Source: a virus. Taken from it: a stretch of 64,000 nt of DNA. Below are positions 1 to 64,000 of this stretch, piece by piece. Under the pieces are notes generated by a model. The model was not told the DNA's origin and did no database searches. It saw nothing but the letters and a program-made list of their open reading frames with translations. A program made the position numbers and the translations under genes. Where the stretch lies: the IMG/VR virus record IMGVR_UViG_3300032893_000013, positions 1 through 64,000 of that record. The stretch is one strand, 5' to 3'. Position 1 is the stretch's first letter. Each line of letters opens with the position of its first letter.

Positions 1-371
1 AGGCCAATGCGGTCGGAATGTTGCCTTCACAAGACGTTGCGCTCCTCAAGGGAGATTTCCAACAGTTCAGAAAGGCCGCAATCGAGACTGATCCTCGCGG
101 AATCTTTGCTGGAACCGGCCCCTTCGTGGCATGTGGATTCCCTGGCGGCGACAAATCAATCTGCCTCCAGTTCATTCCACGAACCAACAACCGATTCCTC
201 ATCATTGGTGACGGATACTTGTACCAAGGAATGAGCGGCGGCCCTGTAATCGACCAAAGCACCGGCCATATCGTAGCCGTCAACAGCCAAGTAAATGACC
301 ATGGGGTTTCCGTAGGTCCAACAGTAGGGTTTCTTTCCTTAATGGGAGTCGCGGTTGAGCCAGCGAAGTGA
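1..371 (+). CDS. Trypsin-like serine protease, C-terminal part (runs off left edge)
   Basis: Frame open from window start; catalytic motif QGMSGGPV followed by G-x-IVAVNS. Confidence 0.7.
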   Translation, partial: ANAVGMLPSQDVALLKGDFQQFRKAAIETDPRGIFAGTGPFVACGFPGGDKSICLQFIPRTNNRFLIIGDGYLYQGMSGGPVIDQSTGHIVAVNSQVNDHGVSVGPTVGFLSLMGVAVEPAK

Positions 372-630
372 TGAAGAAATCAAAGCAATGGACCAGAAAT
401 GGGACTTCACTTCCCTTGGGCAGTGGACTCTGGTCGGGCGCGGCGACGTGTACACTGTGCGTTGCCCCATCAAATGCTTTGCCTTCGATTGGATCATGAA
501 TAAAGAAGTAACTATCGACGGAAAATTATTCACAGTGATCGGCGTTGAGAGATTTGCCAAAGCGGCGCCGGTAAGCAAGGGCGAACTGATCGGTCTTCTC
601 ATAAATTCGATGACTTACAATAGGAGGTAG
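355..630 (+). CDS. Hypothetical protein (start may be ATG 388)
   Basis: Fills operon between protease and 633 ORF. Confidence 0.55.
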   Translation: MSQRSDEEIKAMDQKWDFTSLGQWTLVGRGDVYTVRCPIKCFAFDWIMNKEVTIDGKLFTVIGVERFAKAAPVSKGELIGLLINSMTYNRR

Positions 631-632
631 TC

Positions 633-854
633 ATGTTTCGCTGTCAAGTCACGGGGAAATTGTCCAAACCGAGAGAAAAAAGTGTCAAGTTGGTTTCCAA
701 AACTCGCCGCCGCGATTACTACAATGGCTTGCCGGAAGGTGATCCAGACCGCAAAGTGATCGCAACGGGCTTCGAGATTGTCGAAGAGTTGACAGTCACG
801 AAGGAAACTGCGAAGCTGGTGCAAGAAGGAAAACTCGAACTAAAGAGGAAATAA
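633..854 (+). CDS. Small hypothetical phage protein
   Basis: AGGAGG RBS; TAATG coupling to next gene. Confidence 0.7.
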   Translation: MFRCQVTGKLSKPREKSVKLVSKTRRRDYYNGLPEGDPDRKVIATGFEIVEELTVTKETAKLVQEGKLELKRK

Positions 855-1129
855 TGGCACGCGGTCCAGTTGGCATGGTCGGCATTGAATCGGCTCGAAG
901 TAGTCGCTCCCATTGCAGAAAATGCAAATGTGTCATTGCAAAGGGCGCAACTCGTTTGATGATGGAGCAGGAAGGCCCGGTTTGGGCTAGACATCAGACA
1001 TCAATTTACTTCCTGTGCAAGAAATGCGGACTTCAGTTTTTGAAGGACGAGTTTAAGAACCTCGAAGGACTTATCTGGAGGATGAAAAATGGCTTCGTTC
1101 GCAGTCGAAGTTTACAAAGTCAAGGTTGA
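854..1129 (+). CDS. Stand-alone PARP-type zinc-finger-like protein
   Basis: IESARSSRSHCRKCKCVIAKGATRL...CKKC resembles zf-PARP E-x-AKS-x-RS-x-C-xx-C-xxx-I-x-KG-xx-R; third ligand is C rather than H. Confidence 0.55.
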   Translation: MARGPVGMVGIESARSSRSHCRKCKCVIAKGATRLMMEQEGPVWARHQTSIYFLCKKCGLQFLKDEFKNLEGLIWRMKNGFVRSRSLQSQG

Positions 1130-2198
1130 GCCTCACCACAACGCGGACGCTCTTGAGCTTGCCGTGATTGGTGACTATCGTTCGATCATCCGTAAAGGCC
1201 AGTTCAAAGACGGCGATCTTGTTGCCTATATCCCTGAGCAATCCATCGTTCCAGACGATCTTTTGACAGAAATGGGTTTGACCGGCAGGCTTGCTGGCCC
1301 AAATAAGAATCGAGTCAAGGCAATCAAGCTGCGCGGCGTCGTTTCGCAAGGATTGGTATATCCGGCCAAGGCTGAGTGGACTGAGGGCCAGAACGTGACT
1401 GAGGATCTTCGCATTCAGAAGTACGAGCCGCCGATTCCCGCTCAATTCCGTGGCGAACAGGCTTCGTCGCCAATCGCTCTCAAGTACGACTTCGACAACA
1501 TCAAAAAGTATCCGAACGTGATCCAGGACGGCGAAGAAGTTGTGATGACTGAAAAGATTCACGGAACTTTTTTCACAATTGGCATCACAACCGAAGTCGA
1601 TCTGAAATCTCTTGATGGATTGACTGACGGTTACTTCATCGTTTCAAGCAAAGGGCTGATTTCCAAGGGAATCTACATCAAAGACAACGAAGCGAACGCT
1701 AACAATACCTACATCCGCGCCGCCAAACAGTTTCAGCTTGGCACAAAGCTCATGGACATCATTTATTTCTTGATCCGCGAAGGGCATTTGCCGCCCGAAA
1801 CGAAGGGTAATGCGTGGCTCATGGGAGAAGTTTATGGACGAAGCGTCCAGAAGAACAATGGAATCGAAGGCTATGGAATGTCTGAAGGAACACTTGGGTT
1901 CAGAGCCTTTGACATTCAAATTGATGGATCGTTCGTGGACTACGATGCTTTTAAGGCCGCGTGCGATCACGTCGGAATTGATACCGTTCCGCTTCTCTAC
2001 CGAGGTCCGTTCAGCAAAGAGACGCTACAAAAATACACTTCCGGTACTGAAACTGTGTCCGGTAATTCGCTTCATATCCGTGAAGGAACCGTTGTCAAGC
2101 CGGTGAAAGAGCGAACCGAACATCGAGTCGGTCGCGTGATCTTCAAATCCGTGTCAGACGAATACCTGATGAAATCTGATGGTGAGGAGGCTCAATGA
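1089..2198 (+). CDS. RNA ligase, DRB0094/Rnl2-like family with N-terminal OB (tRNA-binding-like) domain
   Basis: H-x-NADAL, GDLVAYIPEQS, IKLRGVVSQGL; motifs TEKIHGT, GEVYG, FRAFDI, REGTVVK, IFKSVSDEYL. Confidence 0.9.
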   Translation: MASFAVEVYKVKVEPHHNADALELAVIGDYRSIIRKGQFKDGDLVAYIPEQSIVPDDLLTEMGLTGRLAGPNKNRVKAIKLRGVVSQGLVYPAKAEWTEGQNVTEDLRIQKYEPPIPAQFRGEQASSPIALKYDFDNIKKYPNVIQDGEEVVMTEKIHGTFFTIGITTEVDLKSLDGLTDGYFIVSSKGLISKGIYIKDNEANANNTYIRAAKQFQLGTKLMDIIYFLIREGHLPPETKGNAWLMGEVYGRSVQKNNGIEGYGMSEGTLGFRAFDIQIDGSFVDYDAFKAACDHVGIDTVPLLYRGPFSKETLQKYTSGTETVSGNSLHIREGTVVKPVKERTEHRVGRVIFKSVSDEYLMKSDGEEAQ

Positions 2199-2551
2199 TC
2201 TACCTTGTGATTTATCCCAACAAATACGTTGCCGCAGTCGTGAAAGATTTGCCTGATCTTGTTGGATTTCTGAACAAGGTCCCGGCTGAGATTCTTTCTC
2301 AGCTTAGAATCGAGCCGACGCATTGCAAAGAATACCCGATGCACATTCTCGAATCACGAATCAATGACAGAATTTGGTTCATCGCAGAACCGGATAAAAC
2401 CGGACTGAAGAGAATGACGCATACCGTGGCCGCCTGCGATGGCGAACCACTGATTACCTACGACATAAAAGAAAATTTCTTTGGAGAACCTGGCAAGGAA
2501 GGCCAAGACTTCATGGGATTGCTTTCTCACACCCACTTAACCGAGGATTAA
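2195..2551 (+). CDS. Hypothetical protein
   Basis: ATGA overlap with ligase; GAGGAGG RBS. Confidence 0.7.
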   Translation: MIYLVIYPNKYVAAVVKDLPDLVGFLNKVPAEILSQLRIEPTHCKEYPMHILESRINDRIWFIAEPDKTGLKRMTHTVAACDGEPLITYDIKENFFGEPGKEGQDFMGLLSHTHLTED

Positions 2552-2552
2552 A

Positions 2553-3545
2553 ATGAGCGACGCAGACGAATTTCTGTCGGAAGCCGACAAGTACAAGCCG
2601 AGTAGCAAAAAAGACCGCAAGCCGGAATCGCCCGAAAAAACCGAAGAAAGCGTGATCGGCAACAGCGACGAAGAGCCGCTTGGTAAGTTGGTTCAATACG
2701 CTTACAACGGCGAAGGGTATAGTCCGACTTCCGGAACCGTCAAAAGGATTCCTCCCGGCGTCTACTCTACCGAAAACGTCAACCATCGCTTGACTTTCAT
2801 TCCGCGCCGCGTGAACACAGACCGACTGATTCGCCTTCCTGACTCTAAGTCAGATGCGGTAATCAAGCGCATTCAGAATTTCTGGGAACTTGAGCCTGAA
2901 TATCGCAACGGAAACGATGACATCGTTGGCGGATACTTGCACAAAATGGGCATCATGCTCTTCGGCCCTCCTGGATCTGGAAAAACTTGCACGGTGAAGT
3001 TCATCATGCAGGACATCATTGAGCGTGGCGGCATCGTTCTTCTCGCTGACGGCCATCCCGGTACTCTGTCAGAAGGACTGACTTCTTTCCGTCAAATTGA
3101 GCCTGAAAAGCCAGTCGTTGTGGTCTTTGAAGACTTCGACGAATTGATTCAAAAATATTCGGAGTCGATGTATCTGTCGATCCTAGATGGTGAGGCTTCC
3201 ATCAATCGTTCGCTGTTCATCGCAACGACAAACTACCCGTCGCGCTTCGATCCACGGATGTACAACCGTCCTGGCCGCTTCTGCGATGTCATCAAGATCG
3301 GTATGCCCAGCCCCGAAGCGCGCAAAATGTATCTGGACAGCCAGATCAAGCGCAAAGAAATCATCGACGATATTGTGGCAAAAACTCAGGGATTCTCACT
3401 CGACCACTTGAAAGCTCTCATCCAAGGCGTCTACCTTGAGCGCAACGATCTTGACAAAGAGATCAACCGCCTGCGCACGCTCTTCAGGCCGCCGAAAGAT
3501 GACCAAGGCGTCGATAAACCTGCAATGGGCATTGCTTCGGAGTAA
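2553..3545 (+). CDS. AAA+ ATPase
   Basis: Walker A GPPGSGKT, Walker B VVVFEDFD, second region of homology ATTNYP...RPGRF. Confidence 0.9.
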   Translation: MSDADEFLSEADKYKPSSKKDRKPESPEKTEESVIGNSDEEPLGKLVQYAYNGEGYSPTSGTVKRIPPGVYSTENVNHRLTFIPRRVNTDRLIRLPDSKSDAVIKRIQNFWELEPEYRNGNDDIVGGYLHKMGIMLFGPPGSGKTCTVKFIMQDIIERGGIVLLADGHPGTLSEGLTSFRQIEPEKPVVVVFEDFDELIQKYSESMYLSILDGEASINRSLFIATTNYPSRFDPRMYNRPGRFCDVIKIGMPSPEARKMYLDSQIKRKEIIDDIVAKTQGFSLDHLKALIQGVYLERNDLDKEINRLRTLFRPPKDDQGVDKPAMGIASE

Positions 3546-3547
3546 TT

Positions 3548-3928
3548 ATGATTCAACTTGATGAAGATTGCGGACGCGAATCTGAGAACAGCAAGCCAAG
3601 CCTTTTCGTTCACAAGAAAACTGGCGGCATCTACCGGCGTGTAGGTGCCTGCATCTTCAAGGGAACGGACGAGTATGCCATTCTATATCGCAAGTGGGAT
3701 GACTTTGGGAACAGTGCAGAATCCCTGTATTGCCGGGCATACAAAGATTTCAACGAACATTTCGATAAATTCGATTACGATAAAATTGGAATCATGTACA
3801 CCGAAGAGCAGGCTATGAAGAAGCTCCTTGGTGATGAGCAATTCCACAAAGAAAAATTGCGCCACATTCAAGAAGAGCGCAAGCACTTTAAGGGATCTGT
3901 AGGAAGTCGTTTCAAGCGAGAAACTTAG
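3548..3928 (+). CDS. Hypothetical protein with DUF1653-like (SH3-like) motif
   Basis: H-K-K-T-GG-I-Y...ILYR...LYCR-x-xx-DF-x-E-x-F pattern. Confidence 0.5.
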   Translation: MIQLDEDCGRESENSKPSLFVHKKTGGIYRRVGACIFKGTDEYAILYRKWDDFGNSAESLYCRAYKDFNEHFDKFDYDKIGIMYTEEQAMKKLLGDEQFHKEKLRHIQEERKHFKGSVGSRFKRET

Positions 3929-4107
3929 CGGTTCTTACCGTGCTTCCATGGCTTGCACATGAAGCATCCGCACCCAAAGTTCTTCTTTTTCATCATACCT
4001 ATATGGCGCTGGTCCAGTTTGGTCCAGCCCAAATTATTCCACAGCTTCACGCGCTTTTCCTGCACTCTTTTAGTTTCGGCTCTTCGCCAAGCTCTATCGC
4101 GTTTCAT
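3925..4107 (-). CDS. Small basic Cys-rich phage protein
   Basis: RAWRR...CGCFMCKP; overlaps endonuclease stop. Confidence 0.65.
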   Translation of the reverse strand: MKRDRAWRRAETKRVQEKRVKLWNNLGWTKLDQRHIGMMKKKNFGCGCFMCKPWKHGKNR

Positions 4108-4546
4108 TGATGTATTCTATTGCCTTTTTCATGATTTCAGGATCTTCCTTGAACTGTCCGATTCCTGTGTTGCAGGTTGAGCATAAAAGTCCACGAATTT
4201 TTCCAGTTTCGTGACAATGATCGACGTGCAAAACCCTATCTTGCGGCTTTTCGCAAATCTTACAACATCCATTTTGAGCTTTCACCATCTCGTCAAACTG
4301 CTCAGGAGTGATGCCGTATTTGACTTTCAAATTCCAATCCCTCATGATTTTAAGCCTTCTGCTTCTGTTGGCTTTAACCCATTCTTTTTGCTGAACTGAA
4401 ACTTTGGTCGGATCTTTCAAATATCGAGCGTTGCGCTCCGCTCGAAGACAAATTTTGCATACTGGACGAATGCCATCTTTGTAACCGCGTCCGGTGTAAA
4501 AATCGGAAAGTTCTCTTTCATTGTCGCATTTATTGCACTTTTTCAT
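4094..4546 (-). CDS. Endonuclease VII-type (HNH) nuclease, probably free-standing homing endonuclease
   Basis: N-terminal CxxC..CxxC; KYGIT..Q-x-GCCKIC; LHVDHCHETGKIRGLLCSTCNTGIG; TAATG overlap at 4546. Confidence 0.9.
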   Translation of the reverse strand: MKKCNKCDNERELSDFYTGRGYKDGIRPVCKICLRAERNARYLKDPTKVSVQQKEWVKANRSRRLKIMRDWNLKVKYGITPEQFDEMVKAQNGCCKICEKPQDRVLHVDHCHETGKIRGLLCSTCNTGIGQFKEDPEIMKKAIEYINETR

Positions 4547-5208
4547 TAACAACAATCCCAACTCGAAGTAAACATTGATTTATTCGAGTATATCTTATCG
4601 TATTGACCTTTTTGGATCAAGTCTCTTTCCCAGCGACGGCGGTAACGAGCATCTGTGAGTCGGCATTTGCAGAAACATCCATGACGTTTGGAATTGTCGC
4701 GACTAAATCCTTTGCGATCACGCCAGTCTTTTTTGGCGACGGCGGGATTGACTTGGTATTGGTCGCTGACAGGCTCGACTTTTTTCTTGGGATTGGCCGA
4801 CATTTTGGCCGGTCCTTGGCGGTAGTAAACGCCAGTGCGGTCGGCCCAGCGATCCCACTTGTGATAGCGTTTGCGACGGCTATAGACGCGGCGATTGTGT
4901 TCGACGGCGAAATGGTCATAGGACCAGCGGCGGATGGCCGGATGGTTGTAAATGTGATCTTGGAATTCGTAGAAGTGGAAAGGAATGGCGTACAGGCCGC
5001 GCAAGCGGTCATACTCGTGCTGGATCAAGCCTTTGAAGTGCTTGTGGTCGAACCGTTCGCGGTCGATTTCCTTTTTCCAGTACAGATTGTATTCTTTATA
5101 TTGGATGATTTTGTGCTGAGCGACGATGCGCTCTCGGGCTTCGTGAATGATGCACGAATCCAGTTGGCGAGACTCTGAATACTCGCAGGTAGGCGTAGGC
5201 TTTTTCAT
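4546..5208 (-). CDS. Basic Arg/Tyr/His-rich hypothetical protein
   Basis: AAGGAG RBS; 220 aa; coupled to endonuclease. Confidence 0.75.
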   Translation of the reverse strand: MKKPTPTCEYSESRQLDSCIIHEARERIVAQHKIIQYKEYNLYWKKEIDRERFDHKHFKGLIQHEYDRLRGLYAIPFHFYEFQDHIYNHPAIRRWSYDHFAVEHNRRVYSRRKRYHKWDRWADRTGVYYRQGPAKMSANPKKKVEPVSDQYQVNPAVAKKDWRDRKGFSRDNSKRHGCFCKCRLTDARYRRRWERDLIQKGQYDKIYSNKSMFTSSWDCC

Positions 5209-5262
5209 GACAATTATCTCCTTGTGGGCTTCACATTCGACTAATTGTCATAATTGCTCCTT
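5206..5262 (-). promoter_or_regulatory. Leader uORF (MTISRM*, 5251-5231) plus 10-bp hairpin sequestering the 5208 start codon
   Basis: Perfect inverted repeat ATGACAATTA 5207-5216 / TAATTGTCAT 5242-5251; AAGGAG before both ATGs. Confidence 0.6.
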
Positions 5263-5377
5263 GTTGGCAGGTGATTGGCCCAGTTGCCTCTGGGTTCGGA
5301 ACGCGATTATAGTGGCTCCGCTGCGACTCCACTTTGATAGATCAATCTATCATTTTTGGTAGCTTCATCTATCAAAT

Positions 5378-5402
5378 TTAAGATTTCGGTCTAAGTACCT
5401 GA
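5378..5402 (-). promoter_or_regulatory. Late-promoter-like motif copy
   Basis: TCA-ggtac-TTA-gaccg-AAATCTTAA. Confidence 0.65.
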
Positions 5403-5404
5403 AA

Positions 5405-5888
5405 TTTGGGACGTTTCCCCATACCCTCAAGCCCCGTTACAGAAAAGTCTAGGCTATCTACTCTTTGGGGTTCACGCTTTTCTACTGCCCGTCCCGAGCA
5501 GTCGTGTCTACGGCCAGTATTTCTGATTCCTCAGTGCTTTGCCGTAAATGGCCAGCTTCCCACTGTTTATCCGACAGGTGCTTTGCCTTTTCAAAACCAA
5601 AATAAACCGGACGCAACTCCGGAGTGTATGTCTTTCGGGAGGGCAGCTACCCCTTCCGTCTTCTGAGGGCATTATCACATCTGTCCCTCTAGGCAGTTTC
5701 CCCGATGTGTCGAGGCTCACTCAGACTGCCGAACTGCCAACCTAGTCCTACGCCCGAGGCGCTCGACTGCTTGTTGGTAACGGAAACAACTATGGGTATT
5801 CCCGACTTTTTAATGTGCTTCTCGACCGCACTGCCCATAGGATTTGTGGCCAGTCCGCAGTTTCCCGCAGTAGCACCACGCAAATCAG
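5405..5888 (-). ncRNA. Large structured ncRNA candidate, unclassified
   Basis: ~480 nt without a credible ORF in a gene-dense genome; more than 10 stems incl. G-U pairs, GNRA loops, one long-range 8-bp helix. Confidence 0.6.
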
Positions 5889-5892
5889 AATC

Positions 5893-6228
5893 TTACTTTT
5901 TCGGAGCTTTGTCAATCTCCGTTTTAGGATTTTCGTCGCCTTTCGCTTCTTGCTCAATCTTCGTGCGCTGAATTGCCTTACATTCGTCAATCTGATCTTG
6001 AAGATTTTTCACTTCGCGCTTGCAGACTTCCAAAAATTCCTCACAGGTGATGCGAAGGATTTCAACATCGGTATCAGTGCCGGTGAATTTGATGGCTTCT
6101 TTGATCTGATCGACAAGAGTCCGGCGCTTGTCTTTGTTGTCGCTCATTTCAAGTTCAAAAATGTCTTCTTGGGATGGCTCCGGAGAACCATCCGCCTCTT
6201 TCATGAATTCATCAAAATCATCACTCAC
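5893..6228 (-). CDS. Acidic hypothetical protein
   Basis: Overlaps upstream gene; GGAG RBS. Confidence 0.7.
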   Translation of the reverse strand: MSDDFDEFMKEADGSPEPSQEDIFELEMSDNKDKRRTLVDQIKEAIKFTGTDTDVEILRITCEEFLEVCKREVKNLQDQIDECKAIQRTKIEQEAKGDENPKTEIDKAPKK

Positions 6229-6874
6229 AATTCTTCTCCACGAAGTTCACGAGCTTCTGATATGAAAGCGCCGGATCGCCATGCTTGAGTTTCCTATCGG
6301 CTTCTTCCTGAATCGCTTTCGTGTGATAAACGATGCTGTCGTGATGAGCTTTGATCGTGGCGAGCTTCCATTGTTCTGGGTTTTGATCCAAAATAGCCGG
6401 TCGATACGGCTCATGTCCATAATCGAAATCGTAAGCTGAAGTCAACTGTTCCACGGCAAATTTCAACGAATTGACGATCAATTCTTCTTCGTTCTGATTG
6501 ACGGCCTTATTGTAAAGAGCAGTTACCTTAGCCATAGACTGAGCGTGAGCGGCTTTCTTTTCTCTATGTTCCTGAACACGCTTTGAGTAGTCATTGCTCT
6601 CTGACTGCAATTTTTCATAAAACGCTTTTTCCCAATCCATCGGCGTCCGGTTCATGGCATCCGCAAGCTCCTTTGTCTCTTCTTTCAGGCGACGTTCGTG
6701 ATACGACTCTTCTTTGCGAAGTTTTTTTAAGCTGTCCATTATTTGCTGTTGAGTCATTTTGCCATCATCGCGCAAGTGCATACAAATTCCAAAGGCGCGG
6801 GCAACGCTTTCTTTAAGCCAGCGTTTCACGTCGTACTTCATTCCCTCAAGTTCAGCGGTATATCCTGTTGGCAT
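6221..6874 (-). CDS. Conserved-type phage protein (MPTGYTA...ARAFG family)
   Basis: Characteristic N-terminus, helical coiled-coil body, AGGAGG RBS. Confidence 0.75.
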   Translation of the reverse strand: MPTGYTAELEGMKYDVKRWLKESVARAFGICMHLRDDGKMTQQQIMDSLKKLRKEESYHERRLKEETKELADAMNRTPMDWEKAFYEKLQSESNDYSKRVQEHREKKAAHAQSMAKVTALYNKAVNQNEEELIVNSLKFAVEQLTSAYDFDYGHEPYRPAILDQNPEQWKLATIKAHHDSIVYHTKAIQEEADRKLKHGDPALSYQKLVNFVEKNCE

Positions 6875-6886
6875 AAAATCCTCCTG

Positions 6887-7510
6887 TTACCCCATTATGC
6901 CAGGAAATTTGCGTTCACTCAATTCAAGTGAAGACCTTTCGTGGTACGTCTTCCCAAGGAGCTTTTTTTCGTCCAAAAGCGCCACAAGGTATCTGAACGG
7001 ATGAGGGTGTCTCGATTCGAGAAGGTCGGGGTACAAAATGTGGCCAATCACGATGGCGTCTCGTTTTGATACGTCATCAACGACTGCCGTTCCAACTCCA
7101 TACTTGATTTCGTACTGCTTTTCAAGAGCCGATGCGAGATCGTTGGTCCGAAGCTCTGCGCGATACTCTTTGCCGCAATATTTCATCCACGTTCGCTTGT
7201 CCATTTCGGCGGGCAAGAACGAAGTCGAATATTTGTCCTTGTGCATTTTTTTCTTGTCTTTGACTAGCGGACCTTCGTAAGCGACAGTGCCATCGGGATT
7301 GAAAATTTTGATGTCGTAGATGCACATTCTCTGGCCAAACCAAATCGACCATTCGAGAGACTTGTACATGAAGCGTTCGCCCGGCTTGCTGTAGTGCGGG
7401 CCTTCATGTAGGCCGCGATCATCGTGAAAGATGGTGCCCATCTGTTCCATGCCGGTTTCAAAGTAGAATTCCAGATTCCCTTTGTAACTATGCAAGTGCT
7501 CAGACTTCAC
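6887..7510 (-). CDS. Hypothetical protein
   Basis: 207-aa ORF tightly packed in operon. Confidence 0.7.
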   Translation of the reverse strand: MKSEHLHSYKGNLEFYFETGMEQMGTIFHDDRGLHEGPHYSKPGERFMYKSLEWSIWFGQRMCIYDIKIFNPDGTVAYEGPLVKDKKKMHKDKYSTSFLPAEMDKRTWMKYCGKEYRAELRTNDLASALEKQYEIKYGVGTAVVDDVSKRDAIVIGHILYPDLLESRHPHPFRYLVALLDEKKLLGKTYHERSSLELSERKFPGIMG

Positions 7511-7955
7511 ACACGATCCATTCTACTCCGTATTGCTCGACCAAAGGCTTCAGTATGGCTTCCGTTTCTTCCCACGGAATTTTGAACAAGCCGGAGTTGA
7601 ACTTGTTCGAGTAAATAGGATAGCCCTTATGGGCCGAAATCTCAAGTAGAAGCCGGATCGAGCTTGCCGTGTTCTCAAGAATCTTCGATTTGGGATCTTT
7701 AGACTTTCCATAGCCGTTCGACGTGAAGAGACACGCGACGAAATGGTTATTTTCCAGATCGGTCAGTATAGCGCCGCCCGCATTTTCACCATTGGCCTCG
7801 AAACATGACTTTTTGTAAGTTTCGTGCGCCTTTGGGAATCGTTTTTTGAATTCAGTGGCGATGCCCGCTTCCCACGATCCACGGCAGTTACATGCGTGTG
7901 CGAGAATAGACAACTCCGGCGCGTCGAAGATCGACATTTTCTTGTGGTGCAGCAT
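7500..7955 (-). CDS. Macrodomain, Poa1p/TARG-like ADP-ribose processing enzyme
   Basis: SIFDAP..LAHACNCRGSW-x-AGIA-x-EFKKRFP; ACLFTS-x-GYG; KFNSGLF-x-IPWE. Confidence 0.85.
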   Translation of the reverse strand: MLHHKKMSIFDAPELSILAHACNCRGSWEAGIATEFKKRFPKAHETYKKSCFEANGENAGGAILTDLENNHFVACLFTSNGYGKSKDPKSKILENTASSIRLLLEISAHKGYPIYSNKFNSGLFKIPWEETEAILKPLVEQYGVEWIVCEV

Positions 7956-7961
7956 GATGCC

Positions 7962-8318
7962 TCACTTATTTCGTAGTTCTTTGATAAGCTCTTCGTACAT
8001 GCCAGTTTCAGTGGCACACAGCAACTGCTCTTCATGCGTGAATCGAAGAGCGGCGTTGCGTAGGTTCAGGAGTTCTTTTTCAGAAAGTTCAGGAGCGAAT
8101 AGCCCGAGTCTACGGACAACAGCCCGGCGCGCCTGTTCAACAATATACGCCTTGCTCTGGCTTGGGTATGGATAAGCTGGACGGCGCTGTTCAAGAGATT
8201 CGTGTAAACGATCAATGGATTCAAGGTACGCATAATACGCGCAATAAAGGCCAAGATGTTTTTTCTCGTGATCCGGCATCTTTGGAAAGTTGCCAACATA
8301 TTGATCCTCATAGGCCAT
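7962..8318 (-). CDS. Hypothetical protein
   Basis: GGAGG RBS; first gene after sigma70-like promoter. Confidence 0.7.
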   Translation of the reverse strand: MAYEDQYVGNFPKMPDHEKKHLGLYCAYYAYLESIDRLHESLEQRRPAYPYPSQSKAYIVEQARRAVVRRLGLFAPELSEKELLNLRNAALRFTHEEQLLCATETGMYEELIKELRNK

Positions 8319-8389
8319 TCAATCCTCCAGAAAAAGAAAAAGGAAGTCATCTTCAGACGGACTTGCACCGCTCCCTTGCGCGCAATCTC

Positions 8390-8462
8390 AAATTAACACG
8401 GTCCATGTCCGCCGTCAAGCGGTTTGGAAGTATTTGCAATCTCCCCTGATTCTCGCTATGAT
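8390..8462. promoter_or_regulatory. Divergent sigma70-like promoters
   Basis: Minus: TTGACG-N17-TAATTT (8418-8390); plus: TTGCAA-N17-TATGAT (8434-8462). Confidence 0.6.
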
Positions 8463-8482
8463 ACAGGTCAAAGGAGGTCCAC

Positions 8483-8728
8483 ATGACCGAACAAACACAG
8501 TCGCCTTTTCCGACACTTGCAGAAGTAGAAGAGGCCCACATTCGTAAAGCTCTGACGCTAACCAACGGCAGCAAAGCCAAAGCCGCCCAACTGCTTGGAG
8601 TAACGACGAAAACCGTCTACAACAAGCTGAATCAGTACGCAAAACGTACTTCTTTGGATACGCAACTGGCCAATTTCGCCAAAGAAAATGCGGACGCCAA
8701 AAAAGAAAACGCTCAGACGTTAGCCTGA
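8483..8728 (+). CDS. Stand-alone Fis/NtrC-type HTH_8 DNA-binding protein
   Basis: PTLAEVEEAHIRKALTLTNGSKAKAAQLLGVTTKTVYNKLNQY; AAGGAGG RBS. Confidence 0.9.
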   Translation: MTEQTQSPFPTLAEVEEAHIRKALTLTNGSKAKAAQLLGVTTKTVYNKLNQYAKRTSLDTQLANFAKENADAKKENAQTLA

Positions 8729-8733
8729 GCGTC
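8700..8733 (-). terminator. Intrinsic terminator after tail tube gene
   Basis: GACGCTCAG-loop-CTGAGCGTT followed by TTCTTTT. Confidence 0.75.
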
Positions 8734-8757
8734 GTATTCTCAAATTTTTGGATTAAA

Positions 8758-9225
8758 TTAGGTGCCGGACAACAGATCCGAAGCGCCAGCCGATTCACCT
8801 TGCGAACCGGATTCATCTTCGCTACGAAGACCGAGGTAGTTGACTGTAAAGTCGCTGACCGAGCGAGCGGCAACGCCAGAACTGTAACCAACCGGGCGAA
8901 CGCCAACGACCGACAAGATTTTCTTGTTGGTTTGACGATCATAAAGAGCGAGAGAAATATCTTCGTGAGCCATAAGCTCTTGAAGTTTCGGAAGAGCAGC
9001 AGAAACATAGGCGCCATTGTCAACCACGCGAAAGCCAGTAGCGGTCACGGAGATCGCATCTTGTCCAGTGTAGGTGATTTCAGCGGGCGAGTAGCGACCA
9101 AGGATGAAACTTGGAACTGCATCGTAATTGACTCCCCATTGGCAGCTTGTAAAAATGCCAACGATCTTGCCATTCACAATCAGTTGTGCTCTCGCACCAT
9201 GTAAAATTCTTTGCGGTGTACCCAT
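8758..9225 (-). CDS. Tail tube protein
   Basis: 155 aa, beta-rich, directly downstream of sheath. Confidence 0.8.
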   Translation of the reverse strand: MGTPQRILHGARAQLIVNGKIVGIFTSCQWGVNYDAVPSFILGRYSPAEITYTGQDAISVTATGFRVVDNGAYVSAALPKLQELMAHEDISLALYDRQTNKKILSVVGVRPVGYSSGVAARSVSDFTVNYLGLRSEDESGSQGESAGASDLLSGT

Positions 9226-9239
9226 TAGCTAAACTCCTT

Positions 9240-12056
9240 TTAAGCGCCAGCGGCATTCGAGGAAGATTGGATTCCTTCGATGTCCAGGTCAATCGGGATG
9301 AAGTAAATGCTGGTAGCTTCGACAGCCACAACTTTGACTTGCAACACGCCTGGAATGATATTGATTCCGATGGACTTCCATCCGCCCGGAGCCTGAGCCG
9401 TTCCGACAGTGAACTTGAGGGCCAAGAACTCTGCCATCTTTCCTTCGACGAAAGTCTGAACCGCGCTGTTCGTGACATCGGCGACAGATTCACCGACGAA
9501 CGCATTCTTGAGAGCCGAAGCGAGGCTAAGAGCCATCAAGTCAGCAACATACACAGCTTGCAAGCTGTTGTACACGAAGTTGTTGTCCAAACCATAAGTC
9601 ATTTGGTCGGACGCGAAAGCGAGCGAACCATCGTCTTGAGTGCAAATCGGGATCAAACCGGCAGACAGAGCCTGTTCGGTCTGTGCGACGTTTTCATCGT
9701 CATAATCCTGGTGCTTAACGCCACTGATGTTGAGGGCTTTCGGGAAGATCGCCTTGTAAGCGCCAGCGGCTTGCATACCAGCGGCCATTGCAGCGCCCAT
9801 CCACGGTTGGAAGGTGTGCAGTTGACCATCAGATCCGCTGTTAACGATGTCTTGGAAGACATGGGCAACACGGAACGTTGACATCGTGCGAGCCGATGCT
9901 TGAGCGACAGCGAACGAAGATTTCTTGGAAACGACGCCGATACGATGACGTTTCACTTTGGCAGTAGACATGCTCAAGCAGTGAGTTTTCACGGCGGCAT
10001 TCACTGCATCAACAGTGTAGGTCGAAGACGAATCGGTTTCTGCAACTGCAACGTCAAGCGAAGCATCTTGCGAGAAGAGAGGAACGACGAAGTTGCAACG
10101 AACGCCTTGGAGGGCGTCGATAGCTTGCGACACGGCCAAGCCGGTCGATCCACCTTTTGCTCCACCGCTCAAGAACATAGCCGTATTGTCTTCGGGAAGA
10201 CCGGCAGTCGCGTTGGCAGCGTAGGAAGCGAGCTTCGAGCCTTGGTTCACACCAGACGGAGAAGACTCAATATCCCACAGATCATGCTTAACCCGGCCAG
10301 GCATATTGCCCAGATCGGATGCAATGTTGAAAGTTGTTTCGTCAAGAACGCTTGGATTACGCTGACCGTCAAGAGTAGAAGCAACAGCAGCAGTATAGCC
10401 AGTGTTAGCGTTGATCTTAGCGACCAGATCGGAAATAGTAGAAATTTTCGACAGATTGAGGCTAAGGTTGGCACCAGATCCCCCAACTACGCTGGTAGTC
10501 AGCATGAGATTTTGTCCGACCATACCGATGGTGCAAGAAGCCGAAGTTCCGTTGTATCCAATGCTCAAAGCGACATCGCCGCCGACGAGGAAAGTTTCAA
10601 GGGAATTAGTCGAGACGCGAGAAAGAGTGATTGTCTTTTCAAGTTCAGCCGCTGAAACCATCATCGTTTGGAGCCACGAAGCGGGAGCGTTTACGCCCAA
10701 CTGCAACATGACAGTGCTGATGTTGACGGCACCGCCGTTGTCGTAAATTTCCAATGTTTTTCCAATGCCTTTGATCTGAGGATCAAGGTCTTGGATGTCA
10801 GTCACGGCAACAATAGGAGTAGCCGAAACTGCAACGGGGTTACCGTTGGACAAGCGAGACATTTGGATGAAAGCGGAAGCGGTCGTATTAGAGTACGAAA
10901 TGATTTGATACCAACCGACGTTCGCATTGCCAGCGCCTTGGTAAGCGGAGCCAGCGGGAATGTAAACGATGTCGCCAACGCGGGGATTCGAGGCCCACAC
11001 TTGACCGCCAGCCAAAGTGGCAGTAGCGACTGCGCCGACAACGGAAATTGCCACGTTCTGACCGACTTTGCCAGTCAAAATGTTGCGGTTCGTTCCGCTC
11101 ATGTTGTTGATTTCCATAGAGCTATACTCAAGCATGTCGTTTGACGGAGTAGCCGAGATTGCAACAGGAGCAACGGCGACAGGAGCGCCGGAAGTGATTT
11201 TCAGAGCAGTGATTTGAGCAGCGCCCGAAACGTTCGACACGGCGGTAACCAAATACCAACCGACGTTCGCATTGCCAGCGCCCTGAATGACAGAGCCGGA
11301 AGGAATGTGAATGGTGTCACCGGCAGCAGGAGTGCCAGCGAAAACGCTAGGATTCGCAAGCGAAATGCTTACGCTTTGTCCGGAAAGGACGCTCAATTGA
11401 ATATTGACTCCAGTCAAGCTGGCAAGGACACCGATGTCAACGCCGCCAACCGCATTCAAACCAGAAAGGTTCGTGATTGCAGAAGCGAGTGAAGACGGAA
11501 GTTCGTTTGCCGAGATAGACAGAAGTTGTTTTGCGCCGCCGTTAACGCGCAGAGCCGCTTGAGAAGCAGATGCGGACGGAACATACGAAAACATGCCGGT
11601 CGAAGGAGCTTCTTCCGGAGTCGTAGTGGCAGTGGATTCTTGAATGCTATCGCCAGCTTCACCGCCGCGAAGAGCAGTGTAGGCGCCATGGCCATCAAGA
11701 GTGGCAAACATAGCTTTGGTTGAATTGTTCGGTTTTACAAGAATGATGCTTTGCGGGCCGCCCGTAATACGGGGAGAAGCCGAGGGAGCGGAAATAGCGC
11801 GGAAAGCGTCTACAAGATGGCCTGAACCATACTTGGCAACGACAGAAGCGATGTCGGTAGCGCCGAAGGCGTTAGCGGACAGCTTGTTCCCATTGGCCAA
11901 ATCTTGTGACCACGACGGACCTTCGTCAGCTTCACCAATCAACGCAACAACGCCGGAAGTCGAAATCCCGCTGGGATTAGAAATGACATTGATGTTGACC
12001 GCGCTGTCCGGAATAATCATTGTTCCGCCCTGCGCTAAAGTAAATGTAAAAGCCAT
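9240..12056 (-). CDS. Contractile tail sheath protein with inserted beta domains
   Basis: VALIGEADEGP N-terminus, FLSGGAKG and sheath-type C-terminal domain; position upstream of tube. Confidence 0.88.
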   Translation of the reverse strand: MAFTFTLAQGGTMIIPDSAVNINVISNPSGISTSGVVALIGEADEGPSWSQDLANGNKLSANAFGATDIASVVAKYGSGHLVDAFRAISAPSASPRITGGPQSIILVKPNNSTKAMFATLDGHGAYTALRGGEAGDSIQESTATTTPEEAPSTGMFSYVPSASASQAALRVNGGAKQLLSISANELPSSLASAITNLSGLNAVGGVDIGVLASLTGVNIQLSVLSGQSVSISLANPSVFAGTPAAGDTIHIPSGSVIQGAGNANVGWYLVTAVSNVSGAAQITALKITSGAPVAVAPVAISATPSNDMLEYSSMEINNMSGTNRNILTGKVGQNVAISVVGAVATATLAGGQVWASNPRVGDIVYIPAGSAYQGAGNANVGWYQIISYSNTTASAFIQMSRLSNGNPVAVSATPIVAVTDIQDLDPQIKGIGKTLEIYDNGGAVNISTVMLQLGVNAPASWLQTMMVSAAELEKTITLSRVSTNSLETFLVGGDVALSIGYNGTSASCTIGMVGQNLMLTTSVVGGSGANLSLNLSKISTISDLVAKINANTGYTAAVASTLDGQRNPSVLDETTFNIASDLGNMPGRVKHDLWDIESSPSGVNQGSKLASYAANATAGLPEDNTAMFLSGGAKGGSTGLAVSQAIDALQGVRCNFVVPLFSQDASLDVAVAETDSSSTYTVDAVNAAVKTHCLSMSTAKVKRHRIGVVSKKSSFAVAQASARTMSTFRVAHVFQDIVNSGSDGQLHTFQPWMGAAMAAGMQAAGAYKAIFPKALNISGVKHQDYDDENVAQTEQALSAGLIPICTQDDGSLAFASDQMTYGLDNNFVYNSLQAVYVADLMALSLASALKNAFVGESVADVTNSAVQTFVEGKMAEFLALKFTVGTAQAPGGWKSIGINIIPGVLQVKVVAVEATSIYFIPIDLDIEGIQSSSNAAGA

Positions 12057-12088
12057 GCTATCTCCTAATCAGGTAACAAACTACAGTA

Positions 12089-12113
12089 TTAAGATTCTTC
12101 CCTAAATACCTGA
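12089..12113 (-). promoter_or_regulatory. Late-promoter-like motif copy upstream of sheath
   Basis: TCA-ggtat-TTA-gggaa-GAATCTTAA. Confidence 0.7.
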
Positions 12114-12119
12114 AATTCT

Positions 12120-12383
12120 TTATTTTTCCAAGGGAATTCCGAAATGCTTCATTCCCTCAATCCATTTTTCCGGCTTGTTCAGCCAGCCCATAGCCCGTAA
12201 ATGAGCTTTACAGGACTCCATTAGAAGCGGAGTGCCATTTTTTACACACGAATGCCAACACTGCTCAAAGGTCTGCCAGCGGACATAATTCGGACGAGAA
12301 TTCTGGACGGTATGTCTACTGTCCATCGAAACTGCCGGTTTTTCATTTTTAGGTTCTTCACGTCTTTGCTTTGACATACACAA
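12120..12383 (-). CDS. Small late protein
   Basis: In late operon upstream of sheath; GGGG RBS. Confidence 0.65.
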   Translation of the reverse strand: MCMSKQRREEPKNEKPAVSMDSRHTVQNSRPNYVRWQTFEQCWHSCVKNGTPLLMESCKAHLRAMGWLNKPEKWIEGMKHFGIPLEK

Positions 12384-12388
12384 CCCCT

Positions 12389-13450
12389 TTATACGGGTTT
12401 GTTGGCCTGTCCTGGTCTGTTGGGCTGAACCTTCATTGGCTTATCAGCCGATGCCATTATGGCATCTTTTGCGTCTTTCGACGGTTCTTTCATATTTTCC
12501 GGCTTCTCTTCCGACTTCACAGTCAAGTTGTTTTCCGGACTGCGTTGCTTACGCGGATCTTTCAAAGTCCTCAAGTGGTTGAAAAAGCGGTGCATTGCTT
12601 CATGTCCCTTGCGTTCAACTTGGTGCATTGCTTTGGGCAAGCTGACCATTCCTTCAGCGACCGCGTGCGACCGCTCTTCGGGACTGCCAGGAGGATGAGG
12701 TTTGTCATCTTTTGCGATCACCGCGCCAAAACCTGCGTTCGGGCGAGAAGTGGGAGTCGAGGGAGCGCCAACGCCGCCGAGAGCTTTCTTCATATGGCGA
12801 CCGGGATTTTCTGGCTTAACGCCAGCGGCTACGCAGACTGCGTGTGGATTTTTTACACTAGGACTTTGTTCCTTGACGTGTTCAACGCAACGATCATGTT
12901 TGCTTTCGGCAGCTTTGTGAACGTGTTCGGGTAATTTTTTCCCTTTTGAGGCTTCGTCGAATTCATGAACGGTCGCGTGGCTGATTTCGCCTCGATTTTC
13001 CATTGCATGAAATTTTTTCCTTTGAGCATCAGAAACGTAAGGCTTACCGAGAGGAGCCGGTTTCTTTTCAGAAGCAGTCAAAGTCTTCATGCACTTGCTC
13101 ATGAATCCCTTCCAATCGTGCTGACTTCTGTGAAGTTGCGACGTAGTGGAACCTGGATCTGCTTTGACAATTCCGGTGGACGCATCGGCTCCGGCGCCGG
13201 GATTCAAGTTGGACTGCATTGCGCCCATCTCGCCCATTTGGCCGCCCTTGTCGAGAAGGGTGCCGGGAAGTTTCGTGTGAGGATCAATTTTCTTGAGTTC
13301 TTCTTGAACATCTTCGATGGCTTTCTTGAGCGGAGCCATATGCTGCGAGCGAATTTCTTTGATGAATTCATTCACCACGTCACGGAGATTGCCGCGCTTG
13401 TTTTGCTCAAGCATCTCATTTACAAGCTCTAAAGCCTTTTTGGTGTCCAT
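12389..13450 (-). CDS. Putative internal head polyprotein of small modules
   Basis: About 10 hydrophobic-x-K motifs (LKKA, IVKA, VHKA, MKKA, IAKD, TVKS) separating short modules. Confidence 0.7.
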   Translation of the reverse strand: MDTKKALELVNEMLEQNKRGNLRDVVNEFIKEIRSQHMAPLKKAIEDVQEELKKIDPHTKLPGTLLDKGGQMGEMGAMQSNLNPGAGADASTGIVKADPGSTTSQLHRSQHDWKGFMSKCMKTLTASEKKPAPLGKPYVSDAQRKKFHAMENRGEISHATVHEFDEASKGKKLPEHVHKAAESKHDRCVEHVKEQSPSVKNPHAVCVAAGVKPENPGRHMKKALGGVGAPSTPTSRPNAGFGAVIAKDDKPHPPGSPEERSHAVAEGMVSLPKAMHQVERKGHEAMHRFFNHLRTLKDPRKQRSPENNLTVKSEEKPENMKEPSKDAKDAIMASADKPMKVQPNRPGQANKPV

Positions 13451-13460
13451 ATATGATCCC

Positions 13461-13958
13461 TTATTTTTTTCCTTTTAAGCCATATCCATTGACTGTCATT
13501 GGCGACTGAATCTCTTTTGGATTGTCAACAATGCCACGAGTCGTAACAATTTGCGGTTCACTCACCGCTGCCGGTTGAGGCTGTACCGACTTTTTCATTG
13601 CCTTCTTAACAATTCCGCTCAAGCGCGGATCGAACAACTTGTTCGACTTTACTCCATTCGAGGACACTGAACGAGGGTGCATACGCTGGCCCTGAACAAT
13701 TCCGCTCTGACTGGGTGCCGGTTTCATCTTCGAGTAATCGAGAGTGTTTCCGGCTTTCGGAGTCTCGGGCAGCTTCTTCATCTGACGAACTTGCTTGAGC
13801 ATATTTTTCAGATAGTCATTCTTGTCGAGCTTTTCAGACGCGAAAAGATTAGTGCCAGAACTTTTCTGCAAATTTTTCTCAATAGAATCAGCTTCGCCTT
13901 TGATGCGGAGCCATTGTTGCAACTTTGCTTGAAGTTCCTTCTCGGTCATTACACCCAC
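13461..13958 (-). CDS. Putative internal head protein
   Basis: LQKS, LDKN, VKKA, MKKS motifs; late operon. Confidence 0.65.
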   Translation of the reverse strand: MGVMTEKELQAKLQQWLRIKGEADSIEKNLQKSSGTNLFASEKLDKNDYLKNMLKQVRQMKKLPETPKAGNTLDYSKMKPAPSQSGIVQGQRMHPRSVSSNGVKSNKLFDPRLSGIVKKAMKKSVQPQPAAVSEPQIVTTRGIVDNPKEIQSPMTVNGYGLKGKK

Positions 13959-14398
13959 TCCCCACGGTGCGCGTGATGGACGAGTGATTTGACGGCTGAC
14001 TGAATACTGTCATGAACCATCGGATGCTGAGACTTTATATCGCCGGTCGCGCTGTCAATATGATGGATCGTGAACGACGGTTTTTTCTGAGCGGCGTTGT
14101 GCATGTCCATGTTGATTTCGTAATGTGAGTGCGATCCAGGAAGGCCGACCATATGAGTCATCGTTCCTGAAGTTGTGTGCTTGACTCCTAAATGGCGAAG
14201 GCCGGGTTTCGCACCGGCCAATCCTTGCTGAACCTGTGATTTCTCGGGTTCACCCGGAGCTTTAGGCTGGGCCGGGGCCGCAGGCTTCTGCGGCATGGGC
14301 ATGATCTTGGCGTCTTTTTCCAAATTTTTGACTTCGGAAATAGCGGCGCGCAAATCATTCAGGGATGTTAGTTTTTTCAGTAGTGCCTTATAGTCCAT
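13949..14398 (-). CDS. Putative internal head protein, His-rich
   Basis: LEKD after short N-terminal helix; directly after late motif. Confidence 0.65.
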   Translation of the reverse strand: MDYKALLKKLTSLNDLRAAISEVKNLEKDAKIMPMPQKPAAPAQPKAPGEPEKSQVQQGLAGAKPGLRHLGVKHTTSGTMTHMVGLPGSHSHYEINMDMHNAAQKKPSFTIHHIDSATGDIKSQHPMVHDSIQSAVKSLVHHAHRGEWV

Positions 14399-14411
14399 GG
14401 CTCTCTCAAAA

Positions 14412-14436
14412 TTAAGATTTAGTCTTAAATACTTGA
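14412..14436 (-). promoter_or_regulatory. Late-promoter-like motif copy
   Basis: TCA-agtat-TTA-agact-AAATCTTAA. Confidence 0.7.
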
Positions 14437-14437
14437 A

Positions 14438-15409
14438 TTAAGGATCATTTTCGCCATCCCAACCTTGTTCTTCAGCTTGCTCCAAAACGGCATCAGGCGA
14501 AGTCATGTCATCAATCTTGATGGTCGTACTTACGCCATCAATGAGAGGAGTGGTCGATTCGATTGCGGAATGTTCAACACGGCCAGTAACTTTTACAGTC
14601 CGGCCATACAAAAGGTTCGGATCATCTTCGGCTGAAGCGCGGAAAATCGGCCCGTAAGTTACCGAGGAGATAGCCCAGTTTCTTTCGCCCCACAAGACTT
14701 TCTTGTAGCGAATAAGCATAGTCATTACGATGGTATAGAGATACAAAACCTCGACAGCATCGGTCGCCAAAAGCTCAAGCTCAACATCTTCCCAAGCCCA
14801 AATTGATCGGCGCGTGTGGCCGACAAGATTTTGCGACGGACGAATGGTCATTCCGGTCAAGTTCGGGGCCGGGCTGAGTCCTTCTTCGAGGAGAAGGTTG
14901 GAATCATCAATCACGAGTTGGATTTGGTATGATTTTTTGTTGATTTCATCAAAGACGTATTGGCCTTCGTAAATATTCGATGTTGTAAGATTTACTCCAT
15001 CGCCGAAAGTCACTTGGCCGGTCAAATTGTCGTAGCTGATCGGAGTCGTTGGCGGCAAAAGAATCATCGGAGCCGGGAAAACGCCGCCGAGAGTTGCAGG
15101 ATCAACCTTTTCCTGTTGGAAACTGTCGCCGAGAGCGTCCTTGGCTTTGTCTTCATCGCCGGAGCCTACCTTGATGACGATTGCCGGGAATGTGGCCTGA
15201 TCGGGAAGGCGATGTTCTGTGAACACGAAAATTTTTCTATTGATGAAAGCCTTGAAGTTCTGGATTTCTTTTTCGCCATAGGCTTGCTTCAAGTATGGAT
15301 CTTTCATCAGATTGGAATAGGCGTCTTCCAAAACGAACTGATTCTTGCGGAGATCCGCAAGGCCAGCCGAGAGAGAAGAATACCAAATGAGATCCGTCTG
15401 AAAAATCAT
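14438..15409 (-). CDS. Virion structural protein, probable tail completion/terminator
   Basis: FPAIVI motif, acidic, position in neck-tail order. Confidence 0.55.
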   Translation of the reverse strand: MIFQTDLIWYSSLSAGLADLRKNQFVLEDAYSNLMKDPYLKQAYGEKEIQNFKAFINRKIFVFTEHRLPDQATFPAIVIKVGSGDEDKAKDALGDSFQQEKVDPATLGGVFPAPMILLPPTTPISYDNLTGQVTFGDGVNLTTSNIYEGQYVFDEINKKSYQIQLVIDDSNLLLEEGLSPAPNLTGMTIRPSQNLVGHTRRSIWAWEDVELELLATDAVEVLYLYTIVMTMLIRYKKVLWGERNWAISSVTYGPIFRASAEDDPNLLYGRTVKVTGRVEHSAIESTTPLIDGVSTTIKIDDMTSPDAVLEQAEEQGWDGENDP

Positions 15410-16290
15410 TATGTACCACTCACAATTTTAGAAATTGTACTTTCCCAAAGAACGTCAAGCTCTTTTTCGACTTCTTCAAAAGCATGAAAGCCTTCACGGC
15501 CTGGGTGATCCCACGCGCCGGTTCCTTTTTGCGAATCCGAAACTGTTCTGAACGTCAAAACGTCTTTCATGATTTTGCTTTTGCCAGTTTTCATCTTCAC
15601 TTCGCGCTGATAGATTGCAATGCCGGACAGAAGTGGTCTGAAAGTCTTTTCATGCTGCGGAGCGCCGCGTCTATTCATCGCCTCTTCGAGTCTTCGTGTA
15701 GCGTCGTTTTTAACACGACCGAGGACTGGCTTACCGTCCGCTGCGGTGATCGTTTTGTCGAGGCCATGTTCTTTAAGTTGCTGTTTTACGAAAGAAGCAA
15801 TTTTGTTCTGGGCCAGAGACATTTGACTTGATGGTCTGCTGTGCTCGAAAGGAACGGCAGCGTATCGGCCATTCTTACCTTTTTTCACCCACGATTGACC
15901 GGCATTCTTACCTTTTTTCACCATCGACTTGGAGCCGAGGAGATAGTCGATCATGTTGTGCTTAGGCTGGCCGTCTTCAATCCATTGGGCTGGCTTATAA
16001 AGAACGACAGACCAAATTTCATTCTCGGCGCTCGATTCAATCTTGAGAAGATCGAGATTCTCCATGTATTTCTGGCGCGTAGACTTGAGCTTCATTCCCT
16101 TGCTATTGCCCTTTTCGGTTTTGTCGCCGATCATGGCATGAGCTTGGCCCGCAAGAGTTTGAATTTCCTTCTTGGCTTTGTTTTTCACTTCTTCGGTGAA
16201 CGAATTGATGTCTTTATTGAGACTCCGAAGAGCCTCTTCCATGGAATAGACCTTAGCCATTTTTGCCCTCGCTAGGATCTTGTAATCCAC
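15409..16290 (-). CDS. Probable neck/tail-completion protein (HK97 gp10-like, SPO1/Twort type)
   Basis: Basic; WIEDG, YAAVPF-x-H, TFRTVSD, W-x-HPG motifs. Confidence 0.65.
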   Translation of the reverse strand: MDYKILARAKMAKVYSMEEALRSLNKDINSFTEEVKNKAKKEIQTLAGQAHAMIGDKTEKGNSKGMKLKSTRQKYMENLDLLKIESSAENEIWSVVLYKPAQWIEDGQPKHNMIDYLLGSKSMVKKGKNAGQSWVKKGKNGRYAAVPFEHSRPSSQMSLAQNKIASFVKQQLKEHGLDKTITAADGKPVLGRVKNDATRRLEEAMNRRGAPQHEKTFRPLLSGIAIYQREVKMKTGKSKIMKDVLTFRTVSDSQKGTGAWDHPGREGFHAFEEVEKELDVLWESTISKIVSGT

Positions 16291-19200
16291 CGCCGAACGA
16301 AGACCATTCTCCAGACTGTCCTTTTATACGCTCATCCTGTGACGAATATCGGCGAATAGAACCGGGAGCGTAAACCATTTTTCTTCGATGAATCGGCTCA
16401 TCTTGCGCTGGCTGTCCAGGTTGTGAAGGCTGACCGGGCTGTCCGCCGCCATCTTGTTGCATCTGAGCTTGCTGCTCTTCGATTTGTTGCTGGATTTCCA
16501 GTTCATGAACAAGAGCTTGAGGATCTTCTCCAGTTTTGCGCTTGAAAACGGAAATGAGCGATTGCACGAGCTTATGAATAGCCTCATACGCTTGAGGATT
16601 CGATTCTTTCAATTGATTCCACGTCTCGGCATTGTCTTTGATGGCCTTCAAGGTCATGGCAACTTTGGTGCGCGTCGAAGCATCAACTTCACTCTTACGA
16701 ATGGCTTCTTTATAAGTCGGATTGCCTTTATGTTCAGGATTGCTCTGAGTAGGAAGTTCGCCATACGTTCCCTCAGAATATTTCATTTTCTTCGGAATAT
16801 TGCCGTATCCTTCTTGCATATGAACGGGCAGCGGGACGGGCAAAGATGGAACTTCGATCTGTTTCAGTTCAAGGTGCGGATCTTTTTTGCGATCTTCGAC
16901 GTGCTGAATGTATGCAGCTTCGTTTTGATCTTGAATGCCGCTCAAATATTTCTCATACGCATCGCCGATTGCGTCCAAATGTTCTGGCTTTAATTCTTTG
17001 AACGACGCCGGAGCGAGCTTACTTTTTTGCCCCCATGCTATGAGTGCGCGAGCGCCATGGTCAAGATTGCCCTTTTTGGCATCTTCCATCAACTCCTTAG
17101 CCTTGCCCTTATCTTTGATTTGGATTTGCGTCATTTGACCAGAGATAGGAGCTTTCGATTGGGGCTGCCAAATATGGACTGGCGTATTCCCAAAACCCTT
17201 TTGACGCATGTACTCTTTGAATGCTTCGTGTAAAACTTCACTAGGATGGCGATTGCCAAACAGAATATTGGTAATTTTCTGAACATGCTCTTCAGGATAA
17301 TAGTCTTTTGCACGCTTCATGGCATCTTCGGCCTGCTCTTCAGAAATGGCTCCCGTGCGCAACGCCTCTTTTGCTTGCTCAGCCACTTTCTTAATCATAG
17401 ATTGACCAAAGTCGGTCTGAACTTCATCAATGTGAAAGCCAGTTTCTGGATTCCCAGTGTAACGTACCCATCCTAAAGTGTTAGGACGCACTGGATGGCC
17501 AGAGCGGAAAGTAGCTTCATGGATTTTTTGGAATGTAGGAAGAACTCCCTCTTTTTCCATTTGCGCCACTTGATCTTGTGTATAATTCAATTGGAAAACG
17601 CCCTGCTTTTCGTCAGAATGGCGTTGGCCGCCTTCCCAATCGCTGTGAGAAGTATTGTATCCAGTTCCTGGCATTTGGTCGATATATCCCTGAATATCCT
17701 TCGAGGAAATTGTGCCTTTCGGACTGAACAGCTTATCAATCGGTGCGGTGTTTACGCCCATAGACTTCATCTTGGACTTCGACATCGTTCCGCCATTTTG
17801 ATCCAAGAAATCACGCAAAATGCGAAGAGGATGTGTTCCCAATTTAACATTGACGGGATCGGCAGTAGGAGGAAACCTTCGCTGTTGAACATGATGGGCA
17901 GCTTTGCGAATGTGTGTAGCGTCGCTGTTCAAAGCGTGGTTGATGACTTCCGCAGTTGCATTTGGGTGCCTAACCGCAGCTTCTTGAGATTGCGCATTCG
18001 GAACTTTCTGCATAACACCAAGCAGAGATTCGGGGCTGATGTTGAAATGAGGCTCCAAAGCTGCACGCAAGCCCGCTTGATAATCGCCTTTTTCGACAGC
18101 CTTATTGACGATAGCCTGTGCCATTTCATTAGGAGCGGCGGCATGATCGAGTGCCTTTTGGGCAACACTATCATCGTCAGGAAATTTTTCGAGTGCAAGC
18201 TGTATATGCTCAGGAGTCGCTTTGGGATTGCTCAACGCTTTCTTTGCCAAATCGACATCGCCAGATTCAATGGCTTGCTTTATATGTTCAGGACGCAAGT
18301 TTTTTGTGTTGCTTAGAACGGCCTTCTTCATGTCATCATCATAATCGCCGCCCAAAACATGAGAAATCAATTCAGGCGTCATATTTTCGTTTGCGGCAGC
18401 GGTATCACGCACCATCTTTAGAGGATGGTCAAGACCTTGCTTCAACTGTTCGGGAGTGATGTTTTCTTCATCTGCCCAAGGAGCTTTTACTGCTTCAGAA
18501 ACGTGGCGTGGAAGAAATTTATCAGACGAAGACCAGTTTTTTAACTCATCGGCAAACATTTCATTCATCCGCTGATAAACTGCATCACTATTCGACTCGT
18601 CGTATCCTTCGTAAATAGAATCCGGAGTCTGCTCGTTGTCCATGGCAGATTTGAATGCTTCTTGAGATTTATCTTCCAAATCTCCATCGTATTCAGGAAG
18701 ATCCTCCAACTCGCTATCGTCTAAATCTTTGAGTTTTACAGTTTTGGGATTGTGACCGTTATAGTCAGTTTCCGGCTCATCGGACATAAAATTTGGATTT
18801 GGAACGGCCTCTTCGCCTTTATTTTCTCTGAGCCATTCCTTTTTCCAATCGCTGTAATCTTTGTCGAAATATGCCTGAGAAAGTTCATCGTCACTGAAAT
18901 TTTTCAGATAATCAGAAAGAGGATTGTCCTCTTGAACTTCCTGTTCCGCTTCTTCCCGGTAATCATCCCAGAGATTGTCTTCGTGCTCTTCACGAAATTT
19001 CTTTTTTAGATCGTCCTCATCGTAACCCTTACGATGAGCGTCTTGATCCCATAAGCTCAACATTTCTAAAGCATGTTTGGGATCTATATTGGCATTATTG
19101 AAGAGCGCAAATTTTTGGTCAAAGTCACCATGACGCTTGATGTGTTCGATCTGATCTGGCGTCAAATATTTCGACTCAGCGGCGGCTTGAGCCATACGAG

Positions 19201-20032
19201 GCAGATGCTTTTCGCCGTTTTCCCAGTTGTCCCATCCGTACTCATCTGGCCTATCAAAATCTTCCTGATCGGCAGCGGGCTTACCGCCAGTGATTCCAAG
19301 AGCATCATTCAAGTAGCTGTGGCGAGCTTCGGGAGAAAGTTTTTCAAGAACCTTGTCGAATTCATGTTCTCCCATTTTACTTTTGGGATTGCGAAGGACT
19401 TCGCCAGCATGTTCAGCATTGAAAAGAGGGTGTTCGTAATAGGTGCCAGGGAGTTTGTTGGTATCGTACTTCCTGTTGCGCATCATCCTATCGAAAAGTT
19501 CCTGATCCATGGCAGGATGCTTCATCATCTCGGATGACATGGCAACAGTTGGCTTATTGACTATCGCAGCAAGGTGCTCTCGATTGAATGAAGGATTCTT
19601 TTGAAGCTCGTCGAGATTTTCTTTACCAACCTTTTCATAGTTGTTGATGACATTATGTAGGGCATCCGAAGAAAGCGGGAAATTGTGCATCAAACCGCGC
19701 AGTTTGTATTTTTGCCAAAATTGATCTTTTTTACCCGCTACAATTTCGTCAAGAACGTGACGGACGGCGGCATCGTTGTTTTCCGTATTATTCAGCTTGT
19801 GGCGCTTCAACATTCCGGCTAGAGCTTCAAGATCCGAGTCATTAAAGTGATCGTGGTATTGTCCAGACAAAAGTTCTCTATAGACTTCTGGGGTGAAGTT
19901 CTTGGAGCGAAAGTATTTTTCAACTTCAGCTTTTTGGGCCTGCTTGTTAGGCTCTTCATCGTTTATTTCAGAAAAATCTATAGGCGACAGCAGGCCATGT
20001 TTTTTGGGTATTTGCTCTTCTGAATCTGGCAT
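16253..20032 (-). CDS. 1259-aa multi-domain virion protein: LRV/HEAT-like repeats, acidic region, polyvalent-protein-type nuclease-like domain, C-terminal module after IRKSE
   Basis: Repeated (N/H)P-x-x-(T/S)PE-x-(I/L) helices; HPV..TLGWVRY..IDEVQTD. Confidence 0.7.
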   Translation of the reverse strand: MPDSEEQIPKKHGLLSPIDFSEINDEEPNKQAQKAEVEKYFRSKNFTPEVYRELLSGQYHDHFNDSDLEALAGMLKRHKLNNTENNDAAVRHVLDEIVAGKKDQFWQKYKLRGLMHNFPLSSDALHNVINNYEKVGKENLDELQKNPSFNREHLAAIVNKPTVAMSSEMMKHPAMDQELFDRMMRNRKYDTNKLPGTYYEHPLFNAEHAGEVLRNPKSKMGEHEFDKVLEKLSPEARHSYLNDALGITGGKPAADQEDFDRPDEYGWDNWENGEKHLPRMAQAAAESKYLTPDQIEHIKRHGDFDQKFALFNNANIDPKHALEMLSLWDQDAHRKGYDEDDLKKKFREEHEDNLWDDYREEAEQEVQEDNPLSDYLKNFSDDELSQAYFDKDYSDWKKEWLRENKGEEAVPNPNFMSDEPETDYNGHNPKTVKLKDLDDSELEDLPEYDGDLEDKSQEAFKSAMDNEQTPDSIYEGYDESNSDAVYQRMNEMFADELKNWSSSDKFLPRHVSEAVKAPWADEENITPEQLKQGLDHPLKMVRDTAAANENMTPELISHVLGGDYDDDMKKAVLSNTKNLRPEHIKQAIESGDVDLAKKALSNPKATPEHIQLALEKFPDDDSVAQKALDHAAAPNEMAQAIVNKAVEKGDYQAGLRAALEPHFNISPESLLGVMQKVPNAQSQEAAVRHPNATAEVINHALNSDATHIRKAAHHVQQRRFPPTADPVNVKLGTHPLRILRDFLDQNGGTMSKSKMKSMGVNTAPIDKLFSPKGTISSKDIQGYIDQMPGTGYNTSHSDWEGGQRHSDEKQGVFQLNYTQDQVAQMEKEGVLPTFQKIHEATFRSGHPVRPNTLGWVRYTGNPETGFHIDEVQTDFGQSMIKKVAEQAKEALRTGAISEEQAEDAMKRAKDYYPEEHVQKITNILFGNRHPSEVLHEAFKEYMRQKGFGNTPVHIWQPQSKAPISGQMTQIQIKDKGKAKELMEDAKKGNLDHGARALIAWGQKSKLAPASFKELKPEHLDAIGDAYEKYLSGIQDQNEAAYIQHVEDRKKDPHLELKQIEVPSLPVPLPVHMQEGYGNIPKKMKYSEGTYGELPTQSNPEHKGNPTYKEAIRKSEVDASTRTKVAMTLKAIKDNAETWNQLKESNPQAYEAIHKLVQSLISVFKRKTGEDPQALVHELEIQQQIEEQQAQMQQDGGGQPGQPSQPGQPAQDEPIHRRKMVYAPGSIRRYSSQDERIKGQSGEWSSFGGGLQDPSEGKNG

Positions 20033-20889
20033 TAGAATTTACCCCTGGCTAGATCGAAAAGAAGCTGATGTTCAGGATTATTTCTGAGATGTTCCCGCTC
20101 ACGTTTTTTCTTTTCGATATGACGCTTACTAGATTCTTTGAACTTTTTACGGCTTTCAGATTCATTTTTCATAGAGTGACGATCAATGTGTCGCTGAATT
20201 TCTTTGGCGTATTTTTCGTCTTGCTTCGCGCTTTGCTTCTGAAGATATTTGGTGATCTTTGCGATCATTTTCGCAATATGATCTTCCTTGTTCTTCTTGT
20301 CCTGCTGCATGATACCGGCCAAAGATTGAACCACAGAAACGACGCTGGCATAAATGTCAGGAGCCTGTTGTTGCAACTGATCGAACATTTGCTTGTTGGC
20401 TTGGACTTGTTGCAGGATCTGGGCGATCTGCATTTTTTCGTCCTCAGAAATCGGGACGTACTTTTCAGACTTCTGGATTTTGTCTTGTTCGCCAACGGCA
20501 ACGGATTGAGGCTCGATGCTTAATTCGCCATCGTCGTGCATTGTTGGAGTGTAGACTTTGATTGAGCCGGGGGCGGCGGTTCTAGCGTAATTCAACGCCT
20601 CAGTGGCTTCCTTGGCATCTTCACCAACGCCAACTGTATTGGCGACACCTAACTCATCAGAGAGGCGCTCATGAATCTCTTTCACAACGGAAGACTGGTC
20701 AGCCGGAACAACAACAATCTCATTGCCGTGAAGCTGACCGATAGCGCGGCCTCCTTTGGAGGTGACGAGCGAAAAAATCATTCGCCGCGCCGATTCTAAT
20801 TTTCTGTGCATTTCCGCGATTACTTCGACATCTTGCTTGTCGGCTTGAGCGTCTGAAAATCCGAAAACGACAACGATCTCATCAATCAT
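20032..20889 (-). CDS. Degenerate GGDEF/mCpol-like domain plus helical module after IQKSE
   Basis: GG-x-x-I....GNE; TVGVG..A..AL..A....I.VY pattern; catalytic acidic motifs altered. Confidence 0.5.
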   Translation of the reverse strand: MIDEIVVVFGFSDAQADKQDVEVIAEMHRKLESARRMIFSLVTSKGGRAIGQLHGNEIVVVPADQSSVVKEIHERLSDELGVANTVGVGEDAKEATEALNYARTAAPGSIKVYTPTMHDDGELSIEPQSVAVGEQDKIQKSEKYVPISEDEKMQIAQILQQVQANKQMFDQLQQQAPDIYASVVSVVQSLAGIMQQDKKNKEDHIAKMIAKITKYLQKQSAKQDEKYAKEIQRHIDRHSMKNESESRKKFKESSKRHIEKKKREREHLRNNPEHQLLFDLARGKF

Positions 20890-21932
20890 TAGTCCCTGAT
20901 CCGCTTAATGCTTTTGTAAAGAGCTTGGATGCTTTCCTGGTCCCAGTCGCCCTTGAACTTTAACGTAATGTTTTGGCCTTCGGTCTTCTTGACTTCAGGT
21001 CTTGATAGTGCCCGAAAACACGCGCAATCACTTACTGGCTGTCCGCAGTCAATGCACTTGTGCAGAAGTTCTGACTTCTGAACTGTCATCGTCTTTTCGG
21101 ATTGCGTCAGAGTCTTTGGCTGTTTCGGCTGTGGAACTGATGGCTTTGGAGCATTGAGCATCGGGTTCGCACTGATATTTGTTTTAGGTTTCGCGCTTAG
21201 ATCGGTATGAGCCGTCTTATCGCCATGCAAACCGGCTTGAGTCAGTCCTTGCTTGCCGCCTACATTCGATCCAGCCTTTGGAGGAGTAGGCATCTTGGGT
21301 GCAAGTCCGGCTTTTTTCAAGCCACGAACTGCATCAATAAACTTCTTGCGAACGTCGGGTTTTATCAGACCAAGAGCTTCTGAGTTGGCTTTTGCAATTT
21401 TTGCAAAATCTTTTGTCCACGGCTCATTTTTCTTCATCGAGGACTGACTGGCAATCAACATCATCAGTGCATTGATCTTGTCATCGAGCGCCCGCAGATG
21501 CTGGCGGATGTCTTCGTGCATTGACTCAGACTTTTCTGATTCTTCCGATTCCTCTGACTCTTCTTCCTCATCGTAGATTTCAAACGCGCTCATGATGTGA
21601 GCGGCTAGTTGAGGAATCGCAGTCAGATCAAATTCGTGAACAATCTTGCCATCTTTTACGATGAGTCCCTTGTAGACATCGGAATCGAGCTTAGTGACGG
21701 TCATTTTTGCTGACTCATCCCACGGAATTTCAACTTCCTTGGTCTGATCCTTTTCCATGCCCTTCAACTCTTTCATCAAGAAAGCGATGACGGCTTTGGG
21801 CGCGGTCTTCATGGCGGAATGAAGCTCTTCCAAGTCAACTACTGACTTGGTTCCGAGCTTAACGAGAGCTTTATTCAAGGACTCAAAAAGCTCCTCACCC
21901 ATAATGGATTTGAGGACCTTTGTCTGACTCAT
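20889..21932 (-). CDS. Putative internal head protein with C-terminal Zn-finger
   Basis: LNKA, SEKSE, MKKN, LKKA, VQKSE, LYKS motifs; CIDC..CAC. Confidence 0.7.
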   Translation of the reverse strand: MSQTKVLKSIMGEELFESLNKALVKLGTKSVVDLEELHSAMKTAPKAVIAFLMKELKGMEKDQTKEVEIPWDESAKMTVTKLDSDVYKGLIVKDGKIVHEFDLTAIPQLAAHIMSAFEIYDEEEESEESEESEKSESMHEDIRQHLRALDDKINALMMLIASQSSMKKNEPWTKDFAKIAKANSEALGLIKPDVRKKFIDAVRGLKKAGLAPKMPTPPKAGSNVGGKQGLTQAGLHGDKTAHTDLSAKPKTNISANPMLNAPKPSVPQPKQPKTLTQSEKTMTVQKSELLHKCIDCGQPVSDCACFRALSRPEVKKTEGQNITLKFKGDWDQESIQALYKSIKRIRD

Positions 21933-22355
21933 TTACGGCTCTTGAATTAGTTGCGTATCGTCTTTGACTTCATACAAGCCGACTTTATTAGAGTCAGTTT
22001 GAATGAAAGAGTTTTCGCCAGCGGCAAGTGGACTCCAAGAATTTGGAGGAAGCGGAATGCCATTCGTGAAACCTGTGGGAGCGGCGGGAGCGGCTGTTCC
22101 GAGTGCTACCCAGTGAACGACCGAATCGTTATTGTAGAGCCACAAAATAGATCCTGGATAGACTGAACCGCCTCCAGAAACATCTCTGCCTGAACAATAA
22201 GTGTTGCCCTGCTGTTTCATGAACTCAGGACCTACTGACATGACCTTGTGGCCGCCCGAGTAGTTATTGCCCTGCGATGAGGCCAATGCGCTTTGGTCAA
22301 GGGCAGATCCCTTGTTTACGCGCCGCATTTTTGTGTAAGCATTGTTAATTGCCAT
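21933..22355 (-). CDS. Small beta-rich virion protein
   Basis: AGGAG RBS; follows late motif. Confidence 0.7.
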   Translation of the reverse strand: MAINNAYTKMRRVNKGSALDQSALASSQGNNYSGGHKVMSVGPEFMKQQGNTYCSGRDVSGGGSVYPGSILWLYNNDSVVHWVALGTAAPAAPTGFTNGIPLPPNSWSPLAAGENSFIQTDSNKVGLYEVKDDTQLIQEP

Positions 22356-22385
22356 GGAAAGCTCCTGTGTTCGTACACTCCAAAA

Positions 22386-22410
22386 TTAAGATTTTGACCT
22401 AAATTATTGA
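22386..22410 (-). promoter_or_regulatory. Late-promoter-like motif copy
   Basis: TCA-ataat-TTA-ggtca-AAATCTTAA. Confidence 0.7.
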
Positions 22411-22418
22411 TTTCACTA

Positions 22419-23306
22419 TTATCTTGGGCCGGTATTGCCGCCGTCACCAGACTCCAAAACCTGCGCGGTGTCTTTGTCTTCCTGCGTTCTGTGCTGCAAA
22501 TAAACCCAATCGGCCTGAACCATTGCCAGCACCGGACCAGCCTTCGGAGTGACATTTCCGTCCGGTTCCAGCTTCGGTCGAATGCGGATGTCGTGAAGAA
22601 CCGTCTTGATGTAATAAAAGGGCTTGTAGGTGTACCGGATGGCGCAAACCTTGCCACTGCCGGTCTGTTCGTCGATTCCTGGCCGGGAGGCACCGTCGAT
22701 CCACTGAATGTAGCCATTAACTACCTGAAAGTGTTGATCTTTCTGATAGGCCACTCCGTCACTGTCGATCAAGAAAAGGACTTCGCACACCTTAAACTGC
22801 ATCCGGTCAATGCCGGTCGGATTGTGAGTAAATTTCTGCCAGTTGACTGAAAAAAATTCAGACGGCAATTCGCACGGAATGAGCTTGTCATTCTCCGAAA
22901 CTGTAATTTTTTCAGTCGTATCTTTGTAGTAGCGATCCATAGAGATCGTTGCGCCCGAAGCTCCGTAGAGGCCCGCCGCGATATTTTTGAAATCTTTGGA
23001 GTTGTTCATGAAGGTGCCGTAAATGACGCCCTTCTTGACATAGATGAAGCCGTTTTCGCGCTGAAAACGATCATTGTTCTCAAATTGCTGATTTCCGTCA
23101 TCGTAACCAAAGCTGTGACGAACGTCGCCAGCGTTGTGTTGAAGAATCGGATCGGGAACGCACATATAGTGGAAAAACTTGAGGCCCTGATTGGCAATGT
23201 GTAGATTTTCTGCCGCAAAGTCAGGACGAACCGCATCCCACGGATCGTTGTAATTGATGGGCGCGTTCTGAAACTCACCCGGTTTTCGTTGTGATTCGTC
23301 TGCCAT
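22419..23306 (-). CDS. Virion neck/head-closure-type protein
   Basis: CVP, NGFIY, AIRY-x-x-x-P-x-YYI..VLHDIR pattern reminiscent of SPO1/Twort neck proteins. Confidence 0.55.
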   Translation of the reverse strand: MADESQRKPGEFQNAPINYNDPWDAVRPDFAAENLHIANQGLKFFHYMCVPDPILQHNAGDVRHSFGYDDGNQQFENNDRFQRENGFIYVKKGVIYGTFMNNSKDFKNIAAGLYGASGATISMDRYYKDTTEKITVSENDKLIPCELPSEFFSVNWQKFTHNPTGIDRMQFKVCEVLFLIDSDGVAYQKDQHFQVVNGYIQWIDGASRPGIDEQTGSGKVCAIRYTYKPFYYIKTVLHDIRIRPKLEPDGNVTPKAGPVLAMVQADWVYLQHRTQEDKDTAQVLESGDGGNTGPR

Positions 23307-23307
23307 T

Positions 23308-23580
23308 TTATTCCTCGTTGGCGATCTTGCTTAGGACATCGCCATGACATGGCTTCGGAGAACACCAACAGCCAAGCACTTTACCTTTTAGTTCACGTTT
23401 GATGTCGGCCATCATTTGCGGCTGACTCCGAACGTATTCTTCGTACTTCCTTATCGCTTCTTCCCGACTTTCAACCACAAAATGGGCTTTAGTGTCGGCT
23501 TTGTGCGAATATGGATTGCCCCATTTTGACGGGCGACCAATATAAACATCGAATGGAGCTTTCTTGCAGTGGACAACCAC
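23308..23580 (-). CDS. DUF4326 family protein
   Basis: VVHCKK..DVYIGRPSKWGNPY...L-x-GKVLGCWCSP-x-PCHGDVL; GTG start overlapping upstream TAG. Confidence 0.85.
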   Translation of the reverse strand: MVVHCKKAPFDVYIGRPSKWGNPYSHKADTKAHFVVESREEAIRKYEEYVRSQPQMMADIKRELKGKVLGCWCSPKPCHGDVLSKIANEE

Positions 23581-24242
23581 TATTCGCTCCAGTTTCCAAG
23601 TCCACGGGGAGCACGAACTGTCGGATTGGCTCTTTGCCACGCCAACTGAAGCGCATATTCCTGGAATGGAGGTTTTTCGTCTTTCAACTCGTGATGCAGG
23701 TCCATATGCTTCTCATGCTCTCGCTTTGCATCTGAATGACCAAGGCCAGACATCTGGTAATGGCGAAGAGCAATGTCAGAGTGCATCAATTGTCGCATTT
23801 GTGAATCGTGAAGTTCGGGACTCCATTGATTGGGCTTCATCGTCTTGTGAGCGCGCTCCATTTCACGAGCCTTACCGGCCATCCGAGAATGATGAGACGC
23901 AAGATCGTAATGATTCTGAGGAGTGGACTCAAGAACGGGATTCCCCATGGCATCGCTCTGCTTTGGCTCTTGCTTCAGAAGGATTTCATTCAACTGTTGC
24001 ATTTTTTGCATATCTTCAGACTTGAACAAGCTGTCATTCCATTGAACGTTCTTGTGAACTTGCGAAGCCTGATGGATTGCAAATGAGCGGTGAGATCCCT
24101 GTCCCATGATTTCAAGAGCGCCGCCTTTGGTCTTCAAAACTACCATGTTGAGGCCGCCTTTGGTCAGAACGTGAAGGACATCTCCCTTGTCGGTTTTGCC
24201 AATCGTCTCTATTTTCTTAACATCGTCCGGAGTTAGCGTCAT
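23580..24242 (-). CDS. Putative internal head protein
   Basis: LFKSE, LLKQE motifs separate two domains. Confidence 0.65.
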   Translation of the reverse strand: MTLTPDDVKKIETIGKTDKGDVLHVLTKGGLNMVVLKTKGGALEIMGQGSHRSFAIHQASQVHKNVQWNDSLFKSEDMQKMQQLNEILLKQEPKQSDAMGNPVLESTPQNHYDLASHHSRMAGKAREMERAHKTMKPNQWSPELHDSQMRQLMHSDIALRHYQMSGLGHSDAKREHEKHMDLHHELKDEKPPFQEYALQLAWQRANPTVRAPRGLGNWSE

Positions 24243-26943
24243 TTGGTAGCCCCTTTGTCCATGCGGCGTTGATGACCGAATCAACAGGATTGTCGTTTGC
24301 CGCTTCCTGAAGTTTCGTCAGTCGTTCCACGACTGGTTTTGGATCTATGTAAAATTTGTTCATTATGTCGATCATGTCGTATTTGTTGAGCGATTGAAGC
24401 CAATGCTTTACATTCAGTTCAACTTCCTGACTGTCGATCTTTGGCATATGTTGGAATTTCTCTTCCGGACTCATGCTGTCTTTATAACCCCACATCCTCA
24501 AGATGTAGGGAACGAATACGTTCTTTTCGTGCGCAGGATCAAAAGTCATGTCTGCAAAGGAAGAGCCGTGGTCAATCATTTTAATGGATGATCCATCCGT
24601 CAATACGTTATTCCCGTGCGAATCTGCGTCGCCCAAAATATAAATCATGGCGGCGAGCTTGTGGAGATCACCCGACCGGCGATATTTGTCCAGCAAACCT
24701 TGCATGGCCTTTGGCCTTTCGCGCTCCATATCGACTCCAGCAATGTAAGCCTGTGGATACATGCGGATTGCGACTGCCGGAGTCGCTTCATTCTCTTTCC
24801 GCACAATCTCACCGAGAATTGCATGAGGCGTGTACATGCCGAGATTGAAGATCCGGTTGGCCAAATAGTAAAACGCCGTCTCTTTGACGGTTTGAAGGCC
24901 CTTGCTTACGGATTTAATGCCTGGACGCTCACCAAACGGCTCAACTTTTATGAGCCATGAGTTGTCAGGCTCAAAGCCAGCAACAAAACTCTTATGAGTG
25001 AATTTACCGACGTTGGAAATGTCATGTATCTGCCCGGACTTGATTGCGTCATTGATGAGCTTGATAGATCGAAAATTTTGCATCACATCCGTAAACGGAA
25101 CGAACTTTTCAATATCACCAAACTCGCCCTTTGAATGCGTTTCGGATTTTTTGAATGGCGCGTGCTCTTGTTGCTTTTCCAGTTCGAGCATTTGCTGATA
25201 TTTTCTGTATTTCTGAACGTATGGATGAAGTGGAATCTTTTCTTCTGGCGTTTCAAGCGTTTTGGTGATCCCGTTCAGCCACGCATAGGCCATCTTGTTC
25301 TGGTCACCGTCAAAAATGTTGCGCAGTCGATTCCAATGCGCGTTGGCAATGTCAACTTCGGCGGAAGGATGCCGCGTCATCAATTGGTGAACTTTGTCGT
25401 TGTCATGGTAATCGACGCCTTGAAATTCTGGATATTTGCGCATCAGGGCTGGATTCTTGCGAAGAGTTTCCATGATGGTCATAGGCATAAGGCCATATGC
25501 GCCATATGCGCTCGTACCAGCGTGCGGACCTTCTTCCATCATAGCGTGTGACGTATTGAGGCCGGAAGATGACTCGATCATCTTTATTGGCTTCAACCCC
25601 ATGGCTGGCATCATTGGTGCCCGTTGGATAGACTGAACCGGCTTGGGTTCAGTGACCTGTTGAACTGTGGCGGGCATATTTTCAACCGGCAGCTTATAAC
25701 CAGATTCCTGCGGCGCACCAACAAGCGCCAGGGCCGTAACTGCCGGAACTATTTTTTTCATCATGTTCTTTTCTAAATGTAGCACATCATCGTCGTTCAA
25801 GGAAGCGGTCATGATGTCGAACATATCAATAGTTTCAGGGAAGCCTTCAGTTTTTCTCAAATTTGCAGTTTTTACATCGCCATAATTGTCGGCGTTGTGT
25901 AATCCTTGCACTGGTTTGTCAGAATTCCAAAGGGGAAGAGGCTGAAACTGCATTGCCTTCGTAGAAATCTTGAACTTGCCTTCGGGATGACCAATAACCA
26001 ATTCAGCTTCATTTTCGTGAGCGTGCTGTTGGCCCGGAGTCGTGCGGTGAAAGCCAGAGTGAAGAACGGATTTCACGGGAATCCATTGGCTCATGACAAC
26101 GCCCTGGTCGCCCGGCTGATTTTTGATGTCAGACCGGCCCCAAACGAATCGAGAAGCCATTTCAGGATCGGCAGTCCAGCTTGTCAAGTGTGCGGTTGGG
26201 ATCAAGAAGTTCTTGTGATCGGCTTCATTCGTCTTTGGATCGTATTTGGCCTTTGCGCGAATCAATTGGCCATAATTGCCGTTGACGCCGCGATATAGCT
26301 TGATGTATGGGATGCCACGAAAATACTTCTTTGGAAGCGTATCATCTTCCATCACTTTCTTCTGAACTTCGCGGGCGTGCTCCATCATCGCAGGAATAAT
26401 GTGCATGAAATCCTTTGAAGATCCCACTAGGCCACGGTGATCCTTCAATTCTTCTGGCTTGCCAGTGAAAAGAGACTTTACGACCGCAAAATGATGAGGC
26501 TGGACCGACTTTTCATATCCATGCCAGAAGTCTGTCGCTTGGGTGAGAAGCTGATTCTTTTTGTTTCGGACAAAATGCGGATGGTTGAAAATGTAATTAG
26601 TGACGTAAGAATCGTTCATTCCCAATTCAGCAACGCGATTGAGAGTTTCGTTTGAAAGCGGCTCAGCTTCGGGATAATGTCCAGCCGCATCGCCAGGAAG
26701 ATGTCCGGCCAATTCAAAAAGGAACGACGGCAGATTCTGATGCTGAGTATGGTACTTGTTGCCCAAATGATTCAGAACTTTTTGAACAAAATGATCGGGA
26801 AGGGCGCCAGCACTTGGCAAACGCTGCCAAACGTCCCAATTGGCGGGAAGAGTCTTGGCATAATCGAACGCACGATCCCAGTCCTTGTTTTTGATTGCGT
26901 CAAAAACTGCCCGTTCATTTCTTTCGTGCGTTGCGTTGTCCAT
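24217..26943 (-). CDS. Polyprotein: R-S-E ADP-ribosyltransferase + lytic transglycosylase + PI3/4-kinase/HipA-like kinase
   Basis: LYRG..TSWT..ENEAE; IESS..GAYGLMP..AYAWLNG..YVQK; LIK..E-x-AFY..D-x-DSHGNN..IDHG. Confidence 0.8.
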   Translation of the reverse strand: MDNATHERNERAVFDAIKNKDWDRAFDYAKTLPANWDVWQRLPSAGALPDHFVQKVLNHLGNKYHTQHQNLPSFLFELAGHLPGDAAGHYPEAEPLSNETLNRVAELGMNDSYVTNYIFNHPHFVRNKKNQLLTQATDFWHGYEKSVQPHHFAVVKSLFTGKPEELKDHRGLVGSSKDFMHIIPAMMEHAREVQKKVMEDDTLPKKYFRGIPYIKLYRGVNGNYGQLIRAKAKYDPKTNEADHKNFLIPTAHLTSWTADPEMASRFVWGRSDIKNQPGDQGVVMSQWIPVKSVLHSGFHRTTPGQQHAHENEAELVIGHPEGKFKISTKAMQFQPLPLWNSDKPVQGLHNADNYGDVKTANLRKTEGFPETIDMFDIMTASLNDDDVLHLEKNMMKKIVPAVTALALVGAPQESGYKLPVENMPATVQQVTEPKPVQSIQRAPMMPAMGLKPIKMIESSSGLNTSHAMMEEGPHAGTSAYGAYGLMPMTIMETLRKNPALMRKYPEFQGVDYHDNDKVHQLMTRHPSAEVDIANAHWNRLRNIFDGDQNKMAYAWLNGITKTLETPEEKIPLHPYVQKYRKYQQMLELEKQQEHAPFKKSETHSKGEFGDIEKFVPFTDVMQNFRSIKLINDAIKSGQIHDISNVGKFTHKSFVAGFEPDNSWLIKVEPFGERPGIKSVSKGLQTVKETAFYYLANRIFNLGMYTPHAILGEIVRKENEATPAVAIRMYPQAYIAGVDMERERPKAMQGLLDKYRRSGDLHKLAAMIYILGDADSHGNNVLTDGSSIKMIDHGSSFADMTFDPAHEKNVFVPYILRMWGYKDSMSPEEKFQHMPKIDSQEVELNVKHWLQSLNKYDMIDIMNKFYIDPKPVVERLTKLQEAANDNPVDSVINAAWTKGLPNDANSGRC

Positions 26944-28151
26944 TACTTCCACCTGTGAATTGGAACTGACCATTCCATGACAGTGTGATCTGGGATGTCG
27001 ATTTTGACTTCTTTCATCGGAGTCTCAAGCTGCGCTCGAATATCGTCAAGAGAGCTTATGGATTTTTTCATATGCTCAGAACTTGCCAACTTCTTTTCGT
27101 CGCCCAATTGAACTGGAGGAAACATTTTGTTCATGTCGAGCTTGCTCTTGTCGCGCACAAAAATGTGGTGACGATCCGCTTCATACGCCGCAGACTCGCC
27201 AGGACTCATAAACGTATCCGCATCGGCTTTTGGATATTTCGCAATACGTCCACCGATGCCGGGAACGCTTCGGAATGACTTCCATGCCTTATGAGCTTCA
27301 GGCGACACGTTTGCTCCAGACGTGATTTGTCCCACGCCATGGACTAGACTCGCCATGTAAAGTTGGCGACCAAGACCTTTGCCTCGAACACTGGGATGAA
27401 CTTCAGACCACATTACAACGTTGGGATGCCTTCCGCCTTCCGCCATAGGATCTTCTTCGTGCTCAGTTTCCATGTACGCAAGCGGCTCCAAATTGTCTTT
27501 TGGATCGTACAGCGCATGGATGATTCGAGAATTGGGAAATTGCGGGAAATCTCTGCTAGGTTTACGTCGATACTGCCGATATTCCAGTCCATTGGGAAGA
27601 GCGACCTTTTTCACCTGGACATGAGCTTCGCTATTGGCCAAGTCAGGGAACGCTTTGTCTTTTCCTTCAGGAGAATAGCTCTCGAAACGAAGTGGAGCTT
27701 TTTGAAGATCCTCAGATTTTTTCGTCTGATTCTCAAAATTCAAATTGTGTTGCATGTACAGCGGGCCGTCAACGGTGTGAATTATGGTGTAATTGTCGGT
27801 CGGCTTGGATTTGGTCCAATTAGTGCCTTCTCCTGAAACTATTTTACCAACATCGGGACCATTGACATAATGAAGCTGATGCTTTCCCTCATTGGAGTGC
27901 AAAACAGATTCTTGACCAAAATCTTTGGCCATTTGCATGATGCCTTTGGTATTCTTCGGATTCTCAACCAAAATTGATCGTTCTGGCTCACCGTAAAATC
28001 CTTCAACGATATGGGCGTCTTCACCTTGCGAATTCAAAAACTTCGTCACATCTTCGATTGATGGATTCTGGGCATGAGCACTCTTGAAGCGCGGCTTCTC
28101 AGGCGTGAACATCATGTGATGGCTTGCGACAGGAGCAATGGCGTTACGCAT
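26943..28151 (-). CDS. Polyprotein: DUF3293-like domain + GNAT acetyltransferase
   Basis: G-x-YG-x-x-E-x-S..FGQESV; VHPSVRGKGLGRQLY..S-x-EA-x-x-x-W. Confidence 0.75.
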   Translation of the reverse strand: MRNAIAPVASHHMMFTPEKPRFKSAHAQNPSIEDVTKFLNSQGEDAHIVEGFYGEPERSILVENPKNTKGIMQMAKDFGQESVLHSNEGKHQLHYVNGPDVGKIVSGEGTNWTKSKPTDNYTIIHTVDGPLYMQHNLNFENQTKKSEDLQKAPLRFESYSPEGKDKAFPDLANSEAHVQVKKVALPNGLEYRQYRRKPSRDFPQFPNSRIIHALYDPKDNLEPLAYMETEHEEDPMAEGGRHPNVVMWSEVHPSVRGKGLGRQLYMASLVHGVGQITSGANVSPEAHKAWKSFRSVPGIGGRIAKYPKADADTFMSPGESAAYEADRHHIFVRDKSKLDMNKMFPPVQLGDEKKLASSEHMKKSISSLDDIRAQLETPMKEVKIDIPDHTVMEWSVPIHRWK

Positions 28152-29832
28152 GGAGATTCTCTTCTGTTGCAATTGGATGTGGATGGAAAAGCTGAACCGT
28201 TCCTTTAATCACTGGATGGTCGGCATTAGGTGCCCAGATTCCCTTATAGCCATTTTTCTTGATGTTCGAGAAAATCATGTCAGTGTTCCACGCGCCGCCA
28301 TTGTTTTGTATGGCTTGGCTGACCAATCCTTTCGGATCTTTTTGAAGATCGTAAAGGTGCTGTGGATGAACGAATGATTTGTAGCGAGAAGCGGCGCCGG
28401 AAGTCACGATGTCTTCGGGTTCAGTTCCTTTGATGTAATGGAAGCTAGTCTTTGTTTCCGGAAGACCATATTTGTATTGGCCGCCTGAACGAACGCCTGA
28501 CGATCCCATTTTTTCAGGATCAATTTCCTTCAAACCTTGAATTGGACTGTAGTGAATCAATTCCAAAGGACCTTCTTCAGAGCGCATGAGCGGAGCGCCA
28601 TCGCCACGATTGCGGATCTTGCGGTTTCTGATTATACCACGCTTTGGATGGCGAACCAAGTATCCGGACGCGAGCCAATTGCTCATGACATAAGCCGGGA
28701 TGTCGAAATGATCGTGATTTTCTTTTTCTTGCGGCTGTTGCGGATCGGGCTGATGCTGGAGATAACTGCTTTGCCAATCTTGAGGCTGATCTAGCACATC
28801 AACGTCCTGCTTTTCAAGTTCAGATGCCGCCAACTTCTTTCTTTTTCGCTCTGCATGAAGTTTTTCATGCTCTTTGCGCGGCATGTCCTTAATAGTTCTC
28901 CATCCTCCAGGACTTCCAGGCGTTTCCCAAAGGTTACGCAGGTGCCAATCAGTTCCCTCAACTCCACGCTCCGCAACTGGTATGGTGTGATGACCGTGCG
29001 TTTCTGGCTTTTTCTGTCCGGCATCTTTTTCAAGATCATGCAGTTTGAGCTTTTTATTGCGCTCAACTTCCAGTTGAGCAATCTCTTCTGGAGTGTAAAT
29101 TTTTACAGGATTGAATTTACTTTTTCGGCGGGCTTCAAGAGCTTCTTTGATCGCTTGATGTTTTCCAGATTGGCGTCCGCCCGGAGCAATCTGCTTCACT
29201 TCTTTGTTTGGACCTGCGACTTCCGCGACTTGACCAGTGCGGTTTGATTTTCTTTGCGCATTGTCCTTTTGACTGTAGAGCTTCATGGGCTTTGGGCCGT
29301 AGTCAGATTTCGCAATCTCCGCTTTTTTTGCGGAGCTTTCTTCTTTTTTCTCCGCAGACTTCATTCCCATGAAAGAAAATACACAGTTCTTATCGACGGG
29401 TGTGTGTGAATTTTCAACGATCTCAGTCGGGACGATCCCGCCTTTGCAGTCGATCCACTCCCACTTGCCAACTTCTTTGTCGGGATCGTTTTTCGTTGTC
29501 GGCCTTTCGCCTTCCCAGTTGTATTTGAAGGCGTGGATCTTTTTCTTTTTGCCGGTGAACGTCGTGACATCTTTCGATCCTAAATATTTGAGATCCTTGG
29601 CATCAACTTTAATTCCAGCTTCCTCAAACAACTCACGGACGGCACCTTCATTTTTCTCTTCACCTTTATCGAGATGTCCGCCCGGAAGCGTCCATCGTCC
29701 ATTGTCGCGACGTTTACCCATAAGCAGAGAATCACCGTCGCAAACGGCAATAGTAGCCACTTCAGAAGTGTCATCTTTGGCCGCCTTCCGTAAGAGATCG
29801 TAAATTTTGAGGGTTTTTTCGAGAAAATCCAT
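28144..29832 (-). CDS. Polyprotein: Nudix hydrolase + small modules + ART-like C-terminal domain
   Basis: Nudix box GGHLDKGEEKNEGAVRELFEEAG; C-terminal LIHYS..IDP..LYD..GYKGI. Confidence 0.8.
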   Translation of the reverse strand: MDFLEKTLKIYDLLRKAAKDDTSEVATIAVCDGDSLLMGKRRDNGRWTLPGGHLDKGEEKNEGAVRELFEEAGIKVDAKDLKYLGSKDVTTFTGKKKKIHAFKYNWEGERPTTKNDPDKEVGKWEWIDCKGGIVPTEIVENSHTPVDKNCVFSFMGMKSAEKKEESSAKKAEIAKSDYGPKPMKLYSQKDNAQRKSNRTGQVAEVAGPNKEVKQIAPGGRQSGKHQAIKEALEARRKSKFNPVKIYTPEEIAQLEVERNKKLKLHDLEKDAGQKKPETHGHHTIPVAERGVEGTDWHLRNLWETPGSPGGWRTIKDMPRKEHEKLHAERKRKKLAASELEKQDVDVLDQPQDWQSSYLQHQPDPQQPQEKENHDHFDIPAYVMSNWLASGYLVRHPKRGIIRNRKIRNRGDGAPLMRSEEGPLELIHYSPIQGLKEIDPEKMGSSGVRSGGQYKYGLPETKTSFHYIKGTEPEDIVTSGAASRYKSFVHPQHLYDLQKDPKGLVSQAIQNNGGAWNTDMIFSNIKKNGYKGIWAPNADHPVIKGTVQLFHPHPIATEENLHA

Positions 29833-29845
29833 GTACCCCTTAAAA

Positions 29846-29870
29846 TTAAGATTTTGGGATAAGTAGTGGA
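29846..29870 (-). promoter_or_regulatory. Late-promoter-like motif copy
   Basis: TCC-actac-TTA-tccca-AAATCTTAA. Confidence 0.7.
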
Positions 29871-29878
29871 TTTTGCTC

Positions 29879-30784
29879 TTAAATATGAGACATGAAGAAC
29901 TTCTTGCCGAAGCGTTTGGCAATCAGGTCTTCAAGGTCTTTGGCCTGCGTTTCGAGATCCTGCATACGCTGGACATACAGTTGCGGGCCGGGGCCTGACA
30001 CGCTCTGGGAAGAGCCGTCTAAGCTGATGGATTGACTATTGAATCGGTTAAGAGGACCGATCATAGAAAGGATTTTTTGAGCCGTCCGACAGCCGATCAA
30101 ATCGTTGATCGGAGCGGGGATCGCATTTTCATCGAATCCGCATGTATATTTTACAGCCCAGAAGCTGGGAATCCACTGGAGTTGCGAGAAAATCGCAAAA
30201 AGCGGAGCGGCGGCGCCAGCGGACGGGCCGACAACGCCATACGAACCGAAAGTCGTTTGAAGAGGAACGAAGTGAAGAAGTCCCTTGTGGGCCATGTTCA
30301 TGTCGATCCAGTCGAGAGGTACGATGTAAAGCGGAGCGCCCTCAACATCATTGCCTGCGTTATTCTGAACGTTCTGGACGCCATTTTGGATCGACTGACT
30401 GTTGCTGGCGCGGATTGCCACTTCCTGAACAGAATTCACGTTTCCGTGCTTGAGTTGCAGTTGGTTCCAACCTTGAAGATATTTCGTGCGATCAAACTCA
30501 ATACGGTCGAACCGCTGAACGGGAGTGATGTCGATTTTGATTTTCAGTTCAATGTCAGCGGCAGTCTTGCGAATGAAAGTTTTGATCGTATCATCACTCA
30601 GCTTTTCCTGGGTGATCGGGCTGACAAGCGGAATGCCGAAAAGGTATTCTTGACGAATACGCTCAGGAGTCATCCACTCTTCTACGCGAGAAAAGCCTGC
30701 TACGCCCTCACCAGAGAGCTTTGTTACTCCACCGGGATATAAACCAGCGGGATTCTTCTTGTTACTGCTGTAATCTTGTGACAT
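29879..30784 (-). CDS. Head-tail adaptor (neck) protein
   Basis: YLFGI..P, E..I-x-IDI-x-P, Y-x-x-GF, SISLDG-x-SQS pattern of SPO1/Twort-type adaptors. Confidence 0.7.
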   Translation of the reverse strand: MSQDYSSNKKNPAGLYPGGVTKLSGEGVAGFSRVEEWMTPERIRQEYLFGIPLVSPITQEKLSDDTIKTFIRKTAADIELKIKIDITPVQRFDRIEFDRTKYLQGWNQLQLKHGNVNSVQEVAIRASNSQSIQNGVQNVQNNAGNDVEGAPLYIVPLDWIDMNMAHKGLLHFVPLQTTFGSYGVVGPSAGAAAPLFAIFSQLQWIPSFWAVKYTCGFDENAIPAPINDLIGCRTAQKILSMIGPLNRFNSQSISLDGSSQSVSGPGPQLYVQRMQDLETQAKDLEDLIAKRFGKKFFMSHI

Positions 30785-31189
30785 TTAGCACGAATATTTC
30801 GATTGAGGACCGAAGATGACGGCTTGTTCGGCAGTAGCCGTTTTCACGTCCGTAACCGGGCCTGGAAGGGTTTGAGTTAGTTTCACAGACATATTGACGC
30901 CAGCGGCCATTGCGCTCTCAGTTGTGAGCATATTGAACGACCAAACCGAACGATCATCAGTGAAAGGGTTTGTTGGAATTTTTGCAATATTTTTTGATTG
31001 GTCAATGCTCGTGAGATTGACGTTCACGAGGGAACCGGACGCCGGGATGTATCGCTGACCGCCTTGGTCAAGATCAACGAGTTGAAACATGATCGTGGCC
31101 GTGTCACCCGGATTCACAATCACCTGATTCAAATACATCAGGTTGTTGAGGCCAGATCCACTGTTGAGCATTTTGATTCCGAGACGCAT
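30785..31189 (-). CDS. Ig-like/beta-rich virion protein
   Basis: Beta-rich sequence; late operon. Confidence 0.6.
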   Translation of the reverse strand: MRLGIKMLNSGSGLNNLMYLNQVIVNPGDTATIMFQLVDLDQGGQRYIPASGSLVNVNLTSIDQSKNIAKIPTNPFTDDRSVWSFNMLTTESAMAAGVNMSVKLTQTLPGPVTDVKTATAEQAVIFGPQSKYSC

Positions 31190-31197
31190 ACGAATCC

Positions 31198-31491
31198 TTA
31201 GAAGGGTAAATTGAATCCGCAATAGATTAGAATTTTTACAATTCCTGCGGCAATTCCGACGAACAAAGCGACTACCCCGAAAAACTTCAAAACGCCTTCG
31301 ACCATGGTCACATGCTTTTTGATTGGGGCAACGTCTTTTTGGAGCATCTCAATGGCTTTCTCAGCCAGGTCTGTACGATAGATATGATGTTTGATGTTTT
31401 CTTCCTGTCGAATCAAGGTCTTACCAATGTCGCCGAGATCCTTCTGAATCTCTTTGAGTTGATCCTTGACTTCTTTCATATCGTCAGACAT
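31198..31491 (-). CDS. Coiled-coil protein with C-terminal TM helix (holin/XhlA-like candidate)
   Basis: Heptads then FFGVVALFVGIAAGIVKILI; follows late motif. Confidence 0.55.
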   Translation of the reverse strand: MSDDMKEVKDQLKEIQKDLGDIGKTLIRQEENIKHHIYRTDLAEKAIEMLQKDVAPIKKHVTMVEGVLKFFGVVALFVGIAAGIVKILIYCGFNLPF

Positions 31492-31525
31492 GCCCCGCTC
31501 CGTGGAATAGAGTCCAGTTTCATTA

Positions 31526-31550
31526 TTAAGATTTGGAGCTAAGTTACTAA
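31526..31550 (-). promoter_or_regulatory. Late-promoter-like motif copy
   Basis: TTA-gtaac-TTA-gctcc-AAATCTTAA. Confidence 0.65.
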
Positions 31551-32368
31551 TATTGCAGGATATTTTCGTTGCGTAAAGTCTTCCTGTACTGAATCCAGCC
31601 CCGGAAATTGCCCGAGCGCACGTTAGGATCGCCGATGGCCAGAGCTTGGTGCTCAGCCGGGGAAGCGTGAATCGGCGCGCTACCAATTAGGCGCTCGTAA
31701 AGTTTCAGGTCTTCATCCAAGGAAGGCTCTTTTCCTTCATGATTTAGATAGGATACGCGGGCGCAGCGGGCGACTGAACATTTTATACACTCATCGTGGG
31801 AAAGATCCGACCAGCCATGTCCACCGGCAAAAGGAAGGTGCCATCCGCCTTCCCAATATCTGAAGGGTGCGCTTTCCTGACGCGCTGCGTGCATCTTGCG
31901 GGCCAGTTCTTGAATCTCAGGCTGTGCGGCGGGATGGATTCGGAGCGCAAAGAAATTATCGAAATCGGTCGCCGTGCAAACGACAGTGATGTGAGCATAT
32001 GGCTCAAGAATGCGGTTTGCGTACTGCTTGTGGACTTCCAGATCGGCCATCAGGTTGGCCATATCAACGGCTTGGTCACGGGCCGTAAGCCACGCTGCCA
32101 GCGCCTGCTCATGATCTTCGCCGGTCAAGACTTCGCCGCCCTGCATACCCTTTTTGTTTTTTGTAAAGGCAATTGGAATGGCGGGATTGTCCTTGACCAT
32201 CTGAATCTGTCGGCTTACTGGGATCGCCCGCGATGATGAGGCATTGCGCGAGAACATGCGATGCGTCATAAATTCGGCGTGAATGAAGCGTGGATACGTC
32301 AAAACGTAAGTCGTGAGTCGAATATCTGAAGGTGCGACTGAATCTGCAACAATTTTTGCTTCGATCAT
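31547..32368 (-). CDS. thyX: Flavin-dependent thymidylate synthase (phage type)
   Basis: YPRFIHAEFMTHRMFSRNASSSRAIP; HKQ-x-ANRILEP; ARCARVSY; HASPAEH. Confidence 0.93.
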   Translation of the reverse strand: MIEAKIVADSVAPSDIRLTTYVLTYPRFIHAEFMTHRMFSRNASSSRAIPVSRQIQMVKDNPAIPIAFTKNKKGMQGGEVLTGEDHEQALAAWLTARDQAVDMANLMADLEVHKQYANRILEPYAHITVVCTATDFDNFFALRIHPAAQPEIQELARKMHAARQESAPFRYWEGGWHLPFAGGHGWSDLSHDECIKCSVARCARVSYLNHEGKEPSLDEDLKLYERLIGSAPIHASPAEHQALAIGDPNVRSGNFRGWIQYRKTLRNENILQY

Positions 32369-32577
32369 TTTTCCCTCTTAGGTCCGTAGTGAAATTCTGG
32401 GTGTCCACCGGCAACGTAATGCTCTTGCGCATCCGGTCTGTGAATCTTCAAATGTCCGAATACCCACCAAAGAATGTCGCCCCACTGGAATCCGTGATCT
32501 TCGATCAAAGAATCAAGCAAGACTTCAAGCTCAAGGAAAATTTCACCGACTGTCAGTTTCTTTTTTTTCTTGGCCAT
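32365..32577 (-). CDS. Hypothetical protein
   Basis: ATGA overlap with thyX. Confidence 0.7.
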   Translation of the reverse strand: MAKKKKKLTVGEIFLELEVLLDSLIEDHGFQWGDILWWVFGHLKIHRPDAQEHYVAGGHPEFHYGPKREK

Positions 32578-32836
32578 ACCGTTTTGCCCTCCATGCCTGC
32601 ATCACTTTGCTGCGCACTTCATACGGACGCTCCACATAGAATGCAAGTGCGAACTTGATTTTCAGTATTCCAGCCACGAAAGTCACGCCTTTTTCAACTT
32701 TAGGATGCTGTACCGTCACGAAGGTAAACGTGTGACGATATGCGTCCAGCAGTAAAAGCGGATTGTCCCAAGAAATGTCCCAAAAAAACGAGACTCTAGG
32801 GAGCTTTGATGATAATTTCGTAAACAGGTTTTCCAC
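32543..32836 (-). CDS. Hypothetical protein
   Basis: GGAG then GTG at 32836; overlaps both neighbours. Confidence 0.5.
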   Translation of the reverse strand: MENLFTKLSSKLPRVSFFWDISWDNPLLLLDAYRHTFTFVTVQHPKVEKGVTFVAGILKIKFALAFYVERPYEVRSKVMQAWRAKRYGQEKKETDSR

Positions 32837-33176
32837 GTTTCTCCATTTGCTGGCGCATGTGCGCGCTTCCGCGAGATTTACCATCCCAAATCAACAGAAG
32901 TGCATCCGCGTAAAGGGACATTTCCGTATTTCTCATAGGTCCGGCCACTTTCCCAAACGTATCCCACTCTGGCGGGAATTTCACGAGTTTCGGCGCGAGA
33001 TTGCCGCAGAGCTTCAACATTTCCAGTTGCCACTTTTCGCCAGCTTGATCGACGCCCTTTGCAGTTCCGGATACGACTTCAGAAATCTTCGTGTCGAGTC
33101 CAAAGAAATTGATGATTTGACTCAGCATTTGCGTATTTGGACTGATGGTTCTGCTTCCGGCAATAATGAGTTTCAT
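32796..33176 (-). CDS. YspA/SLOG-family (DUF2493-like) protein
   Basis: IIAGSR, VVSGTAKGVD, AGPMRN-x-EM, WDGKSRGS. Confidence 0.85.
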   Translation of the reverse strand: MKLIIAGSRTISPNTQMLSQIINFFGLDTKISEVVSGTAKGVDQAGEKWQLEMLKLCGNLAPKLVKFPPEWDTFGKVAGPMRNTEMSLYADALLLIWDGKSRGSAHMRQQMEKRGKPVYEIIIKAP

Positions 33177-33403
33177 GCGTGTCCTCCAGCGGGATTGCCT
33201 TCAACAACAACGATCATTCGACCGGACTCGTCGGCATCCAGATAAAATGCTGGAGTATCGGAGATTTCTCCGCGACGATAGGCGCCGTTGAACTCAGAAG
33301 CGGCCATGCGCAAAAGTGCGCGCTCGTCTTCAATGCTCAACGTGCTGAGTTTTGTAGAAGAAAACAACTCATTGATCTTGGCAATAACTTTGGCAAGTCC
33401 CAT
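33173..33403 (-). CDS. Hypothetical protein
   Basis: AGGAGG RBS; ATGA overlap. Confidence 0.65.
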   Translation of the reverse strand: MGLAKVIAKINELFSSTKLSTLSIEDERALLRMAASEFNGAYRRGEISDTPAFYLDADESGRMIVVVEGNPAGGHA

Positions 33404-33412
33404 CGAATCCTC

Positions 33413-33988
33413 CTACTTCAATAATACATCTTTTGGCAATCTTTTCAATAGGTGAACGAGCAAAAGAAACGTATTCTCGGCATCGTCCGGCGCCCAATGC
33501 TTGGTTCCCTTAAAGGCCATTCCGACGCGAGTCATTGACTTTGCCAATCCAGAGCGGACTTTCAGCTTCTGGGCCATGGCACATGCCAGGAAAACCGTCT
33601 TTACATCAAATTCACGATGTCCGTATTCCCACGCGAGATATTCGCCATTACCGATTTGCTCCCACAGGTCATACAATTGCTTCCGAAGAGCTTTGTGATC
33701 GCCGCCGCCCCAAGTGACGAAATTGAGCGTGCAATTGTGCTTATGATAAAGCTCAGTCATTTCCTTGTAGGCTTCGGTGAGAAGAACGCCGCCGTTGACC
33801 ATTTCCTGAGTAATCGTGGTCAATTGCGTTATGAAGGGATTGATTGGATCAGTCACTTCAGGGACGTAGATGATCCAATCTTTCTTTTCGTGAACATGAC
33901 CAGTGTAGACATCGCCAATTACGATGCCTACCTGGATAATATTTTCACTGGGCTGATTAAGCTCCAGATCAAGAGACATTACGTTCAA
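33413..33988 (-). CDS. DEDDh 3'-5' exonuclease (ERI-1/KapD-like)
   Basis: SLDLE, IIQVG, LT-x-IT, TWG-x-x-D, H-x-A-x-DDA. Confidence 0.88.
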   Translation of the reverse strand: MNVMSLDLELNQPSENIIQVGIVIGDVYTGHVHEKKDWIIYVPEVTDPINPFITQLTTITQEMVNGGVLLTEAYKEMTELYHKHNCTLNFVTWGGGDHKALRKQLYDLWEQIGNGEYLAWEYGHREFDVKTVFLACAMAQKLKVRSGLAKSMTRVGMAFKGTKHWAPDDAENTFLLLVHLLKRLPKDVLLK

Positions 33989-33990
33989 GA

Positions 33991-34551
33991 CTACTCCCGC
34001 AGTTTGATTTGTTCATCCTTCTTGGTGTCAAATGCTTTTTCTGTGCGATTGGAAGTCACAATGTCGATTTTTGCGAGATCGACGCGGGGAAATCCAAGAG
34101 CGCGAGCGATGACTCCTGTGGGGAACGAATTCAATTGTGTCTCATAAATGCGCTTCTTGTCCAGCAAAACTTTTTGGTCAGCTTCAAAGCTGTTTCGGCC
34201 CGCTTCGATGACCTGCTGAACTTTGGTGTAGACTTCCGAATTCACCGTAGGATTCTGTTCCTTGATGAATTGGAAAACCGCTTTCGAGCCTTCGGCGCCG
34301 TAACGACCAGTGATGGCGGCTTTCGTGACCTTTTCGAGATCCGAAGTCATCATAGAGGGAACTTGCGCAACTTCCAGAACTTTTTTGACCATGTTGTCGT
34401 AATTGTTCTGGTTTTGCTTGTACTGGGCATTCAAGCCCGCTTCTTGCGTGACGAAATCGTTGTTGATTCCGATTACGGAACCGACGCCGACAAGCGTCAA
34501 GGTAACGACGGCCACAAAAAGGCCGATTGCAACTTTTGCTAGGGTAGACAT
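33991..34551 (-). CDS. LemA-like membrane-anchored protein
   Basis: N-terminal TM, E-x-NP, Y-x-x-x-LNSFP-x-G-x-IA-x-x-LGF. Confidence 0.7.
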   Translation of the reverse strand: MSTLAKVAIGLFVAVVTLTLVGVGSVIGINNDFVTQEAGLNAQYKQNQNNYDNMVKKVLEVAQVPSMMTSDLEKVTKAAITGRYGAEGSKAVFQFIKEQNPTVNSEVYTKVQQVIEAGRNSFEADQKVLLDKKRIYETQLNSFPTGVIARALGFPRVDLAKIDIVTSNRTEKAFDTKKDEQIKLRE

Positions 34552-34564
34552 AAGAACTCCTTTG

Positions 34565-34729
34565 TTATTTGTTTAGGGCCGCTGTCAATTTGGCACGTTG
34601 CTTCTTGGCGGCGAATCCGCCAGCGTCGAGCTTGGCCAATTTCTGCTCGACCGTAAGTTTGGCGTATTCAGCATTACGCTCTTCTGCCTGCTTACGTCTT
34701 TCTTCACGAACATTTTTAGTGATTCCCAC
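34565..34729 (-). CDS. Small basic phage protein (54 aa, not in ORF track)
   Basis: AGGAGG + GTG; MGITKNVREERRKQAEERNAEYAKLTVEQKLAKLD... Confidence 0.65.
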   Translation of the reverse strand: MGITKNVREERRKQAEERNAEYAKLTVEQKLAKLDAGGFAAKKQRAKLTAALNK

Positions 34730-34737
34730 GAATCCTC

Positions 34738-34893
34738 CTATCGACCGTTGCGCATCGTTTGGTGCATCGACCGTTTCAAAAATTTGATCTTGCCTTTGCT
34801 GGGTTTTGCCTTCGGCTCACCCTTTTTGTTTTTGCCAGTTCCGTTGATGCCACGCTGGAAGCCTGCAACGGCTTCTTTCGTTTTGTTGCTCAT
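34738..34893 (-). CDS. Small basic protein (51 aa, not in ORF track)
   Basis: AGGAG RBS, TAATG coupling; MSNKTKEAVAGFQRG... Confidence 0.55.
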   Translation of the reverse strand: MSNKTKEAVAGFQRGINGTGKNKKGEPKAKPSKGKIKFLKRSMHQTMRNGR

Positions 34894-36014
34894 TAGTATC
34901 TCCTATGGTGAATGGCCTCATCGACCATTTCGTTTTCGTCCTCTTGGTCAAAATCATTCTTCATGAAAAATATACCAAGTCCTACCGAAACAATCAAGCC
35001 AACAATCATTGACCAGATCCATACGCCCAAAGTCGGTACGGCTGAGTGCGCCAGGTACTCGAAATCCTTCATCGGCTTGCGATGATAGTATGTGTCAACG
35101 TTTTGCGCGACCGCATTCAAAATTAAAGAGTCGTACTGAACGCTGCCAATACCCAGAACTGCGTCTTTGATTGTGACTTCGGCCATTTTGTCCGTTGTCC
35201 AAGCCATGACTTCGGCCCATTGGATCTTTTTGTTGTCATCAATGCTCATTACGAGCACGACATCGTTCTTTTTCCCGCCCATCCATGACTGCTGGAGCGC
35301 ATAGAAGTAATCGTCGGGCTGATTCTTGGTGATTACAACTGAAATATTTACCTGTTTCTTGGCGCCAAGAGATCCGTTCAACTCTGAAAGCTGTCGATTC
35401 CATTCTGCCGGATTGTCAACCGTAGCTCCGTTTGTCAAAACCAGCCGGTCGAGACGATAGTAGTCATAAATTCGTTGCGGCGGCGCTACTAGAGATCCGG
35501 TCTTTTCATACTTCTCGACCAATCCCTGTTTTCGGAACAGACTATCGGGAGCGGCCTTGATGTAATTGACGTAACTGTGCGCAACTGAAGTCGGCTCACC
35601 AATTTTCACTGCGGAGAAGCGCGGCGGCTCTCGCAATCCCTGTCGATCAACGCGGTCAATGTCAATTTCTTCGTGATTACTGGTAAACACTTCCCAATCG
35701 ACATCGTAAGAATGCTCGTAGCATGTGTGCCAGCAAGTGCTGCATCCGTGTTTGTCGCAATTGCACGGGTACGGATTGCACGGATAGGAATGACTGCACG
35801 AAACGTGTTCCGATTTTTTCGAGGCCACAACGCCGTTCCAGATTTCAGTATCGTGAGTCGAAAGACAGCCGTGACCGGCGATGAAGAGCGACATGACGCC
35901 GATTTGCAAAAGATTCTGAAGGCCAAACTCGCCAATTGTGATCTTCTTCCCGCTCAAAATAAAGAACATGAAAGCTACAAACGTCGGAATGAGGAGCATG
36001 GTTAAAAGAATCAT
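34893..36014 (-). CDS. Membrane protein with Cys-rich loop and TPM-like extracytoplasmic domain
   Basis: Two N-terminal and one C-terminal TM; CSHSYPC..C..C..C; W-x-GGKKNDVVLV. Confidence 0.7.
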   Translation of the reverse strand: MILLTMLLIPTFVAFMFFILSGKKITIGEFGLQNLLQIGVMSLFIAGHGCLSTHDTEIWNGVVASKKSEHVSCSHSYPCNPYPCNCDKHGCSTCWHTCYEHSYDVDWEVFTSNHEEIDIDRVDRQGLREPPRFSAVKIGEPTSVAHSYVNYIKAAPDSLFRKQGLVEKYEKTGSLVAPPQRIYDYYRLDRLVLTNGATVDNPAEWNRQLSELNGSLGAKKQVNISVVITKNQPDDYFYALQQSWMGGKKNDVVLVMSIDDNKKIQWAEVMAWTTDKMAEVTIKDAVLGIGSVQYDSLILNAVAQNVDTYYHRKPMKDFEYLAHSAVPTLGVWIWSMIVGLIVSVGLGIFFMKNDFDQEDENEMVDEAIHHRRY

Positions 36015-36283
36015 ATTTGAATCCCCTTTGCTTCCATGAGAGCCTGAGCTTCATCAATCGTCAAACCGGACTTCAAAAGACCTGTGACTTCTTTGAAAAG
36101 AGAAGTTTCCTTCCAGCGTTTATCGGCTTCTTCAAAAATGGACACAAGATCGAAGGGCTTACCTGCGGCCTTTTGCTCTTTGGCAACGTCAGAAATGAGC
36201 TTCTGCTTCCAGCATTGACCACATTTTTCGTAGTCCTGGTGCTCCATATACGTCAAATCAATGTAATCTTCGTATGTGCTCAT
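36011..36283 (-). CDS. Hypothetical protein
   Basis: GGAGG RBS; ATGA overlap. Confidence 0.65.
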   Translation of the reverse strand: MSTYEDYIDLTYMEHQDYEKCGQCWKQKLISDVAKEQKAAGKPFDLVSIFEEADKRWKETSLFKEVTGLLKSGLTIDEAQALMEAKGIQI

Positions 36284-36381
36284 TCTGTCCTCCAAACAAA
36301 CAAGCCGGGAAGGTCAGCCAAATTCCTTCTCTGCACTGGTCCGCCGCTCATTGAGGCTCTAGCTCCGGCTTGCCTAATCGC

Positions 36382-38010
36382 TCACAGAATAGCTTCTGTG
36401 AACCACTTCGGCAAGGACTTTTTATAACGAGACACGAGGCCGTCGAAAGCCCCGTCTAAAATGTATGTGGCGGAATGGTCTGTCTCAGAACGAGTCGATC
36501 TTCCGTATGCTTGGATCAAAGTAAGGAGCGTTTTCCATCCGATCCAATCCGGGCTTTTCTTCATGCGAGCCTGGACAACTTTGTCGCCAAGATACGGATA
36601 CGGAACCTTCACGATCACCTGAAAACGGCTCAAGTCATCCTTCAAGTCAACGCCCTCAGTCATAGACGGAGAAATGAGAACGGTTGGCACCTTAGACGCG
36701 GCGTGGAAAGCCAACACCTGAGCTTGCTTGAATGAATTTTCTGGGAACAGGAGTCGGCCAGGAAATTCCTTCTCAAGCGAATAGAGCAGCTTCTTCGCGG
36801 TGTCGTAAGTGTGAGTGTGAATGATGCCCTTTTGATCGTGGTGATTGTGCAAAATCTCTTTGATGTTCTGAATGATAAGAGGCATCGTGGCTTCCATATT
36901 GCCCTTATTCAATTGGCCGACATAATTGCGAATGATCGGTCGATTCTCCTTCGGGAATGTGCTGGGAATGTCGATGAAAACGCACTCTGCTGGCTCAACG
37001 CCCAATGACTTGATGAACTCTTCGTAATTGATGATTGTAGCCGACATCATCAGTGTCTTTTGACCAAACCGGAACAAGTTGTTTTTCGCGTACTTTGACA
37101 CATCGACCGGCTTCAGAGCAATTTTATCTACGATTGTCTTTTGGTAATCGACGTATGTATTGTCTACAACCAGATTTTCCGGATCGCTTTCAATCTCAGT
37201 TATGATTTTGTTGATTTTGCGATTGAAATTTTCAATGTCATCAAATTTGACTGCTGCGCCCGTGAACATATCCACCTTAGCGGAGCCGGTGAAGTTCTTT
37301 TCACGTTCTGCCATCAATTCGGCGACGATATAAAGCCAAGGGAGATATTCTTTGGAGGTTGGATAATTGGGAATCGTGGCGTTGTCGCCCGATCCGTTCG
37401 GCAACATCTTCTGAAGATGCGACGAAGACACGGTGAACTCAACGAAATTCGTCAAGTTGTCCGCAATCAAGTGGGCTTCGTCGATAATCAACAGCTTTCG
37501 CTTGAAAAAATACGGAGTGAAGTTGAAGAACGAGATGCCAGCCGCGAAATTCAGAGATGTGATTTCGCCATTCTGAGCTTCATCGAGAGCCTTGTGATAT
37601 TCGCACGCTTTTTCCTTCGAGCACGCGCCTCGACCGCTTGGCGTACTGCGACACGGAGAATTCCCGCATGTGAATCCTGGATGCTTCAGGCACTGGTAAT
37701 TCGCACGCCCGCGAAGATCACAGATGTCGGCGTCAAAATCTCTAATATACTGATCTTGCAGGAGTTTATTGGATGTCAGAACGAAGGCGTCTTCGGCGGC
37801 TTTGGCCATAGACATGGCGATTGGACTTTTCCCGGCGCCGGTCGGCGCTTGAACGACTACGAACTTGATTTCAGGGCGGTTTATAGCGTCGGCGATCTGA
37901 TTAAGTGCCCACTCTTGATTGCCTCGAAATGAGAATGGGAAATTCGATAGAATGTCCTCTTTCTTAATGAAATCATTGACGTTGCCGTGTACTGGTGGAC
38001 CGAACTCCAT
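36382..38010 (-). CDS. DinG/Rad3-like Fe-S helicase
   Basis: Q motif, APTGAGKS, LQDQY, GRANYQC + Cys cluster, IIDEAH, MSAT, EGVD, QAYGRSTR. Confidence 0.92.
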   Translation of the reverse strand: MEFGPPVHGNVNDFIKKEDILSNFPFSFRGNQEWALNQIADAINRPEIKFVVVQAPTGAGKSPIAMSMAKAAEDAFVLTSNKLLQDQYIRDFDADICDLRGRANYQCLKHPGFTCGNSPCRSTPSGRGACSKEKACEYHKALDEAQNGEITSLNFAAGISFFNFTPYFFKRKLLIIDEAHLIADNLTNFVEFTVSSSHLQKMLPNGSGDNATIPNYPTSKEYLPWLYIVAELMAEREKNFTGSAKVDMFTGAAVKFDDIENFNRKINKIITEIESDPENLVVDNTYVDYQKTIVDKIALKPVDVSKYAKNNLFRFGQKTLMMSATIINYEEFIKSLGVEPAECVFIDIPSTFPKENRPIIRNYVGQLNKGNMEATMPLIIQNIKEILHNHHDQKGIIHTHTYDTAKKLLYSLEKEFPGRLLFPENSFKQAQVLAFHAASKVPTVLISPSMTEGVDLKDDLSRFQVIVKVPYPYLGDKVVQARMKKSPDWIGWKTLLTLIQAYGRSTRSETDHSATYILDGAFDGLVSRYKKSLPKWFTEAIL

Positions 38011-38028
38011 TGAACCTCCAACAAGAAA

Positions 38029-38093
38029 AAAATATCCCATTTTGAGGCAAAGGTCAATCTTCTGTTGAAATGGAGATTGATCTTTGGTAAATT
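38029..38093. promoter_or_regulatory. Divergent sigma70-like promoters
   Basis: Minus TTGACC-N17-TATTTT; plus TTGAAA-N17-TAAATT. Confidence 0.5.
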
Positions 38094-38115
38094 TTACTCA
38101 TGGAGGTAACTGACT

Positions 38116-38370
38116 ATGGAAAACCAAACCAATCCGACTGACTTTCGCATGGAAGATCAAGTTGACGAAACCGCCGACATGGACATGGACGATACTCTCG
38201 ATGAAGAGACAATCGAAGAGGGCATTGAAGAGCTTGAGTCCATTCCGTATCGCCCGTCGATGCGCGCACGCGCCGTTTCAATTTTGACGGCAATCCTGCA
38301 AACCAATCTCGTGTGGTATGTTGCCGGACTCGTTGACGGCCTGATTCTTTTCAAGTTATTTGGAGGCTAA
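38116..38370 (+). CDS. Acidic protein with C-terminal TM segment
   Basis: GGAGG RBS; hydrophobic C-terminus. Confidence 0.7.
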   Translation: MENQTNPTDFRMEDQVDETADMDMDDTLDEETIEEGIEELESIPYRPSMRARAVSILTAILQTNLVWYVAGLVDGLILFKLFGG

Positions 38371-38721
38371 ATGGAATTAAACGGAATTGCCAACATCAAG
38401 ATCCTTTTGGATCAATTGGCCGAGAATCTCCCGAACAACGACGAGGTTCTCGTGCCAGTCGCCAAAATTTACCAGCAGCTTGATTTGATGAATCGCTATA
38501 TGATCGCTCATGACTCGTGGGTTCAAGAGCAACTTCGCCTTCATAGCGAAGACTATCATCATGTGGTGACTACGAAACCGCCAGCTTGGCATGAAGTCAA
38601 GGCAAATCCAAAGGCGTTTCCCACATTGCAGGAGAAGTTTGATGGACTTGAGCAAAAAGAGCGACAAGAAGTACCAAAACGTGATGCAAAACATCAAGGG
38701 CCGGGTTCTTCACTCGATTAA
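38371..38721 (+). CDS. Hypothetical protein
   Basis: GGAGG RBS; abuts upstream stop. Confidence 0.65.
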   Translation: MELNGIANIKILLDQLAENLPNNDEVLVPVAKIYQQLDLMNRYMIAHDSWVQEQLRLHSEDYHHVVTTKPPAWHEVKANPKAFPTLQEKFDGLEQKERQEVPKRDAKHQGPGSSLD

Positions 38722-38932
38722 GCGCGCATACGAGCGATATAACGTGGTCATTGACGAGTATGATTACTTTCATCTTGTCAATCAGATCATCACACTCGAA
38801 GCTGAATATGTTCGTGAAATCGAGCCAGGCAAAAGCCTGTGGAAAGTTCGGCACCAAGGCTGTATAATGTACGCTGTGTATCTGGAAGCGCACTTGAGTA
38901 TTTGCACCTTTCTTTTGAGGGAGATGATCTAA
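38642..38932 (+). CDS. Hypothetical protein
   Basis: H-S-I-K-R-A-Y-E-R-Y motif (RelE/BECR-like start possible); TAATG coupling. Confidence 0.55.
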   Translation: MDLSKKSDKKYQNVMQNIKGRVLHSIKRAYERYNVVIDEYDYFHLVNQIITLEAEYVREIEPGKSLWKVRHQGCIMYAVYLEAHLSICTFLLREMI

Positions 38933-41250
38933 TGGTTACGATCCTGGTTGGGCCGCAAGGTTCTGGAAAAACTACATACGCCCAAAATACGTCGGCTCAC
39001 CCGATCATCATTTCTCAAGATGTTCAGGGGCAGAAGGGACATTTGGAAGCCTACAAAAAGACTCTGGAGTGTGCTCCAAATTCACAACACATTATCGTGG
39101 ATCGAATCAACCACACGAGGGAACAGCGCGCACGATATATCGACTTGGCCAAAAAAGCCGGATGGAAAACTCAAATCGTTGTGATGAACAGGCCGTTTAG
39201 CGAGTGCTTGCGCCGCATGAACGACCGAAAAAATCACCCGACCATCCGCGATGAAGAGACGGCCATCCATGCGTTGCGAACCTACATCACTAAATACGAA
39301 CGTCCGTCTTACAGCGAAGCCGACGAGTTGGTCTTTTTGACCAGCTACGATCCATTCATGCTGGATTTGAATAATTTTCTTCCGATGGACACTCGCGTCA
39401 TCATCGTTGGCGACGTTCACGGATGCTATGATGAATTGATGGAGCTTCTGGAAAAGGCCAATTACAAGCGTGGGGAAGACGCAGTAATTTTTTGCGGCGA
39501 TATGATCGACCGTGGCCCTAAAATCAAAGAAGTTTTGAACTTTGCCCAAACGACTCCACGAGTGTTTTCCGTGACCGGGAATCATGAGTGGAAGTTCGCT
39601 CGTCATATTGCTAACTTGGGAGCCGGTCTTGTGTCAAAAATCAAGGTGGGACATGGGCTTCAACAAACCATCGACCAAGTTGGCGAAATCGACAACTATT
39701 TGATGGGATTCCTGTGGGATTTGCCGCTGGTCATTCGCTGGAAAAACAATTACATTTTCCACGCCGGGATTAATCCACGATACAACATGGCCCGCCAGAA
39801 CCGAGAATTTTTGCTGTATTGCCGGAAATTCAACGCCCAACTGAACACCTTTGACGATGAAAATTCGCCAATGTGGTATGAGCACGAATTGCATGAATCC
39901 TTTAAGAACTATAATTTGTTCTTCGGTCACGAAGTTCACATGATTACCGATCCATTGCACTTCGCCCAGCACCACAAGAACAAAAACGTCTTCCCTATGG
40001 ACGGCGGCTGTGTTTTTGGCGAAAACCTGAACGGGTGCATCATCAATCCGGACGGAATCCTAAAGATGCAATTCATTTCTGTTCCGTCACGTCAACCCAA
40101 AGAGGAGCATGAGCCTATGTACGAAAATTGGCAAGATCCCTACGAAGAGCGCGTCCGGGCTGGATATTTGAGCAAGGCCGAAGATGAGGATTTGGTTCTC
40201 TACAACTACACGGACAAATGCACCTTCGAGAAGAAGTGGGATAAATACACTCTGGAGTGCCGTGGTCTGATTTTCGAGAAGGCGACGGGAAGAGTTGTTG
40301 CGCGACCGTTCGGAAAGTTTTTCAATCTCGGCGAAACTGAAGACACGCAACTTCACCATCTGCCGAAAGAATCGTATTCGTGCTTCGAGAAAATGGATGG
40401 ATCGCTTGGAATCGTATTCTGGTACAAGGACCGATGGCGCGTTGCCACTCGCGGATCTTTGACTTCCATCCAAGCCAAAGAGGGTGAGAAAATTCTTCAA
40501 CAATACAAGCTGAACAAAAACGGCAATGAAGTTGGCGTCAATGTTACATTGCTGACCGAAATAATTTACCCAGAAAATCGTCACAATCCCGGCGCACGCC
40601 TTGTTGTCGATTACGGCAACACACGTATGCTTGTGCTGTTGGCGGCATTTTGTTCAATCACTGGTCAAGAATTTGATCGTGATGAAGTTGAGGGGTATGC
40701 GAAACGCACTGGAATGCCGATTGTTCAGCAATTCAATTACACAATCAACGAAATGATCGAAATGCAGAAGACGTTGCCAGCCGACAAAGAAGGATTCGTT
40801 GTTCGTTTTGAAAGCGGAATGCGCATCAAGATCAAGGGCGCTGAGTATCTGAAGATGAACAAGATCCTGAACTCCATCACTCCGCTGGTCATTTGGGGCA
40901 TGATGTGCGAATCGGAAGACTTTCAGGTTCCGAGCAGCTACATGATCCAGGTTCCTGAAGAATACCGAGATGAAGTTCTCGACATTGTGTACAAACTCAA
41001 AAAGAAGTCGGACGAAATCTTCAAGGAGATTGCCCACGACTTTGACATCGCGGTTGAGGACTCGAAAATTGACATTCTGCGGCCAAACGATCAGGCGACG
41101 AAAAAGGAACTTGGTCTGTATTTGACAAAAGGTCCAGGGCGCGCCAGATTGAAACACCCATCTATGATGTTCCCCATCTTGAATTCACGCCGAGACATCA
41201 TCGACGAATACTGTCGCAAAATGAGCCGTCCCACATCAAACCAGTTGTAG
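38932..41250 (+). CDS. Trifunctional RNA repair enzyme: polynucleotide kinase + metallophosphatase + T4 Rnl1-type ligase
   Basis: GPQGSGKTT; GDVHG, GDMIDRG, GNHE, HAG, FGH, DGGC; YNYT..ECRGL..ARPFGKFFN, EKMDGS, ATRGS, EGFVV, KIK. Confidence 0.92.
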   Translation: MVTILVGPQGSGKTTYAQNTSAHPIIISQDVQGQKGHLEAYKKTLECAPNSQHIIVDRINHTREQRARYIDLAKKAGWKTQIVVMNRPFSECLRRMNDRKNHPTIRDEETAIHALRTYITKYERPSYSEADELVFLTSYDPFMLDLNNFLPMDTRVIIVGDVHGCYDELMELLEKANYKRGEDAVIFCGDMIDRGPKIKEVLNFAQTTPRVFSVTGNHEWKFARHIANLGAGLVSKIKVGHGLQQTIDQVGEIDNYLMGFLWDLPLVIRWKNNYIFHAGINPRYNMARQNREFLLYCRKFNAQLNTFDDENSPMWYEHELHESFKNYNLFFGHEVHMITDPLHFAQHHKNKNVFPMDGGCVFGENLNGCIINPDGILKMQFISVPSRQPKEEHEPMYENWQDPYEERVRAGYLSKAEDEDLVLYNYTDKCTFEKKWDKYTLECRGLIFEKATGRVVARPFGKFFNLGETEDTQLHHLPKESYSCFEKMDGSLGIVFWYKDRWRVATRGSLTSIQAKEGEKILQQYKLNKNGNEVGVNVTLLTEIIYPENRHNPGARLVVDYGNTRMLVLLAAFCSITGQEFDRDEVEGYAKRTGMPIVQQFNYTINEMIEMQKTLPADKEGFVVRFESGMRIKIKGAEYLKMNKILNSITPLVIWGMMCESEDFQVPSSYMIQVPEEYRDEVLDIVYKLKKKSDEIFKEIAHDFDIAVEDSKIDILRPNDQATKKELGLYLTKGPGRARLKHPSMMFPILNSRRDIIDEYCRKMSRPTSNQL

Positions 41251-41292
41251 ATTTTTCTTTGTGAAAAGTCTGCAACGTGGTAAATTGTTCAT

Positions 41293-41553
41293 ATGGAGGT
41301 ATTTATGGATAAAAAAACTACTGTCACCGCTCCCGCTCAACAAGAGGCAGAAATTGTTGATATGCTCACCAGAATATCTCCACTCAAAGTCATGGAGATT
41401 TCTGCCAACTTTGAGCAAATCATCGCCAGCCAAATCTTCTTGATGTTACGCCGTGGCGTGCCCGCAGAAAAATTGCACCTGATAGTCGAAGAGGCTCAGT
41501 TGCACCTTGACATCGAAAACAGTCTGGTCACGTCGAAAGCGTCCGGACAATAA
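41293..41553 (+). CDS. Hypothetical protein (start may be ATG 41305)
   Basis: GGAGG RBS; TTGTGA..TAAATT upstream. Confidence 0.65.
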   Translation: MEVFMDKKTTVTAPAQQEAEIVDMLTRISPLKVMEISANFEQIIASQIFLMLRRGVPAEKLHLIVEEAQLHLDIENSLVTSKASGQ

Positions 41554-41565
41554 CAGGAGGAACCC

Positions 41566-42468
41566 ATGAAACGTCTTGTCTTTTTCGCTCTTTTCCTTTC
41601 GGGATGTACCTGCTATGAGGCGCAATATCTGCGCGGCCCCAGCGGACATTCAACGCTCACATCGCAGGCTCCGGCCACGGTCGCTCAGTGCGCGAACGGC
41701 GGAACAACAATCAGCTACGGAACCGACCTGAATGACAATGGCACTCTCGATCCATCTGAAGTCACGGGTTCGTCTTCGATCTGCAACGGCTTGAACGGGC
41801 AAAACGGGACTAATGGCACCAATGGTACGAACGGTACTAACGGAACCAATGGCACGAACGGCACTAACGGGATAGATGGGACAAACGGTACGAACGGGAC
41901 CAATGGCACAAATGGAACGGATGGATCTGACGGCTACAATTCTCTCGTTTCAATGGTCGCCATCAATCCAGGCGCAACTTGCACCAATGGCGGAATTCTT
42001 TTGAACTCAGGCTTGGACACTTCACGCGATGGCGTTCTTGAAGTCGGCGAAGTTCAATACAGTATGCCTCTATGTAATGGCTTGAACGGACAAAACGGAC
42101 AAAACGGACAAAACGGACAGAATGGTCAAAACGCTCCGACTCCGCTATTCACTCCGACACTTGCCATCATGCCGTGTGGCCAGAACTCAGCCACATACAA
42201 AGAAACACTTCTTGGACTTTCCGGTGGAGGAGTATTCGCTTTGTTTGTTGGAAATTTGAGCGACCTGAGCAGCGTTGCCAACATCATGTTGCCGGACGGA
42301 ACCTATTATGACACCGATACGTCGAAATGCGTGTTCACTCTTCACACCGATGGATCTGGCAACAAGACAATGGCCTGGACTGGAGCGACAGCCGATGGTC
42401 ACACGACCTATCATTCCGGCCACGCAGATTACAACGCTACGACGCAAACTTGGTCCGTGACTTATTAG
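41566..42468 (+). CDS. Lipoprotein with collagen-like G-T-N / G-Q-N repeats and C-x-NGG...D-x-x-x-(N/D)G-x-L...CNG modules
   Basis: Lipobox LSGC; two Cys-bounded modules each followed by Gly-X-Y repeats. Confidence 0.8.
   Translation: MKRLVFFALFLSGCTCYEAQYLRGPSGHSTLTSQAPATVAQCANGGTTISYGTDLNDNGTLDPSEVTGSSSICNGLNGQNGTNGTNGTNGTNGTNGTNGTNGIDGTNGTNGTNGTNGTDGSDGYNSLVSMVAINPGATCTNGGILLNSGLDTSRDGVLEVGEVQYSMPLCNGLNGQNGQNGQNGQNGQNAPTPLFTPTLAIMPCGQNSATYKETLLGLSGGGVFALFVGNLSDLSSVANIMLPDGTYYDTDTSKCVFTLHTDGSGNKTMAWTGATADGHTTYHSGHADYNATTQTWSVTY
41787..41935 (+). repeat. 9-bp (Gly-Thr-Asn) coding tandem repeat
   Basis: Degenerate GGNACNAAY units; second GGACAAAAC run at ~42079-42132. Confidence 0.9.
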
Positions 42469-42476
42469 GAGGAGTT

Positions 42477-42665
42477 ATGGTAGAATTGCTCTTAGACAAC
42501 ACCTTCCCGATTTTGATTCTCGTGTCTGTGATTTTCTTCGGTGTTGATTATTACAACAGGTACTGGCGCAAGAACGAAAGATTCGTTGAGCCGGAAACGA
42601 CAGCCATGGCATATTTCATGGCACAAAGGATTAAACGTGGAACTAAAGATCGCAGCAATTTCTGA
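42477..42665 (+). CDS. Small membrane protein
   Basis: AGGAGGAG RBS; one TM helix. Confidence 0.65.
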   Translation: MVELLLDNTFPILILVSVIFFGVDYYNRYWRKNERFVEPETTAMAYFMAQRIKRGTKDRSNF

Positions 42666-43362
42666 CACGCACAACGAAACGCCGAAGATGCCTAAAGGGG
42701 CTGACGTTCTCATTCACGCTGGCGACCTTACGATGATGGGCCGCGAGTTTGAAGTTCGGAAATCAATTGATTGGCTGAAGAGCCTGAAGAAGCGTTACAA
42801 AAAGGGCATCATTTTGGTGCCCGGAAATCATGATTTTCTCTTCGAGGATTGGCGAGAAGGATTGCCAAAAACGAAGCGGGGAATGGAGCTTGAGCGGAAT
42901 TTCGCACTTGCCAAACAGCTTTGCGATGATGCCGGTATCATCCTTTTGATGGATCAGTCCGTTGAGATTGAAGGAGTGAAAATTTATGGATCACCGTATT
43001 CACTTCGCTTTCACGATTGGGCTTTCAATCTGAGTCCAATGGACAGTGCTTTGTTTTGGGCCAAGAACATCCCCAAAGACACGAACGTCTTGGTCACGCA
43101 TGGTCCGCCGTTCGGGATTGGTGATCTTTGCCGTGGCGGACACGTCGGCGACAGTGCGCTGCTAGAACTCATCAAGAGCCTTCCGGACTTGAAAATGCAC
43201 ATTTATGGGCACATCCACGAAGGTTCCGGAGTGCATTGGTTCAACAACAAGCTGTTCATCAACGCATCGGCTTTGAACGAGTATTATCAAGGTTTTAACG
43301 ACATTCACGTCGTTTCGTATCCATCACTAAACATTAGGAGGTTCCCAGATGAATCCGTCTGA
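42637..43362 (+). CDS. Metallophosphoesterase (MPPED/239FB-like)
   Basis: ISDTH, HAGD, PGNHD, THGPP, GHIHE. Confidence 0.9.
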   Translation: MELKIAAISDTHNETPKMPKGADVLIHAGDLTMMGREFEVRKSIDWLKSLKKRYKKGIILVPGNHDFLFEDWREGLPKTKRGMELERNFALAKQLCDDAGIILLMDQSVEIEGVKIYGSPYSLRFHDWAFNLSPMDSALFWAKNIPKDTNVLVTHGPPFGIGDLCRGGHVGDSALLELIKSLPDLKMHIYGHIHEGSGVHWFNNKLFINASALNEYYQGFNDIHVVSYPSLNIRRFPDESV

Positions 43363-43675
43363 ATATGCCCGCGACCTTATGAAAAAGCAAGGCCCGGACA
43401 ATGCGCTCAAGATTGCAGAGCAATGCGAGTCACTTTCCAAGGCTCTGATGACTGCCGAAGAAGTGCCAGCCATTGGTGAAGAGGTTGAGGTTGTCGAAGA
43501 AACCTACAAAGCGAAGGACGGAAGCCTTCAAACGCGGGAACGCATCAAGGTCAATGGAAGACTCCAGAACAAACGGCTGACGCAAAGCGCACGTTTCTGG
43601 AACAACACGGCCTGCATCGTCCGGAAGATGAAAGCCCAGATCGACGAAAAGAAAAACGCTCAGGCAAAAACCTGA
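43349..43675 (+). CDS. Hypothetical protein
   Basis: AGGAGG RBS. Confidence 0.7.
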   Translation: MNPSEYARDLMKKQGPDNALKIAEQCESLSKALMTAEEVPAIGEEVEVVEETYKAKDGSLQTRERIKVNGRLQNKRLTQSARFWNNTACIVRKMKAQIDEKKNAQAKT

Positions 43676-43680
43676 GCGTC
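43647..43680 (-). terminator. Intrinsic terminator after capsid operon
   Basis: GACGCTCAGG-loop-CCTGAGCGTT followed by TTTCTTTT. Confidence 0.75.
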
Positions 43681-43704
43681 AAAGTTCTAAATTGTAGGAA
43701 TTAC

Positions 43705-44043
43705 TTACAGTACGACGTTAGAAGCCGGAACTGCGGGAATTGCGCGAAGAGCGATATAGAGATCGCCAACGACAGCGGCTGAAGGCTTGGTGCCAGCAGT
43801 CGCTACAGTCTCGAAAACCGCATTGCCAGCGACAGCCGGAATGTGGATCAAGAGATCGCCAACTGCAAGAGCGGCGAAATCCGTAGTCGTACTTGTGTGA
43901 GCAGCAACAATTGCGGCAGGAATCGACCAACTTGCTTGGGATTGGCCCTGTGCGCTCTTGTTGAGGATGTTCAAAATCTCATTACCGGCAGCGGGGCTGG
44001 TAAGAGACTCGACAAGCCGTTTTGCTGTATCTGAAGAAACCAC
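43705..44043 (-). CDS. Head decoration/fibre-like protein
   Basis: Ala/Val/Thr-rich, directly after major capsid gene. Confidence 0.6.
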   Translation of the reverse strand: MVSSDTAKRLVESLTSPAAGNEILNILNKSAQGQSQASWSIPAAIVAAHTSTTTDFAALAVGDLLIHIPAVAGNAVFETVATAGTKPSAAVVGDLYIALRAIPAVPASNVVL

Positions 44044-44057
44044 GAGAGCCTCCTAGA

Positions 44058-45452
44058 TTACTTCGTCAAGTTATCGACGAGGATATTGAAGCGGGGCAAT
44101 TTCACCATCAACGAGCAGAAGCGATAGAACGCTTTGGGAGTCGTGAGATCGGTTTGAGCGAGTTGTTGTGATTTGAACGAACTCAGTTCAGCCATTTCAA
44201 GACCGCGCATGTCAAGGGCGAAACCCGTGACGAAGCCAGGGAGCCGGTTGTTCAGGTCAGTGAAGACCGTAGTAGCGGCACCGCTGTTCACAACGCGACC
44301 AACATATTGGCGCACGCCGGAAGCATCGTTCGCATTCGAGCGATAGACGTTGAAGTAGCGAGCGGCAATACCGCCAGCGGGAGTGATTGTAACGGCAATC
44401 TGGTTACCGTTTGCCGACATCGTAATGTTCGACACAGCCGAAGCCGGGCTTTCACCCACATCACCACAAGCAGTTACGCTGTAGTAATAAACTTCACCGG
44501 AAAGGAACGAAGTCGATCCAGCCGATTGACCGAGCGAGATGCCAGGAGCGGCGGGAACACCAACACGCGGACGTGCGGGCGAGGTTTTACCAGACAAGAA
44601 ACGGCTAGATTCAATCGAGATCGCGCCGCCAGCTACCCACTGTTCATTCAACGAAGCGCCAGTGGCTTTTTGAGGCGAACCGGCAAGAACGATACGTTCT
44701 TTGGAGTGGCTGATTTTGTTGTACGCGCCATGAGTAAGCGGATCAATGTACAACTTCTCGGGATTACCGTGGCTCATTTGAGCGCGGCTGTAAATGTCCT
44801 CAATCGTGCTCTGTTGGAGAACGCCGTTCTGAGGAATCACAACGGAACCGTCAGCGCCATATTCTTGGAACATCAAGTCTTTGGTGCTGTTGTCGAAATC
44901 CGACTGACGAATTTGGGGATCAAGACCGTGCATACCGGGTTCCGACTGGCTCATCGCCAACGGGTTACCGTCATACAATCCACCGTTCGAGTAAGCGGAC
45001 TTACCACGGAAAAGGTGGAACTCGATGTCACCAGCGAGTTTGAGAGCGGCAGAGGCTTCAACGCGATCTTCGGCTTTAACACCGTCGAAGGTTTCAACCA
45101 ACTGAGCTTGCAAAGTCACCCGACGAACGTGAACATAATATGCCATCGGAACAACGGCACGGTTCAACGTATCGGTTTCTTCTTGACCAACGGCGCCTTC
45201 CAGCACTGCCGATCCACCGAAGATACCATAATCCAGTTGTCTATTGAACTGGACAAGAGTGCCCTTGGCAGGAGTAACCTTGAAGATTTTTTGCAACTTG
45301 ATTTTGCTGTCATCATAAGTTGCGATGTTCATTACATCACTGAGGTCTTCGCGTTGGAGCGAGGAACCTTGAGAGAGCGTGCCTGGGGCAGCGTTCATCC
45401 CACCGGCTTCTAAAGCCTTTTTCAACATTTCAAGTTTGGCGATGTCTAACAC
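44058..45452 (-). CDS. Major capsid protein with inserted Ig/FN3-like domain
   Basis: LKK|ALEAG..GSSLQREDL N-terminus of SPO1/Twort-type capsids; YYYSVTA..GES..FNVYRS insertion; position after scaffold. Confidence 0.9.
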   Translation of the reverse strand: MLDIAKLEMLKKALEAGGMNAAPGTLSQGSSLQREDLSDVMNIATYDDSKIKLQKIFKVTPAKGTLVQFNRQLDYGIFGGSAVLEGAVGQEETDTLNRAVVPMAYYVHVRRVTLQAQLVETFDGVKAEDRVEASAALKLAGDIEFHLFRGKSAYSNGGLYDGNPLAMSQSEPGMHGLDPQIRQSDFDNSTKDLMFQEYGADGSVVIPQNGVLQQSTIEDIYSRAQMSHGNPEKLYIDPLTHGAYNKISHSKERIVLAGSPQKATGASLNEQWVAGGAISIESSRFLSGKTSPARPRVGVPAAPGISLGQSAGSTSFLSGEVYYYSVTACGDVGESPASAVSNITMSANGNQIAVTITPAGGIAARYFNVYRSNANDASGVRQYVGRVVNSGAATTVFTDLNNRLPGFVTGFALDMRGLEMAELSSFKSQQLAQTDLTTPKAFYRFCSLMVKLPRFNILVDNLTK

Positions 45453-45464
45453 GGTTTTCTCCTT

Positions 45465-46361
45465 TTATTTGGAAATCAGTTTCAAAACTTCAGATGACCG
45501 TTTTTTGGTCACGAAGTAGTTACTAAGAGCGTCGCGCTCATTCTTAGTAAGCGCACCGAGCGCGCTTCTATCTCCGGCGATCTTTTTAGCCCGTTTATGG
45601 AACTCTTCGTCGGAAATATTTTCTTGCTCAGTCTTTTTCAGGTCTTTTTCGCCTTTATCGACATAATCGACGCTGCGAATATCGGTAACCGCCTTAGTAA
45701 CGGGACGGTTGACCATTTTTTCCATCAAATCTGTCAAAGTGCCAACGGCCTTTTCAAGATTCTTGGCATTCTCTTCGGACTTTGAAAGTTTTTCTTTCAT
45801 AGCGTCCATCTCTTTTTTATACATGGCCGAAGACTCTTCCGATTTCATAGCGGAAGAAGCAGCGGGAGATGGCGAAGGAGAAGCGGCTGGCGCAGATTCC
45901 ATCGGAGCAGGAGCGGCAGACTTGCTGCGGGCTTCCATTTCCATTTGAACACACTGCATCAACTCATGGAGCATTTCATCATCAAGACCATGAACCATCG
46001 ACTCAAGCGAATCGCCTGCGTCAGCTTCAGGGCTGGCTTGTGCCGAAGGATCGGCAGGAGCCGGAGAAGACGAAGCCGAGGCTTCCGGAGTCGGGCTTTC
46101 AAAACCCGAACCTTCATCCTTTTTCATGGATGATTCTTCTTTCTTCATGGAAGACTCTTCTTTTTTCATCGAGGATTCTTCCTTTTTCATGGAACTTTCT
46201 TCTTTTTTCATTGAAGACTCTTCTTTTTTCATCGAAGACTCCTCATTCTTCTTGAGGCTATCAAGTCGAGCTTGCTCAGACTTAATAAGCTCGTCAACCT
46301 CACCGGCAACTTCTTTCAAAATTGCGTTCAGATCGACATTTTGTTCTTGAACCTGACTCAT
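45465..46361 (-). CDS. Scaffold protein
   Basis: Charged coiled-coil and low-complexity segments, many hydrophobic-x-K sites, upstream of capsid. Confidence 0.75.
   Translation of the reverse strand: MSQVQEQNVDLNAILKEVAGEVDELIKSEQARLDSLKKNEESSMKKEESSMKKEESSMKKEESSMKKEESSMKKEESSMKKDEGSGFESPTPEASASSSPAPADPSAQASPEADAGDSLESMVHGLDDEMLHELMQCVQMEMEARSKSAAPAPMESAPAASPSPSPAASSAMKSEESSAMYKKEMDAMKEKLSKSEENAKNLEKAVGTLTDLMEKMVNRPVTKAVTDIRSVDYVDKGEKDLKKTEQENISDEEFHKRAKKIAGDRSALGALTKNERDALSNYFVTKKRSSEVLKLISK
46113..46255 (-). repeat. 21-bp coding repeat (MKKEESS x5 plus flanking variants)
   Basis: Identical peptide units with synonymous codon variation. Confidence 0.9.
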
Positions 46362-46384
46362 GGCGGTTTCCTTTATGGTCTTTA

Positions 46385-46858
46385 TTATTGACCAGACAGA
46401 GGCCAGTAGAGATCCGGGGCAATGCTTTGGTTCAGAGTAGAGCCAGAAACAGATCCGTCAGTTTGAAATTGCGAGAGAGCGGGAACGGTTCCGTTTGCGT
46501 TAAGATAACGCTCTTGCTTCACGCCAGGGCGAGCAAGTTCCATGTCAATTTTTACACGGTTCAAAAGAGTCAAGAGAGAAACGCCAGAGATGGTGGAGGC
46601 TTCTTCGATGACTTGGAATTTCATCGGGCTGTAGGTGCGTTGCGGATTTCCGATGACATCGCTGAATTGTTGATCTTGGCCGATGGCGCGGATCGCAATG
46701 TTTTGTTCACCAGCGACTGCGGGAGAATGCTGAGAAATCAAAAGCTGAGCGCCTTGACTATCTTGCGAAGTCGTGAAAAAATACGAAGAACCAAGTCTGA
46801 GAGTCAGATGGTCCTGAAGGACTCGCATCAGGTTTTGTGATTTAGCAATGATCGACAT
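46385..46858 (-). CDS. Virion structural protein
   Basis: AAGGAG RBS; head operon. Confidence 0.7.
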   Translation of the reverse strand: MSIIAKSQNLMRVLQDHLTLRLGSSYFFTTSQDSQGAQLLISQHSPAVAGEQNIAIRAIGQDQQFSDVIGNPQRTYSPMKFQVIEEASTISGVSLLTLLNRVKIDMELARPGVKQERYLNANGTVPALSQFQTDGSVSGSTLNQSIAPDLYWPLSGQ

Positions 46859-46908
46859 TTTAGCTCCTTTTATTGAAAACAGCTATTTTCAGCGGACAAT
46901 ACAGATTA

Positions 46909-46933
46909 TTAGGCTTTTTTCCTAACCGTGCGA
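46909..46933 (-). promoter_or_regulatory. Late-promoter-like motif variant
   Basis: TCG-cacgg-TTA-ggaaa-AAAGCCTAA. Confidence 0.5.
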
Positions 46934-46959
46934 AAATAGGTAATATTTTCGTTTCAAAT

Positions 46960-47970
46960 TTAGTGTTTTGCCTTACCCGTCATCTCGTCGTAAAGACGCT
47001 TGGTTAGGTCTACGTTGCCTTCGTGCATCCGCTTTCTGATTGCCGATTCAATTTTTCCGGCATCTTCGTCGGTTACACCAGGAACGAGTGTTTTTATGAG
47101 ATCCTTACTGGGAGATTTTTTCCCCATCAGCTTTATCAGCTTGTCGAGTTGCGGCATTTTGCCGGAACGCGCCATTGGTTTGCTGAAGGACTCTTTCTGG
47201 AGGGCACTTCCTCCCGACAACGCGCCAGGAGCAGCAGACGGTGAGCCTGCTTCCAGAGCTTTCCGCAAATTTGACAGCGCATCGCGTAAGCCGAAATCAT
47301 TGATAACATTCGGCATTACCGTATTTATGTGTTGCATAGACACGGATTTTCGTAGTGGTTCCAGCCCACCGGCATAAGTCGCTTTGGACATCGACTTGGA
47401 GACTTGCGGTGCGGAAGTATCCGCTACAATATCCACAGTTGCTGCTTTATTCGCTGGCTTCATTGTCAAAGCCATTTTTCTGATTACTGTTTTTTTGAGG
47501 AAGTTTCCCTGTCTCTCAAGGGTAGCGCCTTCCACAGAAAGTCCGAGTTGCGGGCCTTCCTGAGATTTACTGAACATGCGCGCAATCGAGGCGGCGGCGC
47601 GGGCATTGTCGTGGGCTTCGGGACCATCCCAGATTTCGACAGAACCGTAAATCATTGGTTTTCTGAATTCATTCCAAGCAGTTAGCTCACGGTCAGACTT
47701 GCAATCGTCGGGCGAAAAGATTTTTTTCGCGTTCACAACGCGGCCAACTACGGCATTGAAGCCCTTGAAATCGTCTTTGGTTTGACCGTCGCGCTTGTGC
47801 ATCTCTTCATCTTCAGCATCTTCGGGATTGATGTGCTCAGTGTTGAGCGTCGCTTTTCCCGACTGAAGATCAGAAATGTCCGCACCCTCGACCGACAGGA
47901 CTTCGCCCGACGTATCTGGGGTTTCAACAGAAAAGATTCCTTCAAGTATGAGATTTTTGCTCAGTTTCAT
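46960..47970 (-). CDS. Prohead protease (HK97/U35-like fold)
   Basis: EGIFS..D-x-SGE, LNTEH, VVG, LGLSVEG, ALT-x-KPAN. Confidence 0.85.
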   Translation of the reverse strand: MKLSKNLILEGIFSVETPDTSGEVLSVEGADISDLQSGKATLNTEHINPEDAEDEEMHKRDGQTKDDFKGFNAVVGRVVNAKKIFSPDDCKSDRELTAWNEFRKPMIYGSVEIWDGPEAHDNARAAASIARMFSKSQEGPQLGLSVEGATLERQGNFLKKTVIRKMALTMKPANKAATVDIVADTSAPQVSKSMSKATYAGGLEPLRKSVSMQHINTVMPNVINDFGLRDALSNLRKALEAGSPSAAPGALSGGSALQKESFSKPMARSGKMPQLDKLIKLMGKKSPSKDLIKTLVPGVTDEDAGKIESAIRKRMHEGNVDLTKRLYDEMTGKAKH

Positions 47971-47980
47971 ATATTCAATA

Positions 47981-48006
47981 TTAGGATTTTTAGGTTAAGC
48001 CTGCGA
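47981..48006 (-). promoter_or_regulatory. Late-promoter-like motif variant
   Basis: TCG-caggc-TTA-N6-AAATCCTAA. Confidence 0.55.
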
Positions 48007-48184
48007 ATTCATTGAAAAACTTTCAAATCGTTATCATTTTTATACCGATCAGACTACTTTCTATAACACTTCGGCGACAACTTATGGATTTTCCTTATTA
48101 TTCTCATAATTAGAAGGCCGAAAAAATCTTTTGCAAACCCCGACAGCACTGTGATAACTTGAAATTGTTACAAGGAGGGGAAAG

Positions 48185-48565
48185 GTGACCGTTGATTATC
48201 GCCTAGTGGACATTTTCGTTCGAGTCTGGAACCGCAATCATCGTTCTTGGTTTGGTGGAGAAGGATTGGTCGCAGAAAATATCAACTGGGGATGGTGCTA
48301 CCAATTCGCCCTTGTGATTCATGGAGTTTATGGCGGCGAACTCATCTCTTCGTGCGGTCACGCATGGGTACGGATTGGAGAATGGGATTATGACAGCGAG
48401 CACCTGAGCGGCGGCGACATCTATTCGTATGGACGATCCGTTTATGACCGCGATCAATTCATCTCATACTGGAACAACGGCGGCGGAAGCGGCCCGGTTT
48501 GTGAAACGACGATTGCAGAAACAATTCAGGAGTTTATGAAGCTGAAGCAGAATGAGGCGGCTTAA
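48185..48565 (+). CDS. Hypothetical protein (possible papain/transglutaminase-like C..H..D pattern)
   Basis: INWGWC..GHAWV..YD; AAGGAGG RBS; TTGCAA promoter-like site at 48131. Confidence 0.6.
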   Translation: MTVDYRLVDIFVRVWNRNHRSWFGGEGLVAENINWGWCYQFALVIHGVYGGELISSCGHAWVRIGEWDYDSEHLSGGDIYSYGRSVYDRDQFISYWNNGGGSGPVCETTIAETIQEFMKLKQNEAA

Positions 48566-48619
48566 AGAATTTTTTTGCAAATTCTACAATAGTGCGAGAT
48601 ACTGGGTTTGGAGGTAATT

Positions 48620-48958
48620 ATGGGAATCAAACGAGTGCTCTATAAAGGTTTCGAGATTCTCGTTGGCGCCAGCTACACCAAGGTCATCCCTGACGAAGAC
48701 AAAAAACTCGTCTACGAAGTCGCCAATCAAGTGGAAGCTGAGCAGTTCGTGGACCAATTTCGAGACGAAGCCGGAACCCATCCGATCAACTGCGAATTTT
48801 GCGGCGCCGTGCCGGAACGTTCCGAACTCAACACAACGCACTGGAAGGATGATAAGCCGATCACGTTCGTAATCCATGAATGCCAAAAAAAGGACTGCCG
48901 CAACGCCCGCGACTATTATTTCGATTTGGGCAAAGCGATGGCCAAGGGAGAAATATGA
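48620..48958 (+). CDS. Hypothetical Zn-binding protein
   Basis: CEFC..C-x4-C; GGAGG RBS; TTGCAA-N17-GATACT upstream. Confidence 0.65.
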   Translation: MGIKRVLYKGFEILVGASYTKVIPDEDKKLVYEVANQVEAEQFVDQFRDEAGTHPINCEFCGAVPERSELNTTHWKDDKPITFVIHECQKKDCRNARDYYFDLGKAMAKGEI

Positions 48959-49380
48959 GAATCGCAACTAAAGCTCAAAAATTGAAGCTCAACATAATCA
49001 TGTCCCGCGACTCTTCGGGAATGTGGAGTATGACCATCGAGGACAGCGTTGCTGGACTCATCATCGTTTCTGCGAAAATGAACGACGAACAATTCTCGGA
49101 TTTCATGTCGCACCGATACGCCAAAATTGATGGCGAGCATTACGCCAATCCAAACATCGGGAAGAAAATGGTGACAAAGTGGTACGACGTGAATCTGGAA
49201 AAGCTCAAGCCGATCTTTGAAAATTACGACGATGCCTCACGCGCCCGCGACATGAAACACATCTTCGATCTGGCCGAACAGGAGAATCCTGGATTCAAAG
49301 CCGACCGCGAATCTTACAACAGCCATCGCAACAATCGCGGCTACTATCAAGTCACACTCAGGAAGTGGGAAGACGTATGA
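48955..49380 (+). CDS. Hypothetical protein
   Basis: ATGA overlaps at both ends. Confidence 0.65.
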   Translation: MRIATKAQKLKLNIIMSRDSSGMWSMTIEDSVAGLIIVSAKMNDEQFSDFMSHRYAKIDGEHYANPNIGKKMVTKWYDVNLEKLKPIFENYDDASRARDMKHIFDLAEQENPGFKADRESYNSHRNNRGYYQVTLRKWEDV

Positions 49381-49664
49381 GTTGTCAACTGATGCTCTTG
49401 AAAAATGGAATGTGGTCAGCGCGCTCGAAAAAAACACGTTATTTCAAGGGGCCGGACGGAAGTATTTCTTCAGCGCCGGATTTCGTGGAATTTTTTCAGA
49501 ACCAAACATTAGACCGCTGTGCGGAATTTCTTGCCCAGCGCGGAGTCGATCCGGATGAAGTCGAGGAAGCCGTTGTGTGTATGCTGAAAAACGATCACAA
49601 TATTGCAGAATTTGGGATTCAGGGAAGATTCGTATTCAGTAAATACGAAGGAGTGGTTCACTAA
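49377..49664 (+). CDS. Hypothetical protein
   Basis: ATGA overlap. Confidence 0.6.
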   Translation: MSCQLMLLKNGMWSARSKKTRYFKGPDGSISSAPDFVEFFQNQTLDRCAEFLAQRGVDPDEVEEAVVCMLKNDHNIAEFGIQGRFVFSKYEGVVH

Positions 49665-50470
49665 GCGCGTTGCTTAGCGTACTCGTCGTGGCCGGGGCCG
49701 ACATAGATGATTCGGCCTTGATCTGAAAATCCGAAGCCAGGCATCAAAACTGTTAGAATGTCGCGACAATTGACATGCGTTGGAGAAACGGACGGTTCGG
49801 GATTTTTCCAATGGCCGGGCGATCCTGAAAGTTCGCTCAATTTATACAGGCGCGGAGTCACTTTGTCGGGCATGGTCCATAGGCGCCAGCAATAGGGACA
49901 GCGGTGATCGTCCAAAACTCCCAGCTTGAAAACCACAGGATCATCAATCCCAACAGCTTTCGAGACTCCGATGATGCCATCTAAGGCGCCGACATTCTGA
50001 GCATTGTGAAGTTCATGGTTAACTAAAGTGTCAACTGCCTTATCCATGCGCTCTTTTTGCTTGAACAATTCGGATTCGATTTGATCCATGATAGTCGTTC
50101 CCGTTTGGGATCGAACTAAATCTTCAACGCTTTTGCCTTCGCGCTTTGCCTGAAGAAGCAAGTTGTCATATTTTTCGCCAATGATTCGAGTCACATCGGC
50201 AATCGACTTTTTTTCGAGTGAGTCGATGTAATATTCGGCGACTTTTTGCACCTTTTGAATGGTCGCCTGATCGACGCTTTCAGAAGTCGGAGAATTCAGG
50301 GAGTTGGCCGCCAAATAATTGGAAGCCAAAGTAGTCTGAGGATCAAATGTCCTGTAAGAAAAGACGATGGATTTCGGGACAGATTGCGGACCTAAAAGAT
50401 TGATTCGCAAAGCGCCGAATGCTTTGGTGACGTACTCTTCAATGATTTTGTGAATGGCTGGAGTAAGCAT
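49661..50470 (-). CDS. Mu gpF/SPP1 gp7-like minor head protein
   Basis: After portal; D..CPYC...P-x-H-x-NCR. Confidence 0.75.
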   Translation of the reverse strand: MLTPAIHKIIEEYVTKAFGALRINLLGPQSVPKSIVFSYRTFDPQTTLASNYLAANSLNSPTSESVDQATIQKVQKVAEYYIDSLEKKSIADVTRIIGEKYDNLLLQAKREGKSVEDLVRSQTGTTIMDQIESELFKQKERMDKAVDTLVNHELHNAQNVGALDGIIGVSKAVGIDDPVVFKLGVLDDHRCPYCWRLWTMPDKVTPRLYKLSELSGSPGHWKNPEPSVSPTHVNCRDILTVLMPGFGFSDQGRIIYVGPGHDEYAKQRA

Positions 50471-52440
50471 TAGTGTTCATGCTCATCTTTCTTGCCTTCC
50501 AAAGATGCCATGATTGAATTCATGAGATCCTTGGACTCTTTGGAGAAGGCATCCATGATTTTCTTGCGAGAAATTTTATGGCGCTTCAACAATTCTTTAC
50601 GGGCCATCGGAAGAGCTTTTTCCGACTTGCCGAGAGCTTCGCCGAGTTGGGCCATTGCGCTGTCGAGATCCTGACCGCCGCTCAATTCCTGAGCCGCCTG
50701 CGATTGTGCATTTTGCTGCTGACCGCCGCCGCCTTGACCTTGCTGGACGCCCATTTGCATTTGCTTGAAGCTGAACCAAGCCTGATCGCCCATGTAGTAT
50801 GCCAAATCCGGATCTTTGTCCGCATTGGCGAATTCTTTTCCGCCAAAAGCCTTCAGGATCTGACCTTTGGTGAAATATTTCTCAATGACTTGCAAATATG
50901 CAGCATTCAATGGGAAGTCGCCGCCGAGAGGAACGTCTTTCTTTTCGACGCGCTCCATGATGTCGTTCATTGTCAGGAACAACGCTGAGTCTTGTTGCAG
51001 GCGGGTAGCTTCTTTTTCAGGACTGTCGGCGTCCAAACCTTCAAGGTTGATCTGAACGAGTTTTGCCCATTCCGGATTGATCTTGGGAAGTAGGCGAGTA
51101 TTAAGGAAATCTTCAATGCTCAAAAGAAGTGGGCGCAAACCGATGTCTCGGGCGGCCATCAACTTCCATTCATTGTTACTTTCAGACATGGACTGGCTAT
51201 TCGTGCCGCGAGAAAGGTACGAAAGAGCAGCAACTTCGTCCGGCGACATTTGGTAGGCGGCGAAGATCATCCGCTTGTTCAAATCTGCCAGGTATTGGAA
51301 TTCCATGTCGCGCTGAGTTGGATCAAGCTGAACGACATCAACCGCATCGTCTTTGCCCATGCCGAAAACCGGCATACGGAACGCGGCGTTTGCCGAATTG
51401 ATGTGGGCCATCATCTGCGACTTAATAGCCGTGATGTCATCTTCTTCAAGATTTTCAGACTTGAACACCAACATATTGCGCGTTGCGCGACCGTTGATGA
51501 AATACATCTTGTTGTGAGTGGTCAAGTTCAAATGCGTGGTGATCGAACTCAACATCCGTTCGATTGGCGAAACGGGATAGCCTGAACGCAGAATGTCGGT
51601 CGAAGGAGTATTCGTCCAATAAAGAAGTTCATCGTCAGTGAAAATTTGGCGAGGAATTTCTTCGATTACCTGAACGTATGTGTACTCATCGTCTTTGAAT
51701 CTGGTGATGTCAACTTCAAGACCTTGGAGTTGTTCAAGAACTTTTTGAGCGGCGATGCGGATATTCTCGGCTTCTTGGCCTTGGCCGCGCTGTGGAGTCG
51801 TGAAGTAAATGGTCCCTGCATCAATTGCGCGGAAACTATGGAACTTGCCGAGTTGATTTTTACGAACCTCGACCGAGAACGCGCCGAAGGTCAGCAAGTC
51901 TTCAATGATTTCAACGAAAGTCTGACTGAAATTGCGTTTTTCTTTGTCAGTTACTCCCTCATTGGTGCCGCAATTCAAAAGAATGTTGCGCAACTGAGGA
52001 ATGATTTCCTGCTTGATTTTCTCTTGCTCTGCCTCACTGTACTTTTCGATGATCTGAGGCAGAAGGTTGACTGTGAATCCAACGTCGAAACGATTGGCGC
52101 GAGGACGCGCAAACAAAGATCCTTGCTTTGCACGGATCGGAATGATGACGCCGCCGATCAATTCTTCGGTATCACGAATCCGCTTGAGGATTACGGGAGG
52201 AACCTGATTGGTTCTTCGGCGATAGACGGATGAATAAACCTGATCGGTTTTGATTGGATCGACTTCAAAAGCCAACTTGACGGCTTTAGAGTTTTGATCC
52301 TTCTTGAACTTCGTGAGAATCTCAAAAAGTTCTTTGTTCTCGCTGCCTTCGTCGCCGCCAAGCTCAATGCCAAAGAAACGCTTGTCGTTCACTTTGACAT
52401 TCTTGGGTGTGAGGGCAGCTTTTTGTTCGTTTTCGCTCAT
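50470..52440 (-). CDS. Portal protein
   Basis: D-x-GTI, YP-x-SPIE, N..YF-x-NG, RDMEFQ, YQMSP-x-E, GLRPLL, T-x-ND. Confidence 0.9.
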   Translation of the reverse strand: MSENEQKAALTPKNVKVNDKRFFGIELGGDEGSENKELFEILTKFKKDQNSKAVKLAFEVDPIKTDQVYSSVYRRRTNQVPPVILKRIRDTEELIGGVIIPIRAKQGSLFARPRANRFDVGFTVNLLPQIIEKYSEAEQEKIKQEIIPQLRNILLNCGTNEGVTDKEKRNFSQTFVEIIEDLLTFGAFSVEVRKNQLGKFHSFRAIDAGTIYFTTPQRGQGQEAENIRIAAQKVLEQLQGLEVDITRFKDDEYTYVQVIEEIPRQIFTDDELLYWTNTPSTDILRSGYPVSPIERMLSSITTHLNLTTHNKMYFINGRATRNMLVFKSENLEEDDITAIKSQMMAHINSANAAFRMPVFGMGKDDAVDVVQLDPTQRDMEFQYLADLNKRMIFAAYQMSPDEVAALSYLSRGTNSQSMSESNNEWKLMAARDIGLRPLLLSIEDFLNTRLLPKINPEWAKLVQINLEGLDADSPEKEATRLQQDSALFLTMNDIMERVEKKDVPLGGDFPLNAAYLQVIEKYFTKGQILKAFGGKEFANADKDPDLAYYMGDQAWFSFKQMQMGVQQGQGGGGQQQNAQSQAAQELSGGQDLDSAMAQLGEALGKSEKALPMARKELLKRHKISRKKIMDAFSKESKDLMNSIMASLEGKKDEHEH

Positions 52441-52443
52441 AGA

Positions 52444-53418
52444 TTACTCTGCGCTCGAAACTGTGACCTGAAGAGGTTCCAGACTTAAATTGTTGATTGA
52501 CAGAGAGTAAACGGTTCCTTGCTTCAAGAATACGCCTGGACGCTCCGGATTGTCGGCTTCGACCGGCTCAACGACGTTGTTGTCGCTTACGTCCGAATTG
52601 CATCGAATGCTGCACTTTTGCTGGGCCTGAACCATCACAAATCTTTTGGCCGCGCTGTAAAAAATCAAACCGGAAGTTCCGGGCATGATTCCCGTCTCAA
52701 GCGGAAGTCCATTGGGAGCGGCGACTGCAATTTCAAAATATGTCGGAGTTACCTGAGTCACGTCATAAGTGCCCCAAGTGACCTGGCTGAATCCAGCGGC
52801 GATGATCGCTTTATCGCCAATCTGAATTTGATTGGAGTTTCCGCCGCCATTGCTGTACACGAAAAACTGCGTGAAATCGGCAACGGTTACGGTTTCTGCG
52901 GCGGCATTGAGATTCTGAACTGTCAAAGAATTTGAGGACTTGGCGATGATTGTGAACTGCCCACAGTTTGCCGGATTGAATCCGGAGCCGAGTCCAAGAA
53001 GAAGCTGATCGCCGACAACAACGTTGGTCGTGTCAAGTGCAGTTCCGCCAGTGTTGGTGATCGTCATGAGCGGGCCATTGACCGTGACAGAGAACTGAGA
53101 AGTGTTGTCAACTGCGGGAACACGGTCGGTCCTGAGAACCGGGGCCGTTCCGCCAGAATTCGTGAATCGGTAAACGTTTACGGAAGGATCTGGCTGGCTT
53201 ACGTCAAAAGCGGTCGTACCGTCGATTGCCGTCGTGCGCGTGCCATTGAAAATATTACGCACTTCGCCGGGAGCAATCGTGTAATCATTGGACTTTGGAA
53301 GATTTACGGCATTTCCAAGGAGCTTGATTGTGTAGTCGAAAGCCCGCATCAACGGGTTATTGGACGGTTTGTTGTCCTTATATGCAATTGCGTTGATTTG
53401 AAGGTTCAAAGTACCCAC
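52444..53418 (-). CDS. Virion structural protein with two sheath-insert-like beta domains
   Basis: VGD..N-x-G-x-F-x-I and IGD..WGTY-x-V repeats; after late motif. Confidence 0.65.
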   Translation of the reverse strand: MGTLNLQINAIAYKDNKPSNNPLMRAFDYTIKLLGNAVNLPKSNDYTIAPGEVRNIFNGTRTTAIDGTTAFDVSQPDPSVNVYRFTNSGGTAPVLRTDRVPAVDNTSQFSVTVNGPLMTITNTGGTALDTTNVVVGDQLLLGLGSGFNPANCGQFTIIAKSSNSLTVQNLNAAAETVTVADFTQFFVYSNGGGNSNQIQIGDKAIIAAGFSQVTWGTYDVTQVTPTYFEIAVAAPNGLPLETGIMPGTSGLIFYSAAKRFVMVQAQQKCSIRCNSDVSDNNVVEPVEADNPERPGVFLKQGTVYSLSINNLSLEPLQVTVSSAE

Positions 53419-53449
53419 GGGATTCTCCTAAAAGTCTGATGCCTCAAAA

Positions 53450-53474
53450 TTAAGATTTCAGCATATCTTATTGT
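53450..53474 (-). promoter_or_regulatory. Late-promoter-like motif variant
   Basis: ACA-ataag-ATA-tgctg-AAATCTTAA. Confidence 0.55.
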
Positions 53475-53479
53475 TATCA

Positions 53480-55345
53480 TTAGTCAATTTCCCAAAAAAA
53501 CGTCTTCGATTTGGATGATTTCACGCCGCCCGACGCGCCCTGCACCTTCTGTTCCTGGTTGATTTGTTGCGTCAGCCAGTTGTCATATTGGGCTTGTACT
53601 TTTTTCTTATACTCATCAATCGGCTCTTTCTGTTTCTGGGGATCATTCAGCGGATCGACGCCGGTATTGGCAGTCACAATCGGTTTCGAGCGGTGCCATC
53701 GGTTCTGGGCCGGGTAAGAAAGAGCGTCGTGGGAATCGTCGAATTCCTTGACCGGCTTGTCGGTCAGCTTGCCGGAAGTGTCGTATGCGAAATGGTATTT
53801 TTCAAAGTTGTTGACCAACGAATCCACGCGGCCTTTCAGACCGTAGAGTTTCGTTCCGCCCGCACTTGGGCACATTTTATCGCGTATGAGCGCAATGCCT
53901 TCGGTTGGATTTTTGTTGAAGTCATCGCCAACATTGACAACTTTTGAAATCATCTTGTTCACGGCGGGCGATGCAGTATCTGGATAGAGATGCGTGAAGC
54001 GGTACTTTTCCTTCATTTCCTGAACAATCTGCACACACTCTGGCGGTTCCAGCCCAGATTCCTCATACGAGCACATGATGTAAACGTTGTTGGAAGAGTC
54101 CTCAAAGATCACCACAATCGCAAACGGGTGAGTGTATCCATGGTCAACTCCAGCGTAGCGTTTCACGCCAGCCTTTATCATTTCGCGGATCAAATCATCT
54201 TCTGTAATGTCGAAGCCAGGATCTTTGCCGGAGAAAACTGTGTACATTTCACGCGGAGTCTTCTCAAACTCATTGCGCTTGAATTTTGGATAAACGAGAT
54301 CCTCTGCGGACGGTTGGAGGCTCATGCGCTGAGAAAGAAACCAATCGAAGGGTGAACTTTTGAAGTCGCTGATCGTTGCTTTGACCGGCTTGAGCGTTTT
54401 GCACAGTGATGTTTGTTTTTTCAGATCGCCCGAACAGAGAGCCTTGAGAGGGCAAGTGTAGCATCCTTTTTTGGCCTCTACGCGCTCAAACTTTCCTTTT
54501 TCAAGATCATCGAGCTTCTCATATTCAGCTTCAAGAATGGCTTTGTTCTCAAAAGGATTGACGTACATCGTCAACGGCTCAGTTCCAGAAATCGAATCGG
54601 GGCATCGTTTGGTGTTTTCGAGTGCTGTCCAGAACTTGAAGACGGCGCCTGTTTTGTGACGCTCTTCATACTCAGTCTCGATGATGGTGTAGCGCCCTTT
54701 TCTAGAGGAAATGCCGAATTTCACCCACGGACGGCCAGTGTCTGGCGTGTAAATCGGGATACCCGCAATAGACGGATATGCGGCCAACTTGTTCGGAGCC
54801 AGAGACGCCAACTCGTCAATTGAAACGACAGGTTGGTGAGGCCCTTGGACTGAGGCTTCGGTAATTGGCAAGATTTCCACATCTACTTCATTCCCGGCCA
54901 CAATGAACGTGGTCTTGGAAATCTTCGGAACATCTTTGAGGTAATCAGAAATGTATGGCTTTCCTACAAACTTTTTGAAATACGAATAGGCACGATTAGC
55001 TTGATCTTCCGTTCCTCCAAGGTGAACAATACCTCGCCCAAAATGTAAAGGAAGGAGGACGGCCAGAACAGCAGACGAAAGTGTTTTTTGTGAGCCTCGA
55101 CCGGCAATATAGAATGTTGAGAGCGGCTCATCGGTTTCCTCATTTGCGCAGAATTGGTAAATGTCCCAGACCATATCCAAAGGAGTGCTCGTCGCGTAGC
55201 GCGAAACAATGCAATCTGCCAGATCGACTTGAAGATAGTGCATGAGCCAATACTTCAAGTCTTCCTTGCGATTGAATCTCTGGCGGACCAGAGCTTTGCT
55301 AAATTCGTGACGCTCTTGAGGCGTCAGTTCGTTTATGTCACTCAT
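53480..55345 (-). CDS. Terminase large subunit
   Basis: AGRGSQKT Walker A, VVSIDE Walker B, GVDHGYTHP and DDSHDAL nuclease motifs. Confidence 0.9.
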   Translation of the reverse strand: MSDINELTPQERHEFSKALVRQRFNRKEDLKYWLMHYLQVDLADCIVSRYATSTPLDMVWDIYQFCANEETDEPLSTFYIAGRGSQKTLSSAVLAVLLPLHFGRGIVHLGGTEDQANRAYSYFKKFVGKPYISDYLKDVPKISKTTFIVAGNEVDVEILPITEASVQGPHQPVVSIDELASLAPNKLAAYPSIAGIPIYTPDTGRPWVKFGISSRKGRYTIIETEYEERHKTGAVFKFWTALENTKRCPDSISGTEPLTMYVNPFENKAILEAEYEKLDDLEKGKFERVEAKKGCYTCPLKALCSGDLKKQTSLCKTLKPVKATISDFKSSPFDWFLSQRMSLQPSAEDLVYPKFKRNEFEKTPREMYTVFSGKDPGFDITEDDLIREMIKAGVKRYAGVDHGYTHPFAIVVIFEDSSNNVYIMCSYEESGLEPPECVQIVQEMKEKYRFTHLYPDTASPAVNKMISKVVNVGDDFNKNPTEGIALIRDKMCPSAGGTKLYGLKGRVDSLVNNFEKYHFAYDTSGKLTDKPVKEFDDSHDALSYPAQNRWHRSKPIVTANTGVDPLNDPQKQKEPIDEYKKKVQAQYDNWLTQQINQEQKVQGASGGVKSSKSKTFFWEID

Positions 55346-56024
55346 CGTCTTTCTTGTCTGTCTTCGCTTCGGATAATGCCAGCTTCTTCAGCATTTTGGA
55401 CTGAAGTTCAGGATTTATAATCGTAACCGGCTGATTTGACTCAACCACAACTTTGGACTCAGAGCGGATGTTGTGGTTGGACACTCGATCTTCTCCGGTG
55501 ATCTTTTGAATGGTTTCAACCATAGCCTTGTACGCCGTTGGAGTGTTGAGCCAGTGATCGGGCTTGTCTTCTTCTTTGCCAGTCTGAATGTATCGCTTCG
55601 CCTTTTCGTTGAAATCTTTGTGGGCCACGGACATTTGGTTCATGGTGAATTCAAGCATTTCCAGCTTCATCTTGGCCAATCGGGCGCCCATCTGAACCTG
55701 AAGATTGTAGACGTATTCGTCGCGGGCCTGATCCCACTTGTACTTTTTTCGCAAATAGAGAACATCGCCCTCTCGAACTTTCAGGTGAGAATTGACCTTG
55801 GCAATGTGCTCACATGAATAGCCTTCAAGGAAAAGTTGGTACATTTGCGCGGCCACACTAGGGGAAAGAGGAATGACGCCGGTCGTTTCGACTTTTTTCA
55901 GCGACTCCTGCTCTTTTGGAGTCAGAAGCGATGTGATGTCATCGGGTTTTGCTGCGGGAACCGGCTTATTGTCACCAATTTCCGTTACATCCCTAGTTGG
56001 ATTTTTGTTCGACGTGTCTTCCAT
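55338..56024 (-). CDS. Terminase small subunit candidate
   Basis: HTH-like LFLEGYSCEHIA..Y-x-W then helices; overlaps TerL start. Confidence 0.55.
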   Translation of the reverse strand: MEDTSNKNPTRDVTEIGDNKPVPAAKPDDITSLLTPKEQESLKKVETTGVIPLSPSVAAQMYQLFLEGYSCEHIAKVNSHLKVREGDVLYLRKKYKWDQARDEYVYNLQVQMGARLAKMKLEMLEFTMNQMSVAHKDFNEKAKRYIQTGKEEDKPDHWLNTPTAYKAMVETIQKITGEDRVSNHNIRSESKVVVESNQPVTIINPELQSKMLKKLALSEAKTDKKDDE

Positions 56025-56412
56025 CTATCATCACCTTTATTTTTGTATCGTCGCCCCAAAGAAGCTCACGAGTCCAGGTATTCAAATTGATCGTTGCCAA
56101 CGCGACTTCATCGAGATACTTCTTCTTGGAAGTCAGCATGTTCAGCTTGATCGACCACTTATTGCGAGGCGACAACTTTTTCTCTTTATTGCGCTTCCAA
56201 TAACCGCTGGTGTAAATCTGATACGAGACGCTCTTGTTGTCCGCATCAATCTCAACCGTTCCGTCAAGTGCTGTCTTGCAGCACGCGACCAAATAGCACT
56301 CAAGCTGTCGAATGTGAAACTCATGTAGGATGCCATAATTCCTGAGAAGCAACTTTGCTATCAGGAGTTGGCGTTTCCAAGATTTGGTATTAGAGTCTGA
56401 AGTTTGGTCCAT
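55993..56412 (-). CDS. Hypothetical protein
   Basis: Overlaps both neighbours. Confidence 0.6.
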   Translation of the reverse strand: MDQTSDSNTKSWKRQLLIAKLLLRNYGILHEFHIRQLECYLVACCKTALDGTVEIDADNKSVSYQIYTSGYWKRNKEKKLSPRNKWSIKLNMLTSKKKYLDEVALATINLNTWTRELLWGDDTKIKVMIDGRHVEQKSN

Positions 56413-57419
56413 ATCTTAGCTTTCGTTTGATCGTCTGCATCGTAAACCTTGTGGACGTACTGATGCAATGATTTGTTGACGCTGCCGCCTTCTGCTTCGA
56501 TGTCGATTTTCTTTCTGATGTCTTTCCGTATGTCCGGTATGAACTTCACACGTTCGGTGAGATGACCATACAGGGCCAAGGTTTCTCGGTAAAACTCTTC
56601 TGATCCGTGAACACAAATCCGCACATCATCTTTCGGATTCCATTTACTTTCATCAACCGGCAAATGCTCTTTGCCTTCTTCGATGTCATAACGTATGAAC
56701 GACTTCACAAGGCCGTTGGTCGAATACTTCATCCACTGATCGTTTTGGTTATCGTAGACAAAAATCCCTTTGTTCTCGTTATATTCTGTTGGAAGGAGTG
56801 CTCTCGGAGTTCCTGGATAGTAAACATTACCAACACGCTGCTCCATATGGATGTGACCAGAAATAATTCTACGCTGGGGCAAACGACGTTGATCGACGCC
56901 TCCTGGAGCAAGGCTTTTATTTTCATAGTAAGCTCCCTCAACAGTTTGATGACAGACTAAAATTTTGTCTGCGTTTTGTTGGCAAGTTTGGACAAACTTC
57001 TCATTATCACCAATGAACGGAACCATGAAATAAGGACCGTCCACCATTCCCTTTTCAGTATCATCAACGACATGAACGGAAGGGATGCCATCGAATACAA
57101 GGCGAACAGCATTCTTCTCGACAGAGTGTGGAGAAGAGCCGTCATGATTGCCTGCCATCAAAAATGGCTGTCGCGCAGTTCGCTGGAAAATCTCAAGCAT
57201 TTTGTCACGCACAAAATATGCTGTCTCTTGGCGCACAACAGAGTGAGTATGGAAAATATCACCAAGGAAAATGATGCGATGGACAGAAGGATTTTCTTCT
57301 GCCGTCTTCGCAACTAAATCGAGTATCAGGCCCGTGTCTTCCATGTTAGACGGCATTGCGTGCAAGTCGCCGACAAAGAGAGTATAGCCATTGTTTGCAA
57401 AATCTAAATTATTGTCCAT
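56361..57419 (-). CDS. SbcD/Mre11-like nuclease
   Basis: GDLH, LGDIFH, GNHD, CHQ, SGHIH, YPGTP. Confidence 0.88.
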   Translation of the reverse strand: MDNNLDFANNGYTLFVGDLHAMPSNMEDTGLILDLVAKTAEENPSVHRIIFLGDIFHTHSVVRQETAYFVRDKMLEIFQRTARQPFLMAGNHDGSSPHSVEKNAVRLVFDGIPSVHVVDDTEKGMVDGPYFMVPFIGDNEKFVQTCQQNADKILVCHQTVEGAYYENKSLAPGGVDQRRLPQRRIISGHIHMEQRVGNVYYPGTPRALLPTEYNENKGIFVYDNQNDQWMKYSTNGLVKSFIRYDIEEGKEHLPVDESKWNPKDDVRICVHGSEEFYRETLALYGHLTERVKFIPDIRKDIRKKIDIEAEGGSVNKSLHQYVHKVYDADDQTKAKIWTKLQTLIPNLGNANS

Positions 57420-57747
57420 TTGAACTCAACGGAAGTGCTTCAGGTCGGCCATCGGCTGTTTTGTTTTTTCTCGGGCGCTTGTGGAACACCGGAAGTTCTT
57501 CGTGCATCAAAATGAAGGTCACGTCACCAAGTTGCAACTTTTGAGTTGCCTGCGGCAAACGCATCACATCCGCACGGAAATACAAAATATCGCCCTTCTT
57601 AAAGCGTTCGGAGTCGAACAAAACTTCTGTCTCGATCAATTTCGTGACCGTCACGTCAGTCAAGTCAAGACCTTTCACGCGCTGACGTTCTTCGGTGTCT
57701 TTTTTGAACGGCGCAACGGCGACCTGCTTATTCATCGTTTCCATCAA
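57409..57747 (-). CDS. GroES-like co-chaperonin candidate
   Basis: V-A-V-x-P, mobile-loop-like GL-x-L, KKGD-x-L-x-F, G-x-x-x-FILM-x-E-x-x pattern. Confidence 0.5.
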   Translation of the reverse strand: MMETMNKQVAVAPFKKDTEERQRVKGLDLTDVTVTKLIETEVLFDSERFKKGDILYFRADVMRLPQATQKLQLGDVTFILMHEELPVFHKRPRKNKTADGRPEALPLSSNGQ

Positions 57748-58744
57748 TTTTGATCCCTTTCAATCGTAAAACTTTTCTTTCAATCAAGGATAATACACCA
57801 AAACTTTTCTGAAGTACATCCAAAGTGTCATCGTCCTCAACGGCCTGGTATCCGTCCATGCCATCAGTCGGGGCTACGAACGTATCTACCAGTCGGGTGT
57901 CGGAGTCTTCCGAAATGGTATCATCAAGCGATGAGTAGGAAGTGGCGGCGAGTAAATCATTCACTTCTTCTTCAGCGATGTCCAAAGCCTGAGCCACATC
58001 TCTGTTTTGCATATTCGGATTTTTTTGTAACATTTTCCGAATCTGATAGAGTTTTTTCTTGGCGTGTTCACCAACCGTAGCAGATGAAATGGTCGATCCG
58101 TTGCTTATGAGATTGCTGATGATTCTTCCAATAGCCATAGCGTGGAAGCTGGAGGCTTCTTCGTCCATCACATATTTGTCCACAGCCACAACAAGTGCTT
58201 CATTGGCAAGTTGGATCAAGTCCTCAAACTCAGACGCTCCAGCGGCCCAAGACTTCTTGAAAATTCCAGCTTTATGAAGCGAAAGGTACAAATGCTTGTT
58301 GATGATTTCTTCGCGCAATTCCTTGATCTCTGAGAAAAGTTTACTCAAAGTCTCGCGGAACGTCGGCTTCTTGTCTTTCTTCTCTTCCTTGCCCTCAAGA
58401 CACTGGATGGCAAAAAGGCAGAATCGGTAATTTATCGGGACCGGATACATGAGCTTTGGCTGAACGTCTCGTATAGCCTTGTTCACCGTGTCGAGGTACG
58501 AATCCTGCCGAGCGCGGAAATATGACTTGGCAACTTTGATGCCGCCCTGCGACCGGGAAATTTTCTGAATGAATTCCAGATATACCTTGCGGCCCGCCGC
58601 CGTAGATTGTAACTTTTTCGCAAAAAGCTGTTCGCGCTCATAGAGTCTTCCGAAAACTTCCAGGATGTCCTCATCCGAAAGATTCTTGAGGGCACCGTTG
58701 ATGTCCTCCAGGTAGACTTTTACGAGATCCGCGAATTCGTTCAT
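57728..58744 (-). CDS. Phage sigma70-family factor
   Basis: FEDLIQ..AL..AVDKY (region 2), VAQALDI..SLDD (region 3), LS-x-IERKVL (region 4 start; appears to end before the region-4 HTH). Confidence 0.8.
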   Translation of the reverse strand: MNEFADLVKVYLEDINGALKNLSDEDILEVFGRLYEREQLFAKKLQSTAAGRKVYLEFIQKISRSQGGIKVAKSYFRARQDSYLDTVNKAIRDVQPKLMYPVPINYRFCLFAIQCLEGKEEKKDKKPTFRETLSKLFSEIKELREEIINKHLYLSLHKAGIFKKSWAAGASEFEDLIQLANEALVVAVDKYVMDEEASSFHAMAIGRIISNLISNGSTISSATVGEHAKKKLYQIRKMLQKNPNMQNRDVAQALDIAEEEVNDLLAATSYSSLDDTISEDSDTRLVDTFVAPTDGMDGYQAVEDDDTLDVLQKSFGVLSLIERKVLRLKGIKIDGNDE

Positions 58745-60183
58745 GTTCTGTATTCCAAAATTTGGACCGGCCCAACTTCTTTGAGCAGCTTGATCCTGGC
58801 ATTACCATGCCTCTTGAGCATAGGGACGTTGTTGACACGGAAATCAACCAGCTTACACTCAGTCTTTCCGGTTTCTTTGTCGATGCGAGTGCTCCTGCCT
58901 ATGACGCCTTGCTTGAATTTCGTTTCTGCCTTGCCGCCCTGCCAATTTATGGTGAGACGAACGGGCTTGAAGTTCGTGCCAGTTGATACAGCCGAAGTTC
59001 CAACGACGCACATAATCTTGCCAGCGTTGAAGTCTTGACAAATCTGGTCCGTGTCGGCGCCGCCGCGTGCGTAGGCATAGACGGGACCGATTCGATTGCG
59101 GAGCGCCAGTTCTTGTTCGTGCTCATCAATCAGAATCAGCGTCGGAAGACCTTGAGCTAGAGCGTCGGGAACCATCTGAGCAATGATGTCAAGGATGAAG
59201 TTGTTGCGATAAAAGTGGCTTTGATTCATCTTCACGGTGTTGTTACTGTTGGTGTACGCCGAATATGAAGGAACGTCGAACACGAGGGTATTGAGCTTTG
59301 CCAGATAGCCCTTTTCTTGACCTTCTTGAATCGTCATCGAATAAACGTTCTTGCCAATAATTCCCTCAAGCAAAAGATCCTTGCCATCATTTCGTTCCTG
59401 AGTCGCAGAGAGAAACCAGCGGTACGGGCAGTGCCCGAGAACACTGTGGCAAAAATAGTTAAATTGATTTGCGGGAAGCGTGTGTGATTCATCGCTGATG
59501 AAAACTTGGTACTTCTTGAATTTGTCGAGCTTTTCTTCATCTTTCACGAGAGCCAAGCTCTTGCCGACACAAACGAGTATGTCCTTGCCAATTTCTTTTT
59601 TGCTTCCGCCAAACATGCCGACTTTGCGCTTGCCGAAATACCGACACAAGTCGTTGTACATTGACTTTGCCAAGCCAATCGTAGGAGTAGAGATGATCGT
59701 CGGCAGTCCCGTTGCCTTCACCAGCAAAACAGCGATGTGACTTTTCCCAAGTCCAGTCGCAATTTCGACGTGCGAATGCGGACTGTTCAGCATTCCCTCT
59801 ACCGCTTTGTCTTGATAGTCATAGGGATCAAAGTCTGGAATACGATCCCACGGAATCAACTGAAAGTCCGGGTAGTAAACTTGATTTTCAAATTCGACCT
59901 GAAACTCTCGTTGCAATCGAGACAAAACTCCGGGCAGCGTGTAATAGCCCTCTTCATCTTCGTAGAGAAGAGACTTGTACAGTTCTTCCTCCAGATCGGC
60001 AAGCATCTCGTGGAAGCGTTCTTTGCCGTACTGCTTGATGTAAAATGGATTTTTCTTCAGGCGACGGATTTTCTCATCTACCGTAGCGTCTCGGTACTTC
60101 AGAACATTCTGAAGAGTCATGACTTCAGCTTCAGAAGCGTTTTGGATTCTAAGTTTTACTGGCGTTTGAAGAATCAGTTTCAT
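58741..60183 (-). CDS. SF2 helicase (UvsW/XPB-like)
   Basis: YQ, ATGLGKS, DESH, SAT-x-ER-x-DG, Q..GRSTR. Confidence 0.9.
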   Translation of the reverse strand: MKLILQTPVKLRIQNASEAEVMTLQNVLKYRDATVDEKIRRLKKNPFYIKQYGKERFHEMLADLEEELYKSLLYEDEEGYYTLPGVLSRLQREFQVEFENQVYYPDFQLIPWDRIPDFDPYDYQDKAVEGMLNSPHSHVEIATGLGKSHIAVLLVKATGLPTIISTPTIGLAKSMYNDLCRYFGKRKVGMFGGSKKEIGKDILVCVGKSLALVKDEEKLDKFKKYQVFISDESHTLPANQFNYFCHSVLGHCPYRWFLSATQERNDGKDLLLEGIIGKNVYSMTIQEGQEKGYLAKLNTLVFDVPSYSAYTNSNNTVKMNQSHFYRNNFILDIIAQMVPDALAQGLPTLILIDEHEQELALRNRIGPVYAYARGGADTDQICQDFNAGKIMCVVGTSAVSTGTNFKPVRLTINWQGGKAETKFKQGVIGRSTRIDKETGKTECKLVDFRVNNVPMLKRHGNARIKLLKEVGPVQILEYRT

Positions 60184-60370
60184 TTTCAGGTTCCCAAAAG
60201 TGGTCGGAAAATTTTTGTCCGGCGACAGAATATTCCGCTCGTGGAGGAATCATGCCTGCCTCTTGAATTGCTTTCAGAATTTCATTAGGCCAATGGTCAC
60301 TCAATAAAACGACATCATCCATCTGAAGCAAAACGTCTTTGATTTTTTTCAGCATTTCACTTCGCTTCAT
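60149..60370 (-). CDS. Small phage protein (MKRSEM...AGM-x-PP..WE-x-E type)
   Basis: Overlaps helicase start. Confidence 0.65.
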   Translation of the reverse strand: MKRSEMLKKIKDVLLQMDDVVLLSDHWPNEILKAIQEAGMIPPRAEYSVAGQKFSDHFWEPENETDSSNASKT

Positions 60371-60483
60371 CGAGACGTGACTCTCATCAAAAAAAGAAGG
60401 CCGAGGAGTATTGCAACTTCGGCGATTACTGGATTGGCTGATAGCAAAAAGTACGCCTGCCAGAGAAGATGTCTAATTTTCAT
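60367..60483 (-). CDS. 38-aa membrane peptide (not in ORF track)
   Basis: MKIRHLLWQAYFLLSANPVIAEVAILLGLLFLMRVTSR; ATGA overlap; GAGG upstream. Confidence 0.5.
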   Translation of the reverse strand: MKIRHLLWQAYFLLSANPVIAEVAILLGLLFLMRVTSR

Positions 60484-60502
60484 GGGATAGCCTCTGTTGC
60501 CC

Positions 60503-60571
60503 ATACTAGCGTCTCAAAATGGGATTGTCAAGCGGAAATCAATTGACCTGTGTACTTTTTTGGGACATACT
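60503..60571. promoter_or_regulatory. Divergent sigma70-like promoters
   Basis: Minus TTGACA-N17-TAGTAT (60531-60503); plus TTGACC-N17-CATACT (60543-60571). Confidence 0.65.
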
Positions 60572-60577
60572 CAGGCA

Positions 60578-61480
60578 ATGTCGGCAAAAAAGCAGTTTGA
60601 AAAACTTCCATACCACATCCTGTTGAACCCCGATCTTTCGCCAGAATCCAAGCTACTCTTCCTGATCCTTAAGAAATATAAAGGCTTTGGGAAGGCGTTT
60701 GCCAAGATTGACACACTCGCGGAGCGTCTCAACTGCTCCAGGAACTGCATTGGATCATACGTCGATGAGCTTGTAAAGGCAAAGCTCCTGACTTACAAAA
60801 AAGGCGGCTTCAAAAAGGCCAATGAATACGAGCCTGACATGAATCCGGCGACGCGCTATGCCATGGTTTCCGTTGATTTTCTTCAAAGTAAAAATTTTAC
60901 ATCAACTGAAAAAATTATACTGATCTACCTGAAGGAGCGGGCCGGTCTTGAATTCGGCTACAGGCAGATGTCAAAGGACCTTGGACTTAGCCCCAAAACC
61001 TTCCAGCGGTTTTTCTCCGGCGACAAATGGCACCGATTCTTCGTGAGAAACGTCGGCCAGGGAAAGAACAAAAGTACATACACACTCACGAAAGAGGGGC
61101 ATTCAATCTCGGAAGGGGGTATGGACATTTTTGACGATGGTATGGACAAAACCGTGTCTCTACCTGTGGACAAAACTGTGCAAGGGGTATGGACAAATCT
61201 GACAGGGGGTATGGACAAAACCATGTCACCAATCAGACTTAATAAAAACAGACTTAGGAAATCAGACTTAAACATTCAAGTCTTTTCTATTCAGACATGG
61301 AATTGCAGTTGTGGATGCAAGACAGAAGACGAACATAAAAAATTCCAAGAAAAAATTAAAGCCGACTTCGATAGAGAAATTTCTCGTCCTCCCAAAAAGA
61401 CTATCCTCTCAGAACAACAAGAAGAAATGGCAAAAAAAATCAAAGAGTGGGAACAAACAGGCTTCTTTCCCAAAAAATAG
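60578..61480 (+). CDS. Replication initiator-like protein with tandem winged-HTH domains
   Basis: LS..KLL..L...TLAERL-x-CSR..L...LL...N-x-Y, then a second copy; contains iterons. Confidence 0.7.
   Translation: MSAKKQFEKLPYHILLNPDLSPESKLLFLILKKYKGFGKAFAKIDTLAERLNCSRNCIGSYVDELVKAKLLTYKKGGFKKANEYEPDMNPATRYAMVSVDFLQSKNFTSTEKIILIYLKERAGLEFGYRQMSKDLGLSPKTFQRFFSGDKWHRFFVRNVGQGKNKSTYTLTKEGHSISEGGMDIFDDGMDKTVSLPVDKTVQGVWTNLTGGMDKTMSPIRLNKNRLRKSDLNIQVFSIQTWNCSCGCKTEDEHKKFQEKIKADFDREISRPPKKTILSEQQEEMAKKIKEWEQTGFFPKK
61115..61272 (+). repeat. Iteron array plus AT-rich repeats (putative origin)
   Basis: Five TGGACA cores at 61122, 61143, 61167, 61190, 61212; CAGACTTA at 61234, 61249, 61263. Confidence 0.75.
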
Positions 61481-61528
61481 TTGCTTCAAGGACCTTCAAA
61501 TTGGGATATTAACCTTGTAGGAGCTACT

Positions 61529-61732
61529 ATGGATTTGTTTACCCTTACGGAATTGAAAACTATTCACTCAGCACTCTGCCTGAGAGAAGCAACTCTTCTT
61601 CAGATCGCCGACACTGAACACACTGAAGTTCCACCGGAACAGAGATTTTTTGTTCCGCAACTTCGACAGGTTCGTCTTTTGAAAGAAAAAGTTGCATCTG
61701 AAATTCGCGTTTCCCTGAGAACGGAAGGATAA
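61529..61732 (+). CDS. Hypothetical protein
   Basis: AGGAG RBS. Confidence 0.6.
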   Translation: MDLFTLTELKTIHSALCLREATLLQIADTEHTEVPPEQRFFVPQLRQVRLLKEKVASEIRVSLRTEG

Positions 61733-61735
61733 AAA

Positions 61736-63562
61736 ATGTACAGAGAACTTGTCAAAGCAAAGACAGCCGCAAAGAAAATTACCTACGGTGGAGGCGGCGG
61801 CGGAAACTCCGACGATCTCAAAACTGTAGTTTTAGACACTGTAAGGAAAGCCAGCCAGTTGGTGGGCAGTACCCTTGGACCTAATGGGCGCGTGGTTTTA
61901 ATCGAAAGGCAAGAGAGCCTTCCCCCTTTTACAACGAAGGATGGGATCACCGTTTTCAATTCCATGGCGTTTGCTAACCCAACTGCGCAGGCTGTTTTAG
62001 AAGCTGCGCGGGATAGTAGTAGCAAAACGAACGTAGAGGCGGGAGATGGGACCACTACGGCTACTATCCTTGCGGAAGCTCTTATCCGCTTAGGTTTTGA
62101 ATACCTTGAAAAAAATCCAAAGTTGAGCGTTCAGAAGGTCATGCGCGAAATGGAAAGAACTTTCCGCGACCTTGTGGTTCCCGCGATCAAAAGTTTGTCA
62201 GTAAAGATTACAGAGCAAAACAGCGACGATCTACTTCGTAAAGTGGCTATGGTAGCGACGAATAACGATGAGGAGATGTCAGATGCAGTCATTAGAGCTT
62301 TTGGAACTGTTGGGCACGGTGGAAACATTACCATCGACGAAGGCCCAGGAGCATCGGGATACCAAGTCGAAAAGATTGAAGGTCTTCCTATCGCCCGTGG
62401 ATTTGAAGATTCGTGCGGTCGCTTTTTTGAAGAGTTCATCAATGACAAAGCCAATTATCGTGTCATTCTCGAAAAACCGCATTTCATTCTCTACAACGGA
62501 AAGCTCAACGAACCTTCTGCCTTGATTCCGATTCTTCAGAAAGTGGCGACTGCGACCGGCTTGACCGGCGAAGAGATCCGCGCCTCAAAATTTTCCCCGA
62601 ATATCATCGTTGTGGCGCACCATTTCTCAGAAGCCGTACTCGCGTTCATGATGAATAACTTCAAGAATGCCGAGGCTTTGAATCTTTTTCCTCTTAAGAC
62701 TCCGCTTACACAACAAACGAACAGTCCATTTCATTTTTTACACGATCTATCGGCGTTTACCGGCGCGATTGTTTTCGATCCGGTGAGCAGACCGCTCGAA
62801 AGTGCAGAACTTGAGGATCTAGGTGTAGATGAGATGCGTCTGTTCGAGTCTTATCGCTACAAATCCCTCCTTTTAGGAGAACCGCCAGAACCTATCCTGA
62901 TTGCCCGAGTCGAAGAACTTGAGCAACAGGCTAAACAGCCGGAAAGTGAGCTTGATGGCGAAATTATTCGTGAGCGCATGTCCCTTTTGACGGGAGGCGT
63001 TGCCCGAGTGCGCGTTCTTGGCTCATCTGAGTCCGAACTGAAGGAAAAGAAACACCGCGTTGAAGATGCGGTCATGGCAATCAAAGGCGCGCTCAAAGAA
63101 GGAGTGTTGCCCGGATGTTGCAAAACTCTTCTCGTCCTTTCGTCAGCCATCGCTCAAAATCCGACAACATCCGACGCCGTGAAACAAATCATGGCTCGCG
63201 CCTTGGCCGAACCGTTCAGTAGAATTTTCACAAATGGTGGAGCTACTACCGATGAAATCCAAGCGATCTATGCAAAAATGATGGATGTAAAAAATCCTTT
63301 CTTTTACACATACGACGCTTTGAGCGGAAAAACCGGCGATGCCATCGAGTTGGGAATCGTTGACTCTGCATCCGCCGTCCTGATGGCAATTAAAAACAGC
63401 CTGGCGGTCGCTAAGATGCTTATGGGACTGTCTGGCATTGTTGTGTTCCAACGCGATCTCGAAACGGAAATTGACGCCTCTAGGACGTTCAAAGCGGAAA
63501 ATCAGGCAATGGCCGAAGCGATCCGCGACTCTAACCAAGAACATTGGGAACCGCCAATTTGA
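61736..63562 (+). CDS. groEL: Phage chaperonin GroEL
   Basis: STLGPNGR, TKDGITV, AGDGTTTAT, EKKHRVEDA. Confidence 0.95.
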   Translation: MYRELVKAKTAAKKITYGGGGGGNSDDLKTVVLDTVRKASQLVGSTLGPNGRVVLIERQESLPPFTTKDGITVFNSMAFANPTAQAVLEAARDSSSKTNVEAGDGTTTATILAEALIRLGFEYLEKNPKLSVQKVMREMERTFRDLVVPAIKSLSVKITEQNSDDLLRKVAMVATNNDEEMSDAVIRAFGTVGHGGNITIDEGPGASGYQVEKIEGLPIARGFEDSCGRFFEEFINDKANYRVILEKPHFILYNGKLNEPSALIPILQKVATATGLTGEEIRASKFSPNIIVVAHHFSEAVLAFMMNNFKNAEALNLFPLKTPLTQQTNSPFHFLHDLSAFTGAIVFDPVSRPLESAELEDLGVDEMRLFESYRYKSLLLGEPPEPILIARVEELEQQAKQPESELDGEIIRERMSLLTGGVARVRVLGSSESELKEKKHRVEDAVMAIKGALKEGVLPGCCKTLLVLSSAIAQNPTTSDAVKQIMARALAEPFSRIFTNGGATTDEIQAIYAKMMDVKNPFFYTYDALSGKTGDAIELGIVDSASAVLMAIKNSLAVAKMLMGLSGIVVFQRDLETEIDASRTFKAENQAMAEAIRDSNQEHWEPPI

Positions 63563-63570
63563 GGTAGACC

Positions 63571-64000
63571 ATGATTGTGCTGTATAAATGTAATCTTTGC
63601 TCAAATTCGATCAAGAAATATTACTCGCAGGGGCAGAAACAAGCTCCGTTCATTCAGTGCGAGTGCAAAGGTGTCATGGAAAAACAATTACCCGAATTCA
63701 GCACGTCTAGCTTTGAAACCGTAGACAATGGTAACATGGTGAAGAAAGTGGAACTTCGTAAGGGCGCGGTCGAAAAGGCACGCGCAAAGGGCGATGACTT
63801 CATCCAAAAAATGGAAGATCGCAATAGGGTAATAAGAATGAGACTTGATCTTGCGTCACTAAACATCAGCGCGCTCAAGAATTTCGCCGCCAATCAGCAT
63901 GTGGACTTACCTTCCTATGGCGTAACCGCAATTGTTGGGAAGAATGAAGATGATGGCGGAAGCAACGGAACCGGCAAATCATCCTTCTCGATTGCCGCAC
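63571..64000 (+). CDS. Zn-ribbon domain in frame with SbcC/Rad50-like ATPase N-terminus (runs off right edge)
   Basis: YKCNLC..CEC..MEKQ; no stop before MRLDL..IVGKNEDDGGSNGTGKSS. Confidence 0.7.
   Translation, partial: MIVLYKCNLCSNSIKKYYSQGQKQAPFIQCECKGVMEKQLPEFSTSSFETVDNGNMVKKVELRKGAVEKARAKGDDFIQKMEDRNRVIRMRLDLASLNISALKNFAANQHVDLPSYGVTAIVGKNEDDGGSNGTGKSSFSIAA

Follow-up and report, generated by a model that had tools for sequence, protein, structure and literature searches.

[quoted passage not shown] The DNA analysed was a 64,000-nucleotide stretch of this phage, henceforth referred to as the window. Judging from the sequences, these enzyme chains are probably loaded into the head and separated there by cutting. 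We consider it fairly probable that the open reading frames (ORFs) between the capsid and sheath genes, apart from the site-free neck genes, are capsid-internal “polyvalent” cargo cut by an SPO1/HK97-type prohead serine protease; that this protease cuts after Lys, and that the chains are packaged, cut and ejected, is inferred. What the sequences themselves show are motif statistics, motif conservation, placement in predicted linkers, domain shuffling, three domain folds, and protease-cargo and portal-cargo fusions in relatives. The cargo domains comprise a Nudix domain, a SAM-lyase-like with a GNAT-like domain, an ART-like domain with a lytic transglycosylase and a PI4K/HipA-like kinase, an mCpol/GGDEF-like cyclase, and further folds without a match. 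Among the domain calls of an initial annotation, Nudix, lytic transglycosylase and kinase were confirmed by fold, while the GNAT and SAM-lyase-like assignments are weak, as are the two ART-like ones, which come from motifs and Atlas leads.

Table 1. Head, neck and candidate cargo features in the window
Feature	Coordinates (nt)	Strand	Basis or remark
Prohead serine protease, 336 aa	46960..47970	-	phrog_1028, E = 8e-10
Scaffold, 298 aa	45465..46361	-	Six strict sites, of which LSK↓SE (K194) is conserved in G001, Mx1
MCP, 464 aa	44058..45452	-	phrog_752, E = 3e-39
MCP N-terminal site MLKK↓ALEAG (K12)	45417-45419	-	
Portal, 656 aa	50470..52440	-	Pfam Phage_portal, E = 1e-11
Portal C-tail site LGK↓SE (K605)	50626-50628	-	
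Head-tail adaptor-like neck protein	29879..30784	-	phrog_772, E = 3e-16; phrog_442 (head-tail adaptor), E = 2e-4
Site-free conserved neighbours	22419-23306, 21933-22355, 15409-16290, 14438-15409		Taken as neck/tail genes
Candidate cargo polyprotein 1, 562 aa	28144..29832	-	Pfam NUDIX, E = 4.7e-17
Linker site AKK↓AE (K170)	29323-29325	-	
Candidate cargo polyprotein 2, 402 aa	26943..28151	-	Pfam S-AdoMet_lyase, E = 7e-6, below curated cutoff
Site TKK↓SE (K145)	27717-27719	-	
Candidate cargo polyprotein 3, 908 aa	24217..26943	-	Alignment, AF2 model, fold matches
Site LRK↓TE (K364)	25852-25854	-	
Site LEK↓N (K392)		-	Within a 65-aa disordered stretch
Site FKK↓SE (K599)	25147-25149	-	
Small conserved cargo-block gene, 220 aa	23580..24242	-	Homologs in G001, L027, L029, L030, L032
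Site SLFK↓SE (K74)	24021-24023	-	After N-terminal domain of ~70 aa
Cargo-block protein, 347 aa	20889..21932	-	Site kept in Mx1 and G001
Site TVQK↓SE (K286)	21075-21077	-	
Cargo-block protein, 285 aa	20032..20889	-	Pfam mCpol, E = 7e-4; GGDEF_2, E = 5e-3; both below cutoff
Site IQK↓SE (K140)	20470-20472	-	
Giant cargo-block protein, 1259 aa	16253..20032	-	Comparative
Sites AQK↓AE (K34), VNK↓AVE (K644), IRK↓SE (K1113)	16694-16696 (K1113)	-	
Three small Lys-rich ORFs	12389-13450, 13461-13958, 13949-14398	-	Just upstream of sheath gene
Sites LKK↓AIE (K43), TVK↓SE (K312) in ORF 12389	12515-12517 (K312)	-	

The initial annotation had described a recurring hydrophobic-x-Lys motif in the late ORFs, with enrichment over early ORFs as the proposed check. 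In its loose form, [LIMFV]xK[SANTD], the motif was weakly enriched (approximately 1.6-fold; 47 observed vs. 29.7 expected in the window cargo and 23 vs. 12.4 in the head core), and the remaining genome also exceeded expectation (180 vs. 157). As a boundary mark it over-counts, many matches being within folded domains; in cargo polyprotein 3, for instance, six of nine fell at confidently folded, unconserved positions. By contrast, a stricter core, [LIVMFAT]xK[SATN]E, was strongly non-random: it occurred 11 times in the window cargo (2.6 expected, p = 8e-5) and 8 times in the head core, i.e., scaffold, portal, MCP and protease (1.3 expected), compared with 0 in the neck proteins (0.6 expected) and 10 in the other ORFs of the genome (13.2 expected, hence at or below expectation). 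Expected counts were obtained from within-protein shuffles that kept composition, and the excess over these was 4- to 8-fold. In Mx1, whose KSE list had been viewed along with the window before the strict core was tuned, cargo carried 14 sites (1.7 expected), core 6 (0.8), neck 0 and other ORFs 3 (5.8); the only clean replications are later loci and G001, an uncultured 159-kb relative (cargo 11 vs. 2.8, core 9 vs. 1.5, neck 0, other 1 vs. 5.5). Control motifs, whether permuted (ESK, KES) or substituted (RSE, KSD, phi-x-R-[SATN]-E), were flat. KSE itself was seen 3 times in the scaffold (0.8 expected), and within the first 41 kb of Mx1 it was confined almost solely to the portal, the scaffold and the capsid-to-sheath ORFs. 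The signal is degenerate, since several homologous sites in G001 are K↓SQ, K↓AE or lost (the latter in the 285-aa protein), and some strict-core matches, such as portal K327 in the conserved core, are probably not cut.

The strings quoted in the initial annotation were all present where it had placed them: LRKA, IAKS, LEKD and LEKQ in cargo polyprotein 1, TKKSEDLQKA and MKKS in 2, LRKT, LEKN and FKKSE in 3, LFKSE in the minus-strand 220-aa gene, and VQKSE, IQKSE, IRKSE and others elsewhere. The linker variant KLA(A/S)SE was likewise recovered in two ORFs, as KLAASE at nt 28836 (cargo polyprotein 1) and KLASSE at nt 27092 (cargo polyprotein 2), and the motif was seen at the MCP start (LKK↓A), throughout the scaffold, in the protease tail and at the portal C-terminus (LGKSE), as had been described.

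The catalytic domain of the protease spans approximately residues 1–190, with H46 and S145 invariant in 59 of 59 sequences, and is followed by a tail with K↓S and K↓A sites. BLASTP aligned it to an SPO1-type protease across the SVEG serine motif (E = 5e-10); the enzyme looks active and SPO1-type. Its tail copies the MCP N-terminus (LRK↓ALEAG..AAPG, residues 227–262, nt 47185-47292), a match that was found by search in the window, G001, Mx1 and G002, and by inspecting translations in SPO1L1. The MCP is 51% identical to that of Mx1 and approximately 25% identical to SPO1-group MCPs. The pattern of K↓S and K↓A recurs in the SPO1-type scaffold, portal N-terminus, MCP and protease tail, the MCP of SPO1L1 having the same K↓ALEAG after K23. 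In the portal C-tail, K↓SE aligns between the window, G001, Mx1 and G002, and the K↓SE position of the scaffold is conserved in three phages. Strict sites were absent from the neck and neighbouring proteins and from their homologs in Mx1, G001, L027, L029, L030 and L032. The reported interleaving of cargo with neck genes is not borne out as described: among the “neck” genes, the one at 29879 alone has a connector match, and the four site-free neighbours are presumed neck genes.

Cargo polyprotein 1 starts with a helix ending in LLRK↓AA, followed by the Nudix domain (model m11612280c5c9; Z = 14.9 to 3dku, rmsd 2.3, 130 aligned), a disordered K-rich linker carrying AKK↓AE and IAK↓S, a His-rich cassette bounded by LEK↓D and KKLAASELEK↓Q, and a C-terminal domain that is tentatively ART-PolyVal (an Atlas lead). 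Homologs have, at the place of the middle cassette between KKLAASELEK linkers, a GNAT domain or a Zn-finger-like segment, or lack any insert. Cargo polyprotein 2 consists of a SAM-lyase-like domain, TKK↓SE and then DLQK↓AP, a GNAT-like domain (weak GNAT matches overlap it in relatives), KKLASSEHMKK↓S and a short tail. Among the 148 matches listed by an exhaustive HMMER search, 101 had domain A only (median end at residue 146), 40 had domain B only (median start at 144) and 7 had both; the halves are therefore separate in 141 of 148 representative proteins, with the split at K145↓S146. K[SATN]E was found at 33–42% of internal borders in this family, compared with approximately 5% at random.

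Cargo polyprotein 3 is made up of an ART-like domain, LRK↓TE, LEK↓N, a lytic transglycosylase (442–594), FKK↓SE and a PI4K/HipA-like kinase (615–903). The kinase domain of its model matched 4pla (Z = 18.6, rmsd 3.4, 254 aligned) and PI3/PI4-kinase in Foldseek (prob 1.0), and the transglycosylase matched MltC 4c5f (Z = 11.7, rmsd 2.8, 124 aligned), while the ART-like call draws on the motif residues R218, S255 and E312-x-E314 plus weak Atlas leads. The R-S-ExE, transglycosylase E-S and kinase D/H/N residues are invariant in 19 sequences, as is K364 (19/19, alignment A1); K599 is kept in 18/19. The AF2 model (mc92c5cc8c278) has a mean pLDDT of 80, falling below 50 at 379–443 and 591–606. K599 (pLDDT ~32) lies in the linker between the transglycosylase (end ~594) and the kinase fold (start ~607–615), and K364 sits just ahead of the 65-aa disordered stretch, in a moderately ordered strand (pLDDT ~67) and not a free loop. 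Placement of the motif in predicted linkers, another check proposed at the outset, thus holds for K392 and K599 and for the four candidate sites of cargo polyprotein 1 (K170, K175, K269 and K341), all in blocks with pLDDT <50. The signal stays conserved although the low-pLDDT linkers around it vary.

In the homologs of the 220-aa protein from G001, L027, L029, L030 and L032, the column of its site reads [LM]-[FYM]-K↓[SA]-[EDT]. The 347-aa protein has a disordered, P/K-rich linker whose last residues are TVQK↓SE, before a Cys-rich C-terminal domain of ~60 aa; Mx1 keeps the site as K↓SE and G001 as K↓SQ, with an overall identity of 25–42%. The 285-aa protein has an mCpol/GGDEF-like, nucleotide-cyclase-like domain, IQK↓SE and a ~50-aa helical module, which phmmer also found at the C-terminus of the 1259-aa protein, preceded by IRK↓SE (IIRK↓AE at the K1113 column in G001). 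Pieces of this giant protein, for which no Pfam, PHROG or PDB match was found, are rearranged in L027, L029, L030 and L032. At the position equivalent to the three small ORFs, G001 encodes ORFs in which the linker MPKPNLPK↓SE occurs four times.

Domain shuffling at the motif, as anticipated, was seen in homologs of the cargo polyprotein 3, Nudix and cargo polyprotein 2 families. In G001 the transglycosylase has moved to a neighbouring ORF (breakpoints 372–376 and 614–617), L032 and L034 have chains of 1533 and 2261 aa in which sites mark the borders of the SLT and kinase domains, and 25% of internal BLAST endpoints lie within 10 aa of a site (5% at random). Moreover, 54 relatives of the protease are fusions of 589–1682 aa with the protease N-terminal and GGDEF as the commonest partner (18/54), besides PI3_PI4_kinase, DUF5661 and HEAT. 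Together they contain 113 strict sites (27.6 expected), many at ~186–200, just behind the catalytic domain. Mx1 and G002 have the same protease-cargo arrangement, and in the nearest Nudix relatives the fusion partner is a portal protein (PF06381) or Peptidase_S78_2. In the window, protease and cargo are encoded as separate ORFs, and a search for a targeting signal common to the cargo gave none, the MCP-like segment occurring in the protease only.

We propose that the cargo chains would be co-assembled into the prohead with scaffold and protease, their linkers carrying the protease signal (hydrophobic-x-Lys↓Ser/Ala/Thr/Asn-Glu, or the variant (K)LAASE-L-x-K↓). The activated protease would then cut the scaffold, portal tail, MCP N-terminus, its own tail and the cargo linkers, freeing single folded domains that would remain in the head. 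At infection these may exit with the DNA, opening the cell wall and modifying host targets.

Several other explanations can be considered. Cassettes are swapped exactly at the KKLAASELEK and K↓SE-DL-x-K↓AP junctions in hundreds of proteins, resembling the recombination joints of polymorphic-toxin-like systems (an analogy drawn in PMC5512222), and polyvalent proteins of the N4 vRNAP type reportedly enter the head without being cut (PMC5512222). The conserved linkers may thus be cassette-exchange joints or favoured flexible linkers of proteins that act intact, packaged or not, and are left uncut by the head protease. We consider this unlikely, given that the signal also occurs in the scaffold, portal tail, MCP N-terminus and protease tail, none of which are shuffled cassettes, that Lys and Glu are conserved across 25–40% identical proteins despite diverged linker DNA, and that sites stand just behind the catalytic domain in the 54 fusions. 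Exchange joints and cutting are mutually compatible readings. Alternatively, the prohead protease may cut the chains for the sake of head assembly; they would form an internal core or auxiliary scaffold, its fragments then being degraded or expelled, or DNA-condensing internal proteins, and would bring no enzymes to the host. Scaffold fragments normally leave the head, the three small ORFs and parts of the 1259-aa and 347-aa proteins are Lys-rich, of low complexity and without enzyme folds, and the shared helical module could be an assembly element. Such a role is nevertheless distinctly improbable for chains whose catalytic motifs are kept under selection (Nudix box, R-S-ExE, transglycosylase E-S, kinase D/H/N), whose folded domains of 15–35 kDa would hardly get out of a closed shell, and which include a cell-wall lytic domain without a role inside a capsid.

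Another protease, of the host or a second one of the phage, might cut late in the cytoplasm, with products acting in the producing cell instead of the next host; this would fit window cargo that is unfused to head proteins and has no recognised targeting signal. We find it very improbable, as the motif is common to every expected prohead-protease substrate, cargo is fused to protease or portal in relatives, and the genes lie within the virion module, between capsid and sheath. Finally, cargo ORFs are Lys-rich (8–14% K) and the loose motif is modestly enriched, so the motif could be a functionless by-product of Lys/Ser/Glu-rich composition, an explanation to which the excess over within-protein shuffles, the flat controls and a lysine that is invariant or nearly so in aligned columns leave next to no probability.

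SPO1- and Twort-type capsids are probably matured after a Lys, as their sequence pattern also suggests, and gp5 of HK97 is cut after Lys103. The window resembles SPO1/Herelleviridae and HK97 in its MCP (~25% identity), homologous protease, K↓ALEAG at the MCP N-terminus with its tail copy, and K↓S-filled scaffold. No multi-enzyme chains were seen in the 13-kb head region of SPO1L1, and by this comparison, limited to that region, the cargo block would be an addition of the Mx1-like lineage. Phage T4 builds enzymes and small basic proteins, among them IPI-III and Alt, an ADP-ribosyltransferase, into the prohead core, where the prohead protease gp21 trims them before they are injected with the DNA; each is a single-domain protein that loses a short N-terminal targeting peptide by a cut at L/I-x-Glu. 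In the window, by contrast, a Lys-based signal stands between the domains of multi-enzyme chains, and no common targeting peptide was found. In the giant phages SPN3US, phiKZ and 201phi2-1 the prohead protease cuts many internal head proteins at a short motif (PMC10052503). The protease, gp245, also trims off its own C-terminal propeptide, and the portal is processed too. Cleavage in SPN3US takes place after Glu (A-X-E), and N-terminal propeptides are what is released at 13 of the 14 known sites (PMC10052503). Unlike the cuts proposed here, those of SPN3US do not part enzymes from each other.

Effector domains fused to MuF or portal proteins were reportedly described by Jamet et al. in 2017. 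There, effector domains are carried into the head as part of a fused head protein (PMC5512222), and close Nudix relatives here are portal fusions as well; however, no MuF domain was detected here, where the cargo forms separate chains or, in relatives, fusions to the protease, with cleavage-type linkers. A further parallel is the polyvalent proteins of phages and conjugative elements (Iyer, Burroughs, Anand, de Souza and Aravind 2017, J Bacteriol; PMC5512222), and the cargo idea is less novel than the initial annotation implied, as that study already proposed polyvalent phage proteins with ART, kinase, GNAT and GGDEF domains, noted assemblin-like peptidase domains in them and suggested processing at assembly. 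These proteins likewise combine several unrelated enzyme domains per chain (ART, kinase, GNAT, GGDEF, Nudix neighbours, cell-wall enzymes), lie beside portal-terminase virion genes and show cassette-like variability; for them, too, packaging and delivery alongside the DNA are predictions (PMC5512222). Relatives of the window carry LPD1 and DUF5661, as polyvalent proteins do, and the C-terminal domain of cargo polyprotein 1 has an ART-PolyVal lead. That study proposes chiefly self-processing by zincin-like MPTase domains and places the assemblin-like peptidase “always at the C termini” (PMC5512222), whereas each of the 54 fusions found here begins with the protease, which is otherwise encoded by a separate gene. 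The kinase here has a PI4K/HipA-like fold, compared with a truncated Ser/Thr kinase there, and the borders carry a Lys-based signal common to scaffold, portal, MCP and protease tail.

We found that the window, which covers the initial 64 kb of a 108-kb phage contig, carries its terminase, portal, protease, scaffold, major capsid protein (MCP), cargo block and sheath genes on one strand and in synteny with Myxococcus phage Mx1 and the uncultured relative G001. Mx1 is the nearest named relative (MCP 51% identical, compared with ~25% for SPO1-group MCPs), and syntenic uncultured relatives in IMG/VR comprise G001 (159 kb), G002 (131 kb) and the loci L027-L034. The closest relatives, P0002 and P0003, share 70-73% identity; a megablast search of the block against deposited phages gave no match. 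We refer to ORFs between capsid and sheath, other than neck genes, as cargo, and name them by their start coordinates; the scaffold, portal, MCP and protease make up the head core. Among the presumed neck genes only the head-tail adaptor-like 29879 had a connector-family match, and NCBIfam returned no match for the MCP, the neck proteins or the protease, the last of which was also without a Pfam match.

Features of the window discussed in the text (coordinates in nucleotides)
Feature	Coordinates	Strand	Remarks
Large terminase	53480-55345	minus	
Portal	50470-52440	minus	
Portal-adjacent gene	49661-50470		
Prohead protease	46960-47970	minus	
MCP-like segment of protease	47185-47292	minus	protease residues 227-262
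Scaffold	45465-46361	minus	
Scaffold tandem repeat	46116-46253	minus	scaffold residues 37-82; KKEESSM, 7 residues, about six copies
MCP	44058-45452	minus	
803-aa protein	38839-41250	plus	P-loop kinase, calcineurin-like phosphoesterase and T4 Rnl1-type RNA ligase (Pfam, PHROG)
Cargo/neck block	29922 to 12389		downstream of head module
Cargo gene 23580	23580-24242	minus	conserved
ORF with no Lys	23564-24025	plus	probably spurious
110-aa ORF	23308-23640	minus	between cargo gene 23580 and a neck gene; pattern GNPY...GCWC..C.HGD
Presumed neck gene	22419-23306		
Helical module in 20032	20275-20469	minus	middle of the protein
Helical module in 16253	16478-16693	minus	C-terminus of the protein
938-aa ORF	9240-12056		after the block; 57% identical to its G001 counterpart; occupies the position that the tail sheath gene has in Mx1

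Two further genes in this region deserve mention. The gene for the 803-aa protein, in which all three enzymatic parts are combined in one chain, sits in a plus-strand island that breaks up the late minus-strand genes. The 110-aa ORF carries a pattern which we take to resemble DUF4326, and relatives have no gene at its position.

The initial annotation had proposed that ten late ORFs carry a recurring Lys-based motif at apparent domain boundaries, at which a prohead protease would cut. All of the strings that it quoted are present in the window, and its tenth ORF, containing LFKSE, corresponds to cargo gene 23580. The permissive motif [LIMFV]xK[SANTD] that it put forward was only mildly enriched (47 occurrences vs 29.7 expected in cargo and 23 vs 12.4 in the head core, with 180 vs 157 in the rest of the genome) and proved too permissive to predict sites: six of its nine hits in the modelled cargo protein 24217 fell at confident, folded and unconserved positions. 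We therefore turned to a stricter form, [LIVMFAT]xK[SATN]E, with expected counts derived from within-protein shuffles. In the window, this strict motif occurred 11 times in cargo (2.6 expected), 8 times in the head core (1.3), never in neck genes (0.6) and 10 times in other ORFs (13.2); the corresponding counts were 14 (1.7), 6 (0.8), 0 and 3 (5.8) in Mx1, and 11 (2.8), 9 (1.5), 0 and 1 (5.5) in G001. Control motifs, permuted and substituted alike (ESK, KES, RSE, KSD and an Arg version of the strict motif), were flat. The strict motif was tuned after inspection of the window and of the KSE occurrences listed for Mx1, which leaves G001 and the later loci as the only clean replications. Plain KSE in the window cargo alone reached modest significance (7 vs 2.6 expected, p 0.017).

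Candidate sites, written here with a bar after the Lys, were also conserved in position. The K|SE of the portal C-terminal tail occupies the same column in four phages, and the L-x-K|SE of the scaffold does so in three. In the family of 24217 (19 homologs, 40-73% identical), K364 is invariant, K599 is kept in 18 and K392 in 17 of the 19 sequences; Ser prevails at P1' and Glu occupies P2' in 17/19, while neighbouring linker residues are free to vary. Elsewhere in the cargo, the site of 20889 reads K|SE in the window and Mx1 and K|SQ in G001, that of 16253 changes from K|SE in the window to K|AE in G001, and that of 23580 keeps the form [LM][FYM]K|[SA][EDT] in six phages.

Several local features were observed around such sites. 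A helical module of ~50-70 aa lies right behind a K|SE site in both 16253 and 20032. The counterparts of both proteins in G001, G002 and Mx1 have this module as well, and it may serve in oligomerisation or head targeting. In G001, two adjoining ORFs (54067-56071) lie immediately upstream of the sheath gene and together contain the linker MPKPNLPK|SE four times, with three of the copies at intervals of ~190 aa; from their sequence they look like a tandem module array with cleavage-type joints. The portal-adjacent gene has a longer homolog (624 aa) in the uncultured locus L030 (1353-3227), which contains an insert and a single strict site; in this contig, cargo genes directly follow the protease, with no scaffold or MCP gene in between. 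The tandem repeat of the window scaffold is not present in this form in the scaffolds of G001 or Mx1.

We then considered where the candidate sites fall in predicted structures. The AlphaFold2 model of 24217 (908 aa; mean pLDDT 80) has three confident domains. One of these, residues 442-594, matches the lytic transglycosylases MltC (Z 11.7, rmsd 2.8, 124 aligned) and Slt70 (Z 9.9); another, residues 615-903, matches kinases of the PI4K-II and HipA types (Z 18.6, rmsd 3.4, 254 aligned). Domain 1 carries an invariant R...S...E-x-E pattern typical of ADP-ribosyltransferases, and the Atlas leads for it, to DRAT and ART, were weak. In 28144 (model with mean pLDDT 67), a confident Nudix domain (Z 14.9) is accompanied by two further domains, the C-terminal one with an ART-PolyVal Atlas lead (score 0.91, TM 0.56). 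Pfam searches at E up to 1 found no ART-PolyVal in the latter, no ART in domain 1 of 24217 and nothing in 16253, and PDB-chain sequence searches with 24217, 16253 and a profile of the 19-homolog alignment (A1) returned nothing useful. The places in the VIA and Foldseek lists went to the kinase, transglycosylase and Nudix domains, and not to domain 1 of 24217 or the middle and C-terminal domains of 28144. The expectation that sites would lie in predicted linkers was borne out in 28144, where all four internal candidate sites are in stretches with pLDDT <50, and held in part in 24217: K599 (within 591-606, pLDDT ~32) and K392 (within the disordered stretch 379-443) fit it, whereas K364 lies just ahead of the latter stretch in a moderately ordered strand (pLDDT ~67).

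Comparison of homologs, suggested earlier as a check for shuffling at the motif, revealed that domains had been moved, exchanged or split at the sites. The G001 homolog of 24217 is without the transglycosylase domain, which is found in an adjoining ORF, and the breakpoints (372-376 and 614-617 in a 918-aa ORF call, i.e., 362-366 and 604-607 in the 908-aa numbering of P0001) adjoin the conserved K364 and K599. In two relatives, the L032 and L034 chains of 1533 and 2261 aa, sites mark the borders of transglycosylase, kinase and Nudix domains. Members of the Nudix family differ in the cassette that lies mid-protein between two KKLAASELEK linkers, which may be His-rich, GNAT, Zn-finger-like or missing altogether. 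When cargo protein 26943 was searched exhaustively by HMMER, 148 representatives were listed, of which 101 had the first domain only, 40 the second only and 7 both; among these representatives, the first domain had its median end at residue 146 and the second its median start at 144, the KSE site being K145|S146. K[SATN]E was found at 33-42% of internal borders in relatives of 26943 vs ~5% at random, and almost every instance of the second domain follows K|SE-(D/E)-L-x-K|(A/S/T)-P or LAASE-L-x-K|A-P. More generally, 25% of internal BLAST endpoints lay at most 10 aa from a strict site, compared with 5% at random. Two relatives of 26943, P0132 and P0133, combine SAM-lyase-like, 2H phosphoesterase (2_5_RNA_ligase2), GNAT and PI3/PI4-kinase-like domains in one chain; the 2H domain in such chains could degrade defence signalling nucleotides.

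The candidate processing enzyme is the prohead protease, whose H46 and S145 (in SVEG) are invariant in 59/59 aligned sequences, including one of SPO1 type. It matched phrog_1028 (E 8e-10) and, by BLASTP, the protease in the head region of the SPO1-type phage SPO1L1 (34% over 94 aa, E 5e-10), and its gene lies between portal and scaffold/MCP, as in SPO1/HK97-type head modules; catalytic His and Ser, homology and gene position thus all agree with a SPO1/HK97-type (assemblin-fold) prohead serine protease. Its tail contains a copy of the MCP N-terminus (LRK|ALEAG..AAPG..LQxE), detected by search in the window, G001, Mx1 and G002 and by eye in SPO1L1. This MCP-like segment may dock the protease, with any fused cargo, to the capsid protein or scaffold. 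Segments resembling the MCP N-terminus or the scaffold were sought in the cargo ORFs and found only in the protease, and therefore no common targeting signal was identified among cargo ORFs. The SPO1-type scaffold is likewise dense with K|S sites and the SPO1-type MCP reads K23|ALEAG; the cleavage site of SPO1/Twort-type capsid proteins was looked for in the literature and not found among the papers searched.

Longer relatives of the protease (54 proteins, 589-1682 aa) carry it N-terminally in every case, followed by GGDEF (18/54), PI3_PI4_kinase, DUF5661 or HEAT partners, and many of these fusions hold their cargo as an insert between the catalytic domain and the MCP-like segment. The 54 fusions contain 113 strict sites vs 27.6 expected, many just behind the catalytic domain. 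This arrangement recurs in Mx1 (1239 aa) and in G002 (1569 aa, part of it kinase-like), and among the closest Nudix relatives the fusion partners are portal proteins or Peptidase_S78_2.

The most economical reading of these observations is that the block ORFs encode capsid cargo, which the prohead protease cuts at sites in the linkers, with Lys specificity, packaging, cutting and ejection all inferred. Cleavage after Lys is suggested by the K|S/A pattern that the expected substrates have in common. For Mx1-like myophages as a group, we give an even chance to the broader proposal that the capsid-maturation protease doubles as a polyprotein processor. Under this proposal, the single Lys-based code of the scaffold, portal, capsid protein and protease tail would also bound freely exchangeable enzyme cassettes (ART, kinase, transglycosylase, Nudix, GNAT, SAM lyase and nucleotide cyclase), which would enter the head either as separate chains or as fusions behind the protease, and there be cut apart and then injected.

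If this is true, effectors would be delivered by a modular system carried in the capsid, the cleavage grammar of which can be read. Were the cuts real, capsid cargo and its mature products could be read from sequence across a large, mostly uncultured phage lineage, the very large multi-enzyme ORFs inside virion modules would have a reason, and fusion to the head protease would stand as a general means of getting enzymes into capsids. The range of cargo (ADP-ribosyltransferase-like, kinase, Nudix, SAM-lyase-like, GNAT, cyclase-like and cell-wall enzymes) points to immediate host takeover or anti-defence, acting ahead of any phage gene expression. As Mx1 can be cultivated on Myxococcus xanthus, the prediction is testable.

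Processed head cargo is familiar from T4, where cleavage of Alt and the internal proteins follows a Glu and for the most part removes N-terminal propeptides. The T4 targeting signal is a short N-terminal peptide removed at L/I-x-Glu, whereas the signal in the window is Lys-based and mostly internal; 28144 is the sole cargo protein with a conserved N-terminal helix, ending LLRK|AA, and 24217 has no N-terminal site. In phiKZ and SPN3US, ejection proteins are cut after Glu at an A/S-X-E motif, in most cases with removal of an N-terminal propeptide (for SPN3US, PMC10052503), which again differs from the conserved sites described here, with Lys at P1 and a position between domains. A further parallel is provided by the 'polyvalent proteins' of phages, which contain ART, kinase, GNAT and GGDEF domains and for which packaging was predicted and assemblin-like peptidases were noted (Iyer et al. 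2017, PMC5512222), and the concept of capsid cargo is thus not new in outline. Like these, 24217 (transglycosylase, kinase and ART-motif) and 28144 (Nudix and two others) hold at least two unrelated enzyme or effector domains per chain, in a portal-terminase phage and a virion-gene context. Polyvalent marker domains (LPD families, ART-PolyVal, MPTase) had no Pfam match in the window ORFs; LPD1 and DUF5661 occur in Nudix relatives. What is distinct here is a Lys-based code common to all head-core substrates and cargo borders, the exchange of cassettes at that code, and protease-cargo fusions in which the protease is N-terminal.

Follow-up and report, generated by a model that had tools for sequence, protein, structure and literature searches.

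How could a single phage gene supply enzymes for two different compartments of the host cell? The question is raised by a long minus-strand gene in the window, i.e. the whole stretch of 64,000 nucleotides that was analysed. A sequence-only reading had seen in it an ADP-ribosyltransferase (ART), a lytic transglycosylase (SLT) and a kinase fused in one chain, and had proposed that cleavage beside a cryptic basic-hydrophobic segment would target only the muralytic piece to the membrane or periplasm. Having followed up this proposal, we regard it as evenly balanced, the two parts being taken jointly, that the gene product is a polyvalent effector polyprotein from a large, Mx1-like tailed phage, with the domain order helical-ART-linker 1-SLT-linker 2-kinase (Table 1), and that the chain would be cleaved into pieces of which the SLT piece is membrane-targeted and the others are cytoplasmic.

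Table 1. Features of the candidate polyprotein gene, with coordinates in the window.
Feature	Residues	Coordinates	Strand	Basis
Whole gene, candidate polyvalent virion effector polyprotein		24217..26943	-	ORF and translation
N-terminal all-helical domain	11-174	26452..26943	-	AF2 helices 6-170, pLDDT >90
Probable R-S-E ADP-ribosyltransferase	175-389	25807..26451	-	Conserved residues and fold matches
Linker 1, low confidence	390-453	25615..25806	-	pLDDT 30-37, sole short helix 409-416
L-E-K-N, hydrophobic-x-K-small motif, candidate prohead-protease site	400-403	25765..25776	-	Motif family-wide
Basic n-region MMKK (404-407) and Ala/Gly-rich hydrophobic run IVPAVTALALVGA (408-420)	404-420	25714..25764	-	Hydropathy, conservation
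Family-1 (SLT/GH23-like) lytic transglycosylase, E467-S468 catalytic	454-604	25162..25614	-	Fold and motif
Linker 2, low confidence	605-614	25132..25161	-	pLDDT <50
C-terminal PI3/PI4-kinase-fold kinase	615-914	24232..25131	-	Fold, motif, relatives' Pfam matches

Gene, phage context and catalytic domains

The ORF spans 24217..26973 (-) and encodes 918 aa, or 908 aa if translation starts at M11 (26943). The start codon of M11 overlaps the stop of the upstream gene as TAATG and is preceded by a Shine-Dalgarno-like run, GGTGGAAG; the N-termini of orthologues coincide with M11 and not with the upstream ATG at 26973. M11 is therefore likely to be the true start, in agreement with the gene end at 26943 given by the earlier reading. 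The virus record, which is 108 kb long and ~67% complete, carries terminase, portal, protease and capsid genes within the window, and the gene block, set between capsid and tail-sheath genes, shows synteny with Mx1 and also with four metagenomic relatives. Relatives of the polyprotein number 1206 at E<=1e-3, with no cellular relatives among 185,579 representative genomes; of the deposited phage records, Mx1 alone yields a match (31% identity over aa 460-913). Like the polyvalent proteins described in phages and conjugative elements by Iyer, Burroughs, Anand, de Souza and Aravind in 2017 (PMC5512222), the chain combines at least two unrelated catalytic domains (ART, SLT and PI3/4K-fold kinase, by model and fold searches) and is encoded in a late, virion-gene setting of a phage (an IMG/VR virus record).

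The AF2 model of the whole chain has a mean pLDDT of 88 and consists of three ordered blocks, low confidence being limited to aa 390-453 and 605-614, the two motif-bearing linkers. Residue conservation was counted in 13 full-length orthologues (35-57% identity), across which the catalytic-type residues are invariant. The N-terminal helical domain always lies directly upstream of the ART in relatives, as judged by comparison of architectures. In the ART domain, the motifs R228 (LYRGV), S265-W266 (TSWT) and E322-x-E324 (nt about 26292-26002) follow one another in the canonical order; S265, W266 and E322 are invariant, E324 is kept in at least 90% of orthologues and R228 is replaced by K in 2 of 13. 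Fold searches with VIA returned modest scores (Z 5.9 for TreX, 5.8 for EcPltA and 5.3 for Vis), Foldseek listed Vis, cholera toxin A1 and PARP10 with probabilities of 0.15-0.5, and the Atlas leads (DRAT, ADPrib_exo_Tox and Mod_ADP_RT) all scored <0.9. The fold matches are thus weak but consistent and, together with the conserved residues, uphold the earlier ART call, making aa 175-389 a probable R-S-E ADP-ribosyltransferase. The LRKTE motif (aa 372-376; 25860-25846) falls within the less ordered C-terminal tail of this domain.

The SLT-type domain noted earlier holds by both fold and motif. Its lysozyme-like fold, in which the catalytic Glu of the E-S motif ends the first helix, matches MltC with Z 12.0 (rmsd 2.7, 124 aligned) and Slt70 and MltE with Z 10.3; the best Foldseek matches are Slt, Slt70 and Cj0843 (probability 1.0), and the SLT of T7 core protein gp16 is also among the structural matches (9jyy_I). 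The motifs are IESS (E467 S468, both invariant), GLMP (494-497) and AYAWLNG (562-568). The family is too divergent for the Pfam model PF01464, which does not match the query and matches 2 of 52 relatives weakly (best E 0.0069).

For the kinase, too, fold, motif and relatives' Pfam matches bear out the PI3/4K-HipA-like assignment. VIA gave Z 20 to PI4KII alpha/beta (250-256 aligned, rmsd about 3.1), followed by CtkA, HipT and HipA with Z 11-13.6; the Foldseek E was 3.7e-5, and NCBIfam RisK1 matched weakly at 770-809. PF00454 (PI3_PI4_kinase) leaves the query unmatched and is found in 20 of 52 relatives, with a best E of 2.6e-8. The modelled domain is therefore closest to type II PI 4-kinases, then to CtkA/HipT/HipA, with which it shares the fold, the catalytic loop D784-x-H786-x-x-N789, the metal-binding Asp in I-D801-H802-G and an ATP-binding Lys/Glu pair; K676, E698, D784, H786, N789, D801 and H802 are invariant, and D801-H802-G803 is among the key residues. 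It differs from them in being a putative kinase at 10-15% identity and a C-terminal module of a phage polyprotein. This domain is of independent interest in that, among solved structures, eukaryotic type II PI 4-kinases are its closest relatives.

A signal-like stretch and its flanking motifs

Linker 1, which is likewise of low confidence in a second structure model, contains LEK|NMMKKIVPAVTALALVGA (aa 400-420; 25776-25714), exactly where the sequence-only reading had placed it, as were all the other motifs. The hydrophobic run is by far the top hydropathy segment of the polyprotein. In the query, MMKK is followed by an uncharged run of 13-14 aa that closes with a conserved G-x-P, G419 being invariant in the orthologues. 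The stretch (aa 403-420) has a pLDDT <50 and, lying inside a 64-residue low-confidence linker, is not buried within a fold. Among 52 SLT-bearing relatives, each representing a cluster, such a stretch lies 29-90 aa ahead of the SLT in 50, as opposed to 46 of 525 other 90-aa windows in the same proteins (9%; Fisher p 1.6e-42). The conservation that the earlier reading had asked about is thus present and, by its peak hydropathy and its association with the SLT, we take the stretch to be more than chance. Family-wide, the run measures a median of 15 aa, short for a membrane span, and is composed of A (31%), G (13%) and S+T (15%), i.e. 59% A/G/S/T; net charge ahead of it is positive in 41 of 50 relatives, and it is found at protein positions from 15 to 1169. 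In a stand-alone SLT homologue (183 aa) adjoining a portal gene, the stretch stands at the true N-terminus.

With its basic n-region and uncharged h-region, aa 404-420 resembles a signal peptide or a SAR domain. We nevertheless call it signal-like, since it is internal (aa 403-420 of 918) and would become N-terminal only after cleavage. Signal-peptidase rules disfavour cleavage where Pro directly follows the site, so the sequence VGA-P at the end of the run counts against signal-peptide cleavage in the query.

In 49 of 50 relatives, a hydrophobic-x-K-small (h-x-K-small) motif lies 2-18 aa ahead of the stretch, the background rate being 0.13 per window. The 85 hydrophobic uncharged runs found in 152 relatives include 48 that precede an SLT, 46 of these with the motif; no run of this motif-bearing type lies ahead of ART, kinase or N-terminal domains in the same set. 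On the other side of the SLT, F-K-K-S-E in linker 2 (aa 607-611; 25155-25141) is a candidate prohead-protease site with an invariant K609, and the motif falls -5..+14 aa from the SLT end in 47 of 47 relatives and upstream of the kinase in 69 of 79. The conserved cassette can be summarised as [h-x-K-small] - basic residues - ~15-aa Ala/Gly-rich run - ~30-40-aa linker - SLT - [h-x-K-S/A-E].

Classical substrates of prohead proteases include the capsid protein N-terminus, the C-terminal region of the protease itself and the scaffold protein. In the query genome the same motif is found in all three settings, at the N-terminus of the capsid protein (LKKA-LEAG), in the C-terminal region of the protease (LRKA-LEAG) and 9 times in a scaffold-like protein; in Mx1, too, the capsid protein and the scaffold-like protein upstream of it carry the motif. 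The earlier idea of cut sites gains support from this distribution and from the family-wide bracketing of the SLT. The pre-hydrophobic motif (LEK-N/G/S, then a hydrophobic or basic residue) differs, however, from the junction motif K-S/A-E, and judging from these sequences one protease may not cut both. We recognised no capsid-targeting sequence in the polyprotein, and no conserved cut-site motif near its N-terminus in the 13 orthologues.

Proposed cleavage and sorting, and competing explanations

In the mechanism that we favour, the polyprotein would be incorporated into the prohead, where the prohead protease would cut the linker motifs to yield three pieces of roughly 43, 23 and 35 kDa that exit the capsid together with the DNA. 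The freed SLT piece would begin with a basic-hydrophobic, signal- or SAR-like N-terminus, either inserting straight from the periplasmic side as it is ejected or being exported by Sec from the cytoplasm; it would thereby be anchored at the cytoplasmic membrane with its catalytic domain in the periplasm, opening the peptidoglycan. The ART and kinase pieces, lacking such a tag, would act on cytoplasmic targets. We propose that in the producer cell the stretch is silent because, being internal, short and weakly hydrophobic, it is no N-terminal signal. The suggestion that processing doubles as sorting is left standing by the conservation of the stretch and its place outside the modelled folds; packaging, cleavage and targeting we infer. 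A broader version, possible though short of probable in our estimate, is that a sorting code operates through capsid maturation proteolysis, the protease unmasking a cryptic Sec/SAR-type signal on the SLT cassette. Host export machinery or spontaneous insertion would then send the SLT fragment to the membrane or periplasm after ejection, and its former chain-mates (ART, kinase, NUDIX and others) would remain cytoplasmic.

We consider it unlikely that the stretch instead acts uncleaved, as an internal element interacting with the membrane in an ejected protein whose first junction remains intact. It could tether the whole chain or form part of a trans-envelope conduit such as that built by T7 gp14-16, leaving the SLT periplasmic and the N-terminal part cytoplasmic. 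The match to the gp16 SLT and the positive charges N-terminal to the stretch, which fit an N-in orientation, speak for this, and LEK-N/G/S-x, without the acidic residue typical of other junctions, may not be a cut site. All downstream parts would have to cross the membrane too, however, including the kinase or, among relatives, as much as ~1000 aa of NUDIX-type and other cytoplasmic-type domains, and a stable internal span would need a longer, less Ala-rich run. Moreover, h-x-K-small is kept beside the stretch even where just 5-20 residues precede it, and its retention at a protein N-terminus is hard to account for unless the motif is used. It is decidedly improbable, in our view, that motif and stretch form an assembly element (prohead-core, scaffold or portal-binding, or capsid-targeting) travelling with the SLT cassette. 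Such a role would suit a stretch that is unstructured in the model, in a chain where no other capsid-targeting sequence was recognised, and PMC5694885 describes T4 capsid-targeting sequences as short peptides beside protease sites. Yet the stretch is SLT-specific: it is missing before ART, kinase and other modules that would equally need packaging, many relatives without an SLT also lack it, and the stand-alone SLT homologue bears it at its own N-terminus.

We give little credence to the SLT cassette being a SAR-endolysin-like lysis enzyme that acts as infection ends and not during entry, even though the stretch is SAR-like in composition and no Phage_lysozyme, Amidase_2 or SLT Pfam match, and hence no separate endolysin by these three families, was found elsewhere in the 108-kb record. 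With the record ~67% complete, an endolysin may lie outside it; the cassette sits in large polyproteins within a virion-gene block, bracketed by motifs of capsid-maturation substrates, and an internal stretch cannot be an N-terminal SAR signal before processing, which is expected in proheads only. Scarcely credible is an inert relic, left when a gene for a secreted bacterial SLT was captured, signal peptide included, and fused in frame. In several distant relatives the stretch does end in an A-x-A-type sequence followed by Q/D/N, like genuine signal-peptidase sites, but its persistence in 50 of 52 cluster representatives of 25-57% identity, next to linker that varies freely, suggests purifying selection on hydrophobic character; it also has its own conserved end (G419-x-P) and upstream motif, and the representative genomes surveyed hold no cellular relatives. 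As for the Met codons at aa 404-405 serving as an internal start for an ordinary Sec-exported SLT-kinase protein, Met-Met-Lys-Lys does resemble a natural N-terminus, and still we accord this next to no weight: Met is present only in the closest orthologue, the others having K-G/S-x-K; no clear Shine-Dalgarno sequence lies upstream, where the run reads AGAAAAGAAC as against GGTGGAAG before the real start; and the kinase would be exported into the ATP-free periplasm.

Known systems and implications

Fusion of enzymes that act in different compartments is present, as the sequence-only reading maintained, but is less unusual than it implied, since chains that join lysozyme, ART and kinase domains have already been described as a theme among phage polyvalent proteins (PMC5512222). 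Those proteins likewise carry several unrelated catalytic domains per chain (including ART, lysozyme/transglycosylase and kinase) and are encoded among late virion genes, and delivery with the DNA and processing into functional units have been proposed for them as here (PMC5512222). Their kinase, however, is of a truncated Ser/Thr/Tyr type and not of the PI3/PI4K fold, and processing has been ascribed to a zincin-like peptidase (PMC5512222), a domain of which none was found in the query chain, whose junction motifs match prohead-protease substrates. The terms 'transmembrane' and 'signal peptide' are absent from that paper, and 'hydrophobic' occurs solely in an alignment colour key (PMC5512222).

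A membrane segment exposed by capsid-protease trimming has a precedent in the ejection protein gp47 of Salmonella phage SPN3US. According to the excerpt of PMC5694885, this head protein is trimmed by the prohead protease, its mature fragment starts, like the proposed SLT piece, with a predicted transmembrane segment, and its authors suggest contact with the host membrane. As described there, gp47 sheds one N-terminal propeptide and is not a multi-enzyme chain like the three-enzyme query, no muralytic domain is reported for it, and the SPN3US cleavage motif is A/S-x-E as opposed to h-x-K-small. On these two sources, wall-acting plus cytoplasmic enzyme fusions are already known, and an N-terminal membrane segment following capsid-protease trimming is reported. 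T4 Alt, an ART packaged in the phage head, is trimmed by the prohead protease and injected with the DNA into the host cytoplasm (T4 annotation; PMC5694885), a course comparable to the one proposed for the query ART. It has a short N-terminal capsid-targeting peptide, where none was seen in the query, is not fused to SLT or kinase, and bears no detectable sequence or profile relation to the query's orthologue profile (hhalign probability 0.1).

In Myxococcus phage Mx1 the counterpart is a gene pair, WNM70333 ('NUDIX hydrolase', 1479 aa) and WNM70334 ('kinase', 619 aa). Ahead of its SLT, too, stand L-S-K-S, basic residues and an Ala-rich run of 19 aa, and LEKSE comes after it; the cassette occupies 1061-1250 of the NUDIX-containing chain and a separate gene encodes the kinase, whereas the query is one chain, and no Mx1 match to the query-type ART was found. 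By definition, a SAR domain is a weakly hydrophobic segment with 2-3 basic residues in front of it (PMC9239132). SAR endolysins (P1 Lyz, Mu gp22) share with the query the basic residues and a Gly/Ala/Ser/Thr-rich segment before the muralytic domain, but their segment of about 20 residues is at the true N-terminus and serves lysis (PMC9239132), whereas that of the query is internal, has a family median of 15 and belongs to a putative virion polyprotein.

How large phages parcel out their internal head proteins after ejection is largely unexplored. The cassette suggests a rule that could be read from sequence, namely that a muralytic module is flanked on both sides by maturation-protease motifs and carries a latent signal-like peptide at its front. 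Should this rule hold, it would explain how one gene supplies enzymes for two compartments, would predict which fragments of uncharacterised polyvalent proteins act on the envelope, and would make h-x-K-small the probable cleavage motif of the prohead protease of Mx1-like phages. The sorting code, if true, would cover at least 50 sequence clusters of polyproteins and would be a phage counterpart of bipartite transit peptides and of signal unmasking in alphavirus polyproteins.

The polyprotein and its enzymatic modules

The ORF encoding the polyprotein is stop-free over 918 aa, and its true start is, judging from the sequence, most likely Met11 at 26943, because this ATG overlaps the upstream stop codon as TAATG, is preceded by a GGTGGAAG run and lies where all orthologues begin. 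The gene end proposed in the sequence-only reading corresponds to this start, and every motif listed in that reading was recovered from the translation where it had been placed. The listed TTG start of the downstream gene, at 24284, overlaps the polyprotein end by 68 nt (24217-24284); a later in-frame ATG, ~27 nt before the polyprotein stop, is the more plausible start of that gene.

Features of the polyprotein and of other proteins encoded in the window (polyprotein motifs from translation of the ORF)
Feature	Residues or length (aa)	Position (nt)	Strand
Polyprotein ORF	918	24217-26973	(-)
ART residues	R228, S265, E322-x-E324		(-)
LRKTE	372-376		(-)
LEK-NMMKK-IVPAVTALALVGA (exact)	400-420	25776-25714	(-)
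SLT motifs IESS, GLMP, AYAWLNG			(-)
FKKSE	607-611		(-)
Kinase motifs	D784-x-H-x-x-N789, I-D801-H-G		(-)
mCpol/GGDEF-like protein	285	20032-20889	(-)
S-adenosylmethionine-lyase-like region protein	409	26943-28172	(-)
NUDIX protein		28144-29922	(-)
Polynucleotide kinase/RNA ligase-like protein	803	38839-41250	(+)
Capsid protein		44058-45452	(-)
Scaffold-like acidic protein	298	45465-46361	(-)
Head-maturation protease		46960-47970	(-)

For the whole polyprotein, Pfam and PHROGs returned nothing usable, NCBIfam a weak RisK1 stretch only, and sequence searches of the PDB, with the single protein as well as with an orthologue profile, were equally unproductive. Relatives numbered 1206 in an exhaustive HMMER search, and 134 of these reached E<=1e-30. 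The AlphaFold2 model, built on 52 relatives (mean pLDDT 88), contains ordered blocks at aa 6-389, 454-604 and 615-914, separated by low-confidence linkers (aa 390-453 and 605-614).

The solved structures nearest to the kinase module (aa 615-914) are eukaryotic type II PI 4-kinases, on which it superposes with Z 20 over ~250 residues (rmsd ~3.1; Foldseek), well above the values for CtkA, HipT and HipA (Z 11-13.6). Its catalytic residues are invariant in the orthologue alignment, and 20 of the 52 relatives match Pfam PI3_PI4_kinase. In a second model, covering aa 170-604, the middle block superposes on lytic transglycosylases (MltC, Z 12.0; Slt70 and MltE, Z 10.3), with phage phiKZ gp144 and T7 gp16 also among the structural matches; Glu467 and Ser468 are invariant. 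Fold and catalytic residues thus bear out the SLT and the PI3/4K-HipA-like kinase assigned from sequence motifs. The ADP-ribosyltransferase (ART) claimed alongside them, located behind an N-terminal helical domain, keeps R, S and E-x-E in canonical order with Ser265 and Glu322 invariant among orthologues, and its structural matches are modest (TreX, Z 5.9; EcPltA, 5.8; Vis, 5.3), so that we call this domain a probable ART. Its language-model neighbours are ART families, at scores below 0.9 that serve as leads only; the segment alone had no match in phage records even at E 1, and T4 Alt showed no relation to the orthologue profile (hhalign).

When the four blocks were mapped onto the 150 best cluster representatives, the modules were found to recombine freely. 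The SLT lies anywhere from near the N-terminus to residue 1210, the kinase is C-terminal in the large majority of architectures, and the helical domain is upstream of the ART in every case. Chains with a C-terminal kinase range from 243 to ~2300 aa, and many of them have a K-S-E motif and a helical element of conserved sequence (A-L-W-E-x-D-G-D ... A-A-L-x-A-Y-G-L) ahead of the kinase.

A hydrophobic stretch coupled to the transglycosylase

In a hydropathy scan, no other segment of the polyprotein came close to aa 408-420, in the linker ahead of the SLT, in hydrophobicity. Using a 12-residue window with a Kyte-Doolittle mean of at least 1.45 as the criterion, we detected such a stretch 29-90 aa (median 41) upstream of the SLT in 50 of the 52 SLT-bearing proteins with sufficient upstream sequence, versus 46 of 525 other 90-aa windows in the same proteins (p 1.6e-42). 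Furthermore, 48 of the 85 uncharged hydrophobic runs in 152 proteins directly precede an SLT, the others lying within folded domains or lacking the accompanying features. On these counts we reject chance hydrophobicity, and a buried core strand is rejected on the pLDDT below 50 of the stretch, which lies within a linker of 64 residues. At the level of sequence, the stretch is thus a conserved, SLT-specific feature, and in the model it is not buried.

The run has a median length of 15 uncharged residues (below 18 in 34 of 50), is weakly hydrophobic (Ala 31%, Gly 13%, Ser plus Thr 15%) and, in 41 of 50 proteins, comes after residues whose net charge is positive. It ends in G-x-P, with A-x-A-like sequences in distant members. 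Gly419 is invariant among orthologues, and the linker around it varies in length and sequence. The same arrangement occurs at residue 1061 of the NUDIX protein of the Myxococcus phage Mx1. Short stand-alone homologues were scarce: only four were recovered, most of them fragmentary. A stand-alone homologue of 183 aa (5860-6411 (+) of L017, a ~70-kb contig of a smaller phage type), adjoining a 718-aa portal-like gene (3704-5860), has 13 hydrophobic residues at its true N-terminus; in a 321-aa homologue on another contig (L012, 5482-6447), L-N-K-N, basic residues and then the hydrophobic run occur ~70 residues in.

A candidate maturation motif and its genomic setting

A hydrophobic-x-K-[G/S/N/T/A] motif lies 2-18 aa before the stretch in 49 of 50 proteins (background 0.13 per window), and the strict form L-[EQDNA]-K-[GSNTA] in 28 of 50 (background 0.028). 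No Glu follows the motif at this place before the stretch. The motif recurs, mostly with Glu next (K-S-E or K-A-E), between -5 and +14 residues from the SLT end in all 47 of 47 proteins, and it also precedes the kinase domain in 69 of 79; Lys609 is invariant in orthologues. The result is a conserved cassette of motif, basic residues, hydrophobic run, linker, SLT and motif.

The motif is also present in head-related proteins of this phage, as L-K-K-A at the N-terminus of the capsid protein and as L-R-K-A in the C-terminal part of the protease. Each is followed by L-E-A-G, giving a near-identical L-K/R-K-A-L-E-A-G with A-A-P-G a few residues on, which is likely to be the maturation cleavage site of both proteins. 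The scaffold-like acidic protein, encoded just upstream of the capsid gene, contains nine hydrophobic-x-K-small motifs as well as an E-E-S-S-M-K-K unit repeated in tandem about seven times, and is probably the main prohead-protease substrate. In Mx1, the pattern is likewise present in the capsid protein (L-R-K-A-M-E-A-G) and in the protein upstream of it. Since capsid, protease and scaffold are classical prohead-protease substrates, the element is a credible candidate for a maturation-cleavage motif. Pfam assigned the prohead protease to no family, so that homology gives no clue to its specificity, and nothing specific on a Lys-directed enzyme of this kind emerged from the literature searched.

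The source record is a 108-kb IMG/VR virus with an estimated completeness of 67%. Large terminase, portal, head-maturation protease, scaffold-like acidic repeat protein and major capsid protein are all encoded on the strand of the polyprotein gene, which belongs to a block with further enzyme-bearing late proteins. Among these, the S-adenosylmethionine-lyase-like and mCpol-like neighbours carry K-S-E motifs and the NUDIX protein related K-A-E and K-S-D forms; all three look like additional packaged counter-defence effectors. The protein with polynucleotide kinase/phosphoesterase-like and RNA-ligase (Rnl1-type) PHROG matches is an RNA-repair fusion. Mx1 was the sole phage with a match when 50,697 phage records were searched by tblastn with the complete protein. 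Its equivalent block, between the capsid and tail-sheath genes, encodes a 1479-aa "NUDIX hydrolase" (WNM70333) followed by a 619-aa "kinase" (WNM70334), and the order is kept in four metagenomic relatives (39-56% identity). None of 185,579 representative prokaryote genomes scanned contained a relative, which gives no sign of prophage origin and no lead to a host.

Cleavage as a possible sorting step

These features are consistent with a scheme in which the chain would be incorporated into proheads and cut within its linkers to give three pieces, the ART, the SLT (~aa 403-611, ~23 kDa) and the kinase, all to be ejected along with the DNA. The freed SLT piece would begin with a basic-hydrophobic segment resembling a Sec signal or a SAR domain, and might be directed to the cytoplasmic membrane and periplasm, the site of peptidoglycan, either by inserting directly from the periplasmic side in the course of ejection or by Sec-dependent export from the cytoplasm; the ART and kinase pieces, which lack the tag, would have their site of action in the cytoplasm. 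A signal peptide works when it forms a free N-terminus, and a short segment rich in Ala anchors poorly within a chain, so the stretch would be inactive in the producer cell as long as the polyprotein is uncut. The Pro that follows the run in the polyprotein (V-G-A-P) makes its removal by signal peptidase less likely and fits an anchor better. By definition, a SAR domain has 2-3 basic residues ahead of a segment of weak hydrophobicity (PMC9239132). Cleavage that doubles as sorting, as the sequence-only reading had proposed, is plausible, if unproven.

Other roles for the stretch have to be weighed against cleavage-dependent sorting. It could act without cleavage, anchoring the chain from within or forming part of a conduit in the way of T7 gp16, but long cytoplasmic-type domains would then have to cross the membrane, and a role in assembly or capsid targeting would leave its exclusiveness to the SLT unexplained. 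Less likely still, the cassette might serve lysis in the manner of a SAR endolysin, a reading in line with the lack of any other muralytic Pfam family in the incomplete record: Phage_lysozyme, Amidase_2 and SLT families had no match in the 108 kb. An endolysin may lie outside the recovered 67% of the genome, belong to another family or be too divergent. The conservation pattern fits poorly with an inert remnant of a secreted SLT that was once captured and, together with the non-conserved Met, with an internal translation start; at Met404/405 such a start is rejected, this Met not being conserved and no clear Shine-Dalgarno sequence being present.

Virion-delivered "polyvalent proteins" that fuse ART, lysozyme/transglycosylase and kinase domains have been described, with zincin-like peptidase domains proposed to process them into functional units (PMC5512222); their kinase is of another type, and a term search of that paper for 'transmembrane' and 'signal peptide' gave no occurrence. 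The closest precedent for an unmasked tag is the ejection protein gp47 of giant phage SPN3US (PMC5694885), which loses a propeptide to the prohead protease, as determined by mass spectrometry, and in mature form begins with a predicted transmembrane segment. What is new here is that the putative tag lies inside a multi-enzyme chain, is strictly tied to a single module (the SLT) and is bracketed by candidate maturation motifs in at least 50 sequence clusters; the type-II-PI4K-like kinase module is new as well.
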